The notes under the pieces were generated by a model. That model did not search any database and was not told the DNA's origin. It saw nothing but the letters and a program-made list of their open reading frames with translations. A stretch of 64,000 nt of DNA from a virus, in IMG/VR virus record IMGVR_UViG_3300027833_000013, positions 96,001 to 160,000 of that record; one strand, given 5' to 3'. The translations under genes were made by a program, and so were the position numbers. Positions 1-64,000 of the stretch are shown piece by piece (within the stretch, counting starts at the first letter, position 1; each line of letters begins with the position of its first letter).

Positions 1-3000
1 TATTATTGAATTCAATGCAGGACTAAAATTATTTGAATTTGGTACAGAAGCCAAAACAGAAAATGTAGATTTAATTGATACTTTTACTACTGATGTATTT
101 TCTACAATCAACGGCAAAGAAGGTTATAGCATTGACGGCGTTGATATTACTGACGGTATGCGCATATTGTTTACAGCGGATACCGACCTGCTTGTAAAAG
201 ATAAGATATACAAAGTTAAATTTATTAAACATAATTCAACAGTAGCGCAAATAGCGTTAATAGAAGAATCGGATACTCTTCCTATTGCTAATCAAGTTGC
301 ACTAATAATTGCTGGTACTAATGCCGGTAAACAATATTATTATAACGGCTATGCTTGGAAATTAGCACAATATAAGTCTACTGCAAATCAACCCCCGTTA
401 TTTGAGATATTTGATGATTTAGGATATAGTTATACTGATTCATCAACGTATCCAGTAAGTGATTTTATAGGTAATAAACTGTTTAGTTATAAAGTAGGAA
501 CTGGAAAGGCTGATATCGAATTAGGTTTTCCTATTACATATAAGTCACTTGAAAATGTAGGCGATATAACGTTTGATTTTAATTTAGTAACAGATTCATT
601 TAATTATCAAATTAATAATACTCCGTTATCTAAAAACACAGACGTTGGATTCTGTAAAGTATATACTGACATTACTAGTTTTGAATATTGCAATGGATGG
701 GCAACGACAAAAACTAACACAGTTCAAAAAGTTATTAGGCAATATGATGTTGCTACTGCACAGGCAGATTTTGCAATCGATGTTTATGACAAAAGCGGTA
801 CACTAACTGACTTAACAGTTGCCGTACAAGTAAACAGTGCTTGGAGATTTGACTATACGCTTGTAACTGTAGACAATGTAAAAACTGTTAGATTTGCAAT
901 AGCAATACCTGCAAACAGTAGTGTTGTAATTAAAACTAATAGCAACACTATTAAAAATGCTAACGGCTATTATGAATTTCCGCATGCAATGGAAAAGAAT
1001 CCACAGAATGAAAATCTTAGTTCCTTTACACTCGGCGAAGTAAACGATCATGTATTTTCAATGCTTGAAGACTTGCCGGGATTTGCAGGAACATTTCCTG
1101 GACCGAGCAACCTTGGCAATTTAGGAAACATAAATCCGTATGGTAAAAAGTTTCTACAGTATGCCGGATCTGCCAACATATCTGCTTATCACATTACAGA
1201 CAAAGATGCAAACATAATCAAAGCAATTGATCATGCAAGGCGCGAATATAGAAAGTTTAAAAGATCATTTATGCAAGTAGCAGAAACTCTTGGATATGAT
1301 GGCCCGACTAAACAACACGTTGATTTAGTATTAAAAGAAGTTAATAAAGATAAAACAAAAACAGACTCGTATCACTTTAGTGACATGGTACCATATGAAG
1401 GTGCAAAGCGTTTAGAATTCACAGTTTATGATACAGAAAATACTTTCTTTTCACTAAGTGAAAAATTTAGTTTAGATACGTTATCATCTAAAGCATTATT
1501 GGTATATCAAAATGGTACACAGTTAATTCATAATAAAGATTACACATTCAATTTAGATGGATTTGTTGTAATTACTGCAACTAAAGCAAAAGACGATTTA
1601 ATAGAAATATATGAATTTGGCAACACAGACGGCTGCTACGTACCTTCGACTCCTAGTAAGTTGGGATTATTTCCAACGTTTTATCCTACATTAATTTCTG
1701 ATAGTACGTATCAAACAGCTACTAATATAATACAAGGGCATGACGGTAGTAAAACTGTTGCATACAACGATTACAGAGACGATTTGTTATTGGACCTTGA
1801 AAAGAGAATATTTAACAATATTAAAGCAAAGTATGATACTACTAGATTAGATATTAACGACTTTGTACCAGGAAACGATAGAAATACTAAATTTACTAGT
1901 GTACAAGTTAATAATGGAATGATGTTTGACTTTGTGCAATGGACTGAAAGTTTAGGTAATATTGATTATTCTAGTAGTAGTGATTTTTACAGTAGAGATA
2001 ATAGCTTTACTTGGAACTATTCTCAAATGGCATCTTGGGACGGCACGTCTCTAAGAGGATTTTGGAGAGCAGTTTATAAAAGTGCTTATGACACAGATCG
2101 TCCTCATACACACCCTTGGGAAATGCTAGGATTTAGTATTATGCCCACATGGTGGGAAGCACAATATGGACCAGCACCGTATACAAGTGATAACTTAGTA
2201 TTATGGGAAGATTTACAAGAAGGTAGAGTAAATGTTCCAGGTGCATCTATAAAAATTATTAACAAATATAAAAGAAGTAACTTATTAAAGCATATTCCTG
2301 TTAACAACAGTGGTCAACTGTTAAGTCCACAAGACTCGGGATACACATCAGGAGTTGTATCAAACATAGATGCATCGTTTACATTTGGTGACGAAGCACC
2401 GGCTGAAACTGCTTGGAGACGTAGTGGCGAATATCCGTTTAGTTTAATTAAGTCTTGGGTGTTAAATCAACCTAATAAAGTAATTGGTTTAGGGTTTGAT
2501 ACGTCAAGAATGAAAAAATCTATTGCAGGACAATGGATATACACAAACTCGGGTAAAGCTATATCTCCAAAAGATATATTATATCCTAATACAATAACAG
2601 ACTCTAACGAAGTACTTACAAGTGGATTAGTTAACTATGTTATTGATTATTTAACTTCGGAAGCAACATCTGACGTTGCAACATATAAGTCAAAATTTAG
2701 TTTAATTAAAAATCAATTAGGTATTAAACTAGGGTCGTTTACTGACAATGAAAAACTAAGATTTATATTAGATAGCAGAACTCCGTTTAACAAAGGTAAT
2801 GTATTTCTTCCTAAAGAAAATTATAATATTTTCCTTAATAAAAGCTCACCGCTAACTGTTGCATCTTATAGTGGCGTAATGGTCGAAAAAGCACCTAAAG
2901 GATTTATTGTCCGTGGGTATGATAGTACTAACCCTATATTTAAATACACTATACCAAAAACGTCTGCTACTGATCCGACAATTACTGTTGGTGGTATATC

Positions 3001-6000
3001 AGAAGCATTTCTTGATTGGGATGCAGGAAAGAGATACTTAACAGGTTCCAATATAAAGCACAATAATGTATTTTATAGAGTAATAGATACTCATACTAGT
3101 GGCAACACATTTGACACTGAATACTTTCAAAAAATAGCACAACTTCCATTGACAGGCGGAGTAACAGCGTTATATAGGCGCACATTTGAAAATACTGATA
3201 CAACAGTACCATACGGCACAATACTAGATACTGTACAAGATGTAGTTGACTTTTTACTTGGATACGAAAATTATTTAACATCACAAGGTTTTGCGTTTGA
3301 TTATTATAATACAGAGCAACAGGTTGTAGAAGATTGGAAATTAAGTACAAAAGAATTTATGTATTTTACAACACAGAATTGGTCAGCTGGCACTGTAATA
3401 TCTCTAAGTCCGGCAGCAACACGATTGCGCTTTAAATCAAATTATGCAGTTGTAGACGACTTATACGATAGCTTCTATAACTATAGCATATTAAATGCAA
3501 ATGGTCAAAAGGTACCTGAAACTGTTACTAGATTAAACAGAGAAGATGGTGTATTCCAGATGCAGTTAAGAGATTCTGTAGACGGAATATACCATGCTGT
3601 ACTACCGCAAGTGCAATTTGAACACGTTGCTGTCTTAGATAACGTATCAGATTTTAAAGACGTAATTTATAGTCCTGCTACGGGATATCGACAAGAGCGT
3701 ATTAAGGTATTAGGATATGTTGCTTCGGGTTGGAACGGAAGTTTAAACATTCCAGGCTTTGTATTTGATAACGCAGAAGTTACTGAATGGGAATCATGGA
3801 CTGATTATGCAATAAGCAGTGTTGTAAAATATAAAGAATTTTATTATAGTGCAAGAGTTGATATTACTGGCAATGAAGCATTTGATTCTGCAGTTTGGGT
3901 TCGTTTAGATAAACGCCCAGAATCAAAATTAATGCCAAACTTTGATTATAAAATTAATCAATTTGCAGACTTTTATGATCTTGATTCAGACAATTTTGAT
4001 TCCGAACAGCAGAAAATGGCACAGCATCTAATAGGTTATCAAAAGCGTCAGTATTTAGAAAATATTATTAACGATGACGTTAGTCAGTATAAATTCTATC
4101 AAGGAATGATTGCTGACAAGGGCACACGTAATAGTATTGATAAATTATTTGATAGTTTAGCAAGTGCTGACAAAGACAGTGTTGACTTTTATGAAGAATG
4201 GGCAATTAAGTCAGCACAGTACGGAGCAAGTACAGGGTTTGAAGAAATTGAATATCAGTTAGATGAATCTAAGTTTAAATTAGAACCACAACCTATTGAG
4301 TTGGTTGATGTAGTACCAACAGCAACAACTGATTTGACTTATAGAATACCACATCATGACGTGTTCTTAAAACCAACAAATTACGAAACAACTAGACTAC
4401 CGACAAAATTTTTAGATACTGAATATGTAAAAACAGTTGGATACGTTACCGGAGATGATGTTAATAGAGCAGTAAATAGCCCTGCAGGCATATTAGCTTT
4501 CAACCCAGCAGAACTTGATAAAGGCGCATATGTTTGGGTATCGAGTAATAGCCAGTCTTGGGACGTACTAAAACATGTAAACAGTGACATTATAATTAAT
4601 ACTGTTTCAGTAGACGGTCCGACAGTATCACTATCATGTGATAAGACAGTGGCTCTTGAAGTTGGTGATATTATTGGCCTTTACAATGTTGATCAAATTG
4701 TCGGAACTGATTCAGCACCAACAGTTACTGAAGCGTTTTACACTGTTTCAGATGTTTACAATAATACAATTGAAATTACTTCAGATAATGCTGATTGGCA
4801 AAAAGTTGAAACACTAACTAACATCAACGGAATAATTACAAAATTTATATCTCAGCGTGTTGCTACATTAGCAACAGCAAATGATTTAAGTACTACTAAT
4901 TTAAAGTCTTTAGAGGTTATATGGGTAGACGATGACGATACTGGCAAGTGGAGAGTAATTAAAAATTCTCCAGTATATTCACAAGCACAGACACTTAAAA
5001 GTTCTTTGTCATTAGACAGTACTCAGCATAACTTTGGACATAGTATTGCTGTAAACAAATCTAATACGTTGTTAGCAGTTGGTATTCCTGATAAAGGCAA
5101 TGGCGAAGTACATGTGTTTAAGCGCAGTAGTGATGCAAACAATTTAGTATTTGATCAAACTATTACAGCACCAACGTCATACGTTGATACATATGACGGT
5201 AGTACTGAAGTTACATCTCAGAAGTTCGGCGAGAGTGTTTCATTTAGTCCAGATGGCAAATATTTAATTATTGGTTCTCCGCATGCAAGTAACGTAAAAA
5301 CTGCATACAAAGGCGACTACGTTCCCGGAAGTGACTATAACAAAAATGAAATTATTAAGTTTGGACCCAACTTGTTTAAAGCAGTTGCGGTAATTGACGG
5401 AGCAGTTGATTCTATTCCATATACAACATTTGATTCGTATCCGAATTTAGTGTCAGAGACTGATAGTACTACACTTAACTTATTACAAACAGGCAACTAT
5501 AAACTTAATAGCAAGCCTAATACTACACATATACTAGTTAGAGCACCTAAGGAAGCATACGAAGGTTCAAAAACTGGCGACAATATTGTATTAAAGTGGA
5601 ACAACTACAGTAACATAAACACACAAGGATGCAATGTATCAGTTGAGCCGTTTGATGGACAGTTCCCTGAAATTACAGGCGCATTATTGTCTGACATTCA
5701 TCCTATTGTAGCAAAAGTAGAAAACGTATTATATATTGCAAACTTTCAAAACTTACCAGGCATAGGACAAACAGTAAACAGTGCAGTTGCAAGTGGGACA
5801 GTTTCTTATGTAGGTGACAGTGACGGCGCTGCCGTTGTATATGTTTCTGACGTTAATGGTACATTTGCAGAAACAGGACAAATAGCAATTGGTAATATTG
5901 CAATTGGAGATTATACAGAAGATTATCAAAATCCGACAGCAGAAGTTGGCGGATATTGGATGATAACTACCCCTGCATACGAAACAGCGGCAGATAGTTC

Positions 6001-9000
6001 AAATGTATTTACTGATCCAGGACACGGATTAATATATCAAGACATTATTAAGCAAGACTCTGCTAGAACACCTAACTATTATTACAATATACAAGACACT
6101 ATTCAAGCTATTGGGGCAAAGGTATCTGCAAATGATCAGGCTTCGTTTATTGAAAGCTTCACATATGAAGGTGACCCAAATGAAGTATTTGCTGTACAGG
6201 AATCTAACAAATGGGCAATACGTGTTCCTAAAGCATTTTCAGATACTAAAACAGCCGGCGATCAATTTTATCTTTTCTTAGATGATCAGAGTGGAATAGT
6301 TGATTTAGCAGGTACTGCATTTACTTTTGATATTACAAACAAGCAACATACTATTAATGAAGTGCTTGACGGCTACATTGATTTTGTGTTTGACAACTTT
6401 AGTACAGTAACACAGTTACCGTTTGAACCTGCAATAGGCGACATAGTACGTGATGCATCCAGCGGTGCAACGGCTGAAGTAGCATTTTACAAAAGACAAT
6501 TTAATGACATACGAATTTATGTTAAAAATGTTACAGGTGCCTGGAGCTTAGGCGACACTTACGGACAAACAGCAGACATTATTAGAAATGGCACGCCAAA
6601 CAGAACAATGGGCGAAATCAAAGCAGTATCACTTGGCTCTTCAGAAGTTGGCAAGATTTTTGTTATTGAAGAAACTAGTAATTTTGCAAGTGTTGCAACT
6701 ACACAACTACTTGATAAAGAATACTGGATTTACGATGAAATTATATTACAGGGTATTGCAAGAAGTGCAAACGTACCGTCAAGTAATAACAATGATTGGA
6801 AACAAGTTAACAACATTCTTGCAAGTAATTCATCAAATGCATCTGCAAGCGGACTACTACAAGAAGGTATGATATCTGTTTATACATTAAATGAAATAGC
6901 ACAATTTGATTATGATAGTTCGTATGTAATACCAGAAAGACAAAATTATAAAAGATTTGGCGACGAAATACAAATAACACAAACTGGTACTGGAGTAAAG
7001 GCATTATACAGAGTTGCAGTAGCTTCCGGCGGAAACGCTACAGAATCTAACCCGGGTAGCATACATTTTATTAAACACGGATCGTCTAATACTGTAGGAA
7101 ATACATACGAAACATACCAATGGCAGTTAGACATTAATCCTTTGTTTAAAGGACAATTTACTTCAACAGTGTTTTACAAAGTAAATGAAATTGTTAATTA
7201 TAACGGCATTTTATATAGTGCAAAAATTAACATTGCAAGCGGATCGGCATTTGTGCCAAGTAGTTGGACAGAACTATCTAACACAACTACGCATGTTGGA
7301 TATATTCCTAGTACTCCGGAACAGCTATTGATAGGCGAAGACATTTACTCACCAGAGGGCGGAATTAGAGACTTTGCTCAAAAGTTTGATCAAGACGACG
7401 CAGGCGAAGTATTAATTACAAGTACTAAAATACAAGGTAATGATAGTACAGGCGAAAGAGCAGTTAATGTATATAGACAAGTTAATGGACAATTTACTAT
7501 ATCACAAACAATTACATCACCGTATATTGACGTAAGTACAGATACTCTTACAGGATATGCTGATGCAATAGCAATTAGTGCAGATGGTACTATGATTGCA
7601 ATAGGCGAACCGTATAACAATTCAATTGAAATTCAGCAAGGTAAAGTGTATCTTTATAAATTAACTAACGGTACATTTACATTATCACAGACATTGTTCA
7701 GTCACAATAATGAAGTAGCAGAACAATTTGGCAGTGCTGTTGGATTTGATGGCAATCAGTTAGCAGTAACATCGTTACAAGGCGACATTGAGATAGCTAC
7801 AACATACGATGCCGATACAACATACTTTGATAATAAGTTTACTAACTTTAAGAAAGTAAACATGGATAGCGGAGTTATTTACATATATGAAAGAATTAAC
7901 AATACTCTAGTATATGCAGAACAATTTATATTTGATGATTATGATTCAATGTTGTTTGGTAAAAATTTATTAGTAAGTAATAACCATGTGTATGCAAGTA
8001 TGCCTAGAATGACAGACTATACTACATATCAAGGTATGGTTGTTGATTATAGAAAAGTATTGGGTAAAACAGCATGGGTTACACACAGAAGCCCATTAGA
8101 TCAAGTTGACTTAACTAATATAAAAAGTGCATTCCTGTATAACACTAAAACTAATACATTAATTTCAGATATTGATATTATTGATCCAGTACAAGGAAAA
8201 ATTCCAGGCACAGCAGAACAAGAATTAAGCTTCAAAACATATTACGATCCGGCATCTTACAATGTAGGAGATGCTAGTGTTGTAGTAGATAAATTAGCAA
8301 GTTGGACCAACAATACAGTAGGCAAATTATGGTGGGATTTAAGTGCAGTTAAGTACTACAACTACTACCAAAATGATATTACATACCAGACTAACTTTTG
8401 GGCAGAAGTATTTCCAGGCACATCTATTGATGTGTATGAGTGGGTAGAATCAAATATTATTCCAAGTGAATGGGATTCGATAGCAGATACAGAACAAGGC
8501 ATTGCATCTGGTATAAGTGGATTAAGCAAGTACGGCGATACGATATACAGTCAAGCACTAGTATGGGACAACATTGCCGCAACGTCAACAGTAAAATACT
8601 TCTTCTGGGTGCTAAACAAGCGTACAATTCCAAATGTAGATTTTAGATTATTATCAGCACAACAAGTACAGACGCTTATTAAAGACCCTGCAGGTTCGGG
8701 ATATAAATTTGCCGCACTTATGTCTAAAGATAGATTTGCGTTGTTTAACGTATCTAATTTAATTAATAATAAAGATGTTGCACTTAATATACGTTATTGG
8801 ACTACAGAAAATAAAAATCAAAACGTACATAATGAATATCAATTAATATCACAGGGTGTTGCAAATAGCAAACCTAATAAAGATATTGAACGCAAATGGT
8901 TTGATAGTTTAATTGGGTATGATATTAAAGATAGACTAGTTCCAGATCCTTCTTTAAGTGTTAAAACAAAATATGGAATTCAAGACAGGCCAAGACAGGG

Positions 9001-12000
9001 TATATTTGTAAACCGTGAAGAAGCCCTAAAGCAAGTGGTTGAAAGAGTTAACGATACTTTGAAAAAACATATTATTGTTGATGAATTTGATATTAGTAAT
9101 TTAGTTAAGAGTGATCCAGCACCTGCCAATAGTACATTATTGTTTGATGCAGTAATTGAAACATTTGAAGATTTACAGTTCTTGGGAATAGCAAACAAAA
9201 CAATACCGACATTAACACCTACTATTACTGATGGAGAAGTTGTACAAGTATTAATTACTGCAACTGGTAGAGGATACATTGATCCTTCATATGTTAGCGG
9301 GACTAGAAAAGGTCCAAAAATTACTGTTAACGGTATTGGCACAGGAGCAGAAGTTGAATGTACATTAAATGAACTAGGACAGATTGCTACTGTTAATATT
9401 ATTAACGCAGGTGAAGGGTACGATGAAAATACAACACTAACTGTAAGAAATTTTGCCGCTTTAGTTACAACAGATTCAAATGTTTCAAATAAGTGGAGCA
9501 TATACGATTTAGTTGATAATAAGTGGGTAAGACGTGTAAGTCAGCGTTATGATACAAACTTATACTGGAAATATGCAGACTGGTATGCACCAGGGTATAA
9601 TAACTTTACGGCAGTGGTTGATTTAATCTCAGCAAGTTATTTGTTAGATAGTTTAGTTGATAACGACATTGGTGACACAGTAAAAATTGAGAACGTCGGA
9701 TCCGGCGGTTGGCTATTACTTGAAAAAATTGATAACCAGATTAATGTTGATTACACTGTGAACTATAAGACAGTTGGCAAACAAAATGCAACTATACAAT
9801 TTATTGATACGTTATATAATGTTAGTAAAAGTAAAATAGGATTTGATAGTAATAACTATGATACTGTGTTCTTTGATGCACAGCCTGTTACTGAAACTAG
9901 AATAATACTTGAAACAATTAGAGATAATTTGTTTGTTGATAATTTAGAAGCAGAGTATAATACATTATTCTTGGCTAGTGTCAGATATGCATTCAGTGAA
10001 CAACCAAATATTGACTGGGCGTTTAAAACTAGCTTTGTAAAAGCACAACATAACTTAGGTGATCTTGCACAAAAAGTTACATTTAAAAATGATAACTTAG
10101 AAAGCTATCAAACTTATATAAACGAAGTCAAGCCATATAAAACTAAGGTTAGAGAATACGTAAGTTCGTTTACTAATACAGACCTTACTAGTACTACAAC
10201 TGCTGACTTTGATTTATCACCCAAGTATGATGTTGCAGAAGGCAAGATAACAGCGTCTAATGCAAAAGTATCAAGCACTAATGTTTATGGTGAAAGAGAT
10301 GTATCTTCATATCCAGACAAACATTGGTTTGATAATGTTGGTTACAAAATTACAAGTGTTGATATTGGTAATAAAGGAACTGCATATACATTGCCCCCAG
10401 TAGTTAAGTTTGAAGGCGGCGGCGGCACAGGTGCTACTGCAAAGGCGTTCTTAAATAATGGTAAGTTAAGTGAAATAAAAATATTAACACAAGGTAGTGG
10501 ATATATTAGCGCACCAACAGTAGTACTTGACGGTGGCCTGAGTGATACAGGAACAATTGGCAGGGCAACTGCAATACTAGGCAATGGCGTAGTTAGAGGT
10601 ACTAAAGTTTCGTTTAAATTTGATAGAGTAAGCGGAGTACCTTATATTACTACACTAGCTACAACAGAAACTTTTAATGGAACTGGTAGTAAATTTAACT
10701 TTGATCTTAAATGGCCAATGGATAGAAAAATAACAAACACAATCGTTGTTGTTTCTAATATTGAACTATTGAGAAGTGAATACACATTTACTAATATTAA
10801 AGATACTACTAAGGGGTATGATAGAAATATAGGAAGAATATCATTTACTACTCCTCCTAAATTAGGAACAGCAATATCTATTACCTATACTAAAGACACG
10901 AATTTACTAGATGCACAGGATAGGATATCTTTATTATACAATCCGACTACTGGTATGGTAGGACAAGACATTTCACAATTAATGGACGGGATTGATTATG
11001 GCGGTGTTGAGATCAAGAGCTTTGGTTTTGAAGGCAGTGCAGGCTTTGATACTGATCCGTTCTTTACACAAACCTTTGATACTTATGATAATACGTATGA
11101 GGATTTAGTCTTTCAACTAGATGGTTCAACTGCTACACTAATATGGACAACTCCATTAGAAGACGGAGTAATATATAACGTTTATAAAAACAATGTGCGC
11201 ATTGATGATCAGTATTATAACGATTCAAGCGAAGCAACTAATCCAAATGCTAAAATGCTTAGTATTGTCGGTGACGGCACTCAAGTAGAATTAAATATAC
11301 AAGATGCAGGAATAACTGGTGTAGACACTGACACGTTTATTATTAGAAAAACTACTAGTGACGGTAGCTTTAAACCTGACACAACTTCTTATGATACACT
11401 ACTCGATGGCGGCACTACATTATACGATACTGCTAGGGGCATTGACGCCGCAGAAATAGTAGTTGATGGTGACGGATTTGTTACACAAACAACTAATAAA
11501 GGTCCTGAAGAATTAGTACCTGGACAAGTATTAGATACATTAGATCTAAAAGTTGTACATAGGCCAGTTGAAGGCGGCAGTACAATTTATAGTGATGTAT
11601 ATTGGACAGACGGCACTACTGCTACATTTAACTTAGGCGGCCATCCAAATTCAGCAGATGCTGTTTTTGTAAGAATTGACAATGTTAAAGTTGCATCAAC
11701 ACAATACACAGTAGATTATGTAACTAATACAATTACATTTACAACACCTCCAGCTACAAGAAAATTGTTAAACACCATTGTATTAGGGTCTGCAGGCCAA
11801 AAGATATTAGATATTAATACATTTACTGGAGACGGAAGTACAATAGAGTTTATTACTAATGTAGAATGGCAAACAGGAATGACAAACTTTGTTAATATTA
11901 ACGGAGTATCGCAAGAAGTTACTGTTTTCTCAGCAGAAAGTAGTTATGGTGTTGACGAAGGTTACGCAGGACTAAGATTTACAACTGCACCTGCACTTGA

Positions 12001-13537
12001 TGCAGTAATTGATTATGGATTGTTTTACGCAACAGGTACTAACTTTAGTCAAGTTGCAAGTCAGACATTTGTAGCAGACGGTAGCACATTGACATATGCT
12101 CTTGTAAATCCACCAATAGGTAATAATCCAGTTGCTAATCAAACAATTGTTAAAGTTAACGGAACAATATTAGATGCAGGATATAGTGATAGACATGTTA
12201 TTAGCGCCAACGTACTACAATATCAATTACAGAATTGGCAGCTAGGATTAAACACGATTAGAGGCCAAGACATTGAAATTTACTTAGACGGCATTAAGTT
12301 AGTTAGGAATATCCAATACAAATGGGATTCTGCTAGTAATATAGTTAATATGACAGCTAACGTAGCAACTGCTGGACAAATACTTGATGTGTTCTTAATA
12401 GCTGATGGTGCATATGCATTTGGATATGTAGGAATTGAAGCCGGAGTAGATAGTTCAACTAAGTTTATTTCAACTCCTGGTACCATATACTTTGACACTG
12501 CTCCTGGAATAGATGCTGTTGTTGAAATAACTACATTTAGTAATCACGACATTCAAGATATTGAAAGAATTAAGTATAATGTAATTAGTAGAACTTCAGT
12601 ATCAGAGGGTACTGTAGACTTCCAAGAATATACATTATTAACAAACGGATTTGTAAAATTACGCAAGCCTGTTAACGATTCGAGATATGTTTGGGTAATA
12701 TTAAATGGAATACAACTAACCCCGGCAACTGATTATTATGTAACTGAAGATCAAATGCATATTAAAATTGTTAAAGCCATTAGTGCAAATGACATTGTTG
12801 AATTAATTCACTTTACTGCTACTCCGACTAGCCAAAAGTTTGGATTTAGACAATTTAAGGATGTGCTCAATCGTGTTCACTACAAGCGGATGGATGAAAC
12901 GAATAAGTATATGTTAAGCCAACCACTTAATTGGTATGACTTAAAAATTGAACTTTTAGATGCAACCGGGTTGCCGACCCCTAACAAGACATCGAAAATA
13001 CCAGGAGTGGTGTTTATTGATGGTGAGAGAATTGAGTACTTTGTGAAACAAAATAATACTTTAAGACAAATACGTAGAGGAACGCTTGGAACTGGTGTAA
13101 GTACACTATACCCTGCAGGAACTTCTGCAACGGAACAAAGTATTGGCCAAACAATTCCTTATACAGACGAAACACTTACACAAGTACTTACAGCAGACGG
13201 TACGTCTACTGCGTATGTATTAGATTTTATACCTAATAATGTAAATGAATTTGAAGTATTTGTTGCAGGCAAGCGTCTAAGAAAGAACGCAATATCAATC
13301 TTTAACCCAATTCTTGACTTAGATAGTCCCGAGGGCGACGAAACGGCAAACGCTGAGTTTAGCGTAGACGGTAATACTAGTACGTTAACACTTAGTGTTG
13401 CGCCATTAGAGAATCAAAAAATTATTATTATAAGAAAACTAGGCAAACTTTGGACAGACGCCGGAACTAGCCTAACTAGACAAGAAAATGACATTGCGAG
13501 GTTCCTTCGAGCGAAAGTTACGGAGCTAGTCAAATAA
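1..13537 (+). CDS. Giant virion structural protein (baseplate or tail-associated, >4500 aa), 5'-truncated by the window edge
   Basis: Frame is open from nt 2 (IIEFNAGLKLFEFG...) into the 158..13537 ORF. Contains seven FG-GAP-like blades (FGHSIAV, FGESVSF, FGDEIQ, FAQKFD, YADAIA, FGSAVG, FGKNLL), CBM5/12-like segments, GSGYxxAPTV segments typical of myovirus baseplate proteins, and F(T/V)(G/A)DGST beta-repeats. Lies next to fibre genes. Confidence 0.8.
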   Translation, partial: IIEFNAGLKLFEFGTEAKTENVDLIDTFTTDVFSTINGKEGYSIDGVDITDGMRILFTADTDLLVKDKIYKVKFIKHNSTVAQIALIEESDTLPIANQVALIIAGTNAGKQYYYNGYAWKLAQYKSTANQPPLFEIFDDLGYSYTDSSTYPVSDFIGNKLFSYKVGTGKADIELGFPITYKSLENVGDITFDFNLVTDSFNYQINNTPLSKNTDVGFCKVYTDITSFEYCNGWATTKTNTVQKVIRQYDVATAQADFAIDVYDKSGTLTDLTVAVQVNSAWRFDYTLVTVDNVKTVRFAIAIPANSSVVIKTNSNTIKNANGYYEFPHAMEKNPQNENLSSFTLGEVNDHVFSMLEDLPGFAGTFPGPSNLGNLGNINPYGKKFLQYAGSANISAYHITDKDANIIKAIDHARREYRKFKRSFMQVAETLGYDGPTKQHVDLVLKEVNKDKTKTDSYHFSDMVPYEGAKRLEFTVYDTENTFFSLSEKFSLDTLSSKALLVYQNGTQLIHNKDYTFNLDGFVVITATKAKDDLIEIYEFGNTDGCYVPSTPSKLGLFPTFYPTLISDSTYQTATNIIQGHDGSKTVAYNDYRDDLLLDLEKRIFNNIKAKYDTTRLDINDFVPGNDRNTKFTSVQVNNGMMFDFVQWTESLGNIDYSSSSDFYSRDNSFTWNYSQMASWDGTSLRGFWRAVYKSAYDTDRPHTHPWEMLGFSIMPTWWEAQYGPAPYTSDNLVLWEDLQEGRVNVPGASIKIINKYKRSNLLKHIPVNNSGQLLSPQDSGYTSGVVSNIDASFTFGDEAPAETAWRRSGEYPFSLIKSWVLNQPNKVIGLGFDTSRMKKSIAGQWIYTNSGKAISPKDILYPNTITDSNEVLTSGLVNYVIDYLTSEATSDVATYKSKFSLIKNQLGIKLGSFTDNEKLRFILDSRTPFNKGNVFLPKENYNIFLNKSSPLTVASYSGVMVEKAPKGFIVRGYDSTNPIFKYTIPKTSATDPTITVGGISEAFLDWDAGKRYLTGSNIKHNNVFYRVIDTHTSGNTFDTEYFQKIAQLPLTGGVTALYRRTFENTDTTVPYGTILDTVQDVVDFLLGYENYLTSQGFAFDYYNTEQQVVEDWKLSTKEFMYFTTQNWSAGTVISLSPAATRLRFKSNYAVVDDLYDSFYNYSILNANGQKVPETVTRLNREDGVFQMQLRDSVDGIYHAVLPQVQFEHVAVLDNVSDFKDVIYSPATGYRQERIKVLGYVASGWNGSLNIPGFVFDNAEVTEWESWTDYAISSVVKYKEFYYSARVDITGNEAFDSAVWVRLDKRPESKLMPNFDYKINQFADFYDLDSDNFDSEQQKMAQHLIGYQKRQYLENIINDDVSQYKFYQGMIADKGTRNSIDKLFDSLASADKDSVDFYEEWAIKSAQYGASTGFEEIEYQLDESKFKLEPQPIELVDVVPTATTDLTYRIPHHDVFLKPTNYETTRLPTKFLDTEYVKTVGYVTGDDVNRAVNSPAGILAFNPAELDKGAYVWVSSNSQSWDVLKHVNSDIIINTVSVDGPTVSLSCDKTVALEVGDIIGLYNVDQIVGTDSAPTVTEAFYTVSDVYNNTIEITSDNADWQKVETLTNINGIITKFISQRVATLATANDLSTTNLKSLEVIWVDDDDTGKWRVIKNSPVYSQAQTLKSSLSLDSTQHNFGHSIAVNKSNTLLAVGIPDKGNGEVHVFKRSSDANNLVFDQTITAPTSYVDTYDGSTEVTSQKFGESVSFSPDGKYLIIGSPHASNVKTAYKGDYVPGSDYNKNEIIKFGPNLFKAVAVIDGAVDSIPYTTFDSYPNLVSETDSTTLNLLQTGNYKLNSKPNTTHILVRAPKEAYEGSKTGDNIVLKWNNYSNINTQGCNVSVEPFDGQFPEITGALLSDIHPIVAKVENVLYIANFQNLPGIGQTVNSAVASGTVSYVGDSDGAAVVYVSDVNGTFAETGQIAIGNIAIGDYTEDYQNPTAEVGGYWMITTPAYETAADSSNVFTDPGHGLIYQDIIKQDSARTPNYYYNIQDTIQAIGAKVSANDQASFIESFTYEGDPNEVFAVQESNKWAIRVPKAFSDTKTAGDQFYLFLDDQSGIVDLAGTAFTFDITNKQHTINEVLDGYIDFVFDNFSTVTQLPFEPAIGDIVRDASSGATAEVAFYKRQFNDIRIYVKNVTGAWSLGDTYGQTADIIRNGTPNRTMGEIKAVSLGSSEVGKIFVIEETSNFASVATTQLLDKEYWIYDEIILQGIARSANVPSSNNNDWKQVNNILASNSSNASASGLLQEGMISVYTLNEIAQFDYDSSYVIPERQNYKRFGDEIQITQTGTGVKALYRVAVASGGNATESNPGSIHFIKHGSSNTVGNTYETYQWQLDINPLFKGQFTSTVFYKVNEIVNYNGILYSAKINIASGSAFVPSSWTELSNTTTHVGYIPSTPEQLLIGEDIYSPEGGIRDFAQKFDQDDAGEVLITSTKIQGNDSTGERAVNVYRQVNGQFTISQTITSPYIDVSTDTLTGYADAIAISADGTMIAIGEPYNNSIEIQQGKVYLYKLTNGTFTLSQTLFSHNNEVAEQFGSAVGFDGNQLAVTSLQGDIEIATTYDADTTYFDNKFTNFKKVNMDSGVIYIYERINNTLVYAEQFIFDDYDSMLFGKNLLVSNNHVYASMPRMTDYTTYQGMVVDYRKVLGKTAWVTHRSPLDQVDLTNIKSAFLYNTKTNTLISDIDIIDPVQGKIPGTAEQELSFKTYYDPASYNVGDASVVVDKLASWTNNTVGKLWWDLSAVKYYNYYQNDITYQTNFWAEVFPGTSIDVYEWVESNIIPSEWDSIADTEQGIASGISGLSKYGDTIYSQALVWDNIAATSTVKYFFWVLNKRTIPNVDFRLLSAQQVQTLIKDPAGSGYKFAALMSKDRFALFNVSNLINNKDVALNIRYWTTENKNQNVHNEYQLISQGVANSKPNKDIERKWFDSLIGYDIKDRLVPDPSLSVKTKYGIQDRPRQGIFVNREEALKQVVERVNDTLKKHIIVDEFDISNLVKSDPAPANSTLLFDAVIETFEDLQFLGIANKTIPTLTPTITDGEVVQVLITATGRGYIDPSYVSGTRKGPKITVNGIGTGAEVECTLNELGQIATVNIINAGEGYDENTTLTVRNFAALVTTDSNVSNKWSIYDLVDNKWVRRVSQRYDTNLYWKYADWYAPGYNNFTAVVDLISASYLLDSLVDNDIGDTVKIENVGSGGWLLLEKIDNQINVDYTVNYKTVGKQNATIQFIDTLYNVSKSKIGFDSNNYDTVFFDAQPVTETRIILETIRDNLFVDNLEAEYNTLFLASVRYAFSEQPNIDWAFKTSFVKAQHNLGDLAQKVTFKNDNLESYQTYINEVKPYKTKVREYVSSFTNTDLTSTTTADFDLSPKYDVAEGKITASNAKVSSTNVYGERDVSSYPDKHWFDNVGYKITSVDIGNKGTAYTLPPVVKFEGGGGTGATAKAFLNNGKLSEIKILTQGSGYISAPTVVLDGGLSDTGTIGRATAILGNGVVRGTKVSFKFDRVSGVPYITTLATTETFNGTGSKFNFDLKWPMDRKITNTIVVVSNIELLRSEYTFTNIKDTTKGYDRNIGRISFTTPPKLGTAISITYTKDTNLLDAQDRISLLYNPTTGMVGQDISQLMDGIDYGGVEIKSFGFEGSAGFDTDPFFTQTFDTYDNTYEDLVFQLDGSTATLIWTTPLEDGVIYNVYKNNVRIDDQYYNDSSEATNPNAKMLSIVGDGTQVELNIQDAGITGVDTDTFIIRKTTSDGSFKPDTTSYDTLLDGGTTLYDTARGIDAAEIVVDGDGFVTQTTNKGPEELVPGQVLDTLDLKVVHRPVEGGSTIYSDVYWTDGTTATFNLGGHPNSADAVFVRIDNVKVASTQYTVDYVTNTITFTTPPATRKLLNTIVLGSAGQKILDINTFTGDGSTIEFITNVEWQTGMTNFVNINGVSQEVTVFSAESSYGVDEGYAGLRFTTAPALDAVIDYGLFYATGTNFSQVASQTFVADGSTLTYALVNPPIGNNPVANQTIVKVNGTILDAGYSDRHVISANVLQYQLQNWQLGLNTIRGQDIEIYLDGIKLVRNIQYKWDSASNIVNMTANVATAGQILDVFLIADGAYAFGYVGIEAGVDSSTKFISTPGTIYFDTAPGIDAVVEITTFSNHDIQDIERIKYNVISRTSVSEGTVDFQEYTLLTNGFVKLRKPVNDSRYVWVILNGIQLTPATDYYVTEDQMHIKIVKAISANDIVELIHFTATPTSQKFGFRQFKDVLNRVHYKRMDETNKYMLSQPLNWYDLKIELLDATGLPTPNKTSKIPGVVFIDGERIEYFVKQNNTLRQIRRGTLGTGVSTLYPAGTSATEQSIGQTIPYTDETLTQVLTADGTSTAYVLDFIPNNVNEFEVFVAGKRLRKNAISIFNPILDLDSPEGDETANAEFSVDGNTSTLTLSVAPLENQKIIIIRKLGKLWTDAGTSLTRQENDIARFLRAKVTELVK

Positions 13538-13540
13538 ATA
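13533..13540 (+). promoter_or_regulatory. T4-late-like promoter motif AATAAATA
   Basis: 7/8 match to the T4 late consensus TATAAATA, overlapping the stop of the giant gene and just upstream of the next structural gene. Confidence 0.55.
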
Positions 13541-13561
13541 CATATAGCAGTGAGAGACAAA

Positions 13562-14167
13562 ATGACAGATAAATTAAATGATACATCAGGAATAGCAGTC
13601 CAAGGACACATTAAAATAAGTGATCCTAAAACTGGCGAAGTATATGTTGACAAGCGCAATGCAATTCATTATGAAAATATGAGTCTTGCACTTGCTGAAA
13701 GTTTAGCTAATGCAGGTAAAGGACCCATTTACGAAATGAGTTTTGGTAATGGCGGCACTAGTGTCGACCCAACTGGCATTATTACATATTTAACGCCTAA
13801 TAGTACAGGAACAAATGCTAGTTTATACAATCAAACATTTACTAAAGTAGTAGATGATTTAAGTACAAACAACACAGATCCTGTAAGAAACAAATTAGAA
13901 ACTAGGCACGTAAGTGGTACTAATTATACAGATATAATTGTAACGTGTTTGCTTGATTACGGCGAGCCGTCGGGCCAAGATGCATTTGATACTGCAACAG
14001 ATGCTTCGAGTACATATGTGTTCGACGAATTAGGATTAAAAAGCTATGATCCGGCGGGCGCAGGCAAATTAATTACACATGTAATTTTCCATCCTGTACA
14101 AAAATCATTAAATAGACTTATACAAATTGATTATACTGTACGAGTCCAAAGTTTGTCAGGAGCATAA
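13562..14167 (+). CDS. Virion structural or baseplate protein (~201 aa)
   Basis: ORF track 13550..14167. ATG at 13562 follows GAGAG. The beta-rich ...FDELGL...LITHVIF...IDYTVRV C-terminus resembles phage baseplate/fibre-base proteins. Structural-gene context. Confidence 0.6.
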   Translation: MTDKLNDTSGIAVQGHIKISDPKTGEVYVDKRNAIHYENMSLALAESLANAGKGPIYEMSFGNGGTSVDPTGIITYLTPNSTGTNASLYNQTFTKVVDDLSTNNTDPVRNKLETRHVSGTNYTDIIVTCLLDYGEPSGQDAFDTATDASSTYVFDELGLKSYDPAGAGKLITHVIFHPVQKSLNRLIQIDYTVRVQSLSGA

Positions 14168-14171
14168 TTAA

Positions 14172-16199
14172 ATGGCATATACTATTAACTTTACAGATTT
14201 TACAAATAAAGGTAGCATTACAGTTGAAGACAATACCTTAAATGTACAAACTAGTTTAAGTTTTCCTGGAAGACAGACTACTGCTTACGGTACTGCACTT
14301 AACGAAAACTTTTTACATATATTAGAAAATTTTGCAAACGTAACTGCACCAAGTAACCCTGTTGAAGGACAAATTTGGTACGATAATACTCCAGGTAGTG
14401 AACAGTTAAAAGTATACGACTCAACTCAATGGGTTGCATCCGGTGGCTTAAAGAAAGCACTAACATCGCCAGAGGCAGCAAACAGCGTAGTTGGTGATTT
14501 ATGGGTAGACACTGATAACCAACAGTTATATTTGTTCACTGGCTCTGGATGGGTATTAGTTGGTCCAGACTTTAGCGGAGGCCTTACTACAGGAGCACAA
14601 TCAGTTGAAATAGTAGGACAAGATAACATTGTGTACAATGCAGTACAAGTTGAAGTTGCGGCTAAACCAGTAGCAATAATTTCAACAGATAGTTTTACTC
14701 CTAAGGCAGTAATTAGTGGGTTTTCACAAATACAGCCGGGGATTAACTTATCTAACACAAATATTTCAGGTGACGGTATACCAAAGTTTGTAGGGCCTGC
14801 AGACCAAGCAGAAAACTTATTAGTTGGTACTACTAAAGTACCGGCAGCAAACTTTTTAAGAAGCGATGCAGTAAGTACAACAAACTTTCAAATTAAAATT
14901 AAAAATGATTCCGGACTATTATTAGGTAGCGGCAATCAGCTTGCACTTGAAGTAGAAGGCGAAGCTGGGGTAATTACACATAACACAAGTGGCAGTAATA
15001 TTGATATTAGAGTTAACAATTCTGGCACAACACAAACAGCAATTAGAATTGATTCAAATACAAACGTTGGAATTAACAACACTGCACCTGCAGAAAGTTT
15101 AGATGTAACCGGAAATATTAAGTTAAGTGGAAACGTATTTGTAGATGGCACTACAGCAAGTTCGAACTTTGGAAATGGCGCATTAGTTGTTAAAGGCGGT
15201 GTTGGCATTGCAGGCAATTTAAACGTTGGCGGCACATTTGATATTGACGGAATACTTACTACACAGAATGTAGCACCAGATTCGCCAAACGTAAGGAATA
15301 TTGGTAACACAGCAAACAAATATTTAGGTATATATGCAACTACATTTAACGGAAACTTGCTTGGTAATGTAACAGGTACAGTTAGTGGCAGAGCAGGTAG
15401 TGCTGATAAATTAGCAAGTAGTACAAACTTTCAAATGACAGGCGAAGTTATTGCTAATCAATTAGTATTTGACGGCCAAACAGGCGGCAGTACAAAGGTA
15501 TTTACGACTTCGGTATCAAACGCATTCATTAGTAATAAGACAAGTACAAATAACACTGTATCTGATGACGAATTCCTATTAAACCGAACAACAGGCACAA
15601 CTGGTCTTTATAGAGTTAGTAGAAATACACTATTAGCAAGTGTACCAACTAACCCAGTAGGTGTGTTAATGCCATACGCTGGTAGAACAGCACCTGCACA
15701 TTGGCTACTTTGTGATGGTTCAGAAGTACTACAATCAGATTATCCATTTTTGTTTACATTAATTGGGTTTGATTATAAGCAATCTAACTTGTTAAGCGAT
15801 AACGGCGTATTAAAATTTGCATTACCTGATTTAAGAGGCCGTAGTGCAGTTGGTTTAGATAATATGGGCGGCGATGCCGCAGGCAGAGTTACTGGATTAC
15901 GTGGTTCAGAAATTGGTAACAGTGCTGGTACAGAAGATGTAACAATTGGACTTAATAATCTACCAGAACACGAACACGATTTAGTTGTTGAGGGAACACA
16001 ATTTTACGCAATACTTGATGCGGCAAAAGGTGCAGAAAGTCCTGCTTCATCTATTACATACGACTCCCCAACAGGAAGCGGCCAAGGGCAAGCTGTTTCA
16101 ACTAGTGGCGGAGTAGCAGGCACAACGGGCACAGCAATAGATACAATGAATCCGTTTATGTCGATGAATTATATTATCTACACTGGAAACATAACATGA
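14172..16199 (+). CDS. Tail fibre or baseplate protein with C-terminal phage tail-collar domain
   Basis: PVGVLMPYAG..AP..WLLCDGS...FALPDLRGR is the tail-collar signature, followed by LPEHEH (HxH) and terminal MNYIIY. N-terminal ENF..LENF...P.NP.EGQ.WYD domain is shared with the next two genes. Confidence 0.85.
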   Translation: MAYTINFTDFTNKGSITVEDNTLNVQTSLSFPGRQTTAYGTALNENFLHILENFANVTAPSNPVEGQIWYDNTPGSEQLKVYDSTQWVASGGLKKALTSPEAANSVVGDLWVDTDNQQLYLFTGSGWVLVGPDFSGGLTTGAQSVEIVGQDNIVYNAVQVEVAAKPVAIISTDSFTPKAVISGFSQIQPGINLSNTNISGDGIPKFVGPADQAENLLVGTTKVPAANFLRSDAVSTTNFQIKIKNDSGLLLGSGNQLALEVEGEAGVITHNTSGSNIDIRVNNSGTTQTAIRIDSNTNVGINNTAPAESLDVTGNIKLSGNVFVDGTTASSNFGNGALVVKGGVGIAGNLNVGGTFDIDGILTTQNVAPDSPNVRNIGNTANKYLGIYATTFNGNLLGNVTGTVSGRAGSADKLASSTNFQMTGEVIANQLVFDGQTGGSTKVFTTSVSNAFISNKTSTNNTVSDDEFLLNRTTGTTGLYRVSRNTLLASVPTNPVGVLMPYAGRTAPAHWLLCDGSEVLQSDYPFLFTLIGFDYKQSNLLSDNGVLKFALPDLRGRSAVGLDNMGGDAAGRVTGLRGSEIGNSAGTEDVTIGLNNLPEHEHDLVVEGTQFYAILDAAKGAESPASSITYDSPTGSGQGQAVSTSGGVAGTTGTAIDTMNPFMSMNYIIYTGNIT

Positions 16200-18010
16200 G
16201 CTATAAATTAAATAAAACAGACGGAACTTTACTTGTAGATTTAATAGACGGATCGATAGATACAGCTAGTACATCACTTTCGCTAGTAGGCAGGAACTAT
16301 TCAGGATTTGGTGAAATAATAAATGAAAACTATATTAAGTTATTAGAGAGTTTTTCAAATTCATCAAGTCCACTTAACCCTATTGCAGGACAAGTTTGGT
16401 GGGACACATCAGATGCTAGATTAAAAGTATATACAGGAACAGCATTTAATCCAGTTGGTGCTCCGTTTGTGCAATCTTCACAGCCTAGCATGGTTGCTGG
16501 CGATTTATGGATTAACAATAACGAAGATCAGCTGTATTTCTTTGATGGTGCAGGTGTTCCTACACTAGCAGGACCAGCATATTCGTCACAACAAGGTAAG
16601 TCGGGCTTTATAATAGTATCAAGACTTGATACACAGAGCAGGAATAGAACATGTGCTGACTTATATGTTGGTGGAACGTTAATGGCTGTAATGAGTGCTA
16701 TTGAATTTACTCCTGCAACAGCGATTTCTGGTATAACTGGCAATGTTAAAAAAGGTATTAATGTTATTGATACTAATTCTTCAACAGGATTTACGTATCA
16801 AGGAGTTGCAGACAAAGCACTAAACTTAATCAAGGCAGATGGTACTTCTGTTAGTGCAGACAGTTTCCTTTCATCAATAGCAGACGGTTCAACAACCGGA
16901 TCATTGCAAGTATTAAACTCCAATGGTATTACAGTAGGACCAAATGCTAATCAGATTATGAAAATAGTCGGTAATAGCTTTGTTACAGAAAATGCTAGAA
17001 TTGATGATGACTATATTATTAAAGTTACTAGTTCTGCGGCAGGATCACAATCTATTGATGCAGTTCATATTGATACATCTAATAAGCGTGTCGGTATATT
17101 TCAATCTACTCCGTTACATACATTAGACGTAACAGGCGATATGCGTGTTACCGGTAACTTAATTGTTGAAGGAGCAAGCGCAAGCATTGACGTTTCGACA
17201 TTAAGAGTTGAAGACAAACAAATAGAACTTGCTATTACAAGTGATAGTACATTACTAAATGATGCAGGCGTTGATGATGCAGGCATACTAGTTAGAGTAA
17301 CTGGTGATGATAAGAGTTTTACTTGGAAGAATGCAACTAAAGCATGGACTTCGTCAGAGCACATGGACATTGTAACAGGCAAGTCATATAAAATTGGCGG
17401 AACTAATGTATTATCAGCAACAACACTAGCTAGTAGTGTAACAAGTGCAACAGGATTAACTACTGTTGGTACATTAGGTAACTTACAAATTGACAATACT
17501 AATATTAATGATGCTACTATTACAACAACTGCATTAGGATTAACAATTACTAGTGCCGATACTATTACTATTAGCAACAGTAGAAGAATTACTGGCGTAG
17601 GTGCGCCATCGGTTGGAGCAGACGTTACGAACAAAACGTATGTAGATCAGCAAATTGCAGGCTCTTCTATTGCGTTTGGTTTAGACATTACTGGATTGAA
17701 CGATACACAGATAGCACTAATCATTAATGACTTAGTTCCGGCAAGTGGCGTATCAAATGGCACAGTAGCTAGAATACACGGCACATCACTCGGCGGAGCA
17801 AATGTTACAGGTATTGATGTTACGGCAGTAACGACTAAATCATTCATAACAGTTGATAAAAACGGAACTGAAAATCAATCCGTTTTACAAGACATTGGAT
17901 TCACTAATGCAACAGGTACAGTAAGCGTAACAGTTACACGAAGTTTGAAGCAATTTATTACCTCCGGTGGTAATTGGACATTTGATCAAAACTTAACAAG
18001 TAGCGTGTAA
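16196..18010 (+). CDS. Tail fibre or baseplate protein, paralog of 14172
   Basis: Shared N-terminus (GRNYSGFGEIINENYIKLLESF..PLNPIAGQVWWD); S/T/G-rich; RVGI...P.HTLDV.G fibre repeat; ATGA overlap with the upstream gene. Confidence 0.75.
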   Translation: MSYKLNKTDGTLLVDLIDGSIDTASTSLSLVGRNYSGFGEIINENYIKLLESFSNSSSPLNPIAGQVWWDTSDARLKVYTGTAFNPVGAPFVQSSQPSMVAGDLWINNNEDQLYFFDGAGVPTLAGPAYSSQQGKSGFIIVSRLDTQSRNRTCADLYVGGTLMAVMSAIEFTPATAISGITGNVKKGINVIDTNSSTGFTYQGVADKALNLIKADGTSVSADSFLSSIADGSTTGSLQVLNSNGITVGPNANQIMKIVGNSFVTENARIDDDYIIKVTSSAAGSQSIDAVHIDTSNKRVGIFQSTPLHTLDVTGDMRVTGNLIVEGASASIDVSTLRVEDKQIELAITSDSTLLNDAGVDDAGILVRVTGDDKSFTWKNATKAWTSSEHMDIVTGKSYKIGGTNVLSATTLASSVTSATGLTTVGTLGNLQIDNTNINDATITTTALGLTITSADTITISNSRRITGVGAPSVGADVTNKTYVDQQIAGSSIAFGLDITGLNDTQIALIINDLVPASGVSNGTVARIHGTSLGGANVTGIDVTAVTTKSFITVDKNGTENQSVLQDIGFTNATGTVSVTVTRSLKQFITSGGNWTFDQNLTSSV

Positions 18011-18011
18011 C

Positions 18012-18019
18012 GATAAATA
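18012..18019 (+). promoter_or_regulatory. T4-late-like promoter motif GATAAATA
   Basis: Intergenic, 24 nt upstream of the ATG of a fibre gene. Confidence 0.6.
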
Positions 18020-18043
18020 TAATAGACAAAGGGTTAAAAACAC

Positions 18044-19513
18044 ATGGCATACACAATTAATAGATACGCAGGTACTACTTTAGCTACTGTACAAGACGGA
18101 ACAGTAGATGCAACTTCCGATTTACGGTTTGTAGGTAAGAACTATGCAGGTTACGGTGAAATACAGAATGAAAACTTCTTATTCTTACTTGAAAATTTTA
18201 GTGGAGCATCACAACCACCAAAGGCTATATCAGGACAAGTTTGGTATGACAGTGCAGTACAAAAATTAAAGTTTTATAATGGTACTAAATTTAAAAATAC
18301 CGGCGGAGCAGAAGTATCGGCGACACAGCCAGTTGGATTAACATCAGGCGACTTTTGGTGGGATAGTGGTAACAATCAGTTATATGCATATGACGGAACA
18401 TCATTTATATTAGTAGGACCACAAAGTACAGGTAGTGGCGTTACACAGATGCAAAGTAAAACTGTTAAAGATACTACGTCAACAAATAGAAGTGTTATTG
18501 CCGCGACAATTAACGATGAAGTAGTTTATTTAATCAGTAGTATTGAATTTACTATTGATAGTACAGATGCATCAAATGCAATTACAGGATTTGATGTAGT
18601 TAAGAAAGGCCTTACTTTAATTAACACTACAGTGGCCACAAACGGAGTTACAAGTTCTGATCATGTGTATCATGGCACGTCATCAAACGCATTAAGATTA
18701 GGTGGAAATTTAGCAAGTGATTACTTACTAAGTTCTTCAGGTTCATTTACAGATGTTGTACGTTTTGCAGATACTGGATATTCAGTAGGCGATAGTAATG
18801 ATTTGCTTATTAAAATTGAAAATGGTAATGACGGTGTAATTGGCAACCAAGTGGGCACTAACAGTATTATTAAAATAAAAGCTAATAATGCATCAGGTTC
18901 ATTAACTCATTCTGCAACATTTACAGCATTAGGAATGACCCCTGCAAGTACTAACGCATTTGACATCGGAGCGTCGGGCAATGTATGGGCTAACGTTTAT
19001 GCAACAAACTTACAAGGTAATGCAACAACTGCAAGTGCTTTAAAATTAAGCGGAACTGTATATACTCCAAATGCTTCGGCAATTGCAAATACAGCGGCAA
19101 TTAGAGATGCATCAGGTAACTTAACAGCAAACTTATTCCAAGGCATTGCAACACAAGCACGTTATGCTGACTTAGCAGAGAAATACACAACAACAGAAGA
19201 ATTGCCAGCAGGTACAGCAGTAGCAGTAGGCGGCGAAGCAGAAGTTCAACCAGCAGTAGCAAGTAATCATTGCATTGGAGTTGTTTCAACTGATCCGGCA
19301 TACATGATGAACAGTGAAGCAGAAGGTCAATATATTGGACTTAAAGGACGTTTACCAGTAAGAGTAAAAGGCCTTGTTAAAAAAGGCCAAGCTGTATATG
19401 CATTAGACAATGGTGTATGTACTACACTTTCAACAACGGCACTGGTAGGAATTGCACTTGAGTCAAGTGATGACATAAACGAAAAATTAATCGAGTGTGT
19501 TTTAAAAGTATAA
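18044..19513 (+). CDS. Tail fibre protein with C-terminal peptidase-G2/intramolecular-chaperone-like domain
   Basis: Shared N-terminal domain (GKNYAGYGEIQNENFLFLLENF..GQVWYD); C-terminal ARYADLAEKY...IGVVST.PAYMMN...GRLPVRVKG.VKKG pattern. Confidence 0.75.
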   Translation: MAYTINRYAGTTLATVQDGTVDATSDLRFVGKNYAGYGEIQNENFLFLLENFSGASQPPKAISGQVWYDSAVQKLKFYNGTKFKNTGGAEVSATQPVGLTSGDFWWDSGNNQLYAYDGTSFILVGPQSTGSGVTQMQSKTVKDTTSTNRSVIAATINDEVVYLISSIEFTIDSTDASNAITGFDVVKKGLTLINTTVATNGVTSSDHVYHGTSSNALRLGGNLASDYLLSSSGSFTDVVRFADTGYSVGDSNDLLIKIENGNDGVIGNQVGTNSIIKIKANNASGSLTHSATFTALGMTPASTNAFDIGASGNVWANVYATNLQGNATTASALKLSGTVYTPNASAIANTAAIRDASGNLTANLFQGIATQARYADLAEKYTTTEELPAGTAVAVGGEAEVQPAVASNHCIGVVSTDPAYMMNSEAEGQYIGLKGRLPVRVKGLVKKGQAVYALDNGVCTTLSTTALVGIALESSDDINEKLIECVLKV

Positions 19514-19516
19514 ATA
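19509..19516 (+). promoter_or_regulatory. T4-type late promoter TATAAATA
   Basis: Exact T4 gp55 consensus, overlapping the stop codon and upstream of 19552. Confidence 0.65.
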
Positions 19517-19551
19517 GTTATATACGTATATATAAAAGTAAGGAAGAATAA

Positions 19552-20448
19552 ATGGCGGTAGGCGACTTAATTACAGCGGCACGATATAATAACGCACAAG
19601 CGCGGGTGGCTGCGATTATGGGAGTTGGTGCCACTACTGAAGGATACGGACAAACGTTAGAAAGTTCTCAAGTTAGTACTGCATTAACAGTAACAGCAGA
19701 ACATATTAATGATTTGTATACTGATATTATTAGCGGCAGAATACACCAAACTGGTGCTACTCCTAACAGTATAACACAAATTGTTGTAGGCAATACTATT
19801 GCTGATGCAACTAGTGATGATCCAGACGGAACTGCCAAAGGCTTCCAAGATTACGAAGACTTAATAGCAATACTTGAAGCATCGCCAGGTAGATTTGCAC
19901 TAAGTGCATCACAATCGACTAGCGGAACTGGTGTTACTAGTTCTAGAACAGCACAGTGGAACACAGATGTGTCGACTGTTGTGCGTGTTGATTTTTCATC
20001 ATCGGATGCACGTAGAAATTATTTTAATGCCGGTAGCACAATTAAGTTTGAAGCATCATTAACAAGTCAAAGCGGATCAAAATCTAACGATTGGGCAAGT
20101 ATGTTAACTAATATGGGCACAATTGCAATGGGGTATACTGCTACTACTACAACTGGTACAGGAACAACTAGTTCAATTGGCAATTTTGATCTAACTGGAA
20201 CTAATCAAGTAATATTCCGTAAGCCAGGAACAGGTGTTTACTCTGCAAACGATTATTATGTTTATGCAAAAGCAAACTCAGCTACACAATTAGAATTTAC
20301 AATACTATTCCAAGAAGAAGCGGCAGGTAATCCAAATATCGACGAACAAGTAAACGGTACACTAACTAGTACAGTTAAGTTTACTCGAGCAAGTGGATCA
20401 TATGTTACTACACCAGCACCGAGCTTTGTTACTGTAACTTCACTTTAA
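19552..20448 (+). CDS. Virion structural protein (S/T-rich, 298 aa)
   Basis: Late promoter plus AAGGAAG RBS; S/T/G-rich beta-type sequence; last gene of the structural block. Confidence 0.6.
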   Translation: MAVGDLITAARYNNAQARVAAIMGVGATTEGYGQTLESSQVSTALTVTAEHINDLYTDIISGRIHQTGATPNSITQIVVGNTIADATSDDPDGTAKGFQDYEDLIAILEASPGRFALSASQSTSGTGVTSSRTAQWNTDVSTVVRVDFSSSDARRNYFNAGSTIKFEASLTSQSGSKSNDWASMLTNMGTIAMGYTATTTTGTGTTSSIGNFDLTGTNQVIFRKPGTGVYSANDYYVYAKANSATQLEFTILFQEEAAGNPNIDEQVNGTLTSTVKFTRASGSYVTTPAPSFVTVTSL

Positions 20449-20451
20449 CCA

Positions 20452-20480
20452 TTGACAACCTTAACTTTTTAGTATATACT
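20452..20480 (+). promoter_or_regulatory. Sigma70-type promoter at the head of the tailoring island
   Basis: TTGACA (20452-57), 17 bp, TATACT (20475-80); RBS AAGGAG at 20494-99; ATG at 20505. Confidence 0.85.
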
Positions 20481-20504
20481 ATACAGTATATCTAAGGAGT
20501 AACT

Positions 20505-20840
20505 ATGGACGAACGACTAGAAAAAGCATTAGCTGTTAGTAAAGCATTAGAAACACATCAAAATCAAAAAAATATTCTTCATAAGCAGTATAAAGATAAT
20601 TTACTCTATTACTTTGATGGACATAAAGTTAGTGTAGACCTTTCTTTAATTAGTTACTGTACTAATAGAACAGGACCTGTAGTTATTATAGACGATAACA
20701 AGACTCCGACACTTATTGATAACGTTGAAGAATTTAATAAAAAAATAACAGCAATGTACGACACTGCAACACGTAAATACCTTGTTGAATTTAAAAAGAT
20801 TAAATCAAAAAGGTCAGTAGAGGAATTAATCGACCTATGA
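20505..20840 (+). CDS. Hypothetical protein (111 aa)
   Basis: Strong promoter and RBS; ATGA-coupled to the downstream glycosyltransferase. Confidence 0.75.
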   Translation: MDERLEKALAVSKALETHQNQKNILHKQYKDNLLYYFDGHKVSVDLSLISYCTNRTGPVVIIDDNKTPTLIDNVEEFNKKITAMYDTATRKYLVEFKKIKSKRSVEELIDL

Positions 20841-21685
20841 CTCAAGGCGTATTGTTATTTGCATATAATTCTAAACATATGGATTATACAAAACAAGCTA
20901 TATATTGTGCAAAACTTATCAAAGAATACCTTGGTAAGGAAGTTGCACTAGTAACTGATAACGAAGAATATATTCAACGTCAATATCCGTTTTATACAAA
21001 GTATATAGATCATGTTATTACAACTGGTCATGAGGATAATGTACAAGAGCGTGTGTACAATGACGGACTGTATCACAGTGATCGCCAACGTTGGTATAAT
21101 ACTAATAGAAGCTCATGTTTTGAATTGACTCCGTTTGACGAAACACTTGTAATAGATACAGATGTTTTAATTTTTAATGACGAATTAAATAGATGCTTTG
21201 ACTCGACAGAAGATTTTCTAATATCTAAAGATTATAACTTTGTTGATATGAAGCGCGACTATTCAGAGTTTAATAAAGTGTCTGATACAACATGTGATAT
21301 GTTTTGGGCAACTGCATTTTATTTTAAAAAAACTGCATTTACAAATGTATTTTTTGATCTTATCGAACACATTAAAGAAAATTGGCATTTCTATAGACTA
21401 GTATATGAAGTTGTAGAAGTTAAGTTTAGAAACGATTATGCATTTAGCATAGCAATACATATGCTTCGAGGCATGAAAGACGCAACTTGGCCATCCCGTG
21501 TTCCTGCAAGCATTTGGATTACTGTAGATAAAGACATACTACATTCAATAAACGATACTAAATTAACCGTGTTATTACACAAAGAATACGACTATCAAGC
21601 AAGTGCAATTTGTGATGCTAATGTACACGTAATGAATAAGTTTTCATTAGAACGTTGCATTGACAAGGTATTTGAAAATGAGTAA
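20837..21685 (+). CDS. GT-A fold glycosyltransferase-like protein
   Basis: N-terminal GVLLFA strand, VALVTD, and TPFDETLVIDTD (DxD motif). Confidence 0.75.
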   Translation: MTQGVLLFAYNSKHMDYTKQAIYCAKLIKEYLGKEVALVTDNEEYIQRQYPFYTKYIDHVITTGHEDNVQERVYNDGLYHSDRQRWYNTNRSSCFELTPFDETLVIDTDVLIFNDELNRCFDSTEDFLISKDYNFVDMKRDYSEFNKVSDTTCDMFWATAFYFKKTAFTNVFFDLIEHIKENWHFYRLVYEVVEVKFRNDYAFSIAIHMLRGMKDATWPSRVPASIWITVDKDILHSINDTKLTVLLHKEYDYQASAICDANVHVMNKFSLERCIDKVFENE

Positions 21686-22517
21686 CGGTGTATGTTTACT
21701 AGCACAAAATAACGATACTACTGATTATATTAGACAAGCCTACGCACTTGCATTAAGCATTATTGCAAAGTCTCCTAAACAAAAAGTAAGCCTTATTACT
21801 AATGACAGTGTGCGTGACAAATACAGAAAAGTATTTGATCAAATCATTCCTATTCCTTGGGACGATAGTGCAACTAAAAGTAACTGGAAAATTGAAAATA
21901 GATGGAAAGTTTATCATGCAACACCTTACAGAAATACTATAGTATTTGATGTTGACATGCTAGTATTAGAGGATTTAGACATATACTGGAATCAGTTACA
22001 AAAAAATAATGTTGATCACGATATACTTTTTACTACGCAAGTGGTCAATTATAGGAACGAGCCTGTAACAAGTAGGTATTATAGAAAAACATTTGATGCA
22101 AACAACTTGCCTAATTTATATTCAGGAATGTATTACTTTAAAAAAGCAGAAACTACAAAACAATTTTTTGGCTTGCTAAAAACTGTTATGTGGAATTGGG
22201 GCGACTTTTACAAGATCAGTCTAAGTAAAATACCTCAAGAATGGTGTAGCTTTGATGTGTGTACTGCAATAACTGCAAAGTTATTAGATAGGACATACAC
22301 TATCGGAGACAACAATAATATTCTTGAGTTTACCCATATGAAATCGAGATTACAGAATGTTGATATTGATGATAAATGGACTAAGTCTCTTTTTGTAGAT
22401 TTTAATAAAGATCTTAATTTAATAGTTGGCGGAATTAAGCAGTCAGGAATATTTCATTATGTTGAAGATGAATTCTTAACAGACGAAATAGTTAGTATAC
22501 TAGAGGAAGCAATATGA
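21678..22517 (+). CDS. GT-A fold glycosyltransferase-like protein, paralog of 20837
   Basis: GVCLLA, VSLITND, TPYRNTIVFDVD (DxD), late FTHMK histidine. Likely start MSNGV at 21678. Confidence 0.75.
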   Translation: MSNGVCLLAQNNDTTDYIRQAYALALSIIAKSPKQKVSLITNDSVRDKYRKVFDQIIPIPWDDSATKSNWKIENRWKVYHATPYRNTIVFDVDMLVLEDLDIYWNQLQKNNVDHDILFTTQVVNYRNEPVTSRYYRKTFDANNLPNLYSGMYYFKKAETTKQFFGLLKTVMWNWGDFYKISLSKIPQEWCSFDVCTAITAKLLDRTYTIGDNNNILEFTHMKSRLQNVDIDDKWTKSLFVDFNKDLNLIVGGIKQSGIFHYVEDEFLTDEIVSILEEAI

Positions 22518-23140
22518 GTTACTATGCGTATTACAATGAAAAATGCGAAGTTACACAGATATCTAATGAGCCAGATCTGTCTACGAACGACATGTATATT
22601 TTAATTGATGAAGAAATGTTTATTGCATTTGCTAATGAAAAAATTAATTATATCAATTATAAAGTTATAAGCGGAAAGTTAACACTTAAAGCAGAAATTG
22701 AATTAGAAAAATATACTGACTCAAGAATCCCAATTGAACTTACTGATACATTAATAGAAAACTGCATGGTAGTAACACAAGATAAAAAAAATAAACATTG
22801 GTTTGCACAGTGTTATCTTAGTAGTGATGTTATAGAAAACTTTCTACTTATGCCAAAAGAACAAATTGAAAAAAAGATATTTACATTTTATGTAACAGCA
22901 AAAGACAACAGATTTATTTTACTTGATACAATAAAAATACCTGCAAAGTTTGTCCTCACAAAGAATGAAGGATGGCACACTGAAGCAACTAGTGCAGATA
23001 CTGGAGATGTGGTTGAAGTATTTACTGCACCGGCGTATACTATACCTAATATAGACAAAGAAATAGTAACTCAGGATGTTAGATTACTCGTCAGAAGAGA
23101 CTTTTTAACCTATCATCATAAAGTAGGAGAACTTACATGA
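22514..23140 (+). CDS. Hypothetical protein (208 aa)
   Basis: ATGA overlaps at both ends; no recognisable motif. Confidence 0.7.
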   Translation: MSYYAYYNEKCEVTQISNEPDLSTNDMYILIDEEMFIAFANEKINYINYKVISGKLTLKAEIELEKYTDSRIPIELTDTLIENCMVVTQDKKNKHWFAQCYLSSDVIENFLLMPKEQIEKKIFTFYVTAKDNRFILLDTIKIPAKFVLTKNEGWHTEATSADTGDVVEVFTAPAYTIPNIDKEIVTQDVRLLVRRDFLTYHHKVGELT

Positions 23141-24057
23141 AAATTATAGATTATGATATTATATACTTGTCATACGACGAGCCAAACGCAGAAAAAAACT
23201 ATGCAGACCTATTAAGTAAAGTGCCTTGGGCAAAACGGGTGCATGGTGTAGAAGGCAGTGATGCCGCACACAAAGCATGTGCAAACCTAAGTGAAACAGA
23301 TCGTTTTATTACAGTAGATGGCGACAACATTATTAATGCAGAGTTTTTAGGACAAGAACTTGACTTTGATGATCATGCAGATTTAGAACACAGTGTAATT
23401 AGTTGGTGCGGCAGGAATATAATTAACGGATTAATGTACGGCAATGGTGGATTAAAATGTTGGCCAAAGCAGTATGTGTTAGATATGAAAACACATGAAA
23501 ACGCAGAAGCAGACAACCCGCATGCACAAGTTGACTTTTGCTGGGATCTAAAATACATACAGCAAAACAGTTGGTATAGCGATGTACATAATAATGAAAC
23601 TGCACTACAAGCATGGAGGGCAGGGTTCCGTGAAGGTGTTAAGATGTCATTAGATCAAGGAGTGCGACCAACTAAAGAAGCTTTCTTACAAGGCCATTGG
23701 AAAAACTTACATAGGTTGTGGGTGTGGTTAATGGCAGGCGCTGATGTAGAAAATGGACTATGGGCTATTTATGGTGCTCGAGAAGGATTATATATGACAA
23801 TGTGTACAGATTGGGATTATGTACAAGTTAGGGATTTTGAATATTTAAACGAGTACTGGAATAAAACAGTTAGTGTATATATAAATGACGACAACTTGTT
23901 AGAATCAATTCAACGGTTAGGCAACAGTCTTATTGATGAATTAGAAATACCCATTGCTAAGAATCCTTTAGATGCACAACAAAGTAAGTTCTTTAAAGAA
24001 GTTTACCAGAATCCGAGTAGGAATGCACGACAACAGTTTGTGATTGATCCTGAATGA
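23137..24057 (+). CDS. GT-A-like (GT2-related) glycosyltransferase
   Basis: DIIYLSYDEP...VHGVEGSDAAH...RFITVDGD (DxD), YGNGGLK, AWRAGFRE. Confidence 0.65.
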   Translation: MKIIDYDIIYLSYDEPNAEKNYADLLSKVPWAKRVHGVEGSDAAHKACANLSETDRFITVDGDNIINAEFLGQELDFDDHADLEHSVISWCGRNIINGLMYGNGGLKCWPKQYVLDMKTHENAEADNPHAQVDFCWDLKYIQQNSWYSDVHNNETALQAWRAGFREGVKMSLDQGVRPTKEAFLQGHWKNLHRLWVWLMAGADVENGLWAIYGAREGLYMTMCTDWDYVQVRDFEYLNEYWNKTVSVYINDDNLLESIQRLGNSLIDELEIPIAKNPLDAQQSKFFKEVYQNPSRNARQQFVIDPE

Positions 24058-25424
24058 GTAACGAACAACGTATAGAAGAATTAAAACTAAAAAAAGATCT
24101 AATAAATTCTGTTAGTTGTAGTTTCTGTACGGCTAAGTGGTTACAAACAACCCTTATGTTACAAAATGGATATAACCATAGTTGCCATCACCCGGCACCG
24201 CATAAAATTCCATTAGAAGAAATAGAAGCAGATCCCGCAGCCTTGCACAATAGTAAGTTTAAAAAAGAACAACGTGCTATGATGTTAAAAGGTGACCGCC
24301 CTTCGGAATGTGATTACTGTTGGAAGATTGAAGATTTAGACAAAGATTATTTTTCAGACAGACATTATAAAACAGCAGACAACTGGGCATGGGACAGATT
24401 TGAAGATATTGCTAAAAGCAATCCACAAGATAATGTATATCCTAGTTACTTAGAAGTTAGTTTTTCAAATGCTTGTAATTTTGCATGTGCTTACTGCTCG
24501 CCTGAAATTAGCAGTAAGTGGATGGAAGATATAAAACAAAACGGTGAGTATCCGGACGGTGCTCATAACTTAGATTATTTAAAGCAAGCTGGAAAATTTC
24601 CATATGCAAACAACGAAGACAATCCGTATGTAACAGCATTTTGGAAATGGTTTCCTGATGCACTTCCGCATTTAAAAGTTCTACGTATTACAGGCGGCGA
24701 ACCTACAATGAGTAAAGATACTTGGAAGTTATTAGATTACATAATTAATAATCCACAACCTCAATTAGAAATTGCAGTTAATACAAATTTAAATGTTCCA
24801 GCAAAGCTAATAGATAAATTAATATACTATAGCGGCGAGCTTGAAGGTAAACTTAAAAAGTTTGACATATACACAAGTGCTGAAGCAGTTGGTGACCAAA
24901 ATGATTATGTAAGAGATGGGATGAATTACAAAGTTTGGATGACTAATGTACATCGTATGTTGTATGAAACTAATAGTACTGTAGCAATAATGACAACTAT
25001 TAATATTTTAAGTTTGCCTAGCTTTGCTAAATTTATACAAGACGTTATGGAACTTAGAAAAGATTACAATTTAAATTTTGAACACAATAGAATTCCGTTA
25101 AGCATTAACTATCTTAGATGGCCTTTGCATTTACAAACTATACTATTAGATAAAGAACAACGTGTAAAGTACGCTAATGAAATTGAGAGTACATGCGAGT
25201 CTTGGCTCAAATATTACAGTAAAGAAAAATATGCTAGAATTTACTTAGAAGAATTTGATCAAATAAAACGGTTGTGTAACTATCTTAGAAACACAGAACC
25301 AGCTATTCAGTATCGTGGTAACTTTTGCAGATATATACATGCATACGATAAGCGTCGAAACAAAAACTTTAAAGATACTTTTCCAGAGTACTCAACATTA
25401 TTAGAGGATTGGCATGCCAGCTAA
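24054..25424 (+). CDS. Radical SAM enzyme with N-terminal auxiliary Cys/His domain
   Basis: CNFACAYC and ITGGEP; N-terminal FCTAKW..SCHH..ECDYC. Confidence 0.92.
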   Translation: MSNEQRIEELKLKKDLINSVSCSFCTAKWLQTTLMLQNGYNHSCHHPAPHKIPLEEIEADPAALHNSKFKKEQRAMMLKGDRPSECDYCWKIEDLDKDYFSDRHYKTADNWAWDRFEDIAKSNPQDNVYPSYLEVSFSNACNFACAYCSPEISSKWMEDIKQNGEYPDGAHNLDYLKQAGKFPYANNEDNPYVTAFWKWFPDALPHLKVLRITGGEPTMSKDTWKLLDYIINNPQPQLEIAVNTNLNVPAKLIDKLIYYSGELEGKLKKFDIYTSAEAVGDQNDYVRDGMNYKVWMTNVHRMLYETNSTVAIMTTINILSLPSFAKFIQDVMELRKDYNLNFEHNRIPLSINYLRWPLHLQTILLDKEQRVKYANEIESTCESWLKYYSKEKYARIYLEEFDQIKRLCNYLRNTEPAIQYRGNFCRYIHAYDKRRNKNFKDTFPEYSTLLEDWHAS

Positions 25425-26859
25425 AGAAGATGAAACATTGCTACAGTACAGGCAACGTATAATAGATCCAAAGAGTACTAGCTTCTGTGGTGCAAAATGG
25501 TTTAATGCAACTACTTGGTTAGGTAGTGGCACAACTGCTAGTTGTCACCACCCGCCGGCACATCAGATTCCATTAGAAGAAGTAGAAGAAAACTACACAG
25601 CAATTCACAACACTAAACATAAGAAAGAGATGCGTAGGCAAATGCAAACGGGCGAACGCCCTGCAGAGTGCGAGTATTGTTGGAAAATGGAAGATATGAA
25701 AAAAGATGCAGTAAGTGATCGCACCTTTAAAACTATTATCTATACTGACGAAGAACTACAGGCTGCATATGATGCAGACTGGAATGAAAACACAGGTCTT
25801 AAAACGTTTGAAATTGCGTTTGATAGAACTTGTAACTTAGCGTGTTCGTATTGCAATGCTAGTTTTAGTACTACATGGGCAAAAGATATTAATAAGAATG
25901 GTCCTTATGAAAACTTAGTCAGTGATGGCGCAGGTGCGTTTAAACACAATGGTGATTGGGCCGCTCCGTACGATAATGATGCAGACAATCCTTATATACA
26001 GGCATTTTGGAAATGGTGGGATAACGGCCTTGCAGATAGTTTAGATGAACTACGCATTACAGGTGGCGAACCACTAATGAGCGGCAACACTTGGAAACTA
26101 TTTGATTGGTATTCTAAACAGAAATCAGATATGCGATTTGCTATTAACTCGAACTTAATTGCAAAAGAAAGCATTATTAATAAGTTGATTGAAAAAGCCC
26201 AAGGAATTAAAAAGTTCCACATTTATACTAGCTGTGAAGCAGTTGGTGAACAGGCTGAATACATCCGGGACGGGTTAGTTTACGATCAATGGGTAAACAA
26301 CGTAACACGTATTTTAGATGAAACTGACGTAGAGCTACATTGCATGATGACTATTAATAGTTTATGCTTGTTTAGTATTACAGAATTTCTTGATCAAATC
26401 TATACGCTAAAAGAACGTACAGGAACAAAAACGCCGACAGTAAGTTTAAACTTATTACGTTTTCCAAGTTTCCAAAGTCCTTTAGCATTGCCAGTACATC
26501 TTAAAGATTATTGCTACAATAAACTAAATGATTGGTATAACGTAAACAAGCACAAAGCGTTATGGCACGAGCATGAAAAAGCAAGCATCGAACGTTTAAT
26601 AGATTATCTAGTTACTGTAGATGCTCCGCATAGACGCACGAGCAATCCTGTAACACTATGGCGCGACTTTAAAACATTTTATCAGCAATATGATGTACGT
26701 AGAAATAAAAACATAAACGTGTTTCCAAAAATCCTAACAGATTGGATAGAAAGTATTCCTGATACAGATGCAAGTATTACAGAACTTGCAGAAAAAGAAG
26801 GATGGATATTAAATCCTGATAATAAGAATATTGCCAAAGGACTAGCAACATATGACTAA
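25414..26859 (+). CDS. Radical SAM enzyme, paralog of 24054
   Basis: CNLACSYC and ITGGEP; N-terminal FCGAKW..SCHH..ECEYC. Confidence 0.92.
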   Translation: MPAKEDETLLQYRQRIIDPKSTSFCGAKWFNATTWLGSGTTASCHHPPAHQIPLEEVEENYTAIHNTKHKKEMRRQMQTGERPAECEYCWKMEDMKKDAVSDRTFKTIIYTDEELQAAYDADWNENTGLKTFEIAFDRTCNLACSYCNASFSTTWAKDINKNGPYENLVSDGAGAFKHNGDWAAPYDNDADNPYIQAFWKWWDNGLADSLDELRITGGEPLMSGNTWKLFDWYSKQKSDMRFAINSNLIAKESIINKLIEKAQGIKKFHIYTSCEAVGEQAEYIRDGLVYDQWVNNVTRILDETDVELHCMMTINSLCLFSITEFLDQIYTLKERTGTKTPTVSLNLLRFPSFQSPLALPVHLKDYCYNKLNDWYNVNKHKALWHEHEKASIERLIDYLVTVDAPHRRTSNPVTLWRDFKTFYQQYDVRRNKNINVFPKILTDWIESIPDTDASITELAEKEGWILNPDNKNIAKGLATYD

Positions 26860-28105
26860 AGATAATTTTTGTGTAGCACCGTGGATGCATTTACACGTTA
26901 TTAACGATGGCCGGGCATTTCCTTGTTGTCAAACACCTTTAGAAGATAAACATGCATATGGCAATGTAAGAGAAACTGCAATACATGATATCTTAAACAG
27001 TACTAAAGCTAAAGGCATGCGCAAAGATATGTTAACAGGTGTGCCATTACCTTCTAGTTGTGAGCGATGCACATCTAAAGAAAAGCACGGATTTGGTAGT
27101 ATGCGCACTGGCATGAATCAAAAGTGGTTACCTCAAGTACAAGACGAAGTAGACGCAACTCATGCAGACGGAACAATAGACAATCCTGTAATTAAAAATT
27201 GGGATTATAGATTTAGTAACTTTTGTAATCTTGCTTGTCCAACTTGCGGTCCATTGTTCAGTACACAATGGCATGCTGATTATAAAAAATTATTTCCTGA
27301 CTATCCAATGACCGAAAAGGCACTAGTTGATCTAAAAGATGCAGATTTATTTTGGAGTGATTTTTCAAAATATGCTAACCATGCAAAAGAAATTCATATT
27401 GCAGGCGGCGAACCATTTATGATGCCCGAAAATAATAAAGTGTTAACTGCATTAGAACAAGAAGAAAATTACGATATTGCAATACGATATAGTACAAACT
27501 GTACAGTATTAAAGCAAGGAAAAGAAAATATTCTAGACCGATTACAGAAGTTTAGTTATATACATCTTAGTTGTAGTATTGATGCCGCAGGCGATGCTTT
27601 CGAATACATTCGATATAAAGGTAAGTGGGACGTTGTTTTAAATAATTTAAAAGAAATTAGACAAAGTGGCCACAACTATTGGATTCATCCTACAGTAAGT
27701 ATATTAAATATTTTTAGAATTACAGAGTTGCACGAAGAACTTTGGAACGCAGATATTATACCAGCAAAACGAGTACATTATAATGCCGACGGAACTGGTG
27801 CAGAATTTCACATAGAAAACTACTGGGTTGACAGGATGCACTTTAATCCATTATTTGTTCCTGAATATTATAGTATGACAATAATGCCAGCACACCTTAA
27901 AGAGCAGGCCGCCGATAAAATTACAACTTATGGCAAACGACTAGAGAAGGAACATAGTATTCCGTTCCATGGCTGGCAAGCCTTAATTGATTTTATGTAT
28001 CAGGCAGATGACAGTCATTTGTATGATGAATTTTTAAGTAAAACACACAATTTAGATAAATTACGTGGCAATGATTTTTATAAAATTAACAAGGAATTTA
28101 AATAG
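26852..28105 (+). CDS. Radical SAM enzyme with N-terminal twitch/SPASM-like domain
   Basis: CNLACPTC and AGGEP; N-terminal FCVAPW..PCCQ..SCERC. Confidence 0.92.
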   Translation: MTKDNFCVAPWMHLHVINDGRAFPCCQTPLEDKHAYGNVRETAIHDILNSTKAKGMRKDMLTGVPLPSSCERCTSKEKHGFGSMRTGMNQKWLPQVQDEVDATHADGTIDNPVIKNWDYRFSNFCNLACPTCGPLFSTQWHADYKKLFPDYPMTEKALVDLKDADLFWSDFSKYANHAKEIHIAGGEPFMMPENNKVLTALEQEENYDIAIRYSTNCTVLKQGKENILDRLQKFSYIHLSCSIDAAGDAFEYIRYKGKWDVVLNNLKEIRQSGHNYWIHPTVSILNIFRITELHEELWNADIIPAKRVHYNADGTGAEFHIENYWVDRMHFNPLFVPEYYSMTIMPAHLKEQAADKITTYGKRLEKEHSIPFHGWQALIDFMYQADDSHLYDEFLSKTHNLDKLRGNDFYKINKEFK

Positions 28106-29106
28106 TGAGTAAAAAAAGTAAGCTAGAAAAGGTATCTCAATCGCAACTAGCAAAGACCATAGTAACGAACAAGACAATACAGAAAGATAATTACGACAGT
28201 CCTGGTAGCGATTGGGATAATGTTTCCCACTTAGGGGTTGATCATCTAGATACATCAGCAGTTTCACCTTTTCGAGTTAAATCATTTGATGATCTTAGAA
28301 ACTATGGCCCGTGGCAACCACTGCACCTATTAAGAAAACGTGCAGGCGAAACTCGTGAGAATGTATCATTCGATGTGCCCTGGGTACACGAAACTGAAAT
28401 TCCATATCTTAAAGAACAGCCTTGGAAATATAGAATAAATGAATACGGATTTAGAGACGAATGGAAATTTAAAACTAAACGTGCAAACATAGGCTACTTT
28501 GGATGCAGTATGACATATGGTGAAGGCGTCGATACCCCAGATCTATGGAGTACTCATATAACAAATGCGTATAAGTTAACAGGGTTAAACTTTGGTGTAG
28601 GCGGCGCCGGTCCTTTGCGTGTAGCAAGAACATTTGCCGCAGTACAGCAAACAATGAAATTAAAGTATGCTATAATAATGCTACCACAAATCTCAAGAGT
28701 AGAACTATGGCAATACAACAATTATCAGCAACCAAAACAGCATCCTAGATTACATACTATAAACTTAATTCCTAATTTTCCACCTAGTCCTACAGATTTT
28801 ACGGGAGGAGATGACGTGTATAATGATTACTTTAAAGTTATGACAGATGAACAATCAATTAGTCAGTGTGTACAAGCGTGTAATTGGATAACTCAAACAG
28901 CAAGAGCAAACAAGACTCGGGTACTATTCTGTTCTTGGGATCCGTTTAGTTTATGGGCTATGCACAATGCAGGAGTTCCTAATTTGCATAATAAAATGTT
29001 TAAAAGGCTAGACTTAGGTAGAGATCAAATGCACCCGGGCCCGGAGTCTAATTTACAATTTAGTAAAAGTATAAGAAGGTGGATAGATGCTAACCCTTGG
29101 CTTTAG
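28105..29106 (+). CDS. SGNH/GDSL-like hydrolase or acyltransferase
   Basis: FGCSMTYG (block I), NFGVGG (block II), C-terminal RDQMHPG (DxxH); GTG start. Confidence 0.6.
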   Translation: MSKKSKLEKVSQSQLAKTIVTNKTIQKDNYDSPGSDWDNVSHLGVDHLDTSAVSPFRVKSFDDLRNYGPWQPLHLLRKRAGETRENVSFDVPWVHETEIPYLKEQPWKYRINEYGFRDEWKFKTKRANIGYFGCSMTYGEGVDTPDLWSTHITNAYKLTGLNFGVGGAGPLRVARTFAAVQQTMKLKYAIIMLPQISRVELWQYNNYQQPKQHPRLHTINLIPNFPPSPTDFTGGDDVYNDYFKVMTDEQSISQCVQACNWITQTARANKTRVLFCSWDPFSLWAMHNAGVPNLHNKMFKRLDLGRDQMHPGPESNLQFSKSIRRWIDANPWL

Positions 29107-30034
29107 AAATATACACGGCGTTAGTACTAGTATTAATTTACTGCCAGATAACACCGAAACATCATTAGTATGGCAATCTGCATTAGACACTTTATTAGAA
29201 ACGCACAATGATAAAATATTTCAAAAGAACTTTAGTCTATTAGGACATCCTACACATAATAGATCTAAACAGCACATGATAAATGATCTAGAACGAAGTG
29301 TTAACATTGTAAACATACATACAGAATACGAAATTGACGAAGACTTTTCTACATTTGATCAAGAAACATTAAACAGATTGCATCATCATTTTGAAATATT
29401 ACAAGGACAACTTTGGAACCCCAGTTCATTTTTAACTACAGCGTCTGGAGAAGTGCGGTGTGCAATATGTTATTTAAATCATTGCTGTCATGAACTAGAA
29501 GCATATTATGATTCGTATGAAAAGGAATATACTAACTATAACGGTTATTTTTACTATAACTTGTTAGGTATAACAGATAGAACTGACATGCCGCTAGGAA
29601 TAAAAAAGCAATTTACTACTGACATAACTGACGGCATGGTATATTTACATTATGCTCAAACAGGTAAAACTTGGTACGAAGCATACTTAGATAACGATTT
29701 AGAAATAGACCCTAGCAATATATCAGAACATAGGGTTATCACAGGCGAATTTAATTTATACTCTGGACCAGGGTTTAGTTTTCCAACAGACAGTAATTTT
29801 ACATCATGGTTAGAATCAAAAAATGTAGATCCTAATGATTCTGATTTAGCATTAGGATATGCACCAGTTGCAACAGTAGATGTACCATATACTGAACTAC
29901 AAGAAATATTAAAAGAATACGATGACTTTCATAGTATTGAATTTAATGGTAAAAAAATTGAATATAACTATAGACATACCGACCTAGAGTATGTTATAAT
30001 GTTAGAACATATGTGGAGTAAATGGAATGTATGA
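29087..30034 (+). CDS. Hypothetical protein with paired His motifs (315 aa)
   Basis: LNRLHHHFE and LNHCCHELE segments; overlaps both neighbours. Confidence 0.65.
   Translation: MLTLGFRNIHGVSTSINLLPDNTETSLVWQSALDTLLETHNDKIFQKNFSLLGHPTHNRSKQHMINDLERSVNIVNIHTEYEIDEDFSTFDQETLNRLHHHFEILQGQLWNPSSFLTTASGEVRCAICYLNHCCHELEAYYDSYEKEYTNYNGYFYYNLLGITDRTDMPLGIKKQFTTDITDGMVYLHYAQTGKTWYEAYLDNDLEIDPSNISEHRVITGEFNLYSGPGFSFPTDSNFTSWLESKNVDPNDSDLALGYAPVATVDVPYTELQEILKEYDDFHSIEFNGKKIEYNYRHTDLEYVIMLEHMWSKWNV
29971..30000 (+). promoter_or_regulatory. Internal sigma70-like promoter
   Basis: TAGACA (29971-76), 18 bp, extended -10 TGtTATAAT (29992-30000); GGAG RBS before ATG 30027. Confidence 0.55.
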
Positions 30035-30707
30035 CATTATTTTTATAAGCTATAATGAACCAGAAGCTGATGCTAACTGGGAACGTCTTACTGAAACATA
30101 CTTCTGGGCTAAACGTGTACACGGTGTAACTGGAATTCATCAAGCCCACATACAAGGTGCTAAACTAGCTAACACAGAAATGGTTTGGTTTGTTGATGCA
30201 GATGCAATAGTAATGGATGACTTTGACTTTAGTTACGAACCTGATAAAGATAACCTAGACACAGTGCATGTATGGCGTAGTCAAAACCCGGTTAACGGAT
30301 TAGTGTACGGCAACGGCGGAATAAAACTATTTCCTCGTCAGCTTACTATTGACATGGATTTGTCACAACCTGATATGACAACTAGTATAACGCACAAATT
30401 TAAAGTAATGCACGAAATTGCAAACATTACAGCATTTAATACCAACCCTTTCAGTACATGGCGTAGTGCATTTAGAGAATGTGCAAAATTAAGCAGTAAA
30501 GTAATTGATCGGCAAAAAAATGAAGAAACAGATAGTAGACTGGATACGTGGTGTACCGTTGGGCGTGAAAACTTATTTGGTGACTATGCTATTCGTGGTT
30601 CCATTGCTGGGCGTAAGTATGGCGCTACTCATCAAGGCGATACTGCCGCTTTAAGATTAGTAAACAATTATGATTGGCTAAAGGAGCAATTTGATGCAGA
30701 CGTTTGA
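30027..30707 (+). CDS. GT-A-like glycosyltransferase, paralog of 23137
   Basis: YDIIFISYNEP..RVHGVTGIHQAH..WFVDAD (DxD), YGNGGIK, WRSAFRE. Confidence 0.7.
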   Translation: MYDIIFISYNEPEADANWERLTETYFWAKRVHGVTGIHQAHIQGAKLANTEMVWFVDADAIVMDDFDFSYEPDKDNLDTVHVWRSQNPVNGLVYGNGGIKLFPRQLTIDMDLSQPDMTTSITHKFKVMHEIANITAFNTNPFSTWRSAFRECAKLSSKVIDRQKNEETDSRLDTWCTVGRENLFGDYAIRGSIAGRKYGATHQGDTAALRLVNNYDWLKEQFDADV

Positions 30708-31659
30708 ACTACTAGATAGATTTGAACTTCTGTATCCTACTAACAGTAAGTTAGCTGATTTGCGCCGGGCATATATTGACAAAGACCTAAGCAGTATTTT
30801 TAGATTACTAAATGCTGACGAAGAGTTGCGTAAAGCAATTATGGAAAAAAACTTACACAGTATTTTTAGAATTGTAGATACTTTTGATACTGAAGAACTT
30901 CGTAAAGCAGTGGTTGAAGATAATTTGCATAGTATTTTTAGATTAGTTGAAGATGAAGATTTACGCAAGTTAATTATGGAAGATAACACTTGGAAGTTGT
31001 GGCCGGTACTACACAACTATACTGACACACAATTTGTTGAAGCATTTAAAAACTTCTTTGTTAACGAAACAGAGATATGGGACGATTGTTTTAGTCGCGG
31101 TCAAATAGAAAGTAAACTATGGTTAATAAAAGAACTTAAAAAGTGCAATATAGATCTTGGTATAGTATTTCTATGTGGCGGCTGGTACGCTACATTAGCT
31201 ACTATGTTGTTTGAAAGTACAATTAACGTAGATAAGATACGTAGTTTTGATATTGATCCTAGTTGCCGAAGTATTGCTGAAACATTTAATAAACCGTGGG
31301 TTAAGGATAACTGGCAATTCAAATCATCTACAAAAGATATCATGGATATTAATTATGAGTTTGAAAGTTACGAAGTAATTAGAGCTGACGGAACAACGTG
31401 TCCTTTAGATGATACGCCAGACACAATTATCAATACAAGTTGTGAACATATTGAAAACTTTTCAAAATGGTATGATCTAATACCAGACGGTAAACTAGTT
31501 ATACTACAAAGCAATAACTTTTTTGAAGTAGAGGAACATGTTAATTGTGTTGGAAGTATAGAAGAGTTTGCGGTAAAGGCACCTATGGATAATATTTTAT
31601 ACAGCGGCGAATTAGAGTTGCCCAAATACAAAAGGTTTATGTTAATTGGATATAAGTGA
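30694..31659 (+). CDS. Class I SAM-dependent methyltransferase-like protein with N-terminal helical repeats
   Basis: Motif I-like FLCGGWYA, acidic SFDID, IINTSCEH; AAGGAG RBS at 30681-86. Confidence 0.65.
   Translation: MQTFELLDRFELLYPTNSKLADLRRAYIDKDLSSIFRLLNADEELRKAIMEKNLHSIFRIVDTFDTEELRKAVVEDNLHSIFRLVEDEDLRKLIMEDNTWKLWPVLHNYTDTQFVEAFKNFFVNETEIWDDCFSRGQIESKLWLIKELKKCNIDLGIVFLCGGWYATLATMLFESTINVDKIRSFDIDPSCRSIAETFNKPWVKDNWQFKSSTKDIMDINYEFESYEVIRADGTTCPLDDTPDTIINTSCEHIENFSKWYDLIPDGKLVILQSNNFFEVEEHVNCVGSIEEFAVKAPMDNILYSGELELPKYKRFMLIGYK
30760..30990 (+). repeat. Intragenic degenerate tandem repeat (~3 copies, 66-72 bp period)
   Basis: AGTATTTTTAGA recurs at 30793, 30859 and 30931, encoding (D/N)L(S/H)SIFR...(E/D)LRK units. 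Confidence 0.8.
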
Positions 31660-31882
31660 TCTTACACTCAGACAGCTTCAGACTGAAAGTGCTAGGGCAC
31701 TAAGTACTATGCAAGCCACTAATAACAATATACATCAATTTAATAAACAAGCACATCATAATAGTCAAAATTGGTATAGTGCTGTTATTAATTGGTACAT
31801 TGAACAGTACGGAGATTTGCCAAGTAAAGTCGGTCCTGGTAAAGACGTTAAACTAATGATGGAGGAACTTAATGATATTTGA
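31646..31882 (+). CDS. Hypothetical protein (78 aa)
   Basis: TTG start; fills the gap and overlaps both neighbours. Confidence 0.55.
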   Translation: MDISDLTLRQLQTESARALSTMQATNNNIHQFNKQAHHNSQNWYSAVINWYIEQYGDLPSKVGPGKDVKLMMEELNDI

Positions 31883-32522
31883 AAATTCACAAGATACTTG
31901 GTCTATAGATCTATGGCCTGACATTACTGACATAGGCCTAAAAATTTCAGGTGGTGCCGACAGTGCCATTGTAGCATACATGTTAGCATTATATGTCACA
32001 AAAGAACGCCCTGAAATTACCATACATCCTGTAACAATAATTGCTGACACTAAACCCTATCAATATATCTATGCATGTGCAGTATTACGTAAAATTGAAG
32101 AGCTAACAGGAATTGTATTTGCTAAACATCAATATACTACTACTGATGCTAAAAATAATTATGTTGGTGGACAAGAAGCATTTATGGATTCTTTATATAA
32201 ACGAGAATTATTCTCATTTCATTATGCAGGAATTACTGCTAATCCAAGTGAAGACGATGCTCCGCAGTTGTATACCGATGATACCGATCTGCCAACTGAT
32301 GACAGATCAAAACAACTTGTAAAAAAAGATAATTGGCAGTTACCTCTTGTTAATGTTGATAAGCGCGGAGTCGCAGAACATTACAATAGACTAGGTGTAA
32401 TGGAAGAATTATTTCCACTTACTCGTAGTTGCGAACAAAATGATGTATATACGTTTGAAAAACACTGTGAAGTATGTTGGTTTTGTAAAGAACGCTATTA
32501 TGGATTTAATAGATATGTATAA
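31872..32522 (+). CDS. QueC-like PP-loop ATP pyrophosphatase
   Basis: ISGGADS PP-loop; C-terminal TRSC...HCEVCWFCKER Zn site as in QueC; GGAGG RBS. Confidence 0.7.
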   Translation: MIFENSQDTWSIDLWPDITDIGLKISGGADSAIVAYMLALYVTKERPEITIHPVTIIADTKPYQYIYACAVLRKIEELTGIVFAKHQYTTTDAKNNYVGGQEAFMDSLYKRELFSFHYAGITANPSEDDAPQLYTDDTDLPTDDRSKQLVKKDNWQLPLVNVDKRGVAEHYNRLGVMEELFPLTRSCEQNDVYTFEKHCEVCWFCKERYYGFNRYV

Positions 32523-33579
32523 CTATGCTGATATAAAAAGCATACACCTTGAAGTAACACAAAACTGTCAAGCCAACTGTCCTATGTGTGATCGCAATAT
32601 GAACGGCAAAGGCATTAATCCACACATTAATTTAGATGAACTTAGTTTAGAAGATTGTTACAAGATATTTAAACCAGAGTTTGTAGCACAGTTAGACACA
32701 ATGTACATGTGCGGCAACTTAGGCGATCCAGTAGTTGCTCGTGATACTTTGGAAATATTCAGTTATTTTAGAGAGCATAATCCTACAATGTGGCTTAGTA
32801 TGAATACTAATGGAGGAGCAAGAGAACCTCAATGGTGGCATGCACTTGCATTGATATTTGGCAAACATGGCTCTATTATTTTTAGTGTTGACGGTCTTAG
32901 TGATACTAATCATTTGTATAGGCAAGGTGTAGTATGGCGCAATGTAGAACGTAGTATGAAAGCGTTTATTAATGGCGGAGGCAGAGCCCGTTGGGACTTC
33001 TTAATATTTGAACACAATCAACATCAAGTAGAAGAAGCAGAAGCACTTGCAATGTCCTGGGGTTGCGAAAAGTTTATGAAAAAGAAAACAGGACGCTTTA
33101 TTACACAAGATTCAAAGAAGAAAGAATCTCATCAGGCGCTTGACAAAAAAGGCAACACTACAACGGAAATTAAGAAACCAGATGCAAAGTATGTTAACAA
33201 AGCACTTAGTAAGCAAGAAGTAATTATCAACAAGTACGGCTCTATGGATGCATACTATGATGCGGCACCTATCATTTGTAAAGTAAAGAAAGATAATAGC
33301 TTATTCATAACAGCAGAGGGCCTAGCGATGCCATGTTGTTGGACTGCTGGACGTATGTATAAATGGTGGCACAAGGATCCTAAAGTAGAACAGATATGGG
33401 ACTTTATTGATAAAGATGCACTAGATGCACGTAATGGTTTAGAGCAAGTATTTGCTACAGGTGCATTTGATAGAATACAAGACAGTTGGAATAAACAAAG
33501 TATAGCAGACGGTAAACTTAAAGTATGTTCTATGAAGTGCGGTGCTGAGTTTGATCCATTTGCGGAGCAGTTTAAATGA
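32515..33579 (+). CDS. Radical SAM enzyme with C-terminal twitch/SPASM-like domain
   Basis: CQANCPMC; CGNLGDP in place of GGEP; C-terminal C..PCCW..CSMKC. Likely start MYNYAD at 32515. Confidence 0.9.
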   Translation: MYNYADIKSIHLEVTQNCQANCPMCDRNMNGKGINPHINLDELSLEDCYKIFKPEFVAQLDTMYMCGNLGDPVVARDTLEIFSYFREHNPTMWLSMNTNGGAREPQWWHALALIFGKHGSIIFSVDGLSDTNHLYRQGVVWRNVERSMKAFINGGGRARWDFLIFEHNQHQVEEAEALAMSWGCEKFMKKKTGRFITQDSKKKESHQALDKKGNTTTEIKKPDAKYVNKALSKQEVIINKYGSMDAYYDAAPIICKVKKDNSLFITAEGLAMPCCWTAGRMYKWWHKDPKVEQIWDFIDKDALDARNGLEQVFATGAFDRIQDSWNKQSIADGKLKVCSMKCGAEFDPFAEQFK

Positions 33580-34316
33580 AGAAATTATTTATAGTAGGAT
33601 GCAGTTATACTCATTGGTCTGACGGCGATTGTTTTGGCGAAAGCTATCCTGCACTTATTGCAAAGGAATATCCTAACTGGCACGTTTATGATGCCGGCGA
33701 GCCGGGTGGTGCAAACGATAGTGTGTATTTAAGGCTACAATATTTAACAGAACAATACGGAACTCCTGACAAAGTTATTGTACAATGGACCCATCTAGGC
33801 AGAACAAATGTGTTTTTGCAAGAATTGACGCACATGCCTAGAGTAACAGAGTACATAACAGAAGGAAACTATACTTTCCACACTGAACAAGAACATCCAT
33901 CGAGCAGTTTTGCAATAACTCCCTCAACAGTTGATCCTGTAAACCGCAGTGGGTTTCATAAACTACAACTACAAAAATTATCTAGATCTTCCAAGTTAAG
34001 AATGCAAACGTTAGAACAATTTTATGCCTGGTTTTTAAACAGTCAAACACTTTATTGGCATACACAAAAAGAAATAGATTTAGTTAATGCAGTGTATGGA
34101 AAAGACAACGTTCTAATGTACGACTGGCAGAATCGATATTCTCCAGGAACTCTTTTAACGATGCCTAATAACTGGATTGGTAGCCTTGCTTATGCATTTA
34201 GAAAGAAAAATAAGTTTATGAGTTTAGGAATAGATGATGCCCCTCATTATGCCGCCGAAGGACATTTAGAAGTATACAAATGGCTTGAGCCACACCTGAA
34301 TAAACTGCTAACTTAA
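33576..34316 (+). CDS. SGNH/GDSL-like hydrolase or acyltransferase
   Basis: FIVGCSYT, GEPGGAN, VIVQWT, C-terminal DAPH...GH. Confidence 0.55.
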   Translation: MKKLFIVGCSYTHWSDGDCFGESYPALIAKEYPNWHVYDAGEPGGANDSVYLRLQYLTEQYGTPDKVIVQWTHLGRTNVFLQELTHMPRVTEYITEGNYTFHTEQEHPSSSFAITPSTVDPVNRSGFHKLQLQKLSRSSKLRMQTLEQFYAWFLNSQTLYWHTQKEIDLVNAVYGKDNVLMYDWQNRYSPGTLLTMPNNWIGSLAYAFRKKNKFMSLGIDDAPHYAAEGHLEVYKWLEPHLNKLLT

Positions 34317-34320
34317 TTAG

Positions 34321-34328
34321 GATAAGTA
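34321..34328 (+). promoter_or_regulatory. Late-like promoter variant GATAAGTA followed by N5-ATG (leaderless)
   Basis: In a short intergenic gap; ATG at 34334 with no clear SD. Confidence 0.45.
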
Positions 34329-34333
34329 TTAAT

Positions 34334-35749
34334 ATGACAAATAACACTAAGTTACCATCAGAAACATTTTGCTTATTACCATGGGTACACCTTAGTACAA
34401 GGCCCGACGGCAGTATGCGAGTATGCTGTACTGCAAATGCTAGTAGTGTTGGAGCTACTAATGACAAAGAACACGGCGGACAAGTGGGCATCCTTAAAAC
34501 AGATGATGGCAAGCCTAATAACTTAAATGTTAGTGATTTTGAAACCGCATGGAATAGTAAGTACATGAAAAATGTGCGTAAGCAAATGCTTGCAGGCGAA
34601 AAGCCGCCTAGCTGTTTAAAATGTTACAAAGAAGAAGCCGCTGGGCATCGTAGTAAGCGACAATGGGAAACACACTATTGGAGCCAACGAGTTGATTTAG
34701 ATAAAATCCTTGCTGACACACAACCAGATGGAGAAGTTCCTCCTAACTTAGCATACATTGATTTACGTTTTGGTACTAAGTGTCAGCTTGCTTGTGTTAT
34801 GTGTAGTCCGCACGATAGCAGTGGTTGGATTAAAGATTATAAAAAGATCTTTCCTGAAGTAAAAAATGAATCACTTAAAGAGATCATGCAATGGCAAGAT
34901 AAAGGTAGTACTAACGGCAGTAGCTACAACTGGCACAAACAAAACCCTACGTTTTGGAAACAGTTTTATGAGCAAATGCCAAGTATGCAACAGATTTATT
35001 TTGCAGGCGGCGAAAGTCTTATCATTGAAGAACACTATGAAATACTTGAACATGCTATTAAGATGGGATATGCAAAAGACTTAGAACTACGTTATAACTC
35101 AAACGGAGTTGAATGGCGTGATGATTTGTTTGACCTATGGAAAGAATTTAAACTAGTACGTTTCCACTATAGTATTGACAGTATAAAAGAGATGAACGAT
35201 TACATTCGTTATCCTAGTACTTGGACACGCCAAGAAGAAGTATTCCATTTGTTAGATACACAAACTAGTAACAATGTTGAAATTACTATTGCGTGTGCAG
35301 TGCAAGCCCTTAACGTATATTACTTACCAGACTTTATTCAATGGAAGCTAGAACAAAAGTTTAAGAAAGTTAACATGTGGCCATTCGGCGCTGGCGGTAT
35401 TAGTCAGCACTTTGTATATTGGCCAGCTCACCTAAATGTTAAGAGTTTGCCTGCAGACTTTAAAGCTAAATGTAGAGCAAAGTACGAAGCATGGTACCCT
35501 TGGTGGGAAGCAAACTGGGAGTTAGGCATTCCGGAATGGCACAAGGGTAAAGTAGATTATGAGCAATGGCGTACTGCTGAGTATGGCATTAAACGACTTA
35601 ACGGTATTCTTAGCTTCATGGAAAGCGAAGACTGGAGCCAACGCTTACCTGAGATGAAAGAGTTTTTAGGATTATGTGACAAGCAACGTGGAAACACTTT
35701 TGAAGAAACGTTTCCAGAAATGATTGAAATCTTTAAGGATATATTATGA
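34334..35749 (+). CDS. Radical SAM enzyme with N-terminal twitch/SPASM-like domain
   Basis: CQLACVMC and AGGES; N-terminal FCLLPW..VCCT..SCLKC. Confidence 0.92.
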   Translation: MTNNTKLPSETFCLLPWVHLSTRPDGSMRVCCTANASSVGATNDKEHGGQVGILKTDDGKPNNLNVSDFETAWNSKYMKNVRKQMLAGEKPPSCLKCYKEEAAGHRSKRQWETHYWSQRVDLDKILADTQPDGEVPPNLAYIDLRFGTKCQLACVMCSPHDSSGWIKDYKKIFPEVKNESLKEIMQWQDKGSTNGSSYNWHKQNPTFWKQFYEQMPSMQQIYFAGGESLIIEEHYEILEHAIKMGYAKDLELRYNSNGVEWRDDLFDLWKEFKLVRFHYSIDSIKEMNDYIRYPSTWTRQEEVFHLLDTQTSNNVEITIACAVQALNVYYLPDFIQWKLEQKFKKVNMWPFGAGGISQHFVYWPAHLNVKSLPADFKAKCRAKYEAWYPWWEANWELGIPEWHKGKVDYEQWRTAEYGIKRLNGILSFMESEDWSQRLPEMKEFLGLCDKQRGNTFEETFPEMIEIFKDIL

Positions 35750-37107
35750 GTTGTACATTTTGTCCATTACCGTGGAATAGTATTAACCTACGTAATAATG
35801 GCGACTTACGTATATGTTGTAATACCAACAGCTATACTAAAAATAGAGGAATTCTGCGTAAAGAAGACGGCACTACTCCTTATAATGCTGGCAAAGATGA
35901 TTGGCAAGAAGCCCGTAATGCTGAACTACTAAAAGAAGTGCGTGTTAGTATGATGAAGGGTGAATGGCATCCCGAGTGCGAACGTTGCCGGCAGGAAGAA
36001 GTAAATGGCATGCGTAGTCGACGTGAATACGAAAATGAAGATTGGGGCAAATGGTTTGGTGATATGAGTCTTGAAAAAGTCTTGCCTATTACTGAAGAAG
36101 ATGGCACACTTGATACAAGTAAGCAAGACATTGAGTTTATGGACATACGTTATGGTAACTTCTGTAATTTAAAATGTCGCATGTGTGGTCCTACTGACAG
36201 TCATATGTGGTATGCAGATCATGTTAAATTAAATGATGGAAAAACAGGCTTCAAAGATAGTGGCGGCAGAGTAGTATTAGAAAAAAATAAAAAAGGTAAA
36301 TGGGATACCGACCATTTTAACTGGTTTCAAAATAATGATCTTTACTGGGACAACTTTGAAAAGTATGGCCCTGACGCAAAAAAACTTTATATTGTAGGTG
36401 GTGAACCTTTAATTATTCCTGAACATCAGGAAAGTCTTGAACGATTAGTTGCTAGTGGAAAATCTAAAAAAATACAATTAGAATATAACTCAAACTTAAC
36501 TATGGTGCCGGATAGACTAGTATATCTTTGGGAACAGTTTAAACAAATACGTATTGGAGTTAGTATAGATGGTATAGACGATGTATTTAACTACCAACGT
36601 ACTCCTGCAAAATTTGATGCAGTATATAAGAATATGATGACGTTGCAAAATAACGAACGTATTAATCTTAAAGCATGGTTTGCTTATACTGTTACACCTA
36701 TGAATGTATTTCATACAGCAGACTTTATGAAATGGAAATTAACTGAAAGTGGATTAGATAAGTTTAATCCAGTTGATGGCGCTAAACCTGTAATTACACA
36801 TCATATGTGTCACAGTCCAAAGCATTATAATATTAAAGTTCTACCGCAATACCTAAAAGATCAAGTAGCACAGCATTACCAAGAACATAAAGACTGGGTT
36901 ATGACTACAGACTTTAGTGATAAAGTTAAAAATAATTTTGTTAAAGTATTAACAGGTATTGAAAAGTTTATGATGAGTGAAGATTATTCAAAAGAGCATT
37001 TAGAGCCTTTTATATACACTACAAAAAAACTAGACGAATTAAGGAAACAAAATATATTAGATATTGTCCCGCAATACAAGGAATTGTTTAATGCACATAA
37101 CAAGTGA
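35746..37107 (+). CDS. Radical SAM enzyme with N-terminal twitch/SPASM-like domain
   Basis: CNLKCRMC and VGGEP; N-terminal FCPLPW..ICCN..ECERC. Confidence 0.92.
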   Translation: MSCTFCPLPWNSINLRNNGDLRICCNTNSYTKNRGILRKEDGTTPYNAGKDDWQEARNAELLKEVRVSMMKGEWHPECERCRQEEVNGMRSRREYENEDWGKWFGDMSLEKVLPITEEDGTLDTSKQDIEFMDIRYGNFCNLKCRMCGPTDSHMWYADHVKLNDGKTGFKDSGGRVVLEKNKKGKWDTDHFNWFQNNDLYWDNFEKYGPDAKKLYIVGGEPLIIPEHQESLERLVASGKSKKIQLEYNSNLTMVPDRLVYLWEQFKQIRIGVSIDGIDDVFNYQRTPAKFDAVYKNMMTLQNNERINLKAWFAYTVTPMNVFHTADFMKWKLTESGLDKFNPVDGAKPVITHHMCHSPKHYNIKVLPQYLKDQVAQHYQEHKDWVMTTDFSDKVKNNFVKVLTGIEKFMMSEDYSKEHLEPFIYTTKKLDELRKQNILDIVPQYKELFNAHNK

Positions 37108-37984
37108 AAATTTAGATTGTTGCATTGTAACACTGTTTATTCATAATGTGTGTAATTTTAACTGTAGCTATTGTAGTGACTTTCATAGAGACGGATCGCA
37201 TCGTTGGCCGGATGATTGGACAAAATATTTAGAGTTTATAAACGAATTAAAGAAAAGAAACAAATACTTGTATGTAGAAGTATTAGGAGGCGAGCCTACT
37301 GTATGGCCTAAGTTTCAAGAGTTTGTTGATGCAATTAGTGACGAAAATGTATTTGTAGAATATGCTACTAATGCTAGTCGAACACTTCGATATTGGGAAA
37401 AGTTTAGAGAACAAAATACATTTGTATTTTTAAGCTGGCATAATGAAGAAGCAGATGATGATCATTTTGTTAAAGTAGCTGAAATAATGCAACACAAAGC
37501 AAGTGTTAGTGTTCCTTTGATGATAGTACCTGACACATTTGAACGTGCTAAGGTGTTGTACAACCGCCTAACAAAACTTAATGTAGAAATTACACCTAAG
37601 TTTGTGCGTACGAGTATTCACGGACATAGTTACTTTGAATATACAGATGAACAAAGAGAATGGATTCAAAATACTAGTCATAATAAAATGAAACCGTTTG
37701 GCATTAAATGGAAGTTCCCGCAGACGTTACGATTTGATGGTAAAGAAATGAAATTTATGAAAGTGCTAGATCAGGGCTTGCATAAGTTTGAAGGGTATAC
37801 TTGTACAGCTGGATTAAAAAGATTAATGGTTGAGCCTGACGGCAATATACTACGTTGTACAAAACGAGTAGGCGGTAGTATTGGTAACATAAACACAGGA
37901 TACACGTTACCTGATGATCCTATTGTATGTAACTACAAAGCATGTCCTTGTAAATTAGATGCAGTGGTAGAAAAATGGATATAG
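37091..37984 (+). CDS. Radical SAM enzyme with C-terminal Cys cluster
   Basis: CNFNCSYC, LGGEPT, FEGYTC..RC..CNYKACPC. Likely start MHITS at 37091. Confidence 0.9.
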   Translation: MHITSENLDCCIVTLFIHNVCNFNCSYCSDFHRDGSHRWPDDWTKYLEFINELKKRNKYLYVEVLGGEPTVWPKFQEFVDAISDENVFVEYATNASRTLRYWEKFREQNTFVFLSWHNEEADDDHFVKVAEIMQHKASVSVPLMIVPDTFERAKVLYNRLTKLNVEITPKFVRTSIHGHSYFEYTDEQREWIQNTSHNKMKPFGIKWKFPQTLRFDGKEMKFMKVLDQGLHKFEGYTCTAGLKRLMVEPDGNILRCTKRVGGSIGNINTGYTLPDDPIVCNYKACPCKLDAVVEKWI

Positions 37985-38673
37985 ATCCTTTTCTTACAGT
38001 GGCTACAAAAGAGTTTTGTAATAACACCTTTCCGTTTCAAGATGCTAGAGAAGAAGAACTCTTTCACAAAAATCGAAAGCGTTTAAAGAAATATAAAGAA
38101 GGATTTTATTTTAAAAATCCTATAGAGTACAACATTAATAAATTTGGCTATAGATGCGATCATATTATTCCGCCTGCTACTGATTATATGTTAGTAATGG
38201 GGGGTAGTCATACTTATGGACATTCGTTACATAAAGAAAATAGATATAGTGATCTATTAGAAGAACACTATAATATACCAGTACTTAATATTGGTGTTTC
38301 AGGTGGATCTCCTAATCTTATCAAAGATAATATACTTCAATTATTAACTAGCGGACATCAATTACCGAAACTTATATCAATTCAGTGGCCACCAAGTGCC
38401 CGAATTTGTTTTGGGCATTCCTTAATAAATTATAATTCAAGTATTTTTCAAAAAATAATTGACCTAGATAGTTTAGAAATATATAGTAACACCGCACAAC
38501 AACAAACATATTGGCTACTTTCAAATTTTAATATACCATTTGTTGAATTTCAAGTATTTGGCAGTACGACAACCTTTGTTACTGATTACGCTAGAGACTT
38601 AGAACATCCAGGAACAGAGTCAAACAAAAAAATATTTGAATATCATAGAGAAGAAATAGACAAATGGATTTAA
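37975..38673 (+). CDS. SGNH/GDSL-like hydrolase or acyltransferase
   Basis: MGGSHTYG, NIGVSGGS, RDLEHPG; shares the N.YG(F/Y)R-like element with 28105. Confidence 0.6.
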   Translation: MDIDPFLTVATKEFCNNTFPFQDAREEELFHKNRKRLKKYKEGFYFKNPIEYNINKFGYRCDHIIPPATDYMLVMGGSHTYGHSLHKENRYSDLLEEHYNIPVLNIGVSGGSPNLIKDNILQLLTSGHQLPKLISIQWPPSARICFGHSLINYNSSIFQKIIDLDSLEIYSNTAQQQTYWLLSNFNIPFVEFQVFGSTTTFVTDYARDLEHPGTESNKKIFEYHREEIDKWI

Positions 38674-39197
38674 ATATCAGCGAAGGTTGGATAAGTCTTC
38701 AAGAAATGGAATTTGTTAAAAATCAAATAACAGCAACAACTGGTAATATTTTAGAAGTTGGCGCGGCAAATGGAAGATTGTTTACTTATTTACATAGCTC
38801 TTGCCCAGACTGGAAATACATAGCAGTAGATCCGTGGGAGCAAGAAGATGTAAGACTACAAGTTGATTGGGATAAAGGATATTTTGACCCTAACAACTTA
38901 AAAGAAGTTATTACTATAGATATGTTTAAATCAAATTGTCCGTATGCAGAAACGCATGAAATGTATTTTGACAAGTTTGAATCTATGCACAAATATGACA
39001 TAATAAGTATGGGATTAGTAAGTAAAAGCATAGACTGGAACAGTGTTTATAAAAAAGCATTTTTAATGTTAAAACCTAACGGAGTTATCATTGGAAGAAA
39101 TTTAACGCATAAAAGATATGGCCCTATGATTAAAGAAGCAATACAAGGATACAAAATTCTTGATACCTGCAAGGGCTCGTTTGTAATAGGAAAATAG
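38664..39197 (+). CDS. Class I SAM-dependent methyltransferase
   Basis: ILEVGAANG, AVDPW, YDII, LKPNGVII. Confidence 0.8.
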   Translation: MDLNISEGWISLQEMEFVKNQITATTGNILEVGAANGRLFTYLHSSCPDWKYIAVDPWEQEDVRLQVDWDKGYFDPNNLKEVITIDMFKSNCPYAETHEMYFDKFESMHKYDIISMGLVSKSIDWNSVYKKAFLMLKPNGVIIGRNLTHKRYGPMIKEAIQGYKILDTCKGSFVIGK

Positions 39198-39198
39198 T

Positions 39199-40125
39199 AT
39201 GGAATACACTGATATAACATTTGAAATGTTAGGCACACGTAGACAGCGTCCTATGTATCTTAGTAAGTTTACTAAGTTTAGACAAGAACTGTCTATGAAA
39301 GATTATCCTAAGGATCCGCATGCATATACAACATACTTCTTAGAAGAGATAGACAAATGGATTAATGCACATAAACGTGTAAAATATACAGGCTTAGAGA
39401 CCTTTACACGCAGAGATGCTATACTTGGCACTACACATCAATTAGATGAATTACACCAGCTGTACGGTGCTAACATAGCTACATACAAAGGCGAATACAA
39501 GTATCATCGAAGACTAACAGACTTTACTGTTAAACAGATTACACATTATAAAGACCTAAAACCAGGCGATGTATTTATTGTAAGCTATCCAAGTTGCATT
39601 ACTACAGGTTACCATGAGAACTTTGATTTGCTACTAGACTATTGTGACGAGCATAGTATACCAGTGCATATAGATGGTGCTTGGTTTGGACAATGCAGAA
39701 ACTTTGATTTTGATGTTACACACCCGGCTGTAAAAAGTGTTAGTGTAAGTTTATCAAAAGCACTAGGCATGGGCAGTCAGCGTATAGGTATCAGATATAC
39801 TAAAGAGAAAACCGTTGGCCCGATAAGTATTATGAATGACTTTGCATATGCAAATGTTAGTGATATGTGGGTAGGTGTAGAAGCAATGAAACATTTTGGT
39901 ACAGACTACTGGTGGAGTAACTATAGTGACCTATATAGTAAAGTTTGTAAAGACTTTAACCTGGGTGAAACAAATAGTATTCATGTAGGCTGGTTAGACG
40001 AAGGAGAACACGGAATTAATCAATTTGGTGTACGCACACCGTTGCGTTTTTTAATTGAAGGCAAGTTTGACGAGCGCGGCACTGATAAAGGTCTAAACAA
40101 GATTGAAAGAGAAGAGAGGGTATGA
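39199..40125 (+). CDS. PLP-dependent enzyme, fold type I (aminotransferase-like)
   Basis: VHIDGAW (PLP Asp) and SLSKALG..QRIG (Schiff-base Lys motif). Confidence 0.75.
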   Translation: MEYTDITFEMLGTRRQRPMYLSKFTKFRQELSMKDYPKDPHAYTTYFLEEIDKWINAHKRVKYTGLETFTRRDAILGTTHQLDELHQLYGANIATYKGEYKYHRRLTDFTVKQITHYKDLKPGDVFIVSYPSCITTGYHENFDLLLDYCDEHSIPVHIDGAWFGQCRNFDFDVTHPAVKSVSVSLSKALGMGSQRIGIRYTKEKTVGPISIMNDFAYANVSDMWVGVEAMKHFGTDYWWSNYSDLYSKVCKDFNLGETNSIHVGWLDEGEHGINQFGVRTPLRFLIEGKFDERGTDKGLNKIEREERV

Positions 40126-40736
40126 TAAGCAACGAATCGCCCTTATTAGATGGATGGATTTCTCAAGAAGAATGTGACCTAGTTTTAAAATATATGAAAC
40201 TAGACACTGGGACTATTTTAGAAACAGGCTCTGCAATTGGAAGATTGTTTGATTACTTGTACCCAAAAAAACCTAATTGGAAATATGTAAGTGTTGACCC
40301 TCTTTCAATTAAGGAAGTACATAGACAGCTAGATTATAATAAAAGATATTGGGATGAAGGTAATCACGGAGAACGAATTACTCCGGAGCACTTACAAAAT
40401 AATATTCCATTTGCTGAATACCACGATAAGACTTTTGAAAATTTTAAAACAAAGAAAAAATTTGATATTATTAGTATGGGAATGAGCAACCCAGAGATAA
40501 ATTGGCATGCTGTATACGCCAAAGCGGTAACTATGTTAACTCCAACAGGTGTCATCATAGGCCGACAGCTTTACAATGATACCATGCAAAATCCGTTAAC
40601 TATTAGACAATCAATTAAACCGTATGTTCACTTAGAAGCACCTGTGTGCGGATCATTTGTAATAAATGGCACTAAATGGACTGACTTAAATAACGATGAA
40701 TTTATATATCAGCGTCAAATTAGGATTTTAAAATAA
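40122..40736 (+). CDS. Class I SAM-dependent methyltransferase, paralog of 38664
   Basis: GWISQEE, ILETGSAIGRLF, SVDP, FDIISMG, LTPTGVIIGR. Confidence 0.75.
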   Translation: MISNESPLLDGWISQEECDLVLKYMKLDTGTILETGSAIGRLFDYLYPKKPNWKYVSVDPLSIKEVHRQLDYNKRYWDEGNHGERITPEHLQNNIPFAEYHDKTFENFKTKKKFDIISMGMSNPEINWHAVYAKAVTMLTPTGVIIGRQLYNDTMQNPLTIRQSIKPYVHLEAPVCGSFVINGTKWTDLNNDEFIYQRQIRILK

Positions 40737-41410
40737 TGCAGTACGGAACTTATAGCCATGAGTTAAATGTTGACCAATATAATACTAACGCTCAAGCATT
40801 ATTTAAAAGCAACAATATAAAATATACTGGTGCAAAAAACTTTAACTATTTTATTGATGTCCCTAATGATGTAAATAAAACTTTGTCTAATTATTTTTCA
40901 GATAAGTTAGGACACTTTGATTGGGCGTTTCAGTACTTTCATAGCGGAGAACCTGCAGGTTTACATACAGATTATACAGTAGTACCTTGGGACGATAAAG
41001 TAGAATGTCGTGTTGATGTTGGTGTAATAGTTCCTTTAGAATGGAATTGTAAACAACCGTATACTATAAATTATAATAGAGTTGAAGAACAGCCTCGCAA
41101 AGTAGTATATCGTAAAGGAGAAATGCGATACACTGACAACGACGAAATAGTAGAATATAGAACAGACAGTATATTAGATGACGAAGTACTAAAATACAAT
41201 CCAAAAGGTACAGAATATTATAAGCTATATCAAGACTTAAAAGTGCATAGTGTTTATGAATGGAAGCTAGGTACAGCAATGGTATTTGATACTAGCAGGT
41301 GGCATAGTAGTAGTTGGTTTCTAACAGATAACAAATTGCCTGATGTTTCAACAGAATACAAACGAGCTATCATTGGATTTGGATCAACCGATGTACAAAA
41401 AGGAAAATAA
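40736..41410 (+). CDS. 2OG-Fe(II) dioxygenase-like protein
   Basis: HTD...FDTSRWHSS...KR (HxD...H...R pattern). Confidence 0.6.
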   Translation: MQYGTYSHELNVDQYNTNAQALFKSNNIKYTGAKNFNYFIDVPNDVNKTLSNYFSDKLGHFDWAFQYFHSGEPAGLHTDYTVVPWDDKVECRVDVGVIVPLEWNCKQPYTINYNRVEEQPRKVVYRKGEMRYTDNDEIVEYRTDSILDDEVLKYNPKGTEYYKLYQDLKVHSVYEWKLGTAMVFDTSRWHSSSWFLTDNKLPDVSTEYKRAIIGFGSTDVQKGK

Positions 41411-42597
41411 TGTTTACAGCAATTAACCACAGTCGTAAAGAAGAATTTAGCGTGGTGTGGGACCTTGGCCGCAGATGCACTTATGCATGTAGTTATTGCG
41501 GCCCACACCACAGTAACAAAACCAGCCCATTAGCTGATATAGACAAACTTAAACATACACTAGACGGAGTTGTTGAATATGCACAGCTAATGGACTTGTA
41601 TAGAAAAGAACCACTTACTCTAGATATAGCTTATACAGGCGGCGAACCAACAATACATCCTGCATTTTTTGAATTTGTAAGATATGCAAAAAATACATAT
41701 CCGTTTGTAAGATCTAATATCACAACAAACGGATGCTATACAGAGAAAAAATGTAGAGAAATAATGGATTGTGTAAACAGTACTACAGTAAGTTACCATG
41801 CAGAAGGAACTCCAGAACAAAAAAAATTAGTAATAGCAAACATAAAGTTAATGCACGAAAGTGATTATAATTTTAGAATTAATCATATGTTCCACAAAGA
41901 TTACTTTGACGAATGTATTGAATTAGCAGAATGGTTTGACGAACTAGGTATAAAATACACTAGTAGGCCTATAGGTGATAGTAACAAAAAAGAAGATATA
42001 GCCACCGGCCAAGCACACGAGTATACTCCTAAACAATTAGAATATTTTAAGAATCAATGGACACAGAAACCAAAGCCAAAGACAAATTTAATACCTACAA
42101 CGACTGTAATACAAATGGCAGAAAAGAAAACATCGCTTGAAACTATTGGTAGACCTTGTTGTAATGGTAAATGTTTAAGCATTAAAGTTGATGATAAATG
42201 GACTAAAGATTTTAGAGTACCAACAACTAATTTTAAAGGCTGGAACTGTATGGTTAACTGGGACTTCCTTTTTATCAATAGTGAACTAGACGGGGTTTGG
42301 CATCATCAAACTTGTCAAGTTAACATGGATGGTCAAATTGGGCCAATTGGAAAAGCAAGCGAGTTTGGCCCAATAATTGATAAGTTACGTACAACACTAC
42401 GTAGCGGCAAAATGCCTGTTATTAGATGTCCCAAGATGCATTGTGGTTGCGGCCTTTGTAGTCCTAAAGCATTAAATGATGAAGATGCTAAAGAAATTTT
42501 TGATAGTCGTACTAAGCATTTAGAGCCAGTATTCCAAGATGGCATAAAAGATATTAGCAATGATAAAACTGTATATAGAATGTTTAAGGAAATTTAA
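41410..42597 (+). CDS. Radical SAM enzyme with Cys-rich C-terminus
   Basis: CTYACSYC, TGGEPT, PCCNGKC, FKGWNC..TC..CPKMHCGCGLC. Confidence 0.92.
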   Translation: MFTAINHSRKEEFSVVWDLGRRCTYACSYCGPHHSNKTSPLADIDKLKHTLDGVVEYAQLMDLYRKEPLTLDIAYTGGEPTIHPAFFEFVRYAKNTYPFVRSNITTNGCYTEKKCREIMDCVNSTTVSYHAEGTPEQKKLVIANIKLMHESDYNFRINHMFHKDYFDECIELAEWFDELGIKYTSRPIGDSNKKEDIATGQAHEYTPKQLEYFKNQWTQKPKPKTNLIPTTTVIQMAEKKTSLETIGRPCCNGKCLSIKVDDKWTKDFRVPTTNFKGWNCMVNWDFLFINSELDGVWHHQTCQVNMDGQIGPIGKASEFGPIIDKLRTTLRSGKMPVIRCPKMHCGCGLCSPKALNDEDAKEIFDSRTKHLEPVFQDGIKDISNDKTVYRMFKEI

Positions 42598-43260
42598 ATG
42601 AAATTGCTGCCTCTAGAAAAACAAATACGAAGTAGAAAAACATATTATAGTTTTTTAGATAAACCTGTGTCACAGGATAAGATAGATATATTACTTAGAA
42701 ATGCAGACGGAGCTACTCCTGCATTGTGCGATCAGTATGACTATAGAGTAGATATATGGCCTGATCACCTTAAACAGATTTTATTCAAAACATCTATATT
42801 AGATATAACACAGGAAGAAAGTGCTGTACATAAAAAGGCAATAAAGCTCTTTGAACAAACTGGATCTTGGAAAAGCCTTAAACAGAAATATGGTGATAGG
42901 ATATGTGTAAATCCTCAAGTGTTTGCCCCAGTAGTTCTTGCGTTTTCTCAACCACACGACCCCAAACATGATTTCATGCACGAGGCAACTACTAATGCAA
43001 TGGCATTTCAAATGTGGCATTTAGTCCAATTAAGCCAAGATTTAGGTTTAGATCATGCATTTTGTAGAGGATTCGATACCCGTGCTTTAAAAGAACAAAT
43101 ACAAGTAAGTAGGTATAAAGGTCCTAACGTAGGTTACTACTTTCCGCATGTGTTCTTATGTATAGGTTACGGTGATCTTGCTAAACACAATGTCCCACGC
43201 CCTAAGCCCGGCAAAGGTATATTAAACACCCTAAGGTTTAAAGCAAATGAAAATAGATAA
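42598..43260 (+). CDS. Nitroreductase-like flavoprotein
   Basis: IRSRKTYYSFLDKPV..I..LL, APVVL, LGLDHAF, LCIGY. Confidence 0.6.
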   Translation: MKLLPLEKQIRSRKTYYSFLDKPVSQDKIDILLRNADGATPALCDQYDYRVDIWPDHLKQILFKTSILDITQEESAVHKKAIKLFEQTGSWKSLKQKYGDRICVNPQVFAPVVLAFSQPHDPKHDFMHEATTNAMAFQMWHLVQLSQDLGLDHAFCRGFDTRALKEQIQVSRYKGPNVGYYFPHVFLCIGYGDLAKHNVPRPKPGKGILNTLRFKANENR

Positions 43261-43870
43261 TGTAACAGCAAGTTCTATAGCAGAGCAATGTCAGCGTAAC
43301 TGGAATCAAAACAAAAAAGTTAGTGATGAACACATTAACGAAATTATTCAAGTTGCAACTAATATGCCAACCAAGCAAAATAGAGAATATTATCAATTAG
43401 TAGTAAGTACTGATCTAGAGTTAAATAGACAACTATACTCTGTTGCTATAGACGATAGCAACCTAGGATTTAAAAAACAATTTCACAGGAATGGACAAGT
43501 TCTTGCACCATTATTATTACTATGGTTTTCTACAAAACCTATTGAGGATAAATTTAATGATGACTTTACAGAACAATTTCAAATCTCAATAGGTATTTCA
43601 TCAGGTGCGGCAGCATTACATGCAACAAGTTTAGGATATAAAACTGGGTTCTGTTGTTGTATGAAATGGAAAACTGCCCGTCAGTTATTGAAAGCAAAAG
43701 GAGTATACCTTTCAAGTCAATTAGTTGGTCATGGATTGGCGCTAGGTATTGGTTTCCCTAGTACTGATCATAGAGGAGATGTTGTAGTTGATAAAAAGAT
43801 TAGATTAACATTAGAAAATGACGGCATTGAATGTGGCATTGAAAAAGATATTATGGTACATAAGGTATGA
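43247..43870 (+). CDS. Nitroreductase-like flavoprotein
   Basis: CQRNW..KVSDEHI..PTKQN, APLLL, ATSLGYKTGF, LGIGFP. Confidence 0.65.
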   Translation: MKIDNVTASSIAEQCQRNWNQNKKVSDEHINEIIQVATNMPTKQNREYYQLVVSTDLELNRQLYSVAIDDSNLGFKKQFHRNGQVLAPLLLLWFSTKPIEDKFNDDFTEQFQISIGISSGAAALHATSLGYKTGFCCCMKWKTARQLLKAKGVYLSSQLVGHGLALGIGFPSTDHRGDVVVDKKIRLTLENDGIECGIEKDIMVHKV

Positions 43871-44922
43871 GTTGGTTTGATACTACACAAATTGGAAGAA
43901 TACAATTAGAACTTACTAATTATTGTAATGCGTTCTGTCCTCAGTGTGATAGGGCAGAATTAATTTCTCAATATGATAAATGGACTAAACGTGCAACTAA
44001 TAACCTTAATAATAATCATATTACTTTACAAAATGTAAAAGACTGGTTTGGACGTTATAAATGGGATAATTTACAGTTTATAAACTACTGCGGTAATGTT
44101 GACGAGCCTACAATTAATCCTGAGATAATCGAAATAACAAAATGGTTTAATAATATTTTAGGAGACCGAAATATTGCTATTAATATAGCATCTAATGGCG
44201 GAACTAGGAACGAAGCATTTTGGCAGGAACTAGGAGAACTAAGTGCTGCCAATCCTAGAATTCGTGTAACATTTGGGATTGATGGATTAGAAGATACAAA
44301 TCATATATATAGAAAAAATGTTAACTGGGATATACTACAAAAAAACTTTAGAGCGTATATTGGCGCAGGCGGAAATGCAAGTTGGCAGTTTATTGTATTT
44401 GATCATAACAAGCATCAATTAGAAGAAATAAAACAACGATTAGATAGTGAAGGTTTTAAAGGATTAAAGTTATTACAATCTAATAGGTTAGATATACCAG
44501 GACAAAAAGAAGTAAACATTGTTAAAAAAGTTAAAGTTCCTAAGTGGTACGATACAACTAATGGTGATAACATGGCTGGCAAGTCTGTTAAAAATCTTAG
44601 AGATAAGGGAGAAACATTATCTTGTGTTAAGTGTCCTGCTAAACTTAAATCAAAAAATACAGCATTCCATGAAGAACACGGTAACATATATGTTAGTGCA
44701 TTGGGATACGTAACCCCTTGCTGTTGGATGGGGAACCCAACAGAATTAATTAAACTATGGGATAGTAATCCTAACACAGATCCTAAGTTACATAATTTAT
44801 ATAATACTAATTTAGATAATATTATAAATGGTAACTGGTGGACACATATTGATAGTCAAATGCAGGACTATAAATTATGTGTAATGAAATGTAAAGATCT
44901 ACAAGGAGATACGCACATATGA
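43867..44922 (+). CDS. Radical SAM enzyme, paralog of 32515
   Basis: CNAFCPQC, CGNVDEP, FGIDGLEDTNHIYR, PCCW..CVMKC. Confidence 0.9.
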   Translation: MSWFDTTQIGRIQLELTNYCNAFCPQCDRAELISQYDKWTKRATNNLNNNHITLQNVKDWFGRYKWDNLQFINYCGNVDEPTINPEIIEITKWFNNILGDRNIAINIASNGGTRNEAFWQELGELSAANPRIRVTFGIDGLEDTNHIYRKNVNWDILQKNFRAYIGAGGNASWQFIVFDHNKHQLEEIKQRLDSEGFKGLKLLQSNRLDIPGQKEVNIVKKVKVPKWYDTTNGDNMAGKSVKNLRDKGETLSCVKCPAKLKSKNTAFHEEHGNIYVSALGYVTPCCWMGNPTELIKLWDSNPNTDPKLHNLYNTNLDNIINGNWWTHIDSQMQDYKLCVMKCKDLQGDTHI

Positions 44923-45671
44923 AATATCCGACGTATTATTTTAACAAAAATTTTAAAAATGTTGCAGTTAAGTTATCAGGAGGAACCGATAGTAGTTTAC
45001 TTTATTATAAAATATGTAAATTTTACAAAGGCACAAATACCAACATATTTCCAATTACATTAGTATCTGATAAAAAGCCATTTTATAGAGATAGCACAAC
45101 TCGTATTACATTAATAGTAAAGGGGTTAACAGGAGTATCTCCTACACAACATATCTTTGTTGAAGGGCCACATTCAGAATACGAACAACTATTAAATAAT
45201 GCTGTTTTAAATTTTCATAAACAAAATAGATTAGATATAGTATACACTGGAATAACAATTAATCCACCATTAGAAAAACTTTCTAAAAGTTTAATGCGAT
45301 GGAATTATGAAAAATACGACAGTATGGAATATAATTATCCTTCAGTTAATCATTACAAAGATATAACAAAAGGATTTAATCATATAGAAAAAAGAGATAG
45401 CAAAAGAGATATAGAGTTAAATACAGAATCTGTTAGTATAGTTAATGGCACTACAGATTTATTATGTAATAATCCCTTTAGTGAGTGTAACAAAAAAGCT
45501 GTAGCTAACGAATATGCAAAACTAGATCTAATGGAAAGTTTATTTCCATTTACAATTTCTTGTGCAGATTATACAGACGAAACATATACAACTTTAGACG
45601 AACATCAACACTGTGAAAACAACTGTTTTCCTTGTATGGAACGTTATTGGGCATTTAGGAGATTTGTATAG
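44919..45671 (+). CDS. QueC-like PP-loop ATP pyrophosphatase, paralog of 31872
   Basis: LSGGTDS, YTGITINP, LFPFTISC..HCENNCFPCMER. Confidence 0.7.
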   Translation: MKYPTYYFNKNFKNVAVKLSGGTDSSLLYYKICKFYKGTNTNIFPITLVSDKKPFYRDSTTRITLIVKGLTGVSPTQHIFVEGPHSEYEQLLNNAVLNFHKQNRLDIVYTGITINPPLEKLSKSLMRWNYEKYDSMEYNYPSVNHYKDITKGFNHIEKRDSKRDIELNTESVSIVNGTTDLLCNNPFSECNKKAVANEYAKLDLMESLFPFTISCADYTDETYTTLDEHQHCENNCFPCMERYWAFRRFV

Positions 45672-46198
45672 TGCATGATATAGCCGATATTAAAAAATCT
45701 TTCCAGCAAGGAAATGCAGATCTTTCGTTTGAAATAGATGGGTTGCCCATTGCACTGGAAGAATGGTTTACTAGAATTTCTATTGATTTATCCGGCAGTG
45801 CCAATACTGCATTGTTAACGTACTTGCTAATGACAGAACTAACAAATCGAAAGCAAAATTGTGAAATACATCTACTTAACCATCGCAGATCAAATAGCAG
45901 TATGATAAAATGGCTAACAAATTATTATATTAACAATAAATTCCACTCAGTAGTAGTACACCAAGTTGTAAATGACAACGAGTATTGGCAGTATGCAAAA
46001 GAGAATTTTTTTATTAATATGCATTACAATGCATCTATAAGCGGTCGTAAAGAAGATTTAGATCGTTTTCGGTTTGTACACTATAAAAACCAAGAAGCAA
46101 GTCCGTTTTCTTATATAACCAAAGACTGGATAATTAAGCAATATATAGATCATGACATTATGGATTTACTTAATCATACCACCTGGGCAAAGGAATAA
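45671..46198 (+). CDS. Degenerate QueC-like PP-loop protein (175 aa)
   Basis: ISIDLSGSANTALL (altered SGGxDS), PFSYITKDWIIKQY..DLLNHT; stops before the Zn cysteines. Confidence 0.45.
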   Translation: MHDIADIKKSFQQGNADLSFEIDGLPIALEEWFTRISIDLSGSANTALLTYLLMTELTNRKQNCEIHLLNHRRSNSSMIKWLTNYYINNKFHSVVVHQVVNDNEYWQYAKENFFINMHYNASISGRKEDLDRFRFVHYKNQEASPFSYITKDWIIKQYIDHDIMDLLNHTTWAKE

Positions 46199-46199
46199 A

Positions 46200-47243
46200 A
46201 TGGAATATAACGGAAATGAAGTTTTAAGAGTTACAAATCCACATATATGCATTTCGTGGTTAATGGGTAATTGGTGTAATTTTAAATGTGCATATTGTTT
46301 TGATCATGCTAATTTAGGAACGCACTATCCGCCTGTAGTAGATGATACACTTATAAAAAATATTACTCATTTAGTAAAAGAAATACGTAAAGGCGATCCT
46401 GACAGACAAATACGATGGAACCTTACAGGAGGAGAGCCTACTGCACAAAAAGGTTTTGGAAAACTATTATCAGTTATGGCAGCCGCAGATGATAACAGTT
46501 ATGTGAGTGTAGTTACAAACGGAACAAGACCTATTGCTTGGTGGGAAAAAAATATACAGTATGTGCATCGGCTTATTGTTTCAGTACATCCTGAATCTGA
46601 TATTCAGCATACTATTAAATTACTAAAAGCAGTTAACGGAAAATGTCGCACTGTAACATTTAGTGTAATGCTAGGATCTCAAAATTTTGATGATGCGATT
46701 GCAAAATATAAATCTTTAATGTTTACAACTGCACCAGAGTACGGTCTTTGTAATGTAGTAATTAATACACTTAGGCGCACATCAAGAAATGATGCATTTA
46801 CTCCTTTAACACAGGAGCAACACGGCATAATAAAAAATTTAGTTGGAGAATATCTTGCTAAGAAAGATCGAAATACAACACCTCTAATAGAACAGCTACC
46901 AGAAGACCTTGTGCGTCGGACATTGATAACACCGCATACTATAGAAACTGAAGAAACCGGCGTTGAACGATTTTTTCCTGTGTCACAAAAAAATTCTTTA
47001 AAAGGAACATTTTCTGGCTATAAATGTTTAGCTCCGCAAGAATGGATTGAAATTGATGAGCGTGGAGAACTGGGCAGGTTATCGTGTAAGGCTCGTGTTG
47101 GTCCTAAGACTAATATTTTTGATCTAAATTTTGTTAAAGAATATAAAGCTCCAACACATGAGATGACTTGTCGTACTTGGATGCCTGAGTGTAACTGTAT
47201 TGGATTATTAGAAACTGGAAAATATTTACCATTGACTAACTAA
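46200..47243 (+). CDS. Radical SAM enzyme with C-terminal Cys cluster
   Basis: CNFKCAYC, TGGEPT, FSGYKC..SC..CRTWMPECNC. Likely start MEYNG at 46200. Confidence 0.9.
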   Translation: MEYNGNEVLRVTNPHICISWLMGNWCNFKCAYCFDHANLGTHYPPVVDDTLIKNITHLVKEIRKGDPDRQIRWNLTGGEPTAQKGFGKLLSVMAAADDNSYVSVVTNGTRPIAWWEKNIQYVHRLIVSVHPESDIQHTIKLLKAVNGKCRTVTFSVMLGSQNFDDAIAKYKSLMFTTAPEYGLCNVVINTLRRTSRNDAFTPLTQEQHGIIKNLVGEYLAKKDRNTTPLIEQLPEDLVRRTLITPHTIETEETGVERFFPVSQKNSLKGTFSGYKCLAPQEWIEIDERGELGRLSCKARVGPKTNIFDLNFVKEYKAPTHEMTCRTWMPECNCIGLLETGKYLPLTN

Positions 47244-47260
47244 ATAGAAGGTGCTATAAT
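47232..47260 (+). promoter_or_regulatory. Sigma70-type promoter, probably leaderless
   Basis: TTGACT (47232-37), 17 bp, TGcTATAAT (-10 at 47255-60); ATG 5 nt later at 47266. Confidence 0.75.
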
Positions 47261-47265
47261 AAATT

Positions 47266-48381
47266 ATGAATGAAGATTTAAAATGGTCAAATTATGATTT
47301 TACTAAAATCCCTCTTAATGAGATTGTCTCTGTGGGGCAACGCACTCTGCTTTATCGCGATCTATTTACTGTATCATGGCTCCTTGGAAGATTCTGTAAC
47401 TACAAATGTTCCTACTGTTGGCCTTATGCAAGATCAGATCGTAAAGACCACAGACCTACCGAGTTATGCTTGCGTACAGTGGATGAAATTAAACGTCAGG
47501 CCAGAGACAACGGCTTCAATTCTTTCCACTTCTCCTTGTCAGGAGGAGAGCCTACTTTCCATCCTGGATACTTGGATATATTAAAGCATCTTGCTGACGA
47601 TGTTGATAACACTAATTATACTAGTGTGCATATGACAACAAACATGTCACGTAATATAAAGTGGCACGAGGAATATGTAGAAGCAGTTAAGCCGTTTCAC
47701 CGTGCTAGTATAACTGCAAGTTTACACACAGAGCATGTAAACAGCATTGAGAAGATGCAAGACTTTGCAGATAAATTAATTTTCTGTCAAGAGCATGATG
47801 TACAGACTACTATTAATATGGTAATGGTACCAGACTGGTTTGAACGTGATTGGGAAAATGCATTGTTCTTTCACGAGCAAGGCATAAACGTAACACTAAA
47901 GCCTCAAAGTGACCCTACAGCAAGCCGAGTAGTAGACGGGTATACAAAGGACAACTTAAAACGTTTGTACAACGGTATGCCGCAACGTGCGTATACAGAA
48001 ACTATGCGTAAATGGGCAGGTCGTCCAAAGCCTACTTTTGAAATGCCTACAGATGTTGAAGGTAAAAACGATGCTAGTGTGCCTTGGCATATGCAAGTAG
48101 AGTTAAAAGATAAAGACGGTAAAAAGTACTACATGGACCAAGCAGAACGTTTTAATGCCTTTAATTTTAATAATTTCGAAGGATGGGCATGCAATGCCGG
48201 TTACAGCGGACTTATAATACGCGAGCCTGACGGTTCGGTAAAACGTAGTTATAGTTGCCATGATGCGCCACTAGGCAACATCGAAACAGGGTTCGAACTG
48301 TTTAAGACACCTAAAACTTGTATCACTAAGAGTTGCGTAAGTTCGGCTGATTCAAAGATACCTAAACGTAAAATTTTGTAA
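47266..48381 (+). CDS. Radical SAM enzyme with C-terminal Cys cluster
   Basis: CNYKCSYC, SGGEPT, FEGWACNAG..SC..CITKSC. Confidence 0.92.
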   Translation: MNEDLKWSNYDFTKIPLNEIVSVGQRTLLYRDLFTVSWLLGRFCNYKCSYCWPYARSDRKDHRPTELCLRTVDEIKRQARDNGFNSFHFSLSGGEPTFHPGYLDILKHLADDVDNTNYTSVHMTTNMSRNIKWHEEYVEAVKPFHRASITASLHTEHVNSIEKMQDFADKLIFCQEHDVQTTINMVMVPDWFERDWENALFFHEQGINVTLKPQSDPTASRVVDGYTKDNLKRLYNGMPQRAYTETMRKWAGRPKPTFEMPTDVEGKNDASVPWHMQVELKDKDGKKYYMDQAERFNAFNFNNFEGWACNAGYSGLIIREPDGSVKRSYSCHDAPLGNIETGFELFKTPKTCITKSCVSSADSKIPKRKIL

Positions 48382-49360
48382 TCATTATTTCTTCTGCTAC
48401 GTGACATTGTTCTTGTAAGCAAGTTGTTGTAGTGTCCTTAAATAAAGGAATGTTGTCTACAAAAATATTACCAATAGTTCCTTCATTACTGCATACACCG
48501 TGTTTCATCCTGCCGTCGGCTTCGATAAGTAATTTACGTTTTACAACCTCACACTGCCATCCTTTAAACTTATTCATTCCGTTTGCAATAAACTGTGATA
48601 TAGGCATCTTTTCAACACCGTGTTTAGTTTCTAGTAATACGTCAGGCAAATAATCTTGTGAATTATCTTCAAGTTGATTTAAATAAGAAAGTTCTTCTTT
48701 AGTAAAGTATCCATCATTGCCGATAGATTGCTTATACCCTTTTAAATACCTACTTGACTCATATGGTTGATTAAATGTTTTTGTTTCTTTATTGTATAAA
48801 GGAAATACCGGTAACTTTACAGTTGGGATATTGTGCTTTAATAACTCGTGTTCTAGTTGTTCTACTTTATGAAATAAGTTTTTTACAAGCATTGCTCTAA
48901 TTTCAACATCGCCGCCTGCCGCTTTAATCATTACAGCAAGGTTTACAATAGTCTCTATATCAGCAGACTCGGGATGAAAACTTATTTTCATTTCTAAATT
49001 TTTAAATGAGAATGTATCTCTACATTTTTCATACATCTTTATAGGCATGCTTCCGTTAGTAAACATCATAATATGAAAATTGTTATTAGACAGATATTTT
49101 AACCATTTATCAATATTAGGTATCAAGAATGGCTCACCTCCTGTAATAACAATCATTGTTTCTTTATCTAATGGAATTGCATTACGTAATTTTTTAGAAG
49201 CGTTAATTAATGCATCAATTGACGGAATTTTCTTCTTATTAATTGCTATATGATTGCTAGGACTACAATAGCTACAATCGTAATTACACATGTCAACAGG
49301 ACGCCATTGTACCGTGTAATCAGTATTCCATTTTTCTAGATATAATTTAGAGAAGTTCAT
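48362..49360 (-). CDS. Radical SAM enzyme (the only reverse-strand gene in the island)
   Basis: CNYDCSYC, TGGEP, FKGWQC..VC..CLQEQC. Start is MNFSK (49360) or MCMNF (49366). Confidence 0.9.
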   Translation of the reverse strand: MNFSKLYLEKWNTDYTVQWRPVDMCNYDCSYCSPSNHIAINKKKIPSIDALINASKKLRNAIPLDKETMIVITGGEPFLIPNIDKWLKYLSNNNFHIMMFTNGSMPIKMYEKCRDTFSFKNLEMKISFHPESADIETIVNLAVMIKAAGGDVEIRAMLVKNLFHKVEQLEHELLKHNIPTVKLPVFPLYNKETKTFNQPYESSRYLKGYKQSIGNDGYFTKEELSYLNQLEDNSQDYLPDVLLETKHGVEKMPISQFIANGMNKFKGWQCEVVKRKLLIEADGRMKHGVCSNEGTIGNIFVDNIPLFKDTTTTCLQEQCHVAEEIMITKFYV

Positions 49361-49365
49361 ACACA

Positions 49366-49410
49366 TAGTTATCCACCTTTATTGTTACACTTTGCTATAT
49401 GTGATAATTA
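49366..49410. promoter_or_regulatory. Back-to-back late-like promoter variants GATAACTA (-) and GATAATTA (+)
   Basis: Minus-strand GATAACTA at 49366-73 and plus-strand GATAATTA at 49403-10, each followed by exactly 5 nt then ATG. Confidence 0.5.
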
Positions 49411-49415
49411 TTAGT

Positions 49416-50039
49416 ATGCATAACTTATATTCTTCACTTACACAGTACGGTACTCAGATAGCTCTTAGATCTAAAGAACAATTCCCTTCGGTGCAATATG
49501 TCAAATGGACTGAAGAAAATTTTAAATACGTAAAATATAATCCAAGAAATAGTTTTAATAGATGGGGACTTAGTCTTACTAGCTACGATGGCGGCTTGTC
49601 GGGTATTCCAGATCTTGACAGTTTACATCAGTATAACCTAGAAAATAACACAACTATCGAAGAATCAGAGTTTAATATTCCAACCCCTGCGTACTTAGAT
49701 AACTATCACATACAAGAATTTTTAAAGCCTTATAGCAAGTATATGTACAGAACGCATATACTTAAACTAGATCCAGGTGGATTCTTTCCACAACATAGAG
49801 ATTTTAGAGGTAGCAATTTTAATAGTGTACGGCTTATATCTCCGCTAAAGAACCACTGTACGTTTATTATGGATAACAAAGTGCTTAACTGGGAAAAAGG
49901 ATGGCTATATTTTCTAGACACTGCAAAAGTACATTCACTATTTAACACGCAAACAAAGCCAAGTTATTGGTTAGTAGCTAATATAGATTTAAATGAGGAA
50001 TCGTTTAATATTATAACAGATAATTTTGATAGAAGATAA
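49416..50039 (+). CDS. 2OG-Fe(II) dioxygenase, aspartyl/prolyl beta-hydroxylase-like
   Basis: LDPGGFFPQHRD...YFLDTAKVHSLFN. Likely start MHNLY at 49416. Confidence 0.75.
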   Translation: MHNLYSSLTQYGTQIALRSKEQFPSVQYVKWTEENFKYVKYNPRNSFNRWGLSLTSYDGGLSGIPDLDSLHQYNLENNTTIEESEFNIPTPAYLDNYHIQEFLKPYSKYMYRTHILKLDPGGFFPQHRDFRGSNFNSVRLISPLKNHCTFIMDNKVLNWEKGWLYFLDTAKVHSLFNTQTKPSYWLVANIDLNEESFNIITDNFDRR

Positions 50040-50590
50040 TGAAAATAGAAGTAATAAAAGACAAACACCTTAGTATGCTCCAACAGTTTTGCAACCAATG
50101 TGCAGAATTGCAATATGAAAATAATAAATCTTTAACAGCTATGAAACTATTGTGGTGCAAAGATTGGGGTGAATATTTTTGTGCAATTAAAGATAACAAA
50201 ATAATAGCAGTAGCAGGCTGTCACCCATTGCCAGAAGTAGGCCCTAAGGCCTGGCGTATAATGTTTAGAGGATGCGAACTACCCCAAACTGATACATTTA
50301 AGGGACTAGGCAAAGGCGATTGGAATAGTATTACACAACGTGAAATGATTCCTAAGTTTATCGAATGGTGCCCAAGTGACCAACTATACATTACTACTAA
50401 CACATATCATGAACATTCAAATGGCAAAGCATCGCGCAATCATCGACTGATGGGGTTACTTGCAAAGCAAAAAATACTTGACAAGCACAGTGAAATGATG
50501 TTATACTATACAGAACAGACTGTCTGGAAATTAAATATTCAAGAATATACTAGGCGTAGAAGTTTGTTGAAAGGAAACTATGTGGTTTAA
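50039..50590 (+). CDS. GNAT-like acyltransferase
   Basis: IKDNKIIAVAG...RIMFR...KGLGK...LYITTN...AS pattern of the GNAT fold. Confidence 0.5.
   Translation: MKIEVIKDKHLSMLQQFCNQCAELQYENNKSLTAMKLLWCKDWGEYFCAIKDNKIIAVAGCHPLPEVGPKAWRIMFRGCELPQTDTFKGLGKGDWNSITQREMIPKFIEWCPSDQLYITTNTYHEHSNGKASRNHRLMGLLAKQKILDKHSEMMLYYTEQTVWKLNIQEYTRRRSLLKGNYVV
50478..50507 (+). promoter_or_regulatory. Internal sigma70-like promoter
   Basis: TTGACA (50478-83), 18 bp, extended -10 TGtTATACT (50499-507), ~70 nt upstream of ATG 50580. Confidence 0.5.
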
Positions 50591-50837
50591 TCTTAAACAT
50601 TTACAAGAAGCAAAAACAAAAGCTGGCAAACCTAACGCAGGATACTGGTGGCACTTTAAACTTGCTATAATGGAATTTTTCTTTCTATTATTTGTTTGTA
50701 TTGGAAGCCTAATACATGCAATTTTTCCTTGGGTTCTTGATTTTAAATTATTAGAATGGCGAATTGCTAGGCTAAAACAACTTAAAAAGAAATTACCAGA
50801 TGACCCACAACTAAAGAAGGTACACTTTGATGACTAA
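50580..50837 (+). CDS. Small membrane protein, DUF6356-like
   Basis: HL...Y..H..A followed by a hydrophobic helix ending IHAIFPW. Confidence 0.55.
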   Translation: MWFNLKHLQEAKTKAGKPNAGYWWHFKLAIMEFFFLLFVCIGSLIHAIFPWVLDFKLLEWRIARLKQLKKKLPDDPQLKKVHFDD

Positions 50838-51666
50838 TGTATTAGACTTAATAGCATACAGAGATGGTGAATACAAACCATTGCGAGAAATTGGCCCTAG
50901 TATATTAGATTTTGGATTTATTCATTGTGATGCTACATATGATGTTATGCCTGTTTATAACGGCAAAGCATTTTGTTATGATAGACATTCAACAAGATTT
51001 GAAAACAGTGCAAAACGTTATGGACTAGAGTTGCCAGATGTAGATAGATTATCCATTGTTAAAGAACTTAAAAAACTAAATGATGTTACAGACGCATTTG
51101 TTTGGTTTCTTGTATGGAGAGGCGCACCGCCAAGCGGCAATCCTAGAGATATAAAAAACTGTCCAATACATTTTGCTATGTATATCAAGCCAAGTTATCC
51201 TATTGCAGATAATCCAATTGTAACTTTACATTTAGATACAAATACAAACAGAGTCAGCGATGATTACTATGGACAAGAATATAAAAACATGGCTTGGCTT
51301 GACTTAACAATGAGCCAACGCAATAAACCAAAAGATGCAGACACAACTATTCTTGTAGATGTAGACGGTAATGTTACCGAAGGACCTGGATTTAATGTTG
51401 GCATAGTATCTAACGGAGTTATATACACAGCAGATAAGAATGTTCTCAAAGGCATTACAATGACAGTGGTAGAAGATATCGCAAGGGATAATGGCATCAT
51501 GTTTTGTAGGTTACCAATTTCACAAGAACAGTTTAACAACGCAAACGAAGTGTTTATAACTAGTTCGAGTGGTGGTGTAACAGCAACGCAAAAGTCTGGA
51601 CCTGTTACTGAACTTCTTATTAACAGGTACAAAGACAAAATGGAAGAGTATGGAACCGTATTATAA
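50830..51666 (+). CDS. PLP fold-type IV aminotransferase with (R)-amine-transaminase-like motifs
   Basis: LDFGFIHCDATYDV, AFVWFLVWRG, YKNMAWLDL, EGPGFN, LKGIT, EVFITSSSGG. Confidence 0.85.
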   Translation: MTNVLDLIAYRDGEYKPLREIGPSILDFGFIHCDATYDVMPVYNGKAFCYDRHSTRFENSAKRYGLELPDVDRLSIVKELKKLNDVTDAFVWFLVWRGAPPSGNPRDIKNCPIHFAMYIKPSYPIADNPIVTLHLDTNTNRVSDDYYGQEYKNMAWLDLTMSQRNKPKDADTTILVDVDGNVTEGPGFNVGIVSNGVIYTADKNVLKGITMTVVEDIARDNGIMFCRLPISQEQFNNANEVFITSSSGGVTATQKSGPVTELLINRYKDKMEEYGTVL

Positions 51667-52150
51667 ACTTGTACCATACGCAATTAGTGATCAGACAAAG
51701 CAAGAGTTATTAGATATAGCTCTTGCTCCTGATACATTTGTGGATATAAGCTATAAAATAAGTTTCTTTAAATTACCTAGTACACTACAAAGATTTAATA
51801 CTACTGGATTAAATTGCGTATGTCAACTGCTACGTGTTTCTGAATCTGGTAGCACTATACATAAAGATCGTAATAGGTACAACGAATACGATAATCAGTA
51901 TATGCCTCGACATACTGTAATTAGTTTTGCATTAACTAACAATTGTGGAGAGACACATTTCTATGACGACAATAAGAACTTTGTAACCAGTATAGATTAT
52001 GCAGGCCACGGCGCTATATTAAATACTGGAGAACATTACCATAACGTTCACTTTACAGAAGATAACAATACTAGAATAGTATTTCAATTATGTTTTGAAG
52101 AAAGATTTAGTGAAGTATGTAACTTATATAATAAAGGAATTGTAATATGA
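51650..52150 (+). CDS. 2OG-Fe(II) dioxygenase-like protein
   Basis: IHKD...ETHFY...HYHNV...RIVFQ. Confidence 0.65.
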   Translation: MEPYYKLVPYAISDQTKQELLDIALAPDTFVDISYKISFFKLPSTLQRFNTTGLNCVCQLLRVSESGSTIHKDRNRYNEYDNQYMPRHTVISFALTNNCGETHFYDDNKNFVTSIDYAGHGAILNTGEHYHNVHFTEDNNTRIVFQLCFEERFSEVCNLYNKGIVI

Positions 52151-53514
52151 AAAAGATTATAATAGTCGGCGGTGGATCCGCCGCTTGGGCATCAGCATAC
52201 CAAATTTTACGTAGCGAGTCGGTTGACGAAATACAAGTTATTCACAGTGGTACAGTTCCTATTATTGGAACAGGGGAAGGAGCAACTGGTTCTTTAGATG
52301 ATATAATCCTTAAAGGAGACCATAAAGAGTTTTTAGAAAAAACTAACTCTACAGTTAAGCTAGGGATACTTTTTGAAAACTGGCAAGGCAACGGCACTAA
52401 GTTTAACAAATATGTAGATGCCTGGCATTATGATGCTATAAGAGGTGGCGCCGGAAAAGACATAGACGTTATGTATAAAATACTTGACGAAGGCATAGAC
52501 ACCGACGATGTTAGTATTAATGCTTTTTTAATGAAGCATAAACTACAAGACTTTGAAGAAGTTAAACGACATACATTTCACTTTGATGGTAAGAATGTAG
52601 GACAATTTTTTAAAGATCGTTGTCTTGCTAGTAACAAAGTAACTAGTATAATAGATACCATTACTGATATAGAAGTTAATAATGGAAAAGTGATTAGTTT
52701 ACATGGTGAGAAAGATTCATATATAGCAGATTTTTATATTGACTCAACTGGATTTAGAAGATTATTTGCATCCTTTATTAAGCATGAATTTGAACCTTAC
52801 GAAGAGTGGCTAGATATAAATGCCGCTGTTCCGTTTCTTCTTCCAGCAAAGAAGCAAGCATATACAGTTTCAAGAGCAATGAAGAATGGTTGGATGTGGG
52901 AAGTTCCTAAAACAAATAACTTAGGTTCTGGCTATAACTACAGCACTAAGCATATCTCATCAGATGAAGTAATTGCTGAAGCACAGGAATATCTTGGACA
53001 CAATATTAAACCGATTAAAGTAGTTGAATACACTAGTGGGTGTTATAAAAAAACTGCTGGTCCTAATTATGCATTTATTGGACTAAGTGCAGGTTTTATA
53101 GAACCACTTGAAGCAACAGCATTACATTGTAGCATTTATAGTGCAGAAGAATTAATAAAATACTTTAAAGGTGAAAAAACATTAGATCAATACAATGATT
53201 ATGTATACGAAATGGTAACTGACTTTAGAGACTTCACAATATTGCATTACAGGATGGCAACAAGAAATGATACAAAATTTTGGCAAGATCAAAAGAAGAA
53301 ACCTATCCCAGAAAAGTTACAAGAGCAAATTAAACTATTTGAAAATGGAAGTTTAGAGTGTCTGTACAATACAACACACATATACTTTATGTTTCAAACA
53401 TCAGTTGGATTCAATTTTATTAAAAAGCCAAAAGTATTTGACTATGATAAAACTATTGAAATACCAACATTAGATGCTATAAACAGAATTAAACAAAAAC
53501 ACAATGTGGAATAA
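52147..53514 (+). CDS. Flavin-dependent (tryptophan-halogenase family) halogenase
   Basis: IVGGGSAAW FAD motif, IGTGEG, TVKLGILFENW (catalytic Lys), FYIDSTGF, GWMWEVP (WxWxIP-like), FIEPLEAT. Confidence 0.88.
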   Translation: MKKIIIVGGGSAAWASAYQILRSESVDEIQVIHSGTVPIIGTGEGATGSLDDIILKGDHKEFLEKTNSTVKLGILFENWQGNGTKFNKYVDAWHYDAIRGGAGKDIDVMYKILDEGIDTDDVSINAFLMKHKLQDFEEVKRHTFHFDGKNVGQFFKDRCLASNKVTSIIDTITDIEVNNGKVISLHGEKDSYIADFYIDSTGFRRLFASFIKHEFEPYEEWLDINAAVPFLLPAKKQAYTVSRAMKNGWMWEVPKTNNLGSGYNYSTKHISSDEVIAEAQEYLGHNIKPIKVVEYTSGCYKKTAGPNYAFIGLSAGFIEPLEATALHCSIYSAEELIKYFKGEKTLDQYNDYVYEMVTDFRDFTILHYRMATRNDTKFWQDQKKKPIPEKLQEQIKLFENGSLECLYNTTHIYFMFQTSVGFNFIKKPKVFDYDKTIEIPTLDAINRIKQKHNVE

Positions 53515-53519
53515 TCTGT

Positions 53520-54551
53520 ATGAAAATTAAACACAATATTAAATTAGATTTTAGTGATGTTCTTATTGAACCGAAAGCAAGCAGTGTTCCGCTTACACGT
53601 AAAAGTGTTGACATTGAAATAGATTGGTTAGGTACTACTGCAACTCCTGTAATAGTATCAAACATGCTTAGTACTGGTACTTACAAAATTGCAAATATGC
53701 TTACTCCGTTACGTGTCTTTACGTTCTTACATAAAGAATATACTGCTGAACAGCATATTACAGAGTTAGAAAAAATGCAAGACAGAAAGTTCATTGCTAT
53801 TACAAGTGGTGTACAAAGTTGGGATAAAGAAAAAACAATTGAAGTAGTTTCTAAATTTCCTGACATAGGAATAATTAATGTCGACATTGCAAATGTGTAT
53901 GCTAATATAGACGGCATGATTAAAACTATTAAACTATACAGAGAAAAATTTCCACATATAAAAATTAGTGCAGGCAATATAGCAACGGGTGAACCTATTA
54001 AAGTATTAGCCGATGCCGGCGCAAATTTTATTAAGGTAGGAGTAGGTAGTGGAGCCGCTTGTAGGACACGTTCAGAAGTTGGCACTGGCATACCTCAACT
54101 AAGTGCTATTATGGATTGCTATGAAGAAGCTGTTAAATATAGCGTCGAAATTATTTCAGACGGAGGATGTGTTACTGCCGGAGATGTTTGCAAAGCAATT
54201 GGCGCCGGAGCCAAAATGGTAATGGTAGCTGGCATGGTATCTAAGTCAGAAGAGTGTGATAATATTGTAGAAATAGATGGTAAAAAATATGTAAACTTTT
54301 ATGGGTTAGGCAGTACAACTATGTATAACCGAACAAAACCAACAGAACAAGAGTATAGACCTAACGAAGGCAGAGACTTGCTAATACCGTGTAAAGGGTC
54401 TATTACAAGCGTTATACAGCAGATACAAGGCGGTTTACGTAGTGTATGCACTTATGTAGGTGCAGAACATATAGATCAATTACACAAACGTACAGTGTTT
54501 GTACGTGTAAATAATCAAATAAACAATAGTTTAGCAAGATATGAACAATGA
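53520..54551 (+). CDS. guaC: GMP reductase (IMPDH/GMPR family, no CBS domains)
   Basis: IKLDFSDVLIEPK, VDIAN, AGNIAT, KVGVGSGAACRTR (catalytic Cys), IISDGG, FYG, EGR, GGLRSVCTYVGA. Confidence 0.8.
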   Translation: MKIKHNIKLDFSDVLIEPKASSVPLTRKSVDIEIDWLGTTATPVIVSNMLSTGTYKIANMLTPLRVFTFLHKEYTAEQHITELEKMQDRKFIAITSGVQSWDKEKTIEVVSKFPDIGIINVDIANVYANIDGMIKTIKLYREKFPHIKISAGNIATGEPIKVLADAGANFIKVGVGSGAACRTRSEVGTGIPQLSAIMDCYEEAVKYSVEIISDGGCVTAGDVCKAIGAGAKMVMVAGMVSKSEECDNIVEIDGKKYVNFYGLGSTTMYNRTKPTEQEYRPNEGRDLLIPCKGSITSVIQQIQGGLRSVCTYVGAEHIDQLHKRTVFVRVNNQINNSLARYEQ

Positions 54552-55246
54552 TAGATTATGCACATATACTTAAAAATGGTGTTGAAATAAGTAGTAGTGG
54601 TACTACAGGACCTGCTAAAACAGTCTTTAGAACGCCCGATAACTTACAGGCATGTAATGATGTTGCTATTGATGCACAACAGCTTACACGAAGCTCTAAG
54701 GTGCTTACAGTAACACGTATGACCCACGCAGGCGGCTTATTGACTCAAACATTACCTGCACATAGTATTGGCGCAGAATATAAAATACAACAATTTAATG
54801 TATATACTTTCTTAAAAGACTTTAAAGACTATACACATACATTCTTGGCACCTGCGCAAATGATGGCGTTAATGCATACAAAAGGATTTAAAGATTGTGA
54901 TCTTACTGGTAAGCGTATACTAGGCGGAAGCGATCCTGTTAGTTGGGAAATGATAGAAGCTTTTGTAAGTAAAGGGGCTATTATACAACCTAATTGGGGA
55001 ATGAGCGAAATAGGACCAATTACTATTAATATAGAATTTGATAGTATGGATAAAGTACAGTATGTTAAACAACGATCACCAGATGATTATACTATTATGG
55101 GAGATACCTATTATTGCGATTGGAAAATAGTAAAGCAAGAACTTTACGTTAAAGGACCAACTAGTATATATGATGAATGGTTTGCTACAGGCGACAATGT
55201 AGCATTAGACATGGGTAGAAGGATGTATTATATTGGCCGTAAATAG
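54548..55246 (+). CDS. Miniature adenylate-forming (AMP-binding, ANL family) enzyme
   Basis: SSGTTGPAK (A3), HAGG, WGMSE (A5), WFATGD (A7); ends at YIGRK (A8). Confidence 0.8.
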   Translation: MIDYAHILKNGVEISSSGTTGPAKTVFRTPDNLQACNDVAIDAQQLTRSSKVLTVTRMTHAGGLLTQTLPAHSIGAEYKIQQFNVYTFLKDFKDYTHTFLAPAQMMALMHTKGFKDCDLTGKRILGGSDPVSWEMIEAFVSKGAIIQPNWGMSEIGPITINIEFDSMDKVQYVKQRSPDDYTIMGDTYYCDWKIVKQELYVKGPTSIYDEWFATGDNVALDMGRRMYYIGRK

Positions 55247-55769
55247 AATTGTAGCATTTGGTTGTTCTAATACTGTTGGCGAAGCATGTAGCACTAATTG
55301 GCCAAAAGAATTAGGACTATTATTAGACTGTGAAGTTGTAAATTGTGCTGAAATAGGATGCAGTGGACGTTATATTATACACGCAATGCGACATTTTAAA
55401 TTTGAAAAAGATGATGTTTGTATTGTAGCATGGCCTGAAATAACTCGATATTGTTGGTTAAAAGGCGAAAATAACTTTAAACATATCGGAGTATGGAAAG
55501 ATTCTGATAGTACATTATATAAAAAGTATTTTTCAGATTATCATGCTGAACAAGATTTTTACTTGTACGAAGATTATGCTAGGTTATATGCAAAACAAAA
55601 TAATATTACCTATTTAGATTATTTAAGTTGTTATACCTTTGTAAATACTAAAAAGCATAAAATGGAATTACATGACTATGGAACAGATGATAAACATCCG
55701 GGTAAACTTAGTCATATAATTTTTGCACAACAAATTAGAAAGGATATAAAAGATGGAGCCGTATTTTAA
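55233..55769 (+). CDS. SGNH/GDSL-like hydrolase or acyltransferase
   Basis: VAFGCSNTVG, NCAEIGCS, IVAWP, DDKHPG..SH; TTG start. Confidence 0.6.
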   Translation: MAVNRIVAFGCSNTVGEACSTNWPKELGLLLDCEVVNCAEIGCSGRYIIHAMRHFKFEKDDVCIVAWPEITRYCWLKGENNFKHIGVWKDSDSTLYKKYFSDYHAEQDFYLYEDYARLYAKQNNITYLDYLSCYTFVNTKKHKMELHDYGTDDKHPGKLSHIIFAQQIRKDIKDGAVF

Positions 55770-56337
55770 GTATGTAGAAGGTATAAATTTTACACCTGAA
55801 ACACGTAAAAAACTTGCAGATAATATTTTATCTAATGCTGAAGATTATATCAGAAGTGCTAATTATAGACATAATAAGTACGGAAAATATGATTGGAATT
55901 GGTTCTGTCCACGTAACTTAATTCCTACAAAACTTATGGACGAAGTTGGTAAACGTTTTAATATACCAGTTTCATATGAAATACTAGGACAAACACCTTA
56001 TACAGATGGTAAGATACATACTGATCGAAAAGTAGAAGGACTTCCGCCTAGAGTTACACTAATAAACTTTCCAATATATCCGTTTGATATGAGCGTATAT
56101 GGACCAACTAATTTCTTTAAATTAATTGAAGGAAGTTACTCAGACTATGACAATGCTATATTTGAATTACAGTGTAGTGTTGATTACAGTCATAATCTTC
56201 CTGTAATTTTTAATCTACAAGAATATCACAATGCAGTAAACGATACAGATGATTACAGATTTAATTGTCAGTTTACAACTGACCTAGAAGGTCCTGAGAT
56301 ATTTGAACTTTATAATTCTGGTAAGTTGTTTACTTAG
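55753..56337 (+). CDS. 2OG-Fe(II) dioxygenase-like protein, paralog of 51650
   Basis: MEPY start, IHTD...PTNFF...YHNAVN..RFNCQ. Confidence 0.65.
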   Translation: MEPYFKYVEGINFTPETRKKLADNILSNAEDYIRSANYRHNKYGKYDWNWFCPRNLIPTKLMDEVGKRFNIPVSYEILGQTPYTDGKIHTDRKVEGLPPRVTLINFPIYPFDMSVYGPTNFFKLIEGSYSDYDNAIFELQCSVDYSHNLPVIFNLQEYHNAVNDTDDYRFNCQFTTDLEGPEIFELYNSGKLFT

Positions 56338-57938
56338 GCTATAATAGCACCTTGTAATGCAAGTACTTGCCAACCATTAGTACCATAAATCATTGTAACA
56401 CTATCGTTAATATCGTTAAATGTAATAGTTGTTCCGTTTGCAAGTGTAGTTGGAGTAAGTGTTCCATCACCGCCATCAACAATCATTGCGATTGTTTTGA
56501 TTTGACCTGCTGTACCATTAGCTAGTGTGTATGCATCTGTACCAGTTGTTGTTATTTCCGTGTGCAGTGTTGTTACACTAATTGCACCTGGTCCACTAAG
56601 ACTTTGTACGTCACCAAATATACCGCCTACAATTTTAACATTACCTGTGCCGTTAGCACTTAGAGTTAAATCAGCATCAGCTGTAAATGAGTCTACAGTA
56701 TCAACTTTAAATACACCAGTTTCTGATAATTCTGCTTTCTTTAAATATGTAGCAATTAAACCGTTTCTAACATAAAAACACATTTTTGCCGCAATGTTGT
56801 TTGCTGATATGCTTACAACTTCTGACTTAACGCTAGTACCAACTTGTACAGCCGATCCATCGTAGCCTGACCAACTTATACCACCTAAGCTATCACTTGC
56901 TTGTGTAGCTGTAAATGCCTGCGCTGTACCGCGTACCTTAAATAAGCCTAATTCGTTTGCTATAGCAGTATCACCAGTGTTGGTGATATTCATAGCTGTT
57001 TGAGAAAACGCTCCGTGTTGATTTGAATATACAGATATTTGTTGTCTAGTTGCATCAGATGCAACATTTTTAAATAATTGTAGGTTTGCTTCAAAGAACG
57101 AGTTAATAGCAGTATCAATCGGGCCAGTAATTTTGCCAGCAACTCCGTCAAGTAACAGTGTTGAATCATCTCCAAATACGCTACCTTGTACATCGCCAGT
57201 ATGAAGACCTGTGCTATTACCTGTTAAGTTACCTACTAAGTTACCTGTTAAGTCGCCTACTACGTCACCTGTTAAGTCGCCTACTACGTCACCGGTGTGT
57301 ACGCCAAATGTATTACCGGTAATTACACCTGTTTGTCCGTCTATAATTCTTGTACTGTTGTCAGCATATACGCTACCAATTAGGTTACCTTCTAGATCAC
57401 CTGTAAATGTAGCTTGTCCTGCAACAGCACCATTGCTAACAATTTTACTTACACCATCTTCTGCAAATATATCACCTACAATGTTTGCAGTAACAGTTAA
57501 TGCGTTAATAGTTCTATTAGCAGTATTAAGCATTATTGAACTATCATCACCTATGATGTTAGCATTAAGGTCAGTACCGTCACCTTCTGGTGTTCCAGCA
57601 ACCCATGCTGTACCGTTCCATAATAATGACTCGCCTAATTTTGGACTTGCGTTAACGTTAGTTAAGTCATTAAGCTCTGCCGCGGCATTCTGCGCCGCCG
57701 TAATCCAATTAGCACCATCGTACTTGATAATATCATTGGTAGATGGACTTCCTGCACTTACATTTGCTAAGTCATTTAATGTTGAAGTACCTGCAGAAGA
57801 ATCAACAACAATACCACCACCTGTGGATCCGTCTCCTACATATAGCTTCTTGGTGTCTGTAGCATAGACAAGTTCGCCTTCTAAAGGAGTAATTCCTTGA
57901 CGTTGGCTGTCTGTGCCTCTTCTAATGCGTAAACTCAT
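56334..57938 (-). CDS. Tail fibre or tailspike-like protein with Mtd-N (major tropism determinant N-terminal)-type domain
   Basis: MSLRIRRGT...PLEGELVYATDTKKLYVGDG; LNDL.NV..KYDGANW repeats; GD/NLTG beta-helix repeats; AGGAG RBS and late promoter. Confidence 0.8.
   Translation of the reverse strand: MSLRIRRGTDSQRQGITPLEGELVYATDTKKLYVGDGSTGGGIVVDSSAGTSTLNDLANVSAGSPSTNDIIKYDGANWITAAQNAAAELNDLTNVNASPKLGESLLWNGTAWVAGTPEGDGTDLNANIIGDDSSIMLNTANRTINALTVTANIVGDIFAEDGVSKIVSNGAVAGQATFTGDLEGNLIGSVYADNSTRIIDGQTGVITGNTFGVHTGDVVGDLTGDVVGDLTGNLVGNLTGNSTGLHTGDVQGSVFGDDSTLLLDGVAGKITGPIDTAINSFFEANLQLFKNVASDATRQQISVYSNQHGAFSQTAMNITNTGDTAIANELGLFKVRGTAQAFTATQASDSLGGISWSGYDGSAVQVGTSVKSEVVSISANNIAAKMCFYVRNGLIATYLKKAELSETGVFKVDTVDSFTADADLTLSANGTGNVKIVGGIFGDVQSLSGPGAISVTTLHTEITTTGTDAYTLANGTAGQIKTIAMIVDGGDGTLTPTTLANGTTITFNDINDSVTMIYGTNGWQVLALQGAIIA
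57219..57293. repeat. 24-bp intragenic tandem repeat (2 perfect + 1 degenerate copies)
   Basis: ACCTGTTAAGTCGCCTACTACGTC at 57243-66 and 57267-90, degenerate copy at 57219-42; encodes GDVVGDLT/GNLVGNLT units. Confidence 0.9.
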
Positions 57939-57969
57939 TTGGTAACTCCTGATAATCTATTAGTAACAG

Positions 57970-57977
57970 TATTTATC
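57970..57977 (-). promoter_or_regulatory. T4-late-like promoter GATAAATA
   Basis: Reverse complement of tatttatc, intergenic, upstream of the fibre gene. Confidence 0.6.
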
Positions 57978-57990
57978 ATTTAGATAAGTT

Positions 57991-58314
57991 TCATGTGCCT
58001 TTCTTAAGAAAGTGTTTAGTACGTCTTTGCATATCATACTTAACTTTCTTAGTGTTGATCCTAAAATCAACATTTTCAATTACATGTTCATACTCTTCTA
58101 ATAGTTCTTCTAAACCGTACTCTATATCGTCAGTAGTTACATTAGCCTCTTGTTCACGAGCAACATCAATTTCCCATACCTTACCGTCAGTAAATGTAAC
58201 ATAAATTGCGTCAAGGTATGCAATTGGAATAGTTTTAACCTGAATATCTTTAAATACTTCGGGCCAATGTTTTACAACGTCCGGGTGCAGTCTGCCTTCT
58301 TTATTATCAGGCAC
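57991..58314 (-). CDS. Hypothetical protein (107 aa)
   Basis: ORF track; overlaps the upstream gene; GTG start. Confidence 0.65.
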   Translation of the reverse strand: MPDNKEGRLHPDVVKHWPEVFKDIQVKTIPIAYLDAIYVTFTDGKVWEIDVAREQEANVTTDDIEYGLEELLEEYEHVIENVDFRINTKKVKYDMQRRTKHFLKKGT

Positions 58315-58960
58315 TTGCTTTAGTCTTCTTAACAGCGGTCTTTTTTACTGTAGGGACTAACTCTTCTGCTTGTGCTCTTAGTGCTTTAGCTTCTTTGTAT
58401 AATGAATCTGCCTGTGAACGGTACTGTGCCGCTAATACATCGTCAGTTAATACTGTGTCTGTTGTTGTTACAGCTTCATCCATTGCTGATGTTGTGTTTG
58501 TGTAAGATGCCGCCGCTTGGGCTGAAGGCACTGGCTCATCTGAAACATTCGAAACTGGAGCAGTTGTACCATTAGGATCTTTAATAGCAAGATCAGCAAT
58601 AGTAATACCTTTTTGATCTGCCATAATTTGATTAAGTTCAGCAAGATTTATAGTTGTTTGGAAGTTTGGAGTCATAGTAATTCCAGAAGTTTCCGTTTTC
58701 ATAAGTTTGCCAGTTTGACTAAATCGTGCAAGCATATTAGAACCATCAGGCAGTTTAGTTCGCATCATTGCTGATCCTAACTCGTACTCTGATTGACCTG
58801 TTGTACTTTCAACTAAGTTAATTAATGTATCATGATCGCCTGCTTCGAGACTCTCTGTCATAATAACTAAGCAGTTAGTAGGATCATTTGGAATAACTCT
58901 AAACGCTACAATTGCTTTTCTGTTGTTAGCCAATCGACCAACGTGTTTCATATTTTGCAT
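58307..58960 (-). CDS. Hypothetical protein (~217 aa) with C-terminal coiled coil and Lys-rich tail
   Basis: Likely start MQNMKHVG with an AAGGAG RBS. Confidence 0.7.
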   Translation of the reverse strand: MQNMKHVGRLANNRKAIVAFRVIPNDPTNCLVIMTESLEAGDHDTLINLVESTTGQSEYELGSAMMRTKLPDGSNMLARFSQTGKLMKTETSGITMTPNFQTTINLAELNQIMADQKGITIADLAIKDPNGTTAPVSNVSDEPVPSAQAAASYTNTTSAMDEAVTTTDTVLTDDVLAAQYRSQADSLYKEAKALRAQAEELVPTVKKTAVKKTKASA

Positions 58961-58961
58961 A

Positions 58962-59210
58962 TTACGCTCCTTCTTGTGGTTGTTGCTGTGCGGCAACTGC
59001 CGCTAAGAAACTATCTAGTTTGTTGTAAGTTTGTCCGATTTGAACCATTTCATTTGGTTTAAATGCCCCACGTGAACTAGCAACATCGATAATTTGTTTA
59101 AGTGCTTGTAGGTCCTGTACTGAAAGATCTGCACCCGGCGCTTGTTCTGCCGATGGTGTTGCAGGTGCTTCAGTTACTTCTTCTACAGGTGCTTCTGTCT
59201 TTTCGTTCAT
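58962..59210 (-). CDS. Hypothetical protein (82 aa)
   Basis: AAGGAGAG RBS; CTAAATA late-like motif at 59244-50. Confidence 0.7.
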   Translation of the reverse strand: MNEKTEAPVEEVTEAPATPSAEQAPGADLSVQDLQALKQIIDVASSRGAFKPNEMVQIGQTYNKLDSFLAAVAAQQQPQEGA

Positions 59211-59246
59211 AATTCTCTCCTTGTATAGTATATATGCGTACTTTAT

Positions 59247-59510
59247 TTAGTTGTACTTCAAAAGTGGACAAGCCAACATGAAATAACTTAGTTCTTTAGG
59301 TTCTTCAAACCCTATTTTTAGAACAGGCCTTTGATCTAAATCAATTGCTGGTCCTATGTAGTACCTTCCTTTAAGATTATCTTTAACCCAATTAGTTATT
59401 GCGTCAAGAAGGTTATATGTCATAGGTATAGTGCAGTATTCAAAATGCGGAGGTGGTATTGTCAATGTTCTTAAATTAAATACATTTAATGGATTAGGTT
59501 CTTTTAACAA
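59247..59510 (-). CDS. Hypothetical protein (87 aa)
   Basis: Abuts the stop of the vWA gene; TTG start. Confidence 0.6.
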   Translation of the reverse strand: MLKEPNPLNVFNLRTLTIPPPHFEYCTIPMTYNLLDAITNWVKDNLKGRYYIGPAIDLDQRPVLKIGFEEPKELSYFMLACPLLKYN

Positions 59511-60791
59511 CTATGCTGCCTCGTCGTAGTGTACTGACATGCCAAATGGGCTTTCAAGATCTTTATCACGGTTGCTGTGAATAACAAACAGTGTATCACA
59601 GTAGTCTGCATCACCCCAGCTATCCCAAGCATACCCGTCTGTAAACATAATAAACTTCTTAGGCTGGATGTCATGTTCTTTCATATAATCCCAGTTGCAC
59701 ATAAACTCTGTACCACCGCCGCCCATAATTTCATAGTCTGCTAGTTCTTCGCCGCATGCAGGATTAAATTCTTGTTCGTTGTATACCTTTGTATCAAAGC
59801 ACCATACTTTAATGTTATAGTCGTCATACTCTTCCATAATACCTTGTACTTCACCTAAGAAGTCTGCGCCTTGCTGATTGCCAATTGATCCTGACATATC
59901 TAACGCAACACAAATATCAATAGTGTTATCAAAATTCATACCTGGGATAATTGCATTAGTGTGCCAGGCTTTGCGTGACGGACGAGTAAATGTAAAGTCA
60001 TTACGTATCGTTGACTGAATCTGTTGACGAATAAGTTCACGCCAGTTCATTTTAGGTTCAGTAATATCTTTAATCATACGTGCAATCTCTCCTGGAAGAT
60101 TGCCTGCCCCTGCGGCTTGTGCAGATGAAATCATACTTTCTTTAAGTTCGTCACGTATCTTTTTTAATTCTTCTTTAGAATAAGTAGGACGTCCGTTACC
60201 AGTACCTTCTTTTGTACCTTGTGGACCCTGCTTGTCTTTGCCATCTGGCCCTGGCTTTTCCCAGTCTACATGTTCGTCAAGTAGTTGTCCTAATGCATCC
60301 AATTCATCTTGGTCATATTTATTAAAGATGTCATCGTATACTTGCTCTGAACTCCACTTGTCGTATTTAAAGTCTTGGAAGATTTCAATTTGATCTACAC
60401 GTTCACCAATGCGATCACGTACTAGTACATTGTTAACCAAATAGTCGCATGCAATGTTGTAAATTTGTGCGTCTCGGTCTTCACGTCTTACAATATGGTC
60501 AAATACACAATGTAGAATTTCGTGTGCAATAACAAATTCAATCTGCTTGTTAGTAAGCATGTTAAAGAACTGTGTATTGTAATATAGATTCTTACCGTCT
60601 GTTGCCGCTGTAGGGCACCAATCGTCACATGTTTTAACTGCCATTCTAGTTGCCATGTTACCAAAGAACGGATGACGCAATAACAATCCTACGCGAGCAA
60701 TAATTACACGGTCATGTACTTCTACTTGCATATCAGCAAGTTCTTTTGCTGTAAGATCTTTTGGTGTAAAACCTTTAGTTTCAATAGTCAT
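59511..60791 (-). CDS. vWA-domain putative metallopeptidase (DUF2201-like)
   Basis: PTAATDG, AHEILH (HExxH), DMSGS MIDAS motif, GGGTEF, FTDG. Confidence 0.88.
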   Translation of the reverse strand: MTIETKGFTPKDLTAKELADMQVEVHDRVIIARVGLLLRHPFFGNMATRMAVKTCDDWCPTAATDGKNLYYNTQFFNMLTNKQIEFVIAHEILHCVFDHIVRREDRDAQIYNIACDYLVNNVLVRDRIGERVDQIEIFQDFKYDKWSSEQVYDDIFNKYDQDELDALGQLLDEHVDWEKPGPDGKDKQGPQGTKEGTGNGRPTYSKEELKKIRDELKESMISSAQAAGAGNLPGEIARMIKDITEPKMNWRELIRQQIQSTIRNDFTFTRPSRKAWHTNAIIPGMNFDNTIDICVALDMSGSIGNQQGADFLGEVQGIMEEYDDYNIKVWCFDTKVYNEQEFNPACGEELADYEIMGGGGTEFMCNWDYMKEHDIQPKKFIMFTDGYAWDSWGDADYCDTLFVIHSNRDKDLESPFGMSVHYDEAA

Positions 60792-60822
60792 TTGTTTTGC
60801 CCTTTATCTAACTGTTGTATAC

Positions 60823-60850
60823 AGTATAGCATCTTTGCAGTGTATGTCAA
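60823..60850 (-). promoter_or_regulatory. Sigma70-type promoter for the vWA gene
   Basis: Minus strand TTGACA (60845-50), 16 bp, TGcTATACT (-10 at 60823-28). Confidence 0.65.
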
Positions 60851-60861
60851 CCGAAATGGAA

Positions 60862-60885
60862 GGTAGAGCGCCTAAACGCCCTACC
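60862..60885 (-). terminator. Stem-loop after the AAA gene (terminator-like)
   Basis: Minus strand GGTAGGGCG-TTTAGG-CGCTCTACC, a 9-bp stem with one G-U pair, followed by a weak U tract TTCCATTT. Confidence 0.5.
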
Positions 60886-60894
60886 GTATACATA

Positions 60895-61980
60895 CTAGCT
60901 ACCATTAGCGGCTTGTATGTACTTACCATAACGCTCATGGAATTCATCAAAACATTCTACTTCGTCTGGGTCGATTGGAAGTTGATATTGTGTAATAGCA
61001 AGTCGAATGCCCATTACAACTAGTTCTGTTTCAAAGTTATCCATTGCAAAGCGCAGGAAGTTGCTAACTTTGTCATCAAACTTTTTATCGTTCTTGTCTG
61101 ATGCTTCTTTTAGCTCGTAGCAGAGTGAAACAGTTAAGGAATACATGGCACTGATTTCTTTAGTTTTCAGCTCTTTTACTTTCCCTGCTAGGATGTCAGT
61201 TGGGTTAGGCATGCTAGACGCAACTTTGCGATGCGCCATAAATTTGACAGCCAACCCTTCCCCTACTGACCCACTGATCAAATCAGTGGTTGTTTCATCA
61301 TCGTCGTCCTCAAGTAGTTCTGATACAAAAGACCATGAACGAGGCGTAGCAAATGCTCGACTAGGTGAACGCGGATCAAAGTCGTAAAGGTCTTTCTTAG
61401 CAAAAGTAAGATAACCTACTACGTCTCTGTGTTGGTCGTTATTAACTGCCCATTGAAACCAATCGTCAAAATCAACACGCAACTCTATGTGTACAAATCG
61501 ATTTGCTAACGGAGCAGGCATTCTGTATGTAACACCTTTATCGGCATCTCTGTTACCTGCGGCAACAAGTAATACATTGTCTGGTAGCTTGTATTGTCCT
61601 ACACGACGATTAAGAACTAACTGGTATGCCGCCGCCTGTACTGCTGGCGCTGCCGAGTTCATTTCATCTAAAAATACAACAACATAATCAAACTGTGCGG
61701 CAAACTCTTCTGTTGGAAGTTCTGCAGGAGGTGCCCATTTCATCGTATTATCTGATTCACTATAATACGGCATGCCCTTAATGTCTGTTGGATCCCATAA
61801 TGACAAACGAATGTCAATTAGATGTGAATTACCTAGTTCATTAGCAACTTGTCCAATAATGTCAGACTTACCAATACCCGGAGGTCCCCACATAAAAATA
61901 GGACGTTTCTTTTTAAATGCACGTACAATGCTTTTCTTAGCACTATTGGGCGTTACTTGACGTGTTACTAAACTTTCCAT
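60895..61980 (-). CDS. MoxR-like AAA+ ATPase
   Basis: Walker A GPPGIGKS, Walker B VVFLDE, AAGN, PLANRF (Arg finger), TPRSW; adjacent vWA partner. Confidence 0.9.
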   Translation of the reverse strand: MESLVTRQVTPNSAKKSIVRAFKKKRPIFMWGPPGIGKSDIIGQVANELGNSHLIDIRLSLWDPTDIKGMPYYSESDNTMKWAPPAELPTEEFAAQFDYVVVFLDEMNSAAPAVQAAAYQLVLNRRVGQYKLPDNVLLVAAGNRDADKGVTYRMPAPLANRFVHIELRVDFDDWFQWAVNNDQHRDVVGYLTFAKKDLYDFDPRSPSRAFATPRSWSFVSELLEDDDDETTTDLISGSVGEGLAVKFMAHRKVASSMPNPTDILAGKVKELKTKEISAMYSLTVSLCYELKEASDKNDKKFDDKVSNFLRFAMDNFETELVVMGIRLAITQYQLPIDPDEVECFDEFHERYGKYIQAANGS

Positions 61981-62038
61981 TTTGTATTCCTCTTACATTT
62001 AATATATGTTATCAGTGCCTACTTCAAACTATACATAT

Positions 62039-62067
62039 ATTATAGTATAAGATACAATTAATGTCAA
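62039..62067 (-). promoter_or_regulatory. Consensus sigma70 promoter for the AAA gene
   Basis: Minus strand TTGACA (62062-67), 17 bp, TATAAT (62039-44); GAGG RBS. Confidence 0.85.
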
Positions 62068-62483
62068 CCTTTTATTTCGTAATAGTTTCCTGTTTTTTCT
62101 TGTTCTGGGTGTTTACCTTGGTAGTCTAACACTGCCGCTTTAATAGCATCTTCTGCTAGTACACTACAATGAATCTTTACTGGAGGTAATGCTAGTTCAG
62201 AAGCAAGTTCGGTATTTTTTATTTTACCTGCTTCACCTAACGACATACCTTTAACCCATGTAGTTAATAAACTACTGCTGGCAATAGCACTGCCACACCC
62301 ATATGTTTTAAATTTAGCATCTTCTATAATGCCATTTTCATCGACTTTAATTTGCAATCGCATAACATCGCCACATGCCGGTGCTCCTACCATTCCAGTT
62401 CCGATGCTTTCGTCTTTGTCATCAAACTTGCCTACATTACGAGGATTCTCGTAATGGTCCATCACTTTATCTGAATATGCCAT
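62064..62483 (-). CDS. iscU: Fe-S cluster assembly scaffold IscU
   Basis: MAYSDKVMDHYENPRNVG, APACGD, FKTYGCGSAIASSS, LPPVKIHCS: all three Cys plus the HscA-binding LPPVK motif. Confidence 0.96.
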   Translation of the reverse strand: MAYSDKVMDHYENPRNVGKFDDKDESIGTGMVGAPACGDVMRLQIKVDENGIIEDAKFKTYGCGSAIASSSLLTTWVKGMSLGEAGKIKNTELASELALPPVKIHCSVLAEDAIKAAVLDYQGKHPEQEKTGNYYEIKG

Positions 62484-62509
62484 AATTGTAGTCTCTAGTT
62501 ATACTGTAG

Positions 62510-62517
62510 TATTTATT
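62510..62517 (-). promoter_or_regulatory. Late-like promoter AATAAATA upstream of iscU
   Basis: Reverse complement of tatttatt in the 36-bp intergenic gap. Confidence 0.45.
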
Positions 62518-62519
62518 AC

Positions 62520-62909
62520 TTAAATATTTTTATTTTGTCTATTTAAGGCTTTTGTTATTCCGTACTTACGAACATCACCAGAAAACAAACTTAGTTCTAC
62601 TGCCTTCCGTTCGTCTGTAACAACAATTCCATGTCTTCCTAAGAACCAAGGACAGTCGAGAAAGTTGTCCATCCAAATAAGAGAATTAGTTGTAAGTTCA
62701 AAGTCTTGCGGAAATGGTACATCATATGTTGCTAATTGCACTTCATCAACTACTACTCTAAGGCCTTCGTCTGTTAACCGCAAACCGCCTGTTTCTTTTA
62801 TTCTTGTGTTCTGCCACCATTGGGGCATATACTCTAATAAGGTACCTTCAGTAATTGCGATATTTAATTGTTTTAAAAATATCTTAGTGTAGGTTTCTTT
62901 CCAGTTCAT
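62520..62909 (-). CDS. Hypothetical protein (129 aa)
   Basis: ORF track; ATGA-type overlap with the upstream gene. Confidence 0.7.
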   Translation of the reverse strand: MNWKETYTKIFLKQLNIAITEGTLLEYMPQWWQNTRIKETGGLRLTDEGLRVVVDEVQLATYDVPFPQDFELTTNSLIWMDNFLDCPWFLGRHGIVVTDERKAVELSLFSGDVRKYGITKALNRQNKNI

Positions 62910-63196
62910 TCTTCTGAGACTAACTCGCCAGCAGTAAGTTTATATACTGAAAAGTCTGTACAGTCAAATGTATCGTTTAACTTTTTAGCTAAGTTGTGTG
63001 CATGTCCTGGATTGGAAAAACTAACTTTCTTATACTTTGGCCCAGGATAATTAGTAAGAATATTTGCACTTTTTAAATTAAAAGGCTTTCCTTTATGAAA
63101 GACTGACCAGATAGCTTCTGCAACTAGTACTTGTTCACTGCGATATGTTTTTTTGTCAATATGCTCTAAAATAACTGTTGGTTTAGGTCTACTCAT
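62906..63196 (-). CDS. Hypothetical protein (96 aa, MSRPKP start)
   Basis: AAGGA RBS and upstream GATAAATA. Confidence 0.7.
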   Translation of the reverse strand: MSRPKPTVILEHIDKKTYRSEQVLVAEAIWSVFHKGKPFNLKSANILTNYPGPKYKKVSFSNPGHAHNLAKKLNDTFDCTDFSVYKLTAGELVSEE

Positions 63197-63226
63197 ATAC
63201 GTTGTCCTTTTAATTAACTACGTATA

Positions 63227-63234
63227 TATTTATC
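63227..63234 (-). promoter_or_regulatory. T4-late-like promoter GATAAATA
   Basis: Reverse complement of tatttatc, intergenic. Confidence 0.55.
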
Positions 63235-63258
63235 TTTTTTATCCATTAAGTTAGTAGT

Positions 63259-63507
63259 TTACTTCCAATTAGTGCCACCGTCTAATTGTACTTCTATTGA
63301 GTCGTCGACACTTGATGCATTTTCTTTAACAAACACTTCTAGCTCACCATGCAACCGAGCCATAGTTATTCCTAGTGTATATGCAAGGTTCTTTGCCTGA
63401 GGCATAGTTAGCTTGATTTCTCGAGCATTACTAGCCTCAGCACTTTTTACTTGTTGAATAAAATTTTGTATTGCACTAGTGTTTAGTGGTTCAGATATTG
63501 TTGACAC
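63259..63507 (-). CDS. Hypothetical protein (82 aa)
   Basis: ORF track; overlaps the upstream gene. Confidence 0.6.
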   Translation of the reverse strand: MSTISEPLNTSAIQNFIQQVKSAEASNAREIKLTMPQAKNLAYTLGITMARLHGELEVFVKENASSVDDSIEVQLDGGTNWK

Positions 63508-63955
63508 GACTTAACTCCGTACGCATTTCAATATCTGTTTTAAACGGACCACTGTAGTTATAGCGTTCAATTGTGATTAGTTTAGGACAAAAGCTCTTTA
63601 CCCAGCCTTTTTCAAATTCAATACAATAATATCCTGCACAATAAAGACTTTTGCTTTTATTACTCTTTGTAAATAAGGGTAACTTATTTTTTACATCGTA
63701 CATTGGATTATGCGGAACACAACTAGTAGGAAAGCCGTGCGCCTCTTTATCGCCTATTGTTGGTGCATCGCCGGCTGTCCAATTAATCTTGCCTAGTTTT
63801 TCCTTTAGTTGATTAAAGTTGCCAAATACCTCTACGCCGGTACTACAGCTATAAGTGTAACATTCTTCATTAGCACTTAGTGTTCCTACTTTTTGTCCTT
63901 CTTCTTCAACGATCCAAAATTTACCTTTTAAAACTTCTTTTGCTTTTATTGTCAT
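63491..63955 (-). CDS. Hypothetical protein (154 aa)
   Basis: ORF track; PLFTK...CAGYY..W..SFCPK..GPFKT motif. Confidence 0.7.
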   Translation of the reverse strand: MTIKAKEVLKGKFWIVEEEGQKVGTLSANEECYTYSCSTGVEVFGNFNQLKEKLGKINWTAGDAPTIGDKEAHGFPTSCVPHNPMYDVKNKLPLFTKSNKSKSLYCAGYYCIEFEKGWVKSFCPKLITIERYNYSGPFKTDIEMRTELSRVNNI

Positions 63956-64000
63956 CCGGGGTACCTCGCTTGTAATGGTTCTGCAAATACCTGTGCCTGG
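63952..64000 (-). CDS. 3' end of a gene running off the window
   Basis: Minus-strand frame ...AQVFAEPLQARYPG* with its TGA overlapping the ATG of 63955. Confidence 0.45.
   Translation of the reverse strand, partial: QAQVFAEPLQARYPG

Follow-up and report, generated by a model that had tools for sequence, protein, structure and literature searches.

What a phage decorates with a 43-gene block of enzymes and small unannotated proteins, set beside its tail genes, is the question raised by the locus described here. The island occupies positions 20505-56337 of the window (the whole 64,000-nucleotide stretch analysed) and belongs to an uncultured ocean jumbo phage of the Rak2/Atu_ph07/PA5oct-like lineage. 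An earlier note on this DNA read the block as one combinatorial pathway that builds and tailors a glycan or other adduct on virion proteins. It counted about 45 genes where we count 43, and the dense packing it described stands, 38 of the 42 gene junctions being overlaps or at most 1 nt wide and the widest gap 25 nt. Fibre genes flank the island and none lies inside it. The left limit, placed at 20452, coincides with the -35 element of a promoter of sigma70 type (TTGACA-17-TATACT, 20452..20480, plus strand). The island has three layers: an invariant core, a conserved tailoring set and rare passengers.

The six-gene core and the tailoring genes

The core comprises o111, two GT8-like genes, o208 and two GT2-like genes, all on the plus strand. 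The small invariant gene o111 (20505..20840) is followed by GTa (20837..21685), a GT8-like GT-A glycosyltransferase with a DTD motif, and its paralogue GTb (21660..22517, probable start 21678), with DxD; both are phage-specific. The GTa model (pLDDT 93) matches glycogenin and UGGT in Foldseek (E 6e-6) and the GTb profile matches glycogenin (E 2e-7); the pair combines a GT-A fold, DxD and glycogenin similarity. Gene o208 (22514..23140) has a fixed position and a hypervariable sequence; long variants carry CBM5/12-like repeats, and a 446-aa variant weakly matches PF02839. The predicted complex of GTa with o208 scored 0.08, a value that speaks neither for nor against such a pairing. GTc (23137..24057), a GT2-like GT-A protein with a DGD motif, and its GT2-like paralogue GTd (30027..30707) are common to Bdellovibrionota, GTd also to other bacteria. 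The GTc model (pLDDT 89.5) has a truncated GT-A core, with GT-A matches over residues 1-153 (Z up to 10), and a helical C-terminal half; glycocin S-glycosyltransferases are among its fold matches.

The four GT-A proteins proposed earlier are backed by profile and fold searches, the likeness being at the level of fold: single proteins gave no match to Pfam Glyco_transf_8 or another GT family, and the fold matches indicate fold, not acceptor. PDB sequence searches with profiles of GTa, GTc/d, o208, o322 and S298 returned nothing useful. A quick-method tree of GTc and GTd sets phage copies apart from Bdellovibrionota copies and gives no donor, and there are metatranscriptome contigs 90-99% identical to stretches of GTc, R1, R2 and GTd, from which neither transcription nor its timing is deducible. 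An Atlas lead (0.89) naming o111 a DUF4376 fibre chaperone was rejected, as neither family search nor profile comparison supported it.

Between GTc and GTd lie three radical SAM genes of the N-terminal twitch type, R1, R2 and R3 (24054..28105, plus strand, PF04055), and two variable genes, o333, SGNH-like by its motifs, and the unassigned o315 (28105..30034, plus), which are patchy among relatives. GTd is followed by the near-core genes o322, class I SAM methyltransferase-like by its alignment motifs, and the small o78 (30691..31882, plus), a region found in RsoM2USA and Bdellovibrionota, and then by the QueC-like Q1, R4, an SGNH-like gene, R5, R6 and R7 (31872..37984, plus). Next comes a variable array of an SGNH-like gene, two methyltransferases, a PLP enzyme, a 2OG-Fe(II)-like gene, R8-R10, two nitroreductases, Q2 and a degenerate third QueC-like gene (37975..47243, plus), mostly missing from five complete relative islands. 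R11 (47266..48381, plus) is the most conserved tailoring gene: of its viral loci, which number at least 591, the best 80 show 79-95% identity, and identity to Bdellovibrionota is 62-69%. R12 (48362..49366, minus) is the sole minus-strand gene of the island. R1 matches its RsoM2USA counterpart at 45%. Six of the 12 radical SAM proteins were scanned against NF033640 (cut-off 170): R1, R3 and R5 score 324, 349 and 422 bits, and R4, R8 and R11, below the cut-off, are other types.

The right arm (49392..56337, plus) holds three 2OG-Fe(II)-like genes, a GNAT-like gene, a DUF6356 membrane peptide, an aminotransferase IV, a gene of the flavin halogenase family, GMP reductase, an AMP-binding enzyme and an SGNH-like gene. 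These are rare in relatives, the halogenase occurring in one and GMP reductase in two of the 80 best R11-anchored loci.

The enzyme assignments of the earlier note fared unevenly. All 12 radical SAM genes carry CxxxCxxC and match Pfam PF04055, and the two nitroreductases, halogenase, AMP-binding enzyme and GMP reductase each have Pfam support. The aminotransferase IV is supported likewise and a PLP enzyme matches weakly; weak Pfam matches also exist for two of three methyltransferases, two of three QueC-like proteins and one hydroxylase among the four 2OG-Fe(II)-like proteins, the rest of these being assigned on motifs, as are the four SGNH-like proteins and the GNAT. The view that no DNA-metabolism gene lies inside needs amending for GMP reductase, a nucleotide-metabolism gene, and a single pathway does not extend easily to the far right arm, whose genes look like passengers rather than steps and may stand outside it.

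Genomic linkage, promoters and bacterial counterparts

The predicted arrangement of a conserved glycosyltransferase core with a variable enzyme array is present across related loci. The core occurs in at least 582 viral loci, the order GTa-GTb-x-GTc is kept in 82 of 82 non-redundant ones, and islands range from about 5 to 49 kb, relatives showing inverted blocks and a displaced fibre gene. Linkage to tail-end genes was also borne out: in loci anchored on island enzymes, and so counted from the enzyme side, a fibre-region gene lies at most four genes upstream in 93 of 94 non-redundant cases. In two relatives the six-gene core is nearly the whole island, with zero radical SAM genes. RsoM2USA, a cultured soil phage of Ralstonia, has an eight-gene version of the locus with the same core; an NDP-sugar dehydratase gene and those for sheath and tube adjoin it, and TAAATA late-type motifs lie upstream. 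PA5oct, Atu_ph07, Phosso and CBB have related tails and no core.

Three tail/baseplate fibre-family genes (14172..19513, plus; 675, 604 and 489 aa), with PHROG tail and virion matches and ATAAATA upstream, precede S298 (19552..20448, plus), the last structural gene before the island. The PA5oct counterparts of the three are annotated as virion proteins by ESI-MS/MS, and so is its S298 homologue (E 5e-43), present there without the core. The S298 family lies directly 5' of the core in nearly all loci, and a homologue precedes it in RsoM2USA (E 1e-34), whose paper, as regards virion proteins, gives band identification only. Both S298 and the fibre-family proteins are candidate acceptors; S298, earlier counted with the fibre/baseplate genes, belongs to a virion-protein family and is at most a putative fibre. 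Genes near genome position 17-21 kb are presumably neck-like. On the right the island ends, as had been noted, by overlapping the stop of a convergent fibre gene with an Mtd_N domain (56334..57938, minus; PF18454, E 3e-11; ATAAATA upstream). Four relatives share this boundary, whereas the smallest have thyX in its place.

Richness in serine and threonine, earlier taken as a sign of glycosylation, is equally high in relatives that lack the core (28% in the CBB long fibre, 19-24% in the PA5oct homologues). Nor was specific co-variation of the island with fibres found: the correlation with S298 (rho about 0.55-0.65) does not exceed what neighbouring genes would show anyway, and the rho of 0.79 between GTd and the 675-aa fibre is an artefact of N-terminal extensions, the domain alone giving 0.27.

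Unlike the flanking structural genes with their late-type ATAAATA promoters, the island has none of these motifs on its coding strand, against 15.8 expected, and 42 of 47 distinct upstream regions of relatives are within two mismatches of the sigma70 consensus.

Some Bdellovibrionota chromosomes share the methyltransferase/radical SAM set and the GT2-like pair at 59-69% identity. R4 and R5 belong to this conserved set (R4 42-47%, R5 59-61% to the bacterial copies), and Bdellovibrionota genomes hold R11 together with GTc/d much more often than chance would give. The glycogenin-like pair GTa/GTb was not found in the 201 Bdellovibrionota genomes searched. Of the five bacterial clusters with the GTc/GTd/radical SAM set, four encode proteins of 5-8 predicted helices, GT2s and a PMT_2-like GT-C; GT4 genes also neighbour bacterial homologues. 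Every large island repeats the N-twitch radical SAM, SGNH, QueC-like, PLP and 2OG families, and the bacterial clusters do so too.

The likely target

We consider a virion glycan, built on a soluble line with a phage-encoded acceptor, to be the best reading, at about an even chance; it draws on gene content, predicted folds, conservation pattern and genomic linkage. As the core is kept across unrelated hosts and habitats, a phage-encoded acceptor fits better than a host-specific polysaccharide. Counted in its favour, too, is that a hydropathy scan of six phage islands found no multi-pass enzyme (flippase, polymerase or GT-C), with at most 1-2 helices per protein, in contrast to the bacterial clusters. 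By this route o111, GTa, GTb and o208 would prime a sugar, in the cytoplasm, on a tail-end virion protein (S298 or one of the fibre family), GTc and GTd would extend it, and the methyltransferase, radical SAM, SGNH, PP-loop, oxygenase and other proteins might modify the sugars themselves or the nucleotide-linked donors. Gain and loss of the tailoring kit could then yield lineage-specific decorations and might alter adsorption, stability or recognition. That a widespread lineage of aquatic jumbo myophages coats its virions with a protein-linked glycan, primed by the phage-specific GT8 pair and diversified by as many as about 15 radical SAM proteins per array, through a tailoring pathway common to the envelopes of predatory Bdellovibrionota, we put forward tentatively, as a possibility well short of even.

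Several observations count against the virion glycan. The promoter heading the island is of the early, host-polymerase type and ATAAATA is missing from the coding strand; relatives without the core build related tails, PA5oct with S298 itself; and three of the six core genes' worth of sequence is not needed to make the point, since the GT2-like part of the core and the most conserved radical SAM genes, which the earlier note assigned to virion tailoring, also occur in bacterial chromosomes that have no virion. The main rival, which that conserved promoter favours, is an early operon that edits or builds LPS core, O-chain or another host surface glycan, against superinfection or grazing. LPS core is also a substrate of GT8 enzymes that have no membrane helices, GT2, GT4 and GT-C genes surround the bacterial homologues, and elsewhere in the genome there are an ADP-heptose-type operon under a perfect sigma70 promoter and a GT9-like gene. 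The same has been proposed for the host recognition clusters (HRC) of pelagimyophages (PMC7029224) and in PMC7824862, though it is itself a hypothesis. The islands' want of multi-pass proteins, a core identical in type among phages of very different hosts, its fixed position behind a virion gene and the late-type motifs in RsoM2USA all speak against a host envelope target, which we regard as somewhat unlikely.

Glycosylation of a modified DNA base, decorated by the array, would suit early expression; QueC-like genes and GMP reductase lie inside the island, and QueE-like and TGT-like genes 5-13 kb beyond it, the latter read as DpdA from a DSGGFQ motif, the nearby QueE and PMC7824862, with no family match. 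RsoM2USA makes hydroxymethyl-dCMP and so has a handle, but its dCMP-hydroxymethylase stands beside its own T4-type beta-glucosyltransferase about 210 kb from the core, and it lacks the TGT-like gene. Marine relatives have the QueE/TGT-like locus and, in core-bearing records 47-77% complete, no detectable hydroxymethylase, beta-GT or C5 methylase, and in PA5oct and Phosso the TGT-like gene is present and the core missing. A TET/JBP dioxygenase search gave no match in five records and, as no positive control responded, weighs neither way. The core is not accompanied by any one base handle throughout; as core and DNA-modification loci assort independently, DNA, an alternative target in the earlier note, is very improbable. 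Hardly better placed is a diffusible glycosylated metabolite or glycopeptide made during infection (toxin, signal or siderophore-like), a role similar to one proposed for a cyanophage cluster (PMC7824862). The halogenase, AMP-binding enzyme, aminotransferase and radical SAM genes resemble natural-product tailoring, GTc has its glycocin-type matches and in Photorhabdus a GTd homologue is part of a glycosyltransferase cluster with a type I exporter; yet the island contains neither a scaffold synthase nor an exporter nor an obvious precursor gene, its natural-product-type genes are the rarest in relatives and minimal islands are the glycosyltransferase core alone. We find it equally improbable that the locus as a whole is a recombination sink, in which a small functional glycosyltransferase operon carries unrelated riders on a strong promoter and no single 43-gene pathway exists. 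The range of island sizes, inverted blocks, displaced fibre gene and rarity of GMP reductase and halogenase agree with it; the recurrence of the same families in large islands and bacterial clusters and the co-occurrence of R11 with GTc/d do not. It probably holds for the right arm only, where it is compatible with the virion glycan.

Known systems

Marine phage genomes are rich in radical SAM and glycosyltransferase genes without a known target, and the layering seen here, of invariant core, conserved tailoring set and passengers, offers a way to break the problem down. A literature search that covered few subscription papers found no description of this island type, and the minimal core, its decoupling from DNA modification and the cultured pair of RsoM2USA (positive) and PA5oct (negative) are apparently new. 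The pair, one with the core and one with the same virion protein family and no core, suits bench work. If the virion is the target, jumbo phages that infect Gram-negative hosts would join those with glycosylated virions, and a role could be given to the N-terminal-twitch radical SAM family; if the host envelope is, the long-standing hypothesis of surface conversion by such islands would gain its first proof. Either way, the islands offer a large pool of candidate sugar-tailoring enzymes.

The closest parallel in layout is the HRC of pelagimyophages and cyanomyophages, a large island of hypervariable content among structural genes, where GT8s occur and radical SAM cassettes are gained and lost (Zaragoza-Solas et al. 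2020, PMC7029224), for which a function on the host O-chain is hypothesized. Both systems are hypervariable structural-region islands with glycosyltransferases and radical SAM cassettes. The HRC, however, lies between VrlC and the neck gene gp14 and holds a tail fibre module, whereas our island lies between S298 and the Mtd_N fibre gene, followed by non-structural genes, holds no fibre gene, belongs to a different lineage and is set apart by the six invariant core genes and a sigma70 promoter of its own. Moraphages, an aquatic jumbo lineage with four glycosyltransferase orthogroups in the core genome (PMC12619734), are by description Lak-related, with Bacteroidota-predicted hosts and no mention of a radical SAM array. 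T4-type, TET/C5-methylase and 7-deazaguanine (DpdA) systems occur in these genomes elsewhere and are not co-inherited with the core. At the enzyme level, the island glycosyltransferases share fold and DxD with GT8 (glycogenin, UGGT catalytic domain) and GT2-like enzymes (PBCV-1 capsid GT, glycocin S-glycosyltransferases), at 10-16% identity and with no Pfam family match, and R1, R3 and R5 are members of NF033640 (N_Twi_rSAM), a family without an assigned reaction. In mycobacteriophages glycans are borne on capsid and tail tube (Freeman et al. 2023, as cited in PMC12619734). Phage-encoded glycosyltransferases are proposed to act on virion proteins there as here, and in 93 of 94 of our loci and in RsoM2USA the glycosyltransferase genes are linked to virion genes; the modification is demonstrated in those actinophages and here predicted from the genes of Gram-negative-host myophages, whose glycosyltransferases are unrelated and come with a large radical SAM tailoring kit.

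Enzyme content of the island

The island is tightly packed: its 43 genes, between 20505 and 56337, overlap or abut at 38 of 42 junctions. It encodes 12 radical SAM enzymes (R1-R12), three of which (R1, R3 and R5) score above the cut-off of NF033640 (N-terminal twitch family). The nitroreductases, halogenase, aminotransferase IV, AMP-binding enzyme and GMP reductase read by eye in an earlier note were borne out by Pfam or NCBIfam; its QueC-like, methyltransferase, PLP and hydroxylase classes found matches there that are positive but weak, and its SGNH, three 2OG-Fe(II) and GNAT classes stand as motif-level assignments. A gene near the island (62064-62483), which by eye we take to be IscU-like, could provide the radical SAM enzymes with Fe-S clusters.

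A Pfam search of the four glycosyltransferases gave no match. The GTb profile matches glycogenin (E 2e-7), and GTa is a GTb paralogue whose structure model resembles glycogenin and UGGT. The GTc model consists of a truncated GT-A domain and a helical half, and its best fold matches, diverse GT-A enzymes and nucleotidyltransferases at Z 8-10, do not fix donor or acceptor. Some GTd homologues (L019:17953-20508, L152:19142-20815, L141:9019-10233) carry 1-6 degenerate ~100-aa repeats ahead of the intact domain, which resemble the N-terminal half of the GT domain. Long variants (~446 aa) of the core gene o208 (L017:8649-9989) have CBM5/12-like repeats resembling motifs that open this phage's long fibre proteins.

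An ordered core, a shared set and variable genes

The source record is linear, 169,459 bp long and ~47% complete, the window being its positions 96001-160000, and its sequence is present in marine metagenomes from several studies. Its baseplate-region gene at 13550 is 43-57% identical to those of Phosso, Atu_ph07 and Rak2-like and PA5oct-like jumbo myophages. Genome-wide, CGCG, CATG and GGCC occur at 0.40, 0.62 and 0.67 of expectation, and GATC is not depleted.

Scans anchored on GTc and GTa gave at least 582 loci, reduced to 99 non-redundant ones. The conserved glycosyltransferase core that the earlier note proposed to look for in relatives was recovered, GTa, GTb, one further gene and GTc being in this order in 82/82 loci of sufficient length, and the linkage to tail-end genes held, a fibre-region gene lying at most 4 genes upstream in 93 of 94 loci. 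The islands of relatives L147 and L169 are shorter than 5 kb and consist of just o111, GTa, GTb, o208, GTc and GTd, then thyX, with no radical SAM gene; complete islands of four relatives span ~18, 31, 43 and 49 kb, each closed by the same Mtd_N fibre gene. The Ralstonia phage RsoM2USA is the sole one of 50,697 phage records to bear these glycosyltransferases, in the arrangement o111, GTa, GTb, a 184-aa gene, GTc, R1, GTd and methyltransferase (ORF354-347; 31-46% identity), directly after sheath and tube genes and a homologue of S298, the last structural gene before the core, with an NDP-sugar dehydratase among them.

Just past its core, RsoM2USA has an array of more than 30 paralogous 190-220-aa genes, most beginning MKLxEI (L081:3618-28420), to which this phage's genome has no match. 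The spot syntenic to the island in the cultured phages Atu_ph07 (L082:30998-38647) and Phosso (L348:14668-22817), behind baseplate and fibre-family genes, holds four radical SAM genes that surround a 296-306-aa gene; they are unrelated to those of the island, are accompanied by no glycosyltransferase and possibly form a second virion-tailoring module.

Some Bdellovibrionota chromosomes carry GTc/GTd, the methyltransferase, R4, R5 and R11 as a cluster among housekeeping genes and outside any prophage, bacterial and phage R5 and R11 proteins being 59-69% identical. In 201 sampled Bdellovibrionota genomes R11 was found in 9, GTc/GTd in 11, both in 8 and GTb in none; the overlap of R11 and GTc/GTd has p ~1e-7 with the three seed genomes excluded and the kinship of the genomes uncorrected. 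As these clusters also hold GT2s, a PMT_2-like GT-C, a QueC-like gene and multi-pass membrane proteins, their content points to a glycan as the predicted product of the tailoring set, and its presence on bacterial chromosomes shows that the set does not require a virion. The GTc/GTd tree does not give the direction of transfer between phage and Bdellovibrionota copies. One contig binned to a Bdellovibrionales genome (L172) has a phage-type locus (S298, o111, GTa, GTb, GTc, R5, R11, GTd) whose GTc falls between the phage and the bacterial copies in the tree, reflecting either misbinning or a phage infecting Bdellovibrionales. Photorhabdus (L224/L235) has a GTd homologue whose neighbours are GT4 and GT2 genes, a type I secretion exporter, and prenyl-related and radical SAM genes; together they resemble a cluster, as yet undescribed, for a glyco-metabolite or glycopeptide.

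Most central and right-arm genes are absent from five complete relative islands, and in 80 R11-anchored loci the halogenase occurs in 1 and GMP reductase in 2; these variable genes are probably passengers or optional steps. At L330 homologues of R11 (84%) and of the small near-core gene o78 lie among small genes with the GT core absent, hence R11 can exist outside the island.

Probable target of the proposed glycan

Beyond content, folds, linkage and distribution, which are established, we infer every chemical step of a scheme to which we give about an even chance, in which GTa/GTb, together with o111 and o208, would prime a glycan on a virion protein that GTc/GTd would lengthen and the enzyme array edit. 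In favour of the virion, the core is fixed behind S298, whose PA5oct homologue was annotated, with its upstream neighbours, as a virion protein by mass spectrometry, and it is conserved across unrelated hosts. The island lacks membrane machinery and has a phage-only glycogenin-like pair where the bacteria have GT-C, and in RsoM2USA TAAATA motifs, also counted for the virion, precede core and dehydratase. That the glycan would instead decorate the host envelope seems rather unlikely, and yet a TTGACA-17-TATACT promoter lies 4 bases past the S298 stop and is retained in 42 of 47 relatives, the ATAAATA motif used by the structural genes does not occur on the coding strand of the island, and the bacterial homologues occupy surface-glycan-like clusters. 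GT8 enzymes also build LPS core. An envelope target has been proposed for similar islands (PMC7029224). Early expression would be compatible with a virion target if the enzymes and Fe-S clusters are needed before the structural proteins, and late read-through is possible. S/T richness and co-variation do not discriminate between virion and envelope. Cultured relatives that lack the core still assemble, so the wider clade can do without any such decoration.

DNA as the core's target is very unlikely. At genome 2-8 kb RsoM2USA has genes for a dCMP hydroxymethylase (its top match in PDB is the T4 enzyme, E 1e-22) and a T4 beta-glucosyltransferase, a long way from its core at 216-222 kb; the marine core-bearing records have QueE-like and TGT-like genes, and no hydroxymethylase, beta-glucosyltransferase or C5 methylase was found in these 47-77% complete records. 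PA5oct is reported to have a deazaguanine system (PMC7824862). Judged by gene content, DNA systems and core are uncoupled both ways, since RsoM2USA has the core and no TGT-like gene, and PA5oct and Phosso the reverse. Paride, too, lacks the core. We regard a small molecule as product, or an island that is mainly a gene sink, as very unlikely.

In RsoM2USA ORF1-10 (L244:29-8443) hydroxymethylase and T4-type beta-glucosyltransferase are unannotated and a CofD-family gene lies alongside, so glucosyl-hydroxymethylcytosine, possibly further modified, is predicted in its DNA. The QueE-like and TGT-like genes of this phage lie at genome 161576-169292 (L238:3577-11293); the TGT-like protein, with no family match and 36% identity to a PA5oct/Paride protein, is a candidate divergent DpdA. 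Outside the window (L239) lies a second glyco-module, made up of an ADP-heptose-type operon under a sigma70 promoter (genome 21283-26192) and, within the late fibre region, a GT9-like, SGNH-like and carbamoyltransferase trio (35051-38734); RsoM2USA has a GT9-like gene as well.

Relation to known systems

A literature search found no description of this island, and its position falls outside the definition of the host recognition cluster (HRC). Mycobacteriophage virion glycosylation is known, as cited in PMC12619734, and variable islands of glycosyltransferase and radical SAM genes near tail genes have already been described (PMC7029224, PMC7824862). The island observation is real.

What the first reader, a model, noticed from the sequence alone, without database searches (positions are those of the whole stretch)
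24054..49360. Twelve radical-SAM enzymes in four distinct architectures in one phage locus
All 12 carry an intact CxxxCxxC motif. Type A has an N-terminal CxxPW..CC..CxxC auxiliary domain (26852, 34334, 35746). Type A' has an N-terminal CxAKW..CHH..CxYC domain (24054, 25414). Type B has CGNxx(D/E)P instead of GGEP plus C-terminal PCCW..CxxKC (32515, 43867). Type C has a C-terminal F-x-G-(W/Y)-x-C...C-x4/6-C cluster (37091, 41410, 46200, 47266, 48362). None is recognisable as NrdG, QueE, MoaA or an anaerobic sulfatase maturase. Known: twitch/SPASM radical SAMs include sugar dehydrogenases/epimerases (BtrN, NeoN) and peptide cross-linkers. Inference: a paralog-expanded toolkit doing radical chemistry on sugars or proteins.
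Basis: partly seen in the sequence, partly recalled or inferred. Interest (0 to 1): 0.85.

Follow-up and report, generated by a model that had tools for sequence, protein, structure and literature searches.

The report
Phage radical-SAM glycan-tailoring island
A marine jumbo phage carries, behind its tail-fibre genes, twelve intact iron-sulfur "radical SAM" enzymes coupled to four sugar transferases; the core is shared with predatory Bdellovibrio-type bacteria and a culturable Ralstonia phage, and most likely builds and edits a sugar structure whose identity and target are still unknown.

Summary
All 12 radical-SAM genes are intact, carry the stated motifs and are under purifying selection (dN/dS 0.02-0.29). 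They form two domain orders (twitch cluster N- or C-terminal), not four. Five belong to the catalogued but uncharacterised family NF033640. They are not phage-only and not recent paralogues: 22-38% identical to each other, but 57-98% to orthologues in other phages. A core (GT-A + methyltransferase-like + r32515/r34334/r47266) recurs in most of 80 viral loci and in 11 of 251 Bdellovibrionota genomes, mostly among glycan genes. A second module (four GT-A + r24054) is syntenic in the cultured Ralstonia phage RsoM2USA. Three natural fusions join the r24054 type to three different glycosyltransferases. Best reading: a cytoplasmic pathway that builds and radically edits a glycan (about 0.7), most likely on virion proteins (0.42). 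The island starts at a conserved host sigma-70 promoter (42/46 relatives), unlike the flanking late structural genes, which keeps host-envelope and DNA targets open. A marine T4-like genome with twelve radical-SAM genes was published in 2017; the product was not. This scan found the same island many times on other DNA.

The parts
20452..20480 (+). sigma-70-type promoter opening the island (TTGACA-17-TATACT)
   Evidence: a sigma-70 match precedes 42/46 homologues of the first gene
20505..20840 (+). 111-aa conserved first gene, unknown function; module 1
   Evidence: 58/80 loci; RsoM2USA ORF354
20837..21685 (+). GT8/glycogenin-like GT-A with DxD; module 1
   Evidence: profile A7 hits glycogenin E 4e-6; RsoM2USA ORF353
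21678..22517 (+). second GT8-like GT-A; module 1
   Evidence: RsoM2USA ORF352
22514..23140 (+). unknown conserved-position gene; module 1
   Evidence: positional in RsoM2USA
23137..24057 (+). GT-A glycosyltransferase (DGD motif), same family as 30027
   Evidence: RsoM2USA ORF350, 46%
24054..25424 (+). radical SAM, N-terminal twitch (A'), NF033640; fused to GTs elsewhere
   Evidence: RsoM2USA ORF349
25414..26859 (+). radical SAM, N-terminal twitch (A'), NF033640; paired with 24054 in 75/80 loci
   Evidence: RsoM2USA ORF202, 56%
26852..28105 (+). radical SAM, N-terminal twitch (A), NF033640, variable
28105..29106 (+). SGNH-like O-acyl transferase/esterase (GCSF ... DxxH), by motif only
29971..30000 (+). 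internal sigma-70-type promoter before GT 30027
   Evidence: 33/67 homologues
30027..30707 (+). GT-A glycosyltransferase; core module 2
   Evidence: model pLDDT 93; GT-A fold, Z 11.7, rmsd 2.6, 135 aligned to B4GALNT1
30691..31659 (+). class I methyltransferase-like protein; core module 2
   Evidence: Atlas neighbours with Methyltransf_31/PCMT at 0.86-0.94, a lead only; conserved GxW motif
31872..32522 (+). QueC/PP-loop-like ATPase
   Evidence: PF06508 E 9e-6
32515..33579 (+). radical SAM, C-terminal twitch (B); core module 2
33576..34316 (+). SGNH-like protein (GCSY motif), by motif only
   Evidence: sequence
34334..35749 (+). radical SAM, N-terminal twitch (A), NF033640; most conserved core enzyme (83-98% in 80 viral loci)
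35746..37107 (+). radical SAM, N-terminal twitch (A), NF033640; frequent, shared with Bdellovibrionota
37091..37984 (+). radical SAM, C-terminal twitch (C), variable
38664..40736 (+). methyltransferase-like, PLP fold-I enzyme, methyltransferase-like
41410..42597 (+). radical SAM, C-terminal twitch (C); frequent, shared with Bdellovibrionota
42598..43870 (+). two nitroreductase-like flavoproteins
43867..44922 (+). radical SAM, C-terminal twitch (B), variable
44919..45671 (+). second QueC/PP-loop-like protein (weak)
46200..47243 (+). radical SAM, C-terminal twitch (C), rare
47232..47260 (+). sigma-70-type promoter before 47266 (TTGACT-17-TATAAT)
   Evidence: 23/31 homologues
47266..48381 (+). 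radical SAM, C-terminal twitch (C); core module 2
48362..49360 (-). radical SAM, C-terminal twitch (C), rare, opposite strand
49413..56337 (+). tail of the island: Asp/Arg-hydroxylase-like, aminotransferase class IV, Trp-halogenase-like, GMP-reductase-like (by sequence), AMP-binding, SGNH-like
62064..62483 (-). IscU Fe-S scaffold, likely supports cluster supply
   Evidence: 74-81% to annotated IscU

Best explanation
The twelve enzymes are the editing arm of a soluble, phage-encoded glycosylation pathway. SHOWN: intact, selected twitch-type radical-SAM proteins in one tightly overlapping gene run with four GT-A proteins, started by a host sigma-70 promoter and organised as two conserved modules plus swappable extras. 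INFERRED: (1) the GT8-like and GT2-like enzymes transfer NDP-sugars onto a protein acceptor, most likely fibre/baseplate or capsid proteins; (2) each radical-SAM enzyme cleaves SAM at the CxxxCxxC cluster, abstracts a C-H hydrogen from a sugar (free NDP-sugar or glycan-bound) and uses its four-Cys twitch cluster for electron transfer, giving oxidation, epimerisation, dehydration or deamination as in BtrN, NeoN, BlsE or DesII; (3) methyltransferases, SGNH proteins, a PLP enzyme and oxygenases add further groups; (4) the core makes a shared scaffold and the variable enzymes give strain-specific decoration. A sugar substrate is about 0.7 likely; the virion as acceptor about 0.42.
For: GT-A fold of 30027/23137 and glycogenin-like 20837/21678. 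Three natural fusions of the r24054 type to three different GT types: to the island's own GT domain (P0125, 315 + 390 bits), to GT7C (P0136, E 4e-11, next to a UDP-sugar dehydrogenase) and to GT2 (P0142, E 6e-23, among GT2 genes). Core co-occurrence in phage loci: r32515 66/68, GT 61/68, MTase 45/68 upstream and r47266 35/47 downstream of r34334. In Bdellovibrionota the same 11/251 genomes hold r34334 and r47266 matches, and 10 of these 11 are among the 13 with this GT family; neighbours include GT2, GT4, UDP-glucose dehydrogenase, sugar dehydratases and PMT_2. RsoM2USA has module 1 in order directly behind a fibre-like gene and its r25414 orthologue among three SGNH-like genes and a carbamoyltransferase. 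Vibrio phage K566 interleaves four N-twitch enzymes with GT-like genes (GT call by motif). No catalytic gene has a membrane segment. The island lies between fibre-like genes. Mycobacteriophage virion glycosylation is the precedent (Freeman 2023, as cited in PMC12619734).
Against: No activity, product or acceptor is shown. The r34334 model does not pick a substrate class: SkfB, BlsE, viperin and SuiB tie at Z 10.8-11.3. The island uses sigma-70 promoters (42/46) while flanking structural genes use ATAAATA (32/35, 7/8), so it is probably not a dedicated late unit as a virion-finishing system might be. The three GT fusions are one contig each. Bdellovibrionota make no virions, so their acceptor must differ. 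Many r24054-type genes in Bdellovibrionota stand without a recognised GT neighbour. Published SDS-PAGE/MS of RsoM2USA virions reported no glycosylation, though it did not look for it.
Confidence: 0.42

Rival explanations
1. Same sugar chemistry, but the acceptor is the host envelope: early enzymes alter lipid-linked O-antigen or LPS core on the cytoplasmic side to block competing phages.
For: Conserved sigma-70 promoters imply pre-late expression. This is the published reading of glycosyltransferases in the host recognition cluster (PMC7029224). Bdellovibrionota copies lie in surface-glycan loci. A sigma-70 promoter also precedes the sugar-kinase/epimerase-like operon at contig 21283.
Against: No flippase, polymerase or membrane GT in the island. 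The module is conserved across phages of unrelated hosts (marine relatives, Ralstonia) whose O-antigens differ. It stays next to fibre genes.
Confidence: 0.2
2. DNA hypermodification: GTs glycosylate a modified base and the radical-SAM, PLP and methyl enzymes elaborate it.
For: Early/middle promoters fit DNA-modification genes. Phage GT, PLP and radical-SAM enzymes do modify DNA bases (own knowledge; Pyle 2024 as cited in PMC12619734). RsoM2USA has a second, divergent thymidylate-synthase-like gene (85 bits).
Against: A complete 382-kb relative with the core has only a canonical ThyA. The core is chromosomal in Bdellovibrionota among envelope-glycan genes. The island is in the structural region, not the replication region.
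Confidence: 0.12
3. The enzymes act directly on proteins or peptides (thioether or C-C cross-links, epimerisation), for example on the Cys-rich fibre-region proteins; the GTs are a separate function.
For: Fold neighbours include SkfB, CteB (5wgg) and SuiB. The contig has three 318-320-aa proteins with 32-33 Cys.
Against: No N-terminal leader-binding domain (the N-terminus is the twitch domain or is short) and only one auxiliary cluster motif. No intergenic room for a precursor peptide (gaps -20 to +52). GT fusions and strict GT co-occurrence.
Confidence: 0.12
4. A biosynthetic cluster for a diffusible glycoside, aminocyclitol or nucleoside-like small molecule or cofactor.
For: Halogenase, aminotransferase, AMP-binding enzyme, nitroreductases and PP-loop proteins in the island. 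Known twitch enzymes act in aminoglycoside and nucleoside antibiotic pathways (own knowledge).
Against: These genes are not conserved across relatives (145-type loci lack the halogenase). No exporter. The minimal versions keep only GTs, a methyltransferase or SGNH, and one or two radical-SAM genes (L221, RsoM2USA).
Confidence: 0.09
5. Generic auxiliary metabolic genes or decaying cargo with no joint pathway.
For: High turnover of gene content: 556 sequences fall into 137 clusters. This is the reading in PMC5332604 (Fe-S-related metabolism).
Against: dN/dS 0.02-0.29 for all 12, fixed order of the core, fusions, joint presence in bacteria.
Confidence: 0.05

Closest known systems
NCBIfam NF033640 N_Twi_rSAM (twitch domain-containing radical SAM protein)
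   Same: 24054, 25414, 26852, 34334, 35746 score 302-422 bits against a cut-off of 170; N-terminal twitch plus radical-SAM barrel.
   Different: The family has no assigned function; the other five scanned fall far below the cut-off (28-55 bits) and carry the twitch domain at the C-terminus; the GT coupling is not part of the family definition.
TARA_ERS488813_N000010, marine T4-like genome with 12 radical-SAM genes and an Fe-S carrier (Nishimura 2017, PMC5332604)
   Same: Same count, marine T4-like phage, Fe-S assembly gene nearby (IscU here).
   Different: Read there as Fe-S-related auxiliary metabolism; no subfamilies, GT link or bacterial counterpart described. Whether it is the same lineage was not tested.
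Host recognition cluster (HRC) of pelagimyophages and cyanomyophages (Zaragoza-Solas 2020, PMC7029224)
   Same: Large variable island behind the long baseplate/fibre genes, rich in GT8 and with radical-SAM cassettes gained gradually.
   Different: This phage is PA5oct/RaK2-like by capsid (66-70%); the island is not bounded by the neck gene, has a conserved GT-rSAM core, and is dominated by radical-SAM genes.
Sugar-acting radical-SAM enzymes BtrN, NeoN, BlsE, DesII
   Same: One four-Cys auxiliary motif; BlsE is a tied top fold match (Z 11.1, rmsd 4.0, 220 aligned).
   Different: 16% identity or less; twitch domain moved to the N-terminus in five; substrates not shown; the known enzymes act in antibiotic pathways.
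Virion glycosylation by virus-encoded GT-A enzymes (mycobacteriophages; PBCV-1 A064R; STIV A197)
   Same: Soluble GT-A proteins encoded near structural genes; A197 and A064R are among the fold matches of 30027 (Z 10.4 and 8.6).
   Different: None is known to use radical-SAM editing; acceptor here not shown.

Membership tests
Radical SAM superfamily | CxxxCxxC motif in a PF04055 domain | tested here: met
   12/12 motif, 12/12 PF04055 match, 10 over cut-off
Radical SAM superfamily | Partial TIM-barrel fold | tested here: met
   r34334 model pLDDT 91; the top 40 VIA matches are radical-SAM enzymes. One of 12 modelled.
Radical SAM superfamily | Reductive SAM cleavage by a [4Fe-4S] cluster | not testable with these tools
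   needs anaerobic reconstitution
NF033640 N_Twi_rSAM | Score over 170 bits | tested here: met
   five proteins, 302-422 bits
NF033640 N_Twi_rSAM (types B and C) | Score over 170 bits and N-terminal twitch | tested here: not met
   28-55 bits for five scanned; auxiliary Cys are C-terminal; 47266 and 48362 not scanned against NCBIfam
SPASM/twitch subclass | Conserved auxiliary Cys set with SPASM-domain homology | tested here: met
   PF13186 on 26852, 34334 (over cut-off), 35746, 43867 (weak); Cys conservation and N/C cross-hit. Type C rests on motif only.
MoaA / NrdG / QueE / viperin / named SPASM maturases | NCBIfam curated cut-off | tested here: not met
   best scores 22-52 bits against cut-offs of 131-650 (10 of 12 scanned)
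RiPP maturase cluster | Adjacent precursor peptide | tested here: inconclusive
   no intergenic room for one; three small ORFs lack Cys-rich cores; a distant precursor is not excluded
GT-A glycosyltransferases (23137, 30027, 20837, 21678) | GT-A fold with DxD motif | tested here: met
   nucleotidyltransferases share the fold and score close (IspD Z 10.8)
Virion glycosylation system | Glycan covalently bound to virion proteins | not testable with these tools
   needs glycoproteomics
Host recognition cluster (HRC) | Variable GT-rich island behind the long baseplate/fibre genes | tested here: met
Host recognition cluster (HRC) | Bounded by VrlC and neck gene gp14 | tested here: not met
   the island is followed by a minus-strand Mtd_N fibre gene and non-structural genes; the neck-like gene lies far away on the contig
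Phage DNA glycosyl-hypermodification | Source of a hydroxymethyl-pyrimidine handle (TET/JBP, hydroxymethylase, hmU kinase) | tested here: inconclusive
   own contig only 47% complete; TET and HMUDK searches rang nowhere, controls included; complete relative has only ThyA, RsoM2USA has a second divergent TS-like gene

The most novel reading that the evidence does not exclude
Jumbo phages and predatory Bdellovibrionota, both of which grow inside Gram-negative prey, share an undescribed protein-glycosylation pathway in which up to a dozen or more radical-SAM enzymes, including a circularly rearranged N-terminal-twitch family, rebuild sugars oxygen-independently into a strain-variable coat on the attachment apparatus.
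Probability: 0.3. Interest if true: 0.85.

Novelty: new variant of a known kind. Interest (0 to 1): 0.6.

Why it matters
NF033640 and the B and C subfamilies are abundant (4,821 relatives of 47266 alone) and have no assigned reaction. Linking them to specific glycosyltransferases gives candidate substrates. The eight-gene version in the cultured phage RsoM2USA makes the long-open question of what the GT-rich islands of large aquatic phages do (virion coat, host surface or DNA) directly testable. If the glycan reading holds, it is a large source of new radical carbohydrate chemistry.

Tried and rejected
Housekeeping assignments (MoaA, NrdG, QueE, viperin, named maturases): far below cut-offs. 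Recent in-place duplication: rejected by identities. Phage-only distribution: rejected; G001 is a real bacterial chromosome (DnaG, RpoD and GatB-like neighbours read from sequence), whereas the 'Dojkabacteria' hits are mis-binned phage contigs, and the Bacteroidota MAG hit is probably one too (92% identity, phage gene order; 0 of the other 300 Bacteroidota). Direction of transfer: phage copies form one clade in all three core trees (100/100, 96/100, 99) with Bdellovibrionota drawn as a grade, but the outgroups are too distant to root and no one-clade test was run, so no donor is claimed. Bdellovibrionota as the host: not needed, since RsoM2USA infects Ralstonia; host unknown. Fold search did not resolve substrate class. 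PDB sequence searches for 23137, 30691 and 28105 families found nothing significant; 30691 did not align to 38664. No close viral relative of 26852 by pattern search; 57% orthologues were used for dN/dS, near saturation. Metatranscriptome contigs from two studies cover pieces of several island genes at 90-100% identity, but they are small shares, contigs only and may be DNA, so expression is not claimed. TET and hmU-kinase searches were uninformative. No tRNAs in the window. No paper linking Bdellovibrio, radical SAM and GTs was found in the library; the Grell 2015 review was not held, so twitch-enzyme chemistry is cited from own knowledge. No complex prediction was run.

Full report
Setting. 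The window is 96,001-160,000 of a 169,459-base linear viral contig, 47% complete by CheckV, so the genome is probably about 350 kb. Its major capsid protein is 66-70% identical to those of PA5oct-, RaK2- and BF-like jumbo myophages. The twelve genes lie in a 36-kb run (20505-56337) of overlapping or abutting ORFs, gaps -20 to +52, between baseplate/fibre-like genes and a minus-strand Mtd_N fibre gene. An IscU gene lies at 62064-62483.

Observation. They are the only PF04055 matches in the contig. Five (24054, 25414, 26852, 34334, 35746) pass the cut-off of NCBIfam NF033640, so types A and A' are one catalogued family; none of the ten scanned reaches a housekeeping or named maturase cut-off. 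Types B and C carry their auxiliary Cys at the C-terminus; an HMM of the N-terminal twitch domains hits 33 of 253 such C-termini and no shuffles. There are therefore two domain orders and four subfamilies. An AlphaFold model of 34334 (pLDDT 91) is a radical-SAM barrel with no close solved relative; SkfB, BlsE, viperin and SuiB tie at Z 10.8-11.3. dN/dS against orthologues is 0.02-0.15 for ten genes, 0.15-0.20 for 26852 and 0.29 for 46200 (one pair).

Not a recent expansion. The twelve are 22-38% identical to each other but 57-98% to orthologues in other phages. Across about 110 loci, 556 distinct radical-SAM sequences fall into 137 clusters at 40% identity; three clusters dominate (34334, 32515, 47266), and six window clusters include bacterial members. 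Five related phage records hold 7-21 radical-SAM genes. The picture is a fixed core with swappable extras.

Two modules. Module 1: 20505, two GT8/glycogenin-like proteins (20837, 21678; E 4e-6 to glycogenin), 22514, GT 23137 and the A' pair 24054/25414, which co-occur in 75 of 80 loci. Module 2: GT 30027, methyltransferase-like 30691 (a lead), 32515, 34334 and 47266; with enough flank, 66/68 loci have 32515, 61/68 a GT and 45/68 the methyltransferase upstream of 34334, and 35/47 have 47266 within 10 kb downstream. These loci were picked by the anchor gene, so the counts show linkage, not frequency among phages. 30027 folds as GT-A with a DxD motif (pLDDT 93; Z 11.7, rmsd 2.6, 135 aligned to B4GALNT1; Foldseek top hits are all glycosyltransferases), and 23137 is its homologue.

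Outside marine phages. The cultured Ralstonia phage RsoM2USA has ORFs 354-347 matching 20505, 20837, 21678, (22514 by position), 23137, 24054, 30027 and 30691 in order, directly behind a fibre-like gene, and a 25414 orthologue (56%) among three SGNH-like genes and a carbamoyltransferase. In Bdellovibrionota the same 11 of 251 genomes match 34334 and 47266, and 10 of them are among the 13 with the GT family. Their clusters include GT2, GT4, UDP-glucose dehydrogenase, sugar dehydratases and PMT_2 genes, although one core sits among housekeeping genes. One genome holds 23 NF033640 genes over the cut-off. Genome G096 repeats the RsoM2USA order GT-GT-methyltransferase-A'. None of 300 other Bacteroidota genomes matched; other phyla were not sampled. 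Phage copies form one clade in each core tree, but the roots are unreliable.

Fusions. Among 22 longer relatives of 24054, one is fused to the island's own GT domain (P0125), one to a GT7C-type domain (P0136) and one to GT2 (P0142); four are tandem A'-A' proteins, two of them 24054-25414 type. Each GT fusion is on one contig and translates as called; P0136 and P0142 lie among other glycan genes. This is the most direct sequence evidence for a sugar substrate.

Timing. The island opens with TTGACA-17-TATACT (20452-20480); a sigma-70 match precedes 42/46 homologues of 20505, 33/67 of 30027 and 23/31 of 47266, against 0-1 for 23137, 24054, 25414 and 34334. Flanking structural genes instead carry ATAAATA (18044: 32/35; 56334: 7/8). 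The island is thus probably transcribed by host holoenzyme before late genes, though late read-through from 19516 is possible as no terminator was found there. This differs from several earlier scan notes that call the island late, and it keeps host-envelope and DNA targets alive.

Mechanism. Most likely the GT-A enzymes build a glycan and the radical-SAM enzymes edit its sugars by hydrogen abstraction, with the twitch cluster handling electrons as in BtrN-type enzymes (own knowledge), while methyltransferases, SGNH proteins, a PLP enzyme and oxygenases add groups. A sugar substrate is about 0.7 likely. For the acceptor: virion proteins 0.42 (position, soluble enzymes, glycogenin-like GTs, conservation across phages with unrelated hosts), host envelope 0.20, DNA 0.12; direct protein cross-linking 0.12, small molecule 0.09, no joint pathway 0.05. 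No step of the chemistry is shown.

Prior knowledge and novelty. Twelve radical-SAM genes with an Fe-S carrier in a marine T4-like genome were reported in 2017 (PMC5332604); GT-rich islands with radical-SAM cassettes behind tail genes in 2020 (PMC7029224); the N-twitch family is catalogued. I found no paper giving a function or describing the GT-rSAM core, its fusions or its Bdellovibrionota counterpart. This scan noted the same island, the Bdellovibrionota link and the Ralstonia phage on many other genomes; I had reached the Ralstonia and Bdellovibrionota links before reading those notes. Verdict: real, a new variant of a known kind, interest 0.6.

Noticed in passing
window:158-13537: 4,459-aa ORF in the window, the end of a 4,933-aa VrlC-like baseplate/fibre protein that starts at contig 94736.
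   Followed up: no
window:62064-62483 (-): IscU, 74-81% identical to phage-borne IscU; preceded by the late-type ATAAATA motif, unlike the sigma-70-driven island it may serve.
   Followed up: partly
L229:15051-18734 (contig 35051-38734, -): Carbamoyltransferase, SGNH-like and GT9-like block inside the fibre region; homologous carbamoyltransferases sit next to radical-SAM genes in RsoM2USA, L155/L157 and Bdellovibrionota L091/L254.
   Followed up: partly
contig 39569-40531, 40543-41499, 62897-63853 (L229-L231): Three paralogous 318-320-aa proteins with 32-33 Cys and over 50 Gly among fibre genes; no Pfam hit for the one scanned; possible metal-binding fibre tips or radical-SAM substrates.
   Followed up: partly
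L233 (contig 161576-169292, -): QueE-like, PRTase-like, HIT-like and TGT-like genes by sequence: a likely 7-deazaguanine DNA-modification locus; the three I scanned had no Pfam hit at E 0.01.
   Followed up: partly
L088-L090 (G001:C1:745-775 kb): About 15 NF033640 genes in a 30-kb array in a Bdellovibrionia chromosome, 23 over the cut-off genome-wide.
   Followed up: partly
L097-L100, L087 (G003): Contigs filed as 'Candidatus Dojkabacteria' are jumbo-phage contigs of this lineage, with the core enzymes scattered rather than clustered.
   Followed up: partly
L040:1285-4953, L046:3928-7104 and about 40 similar: In many relatives the 23137 and 30027 GT domains are fused into 440-1,220-aa multi-domain proteins with further unassigned domains.
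   Followed up: partly
L002:14989-21731 (Vibrio phage K566/K567): Cultured vibriophages carry four N-twitch radical-SAM genes interleaved with GT-like genes, a second possible test system.
   Followed up: partly
MG752970.1:7739-8398: RsoM2USA has a second, divergent thymidylate-synthase-like gene (85 bits) that could be a pyrimidine hydroxymethylase.
   Followed up: no
L234:24231-35114 (-): RsoM2USA has a run of about 13 paralogous 190-220-aa genes starting MKLxEI just downstream of the GT module.
   Followed up: no
L038, L039, L153, L207: Matches to 34334 or 25414 span 400-600 more bases than the gene, suggesting insertions or a downstream partial duplicate.
   Followed up: no
P0126-P0141: About 15 proteins of 817-934 aa carry a 24054-type radical-SAM domain behind a 345-456-aa N-terminal region with no Pfam match.
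   Followed up: partly
window:50580-50837: 85-aa ORF with the only predicted membrane segment in the island.
   Followed up: no
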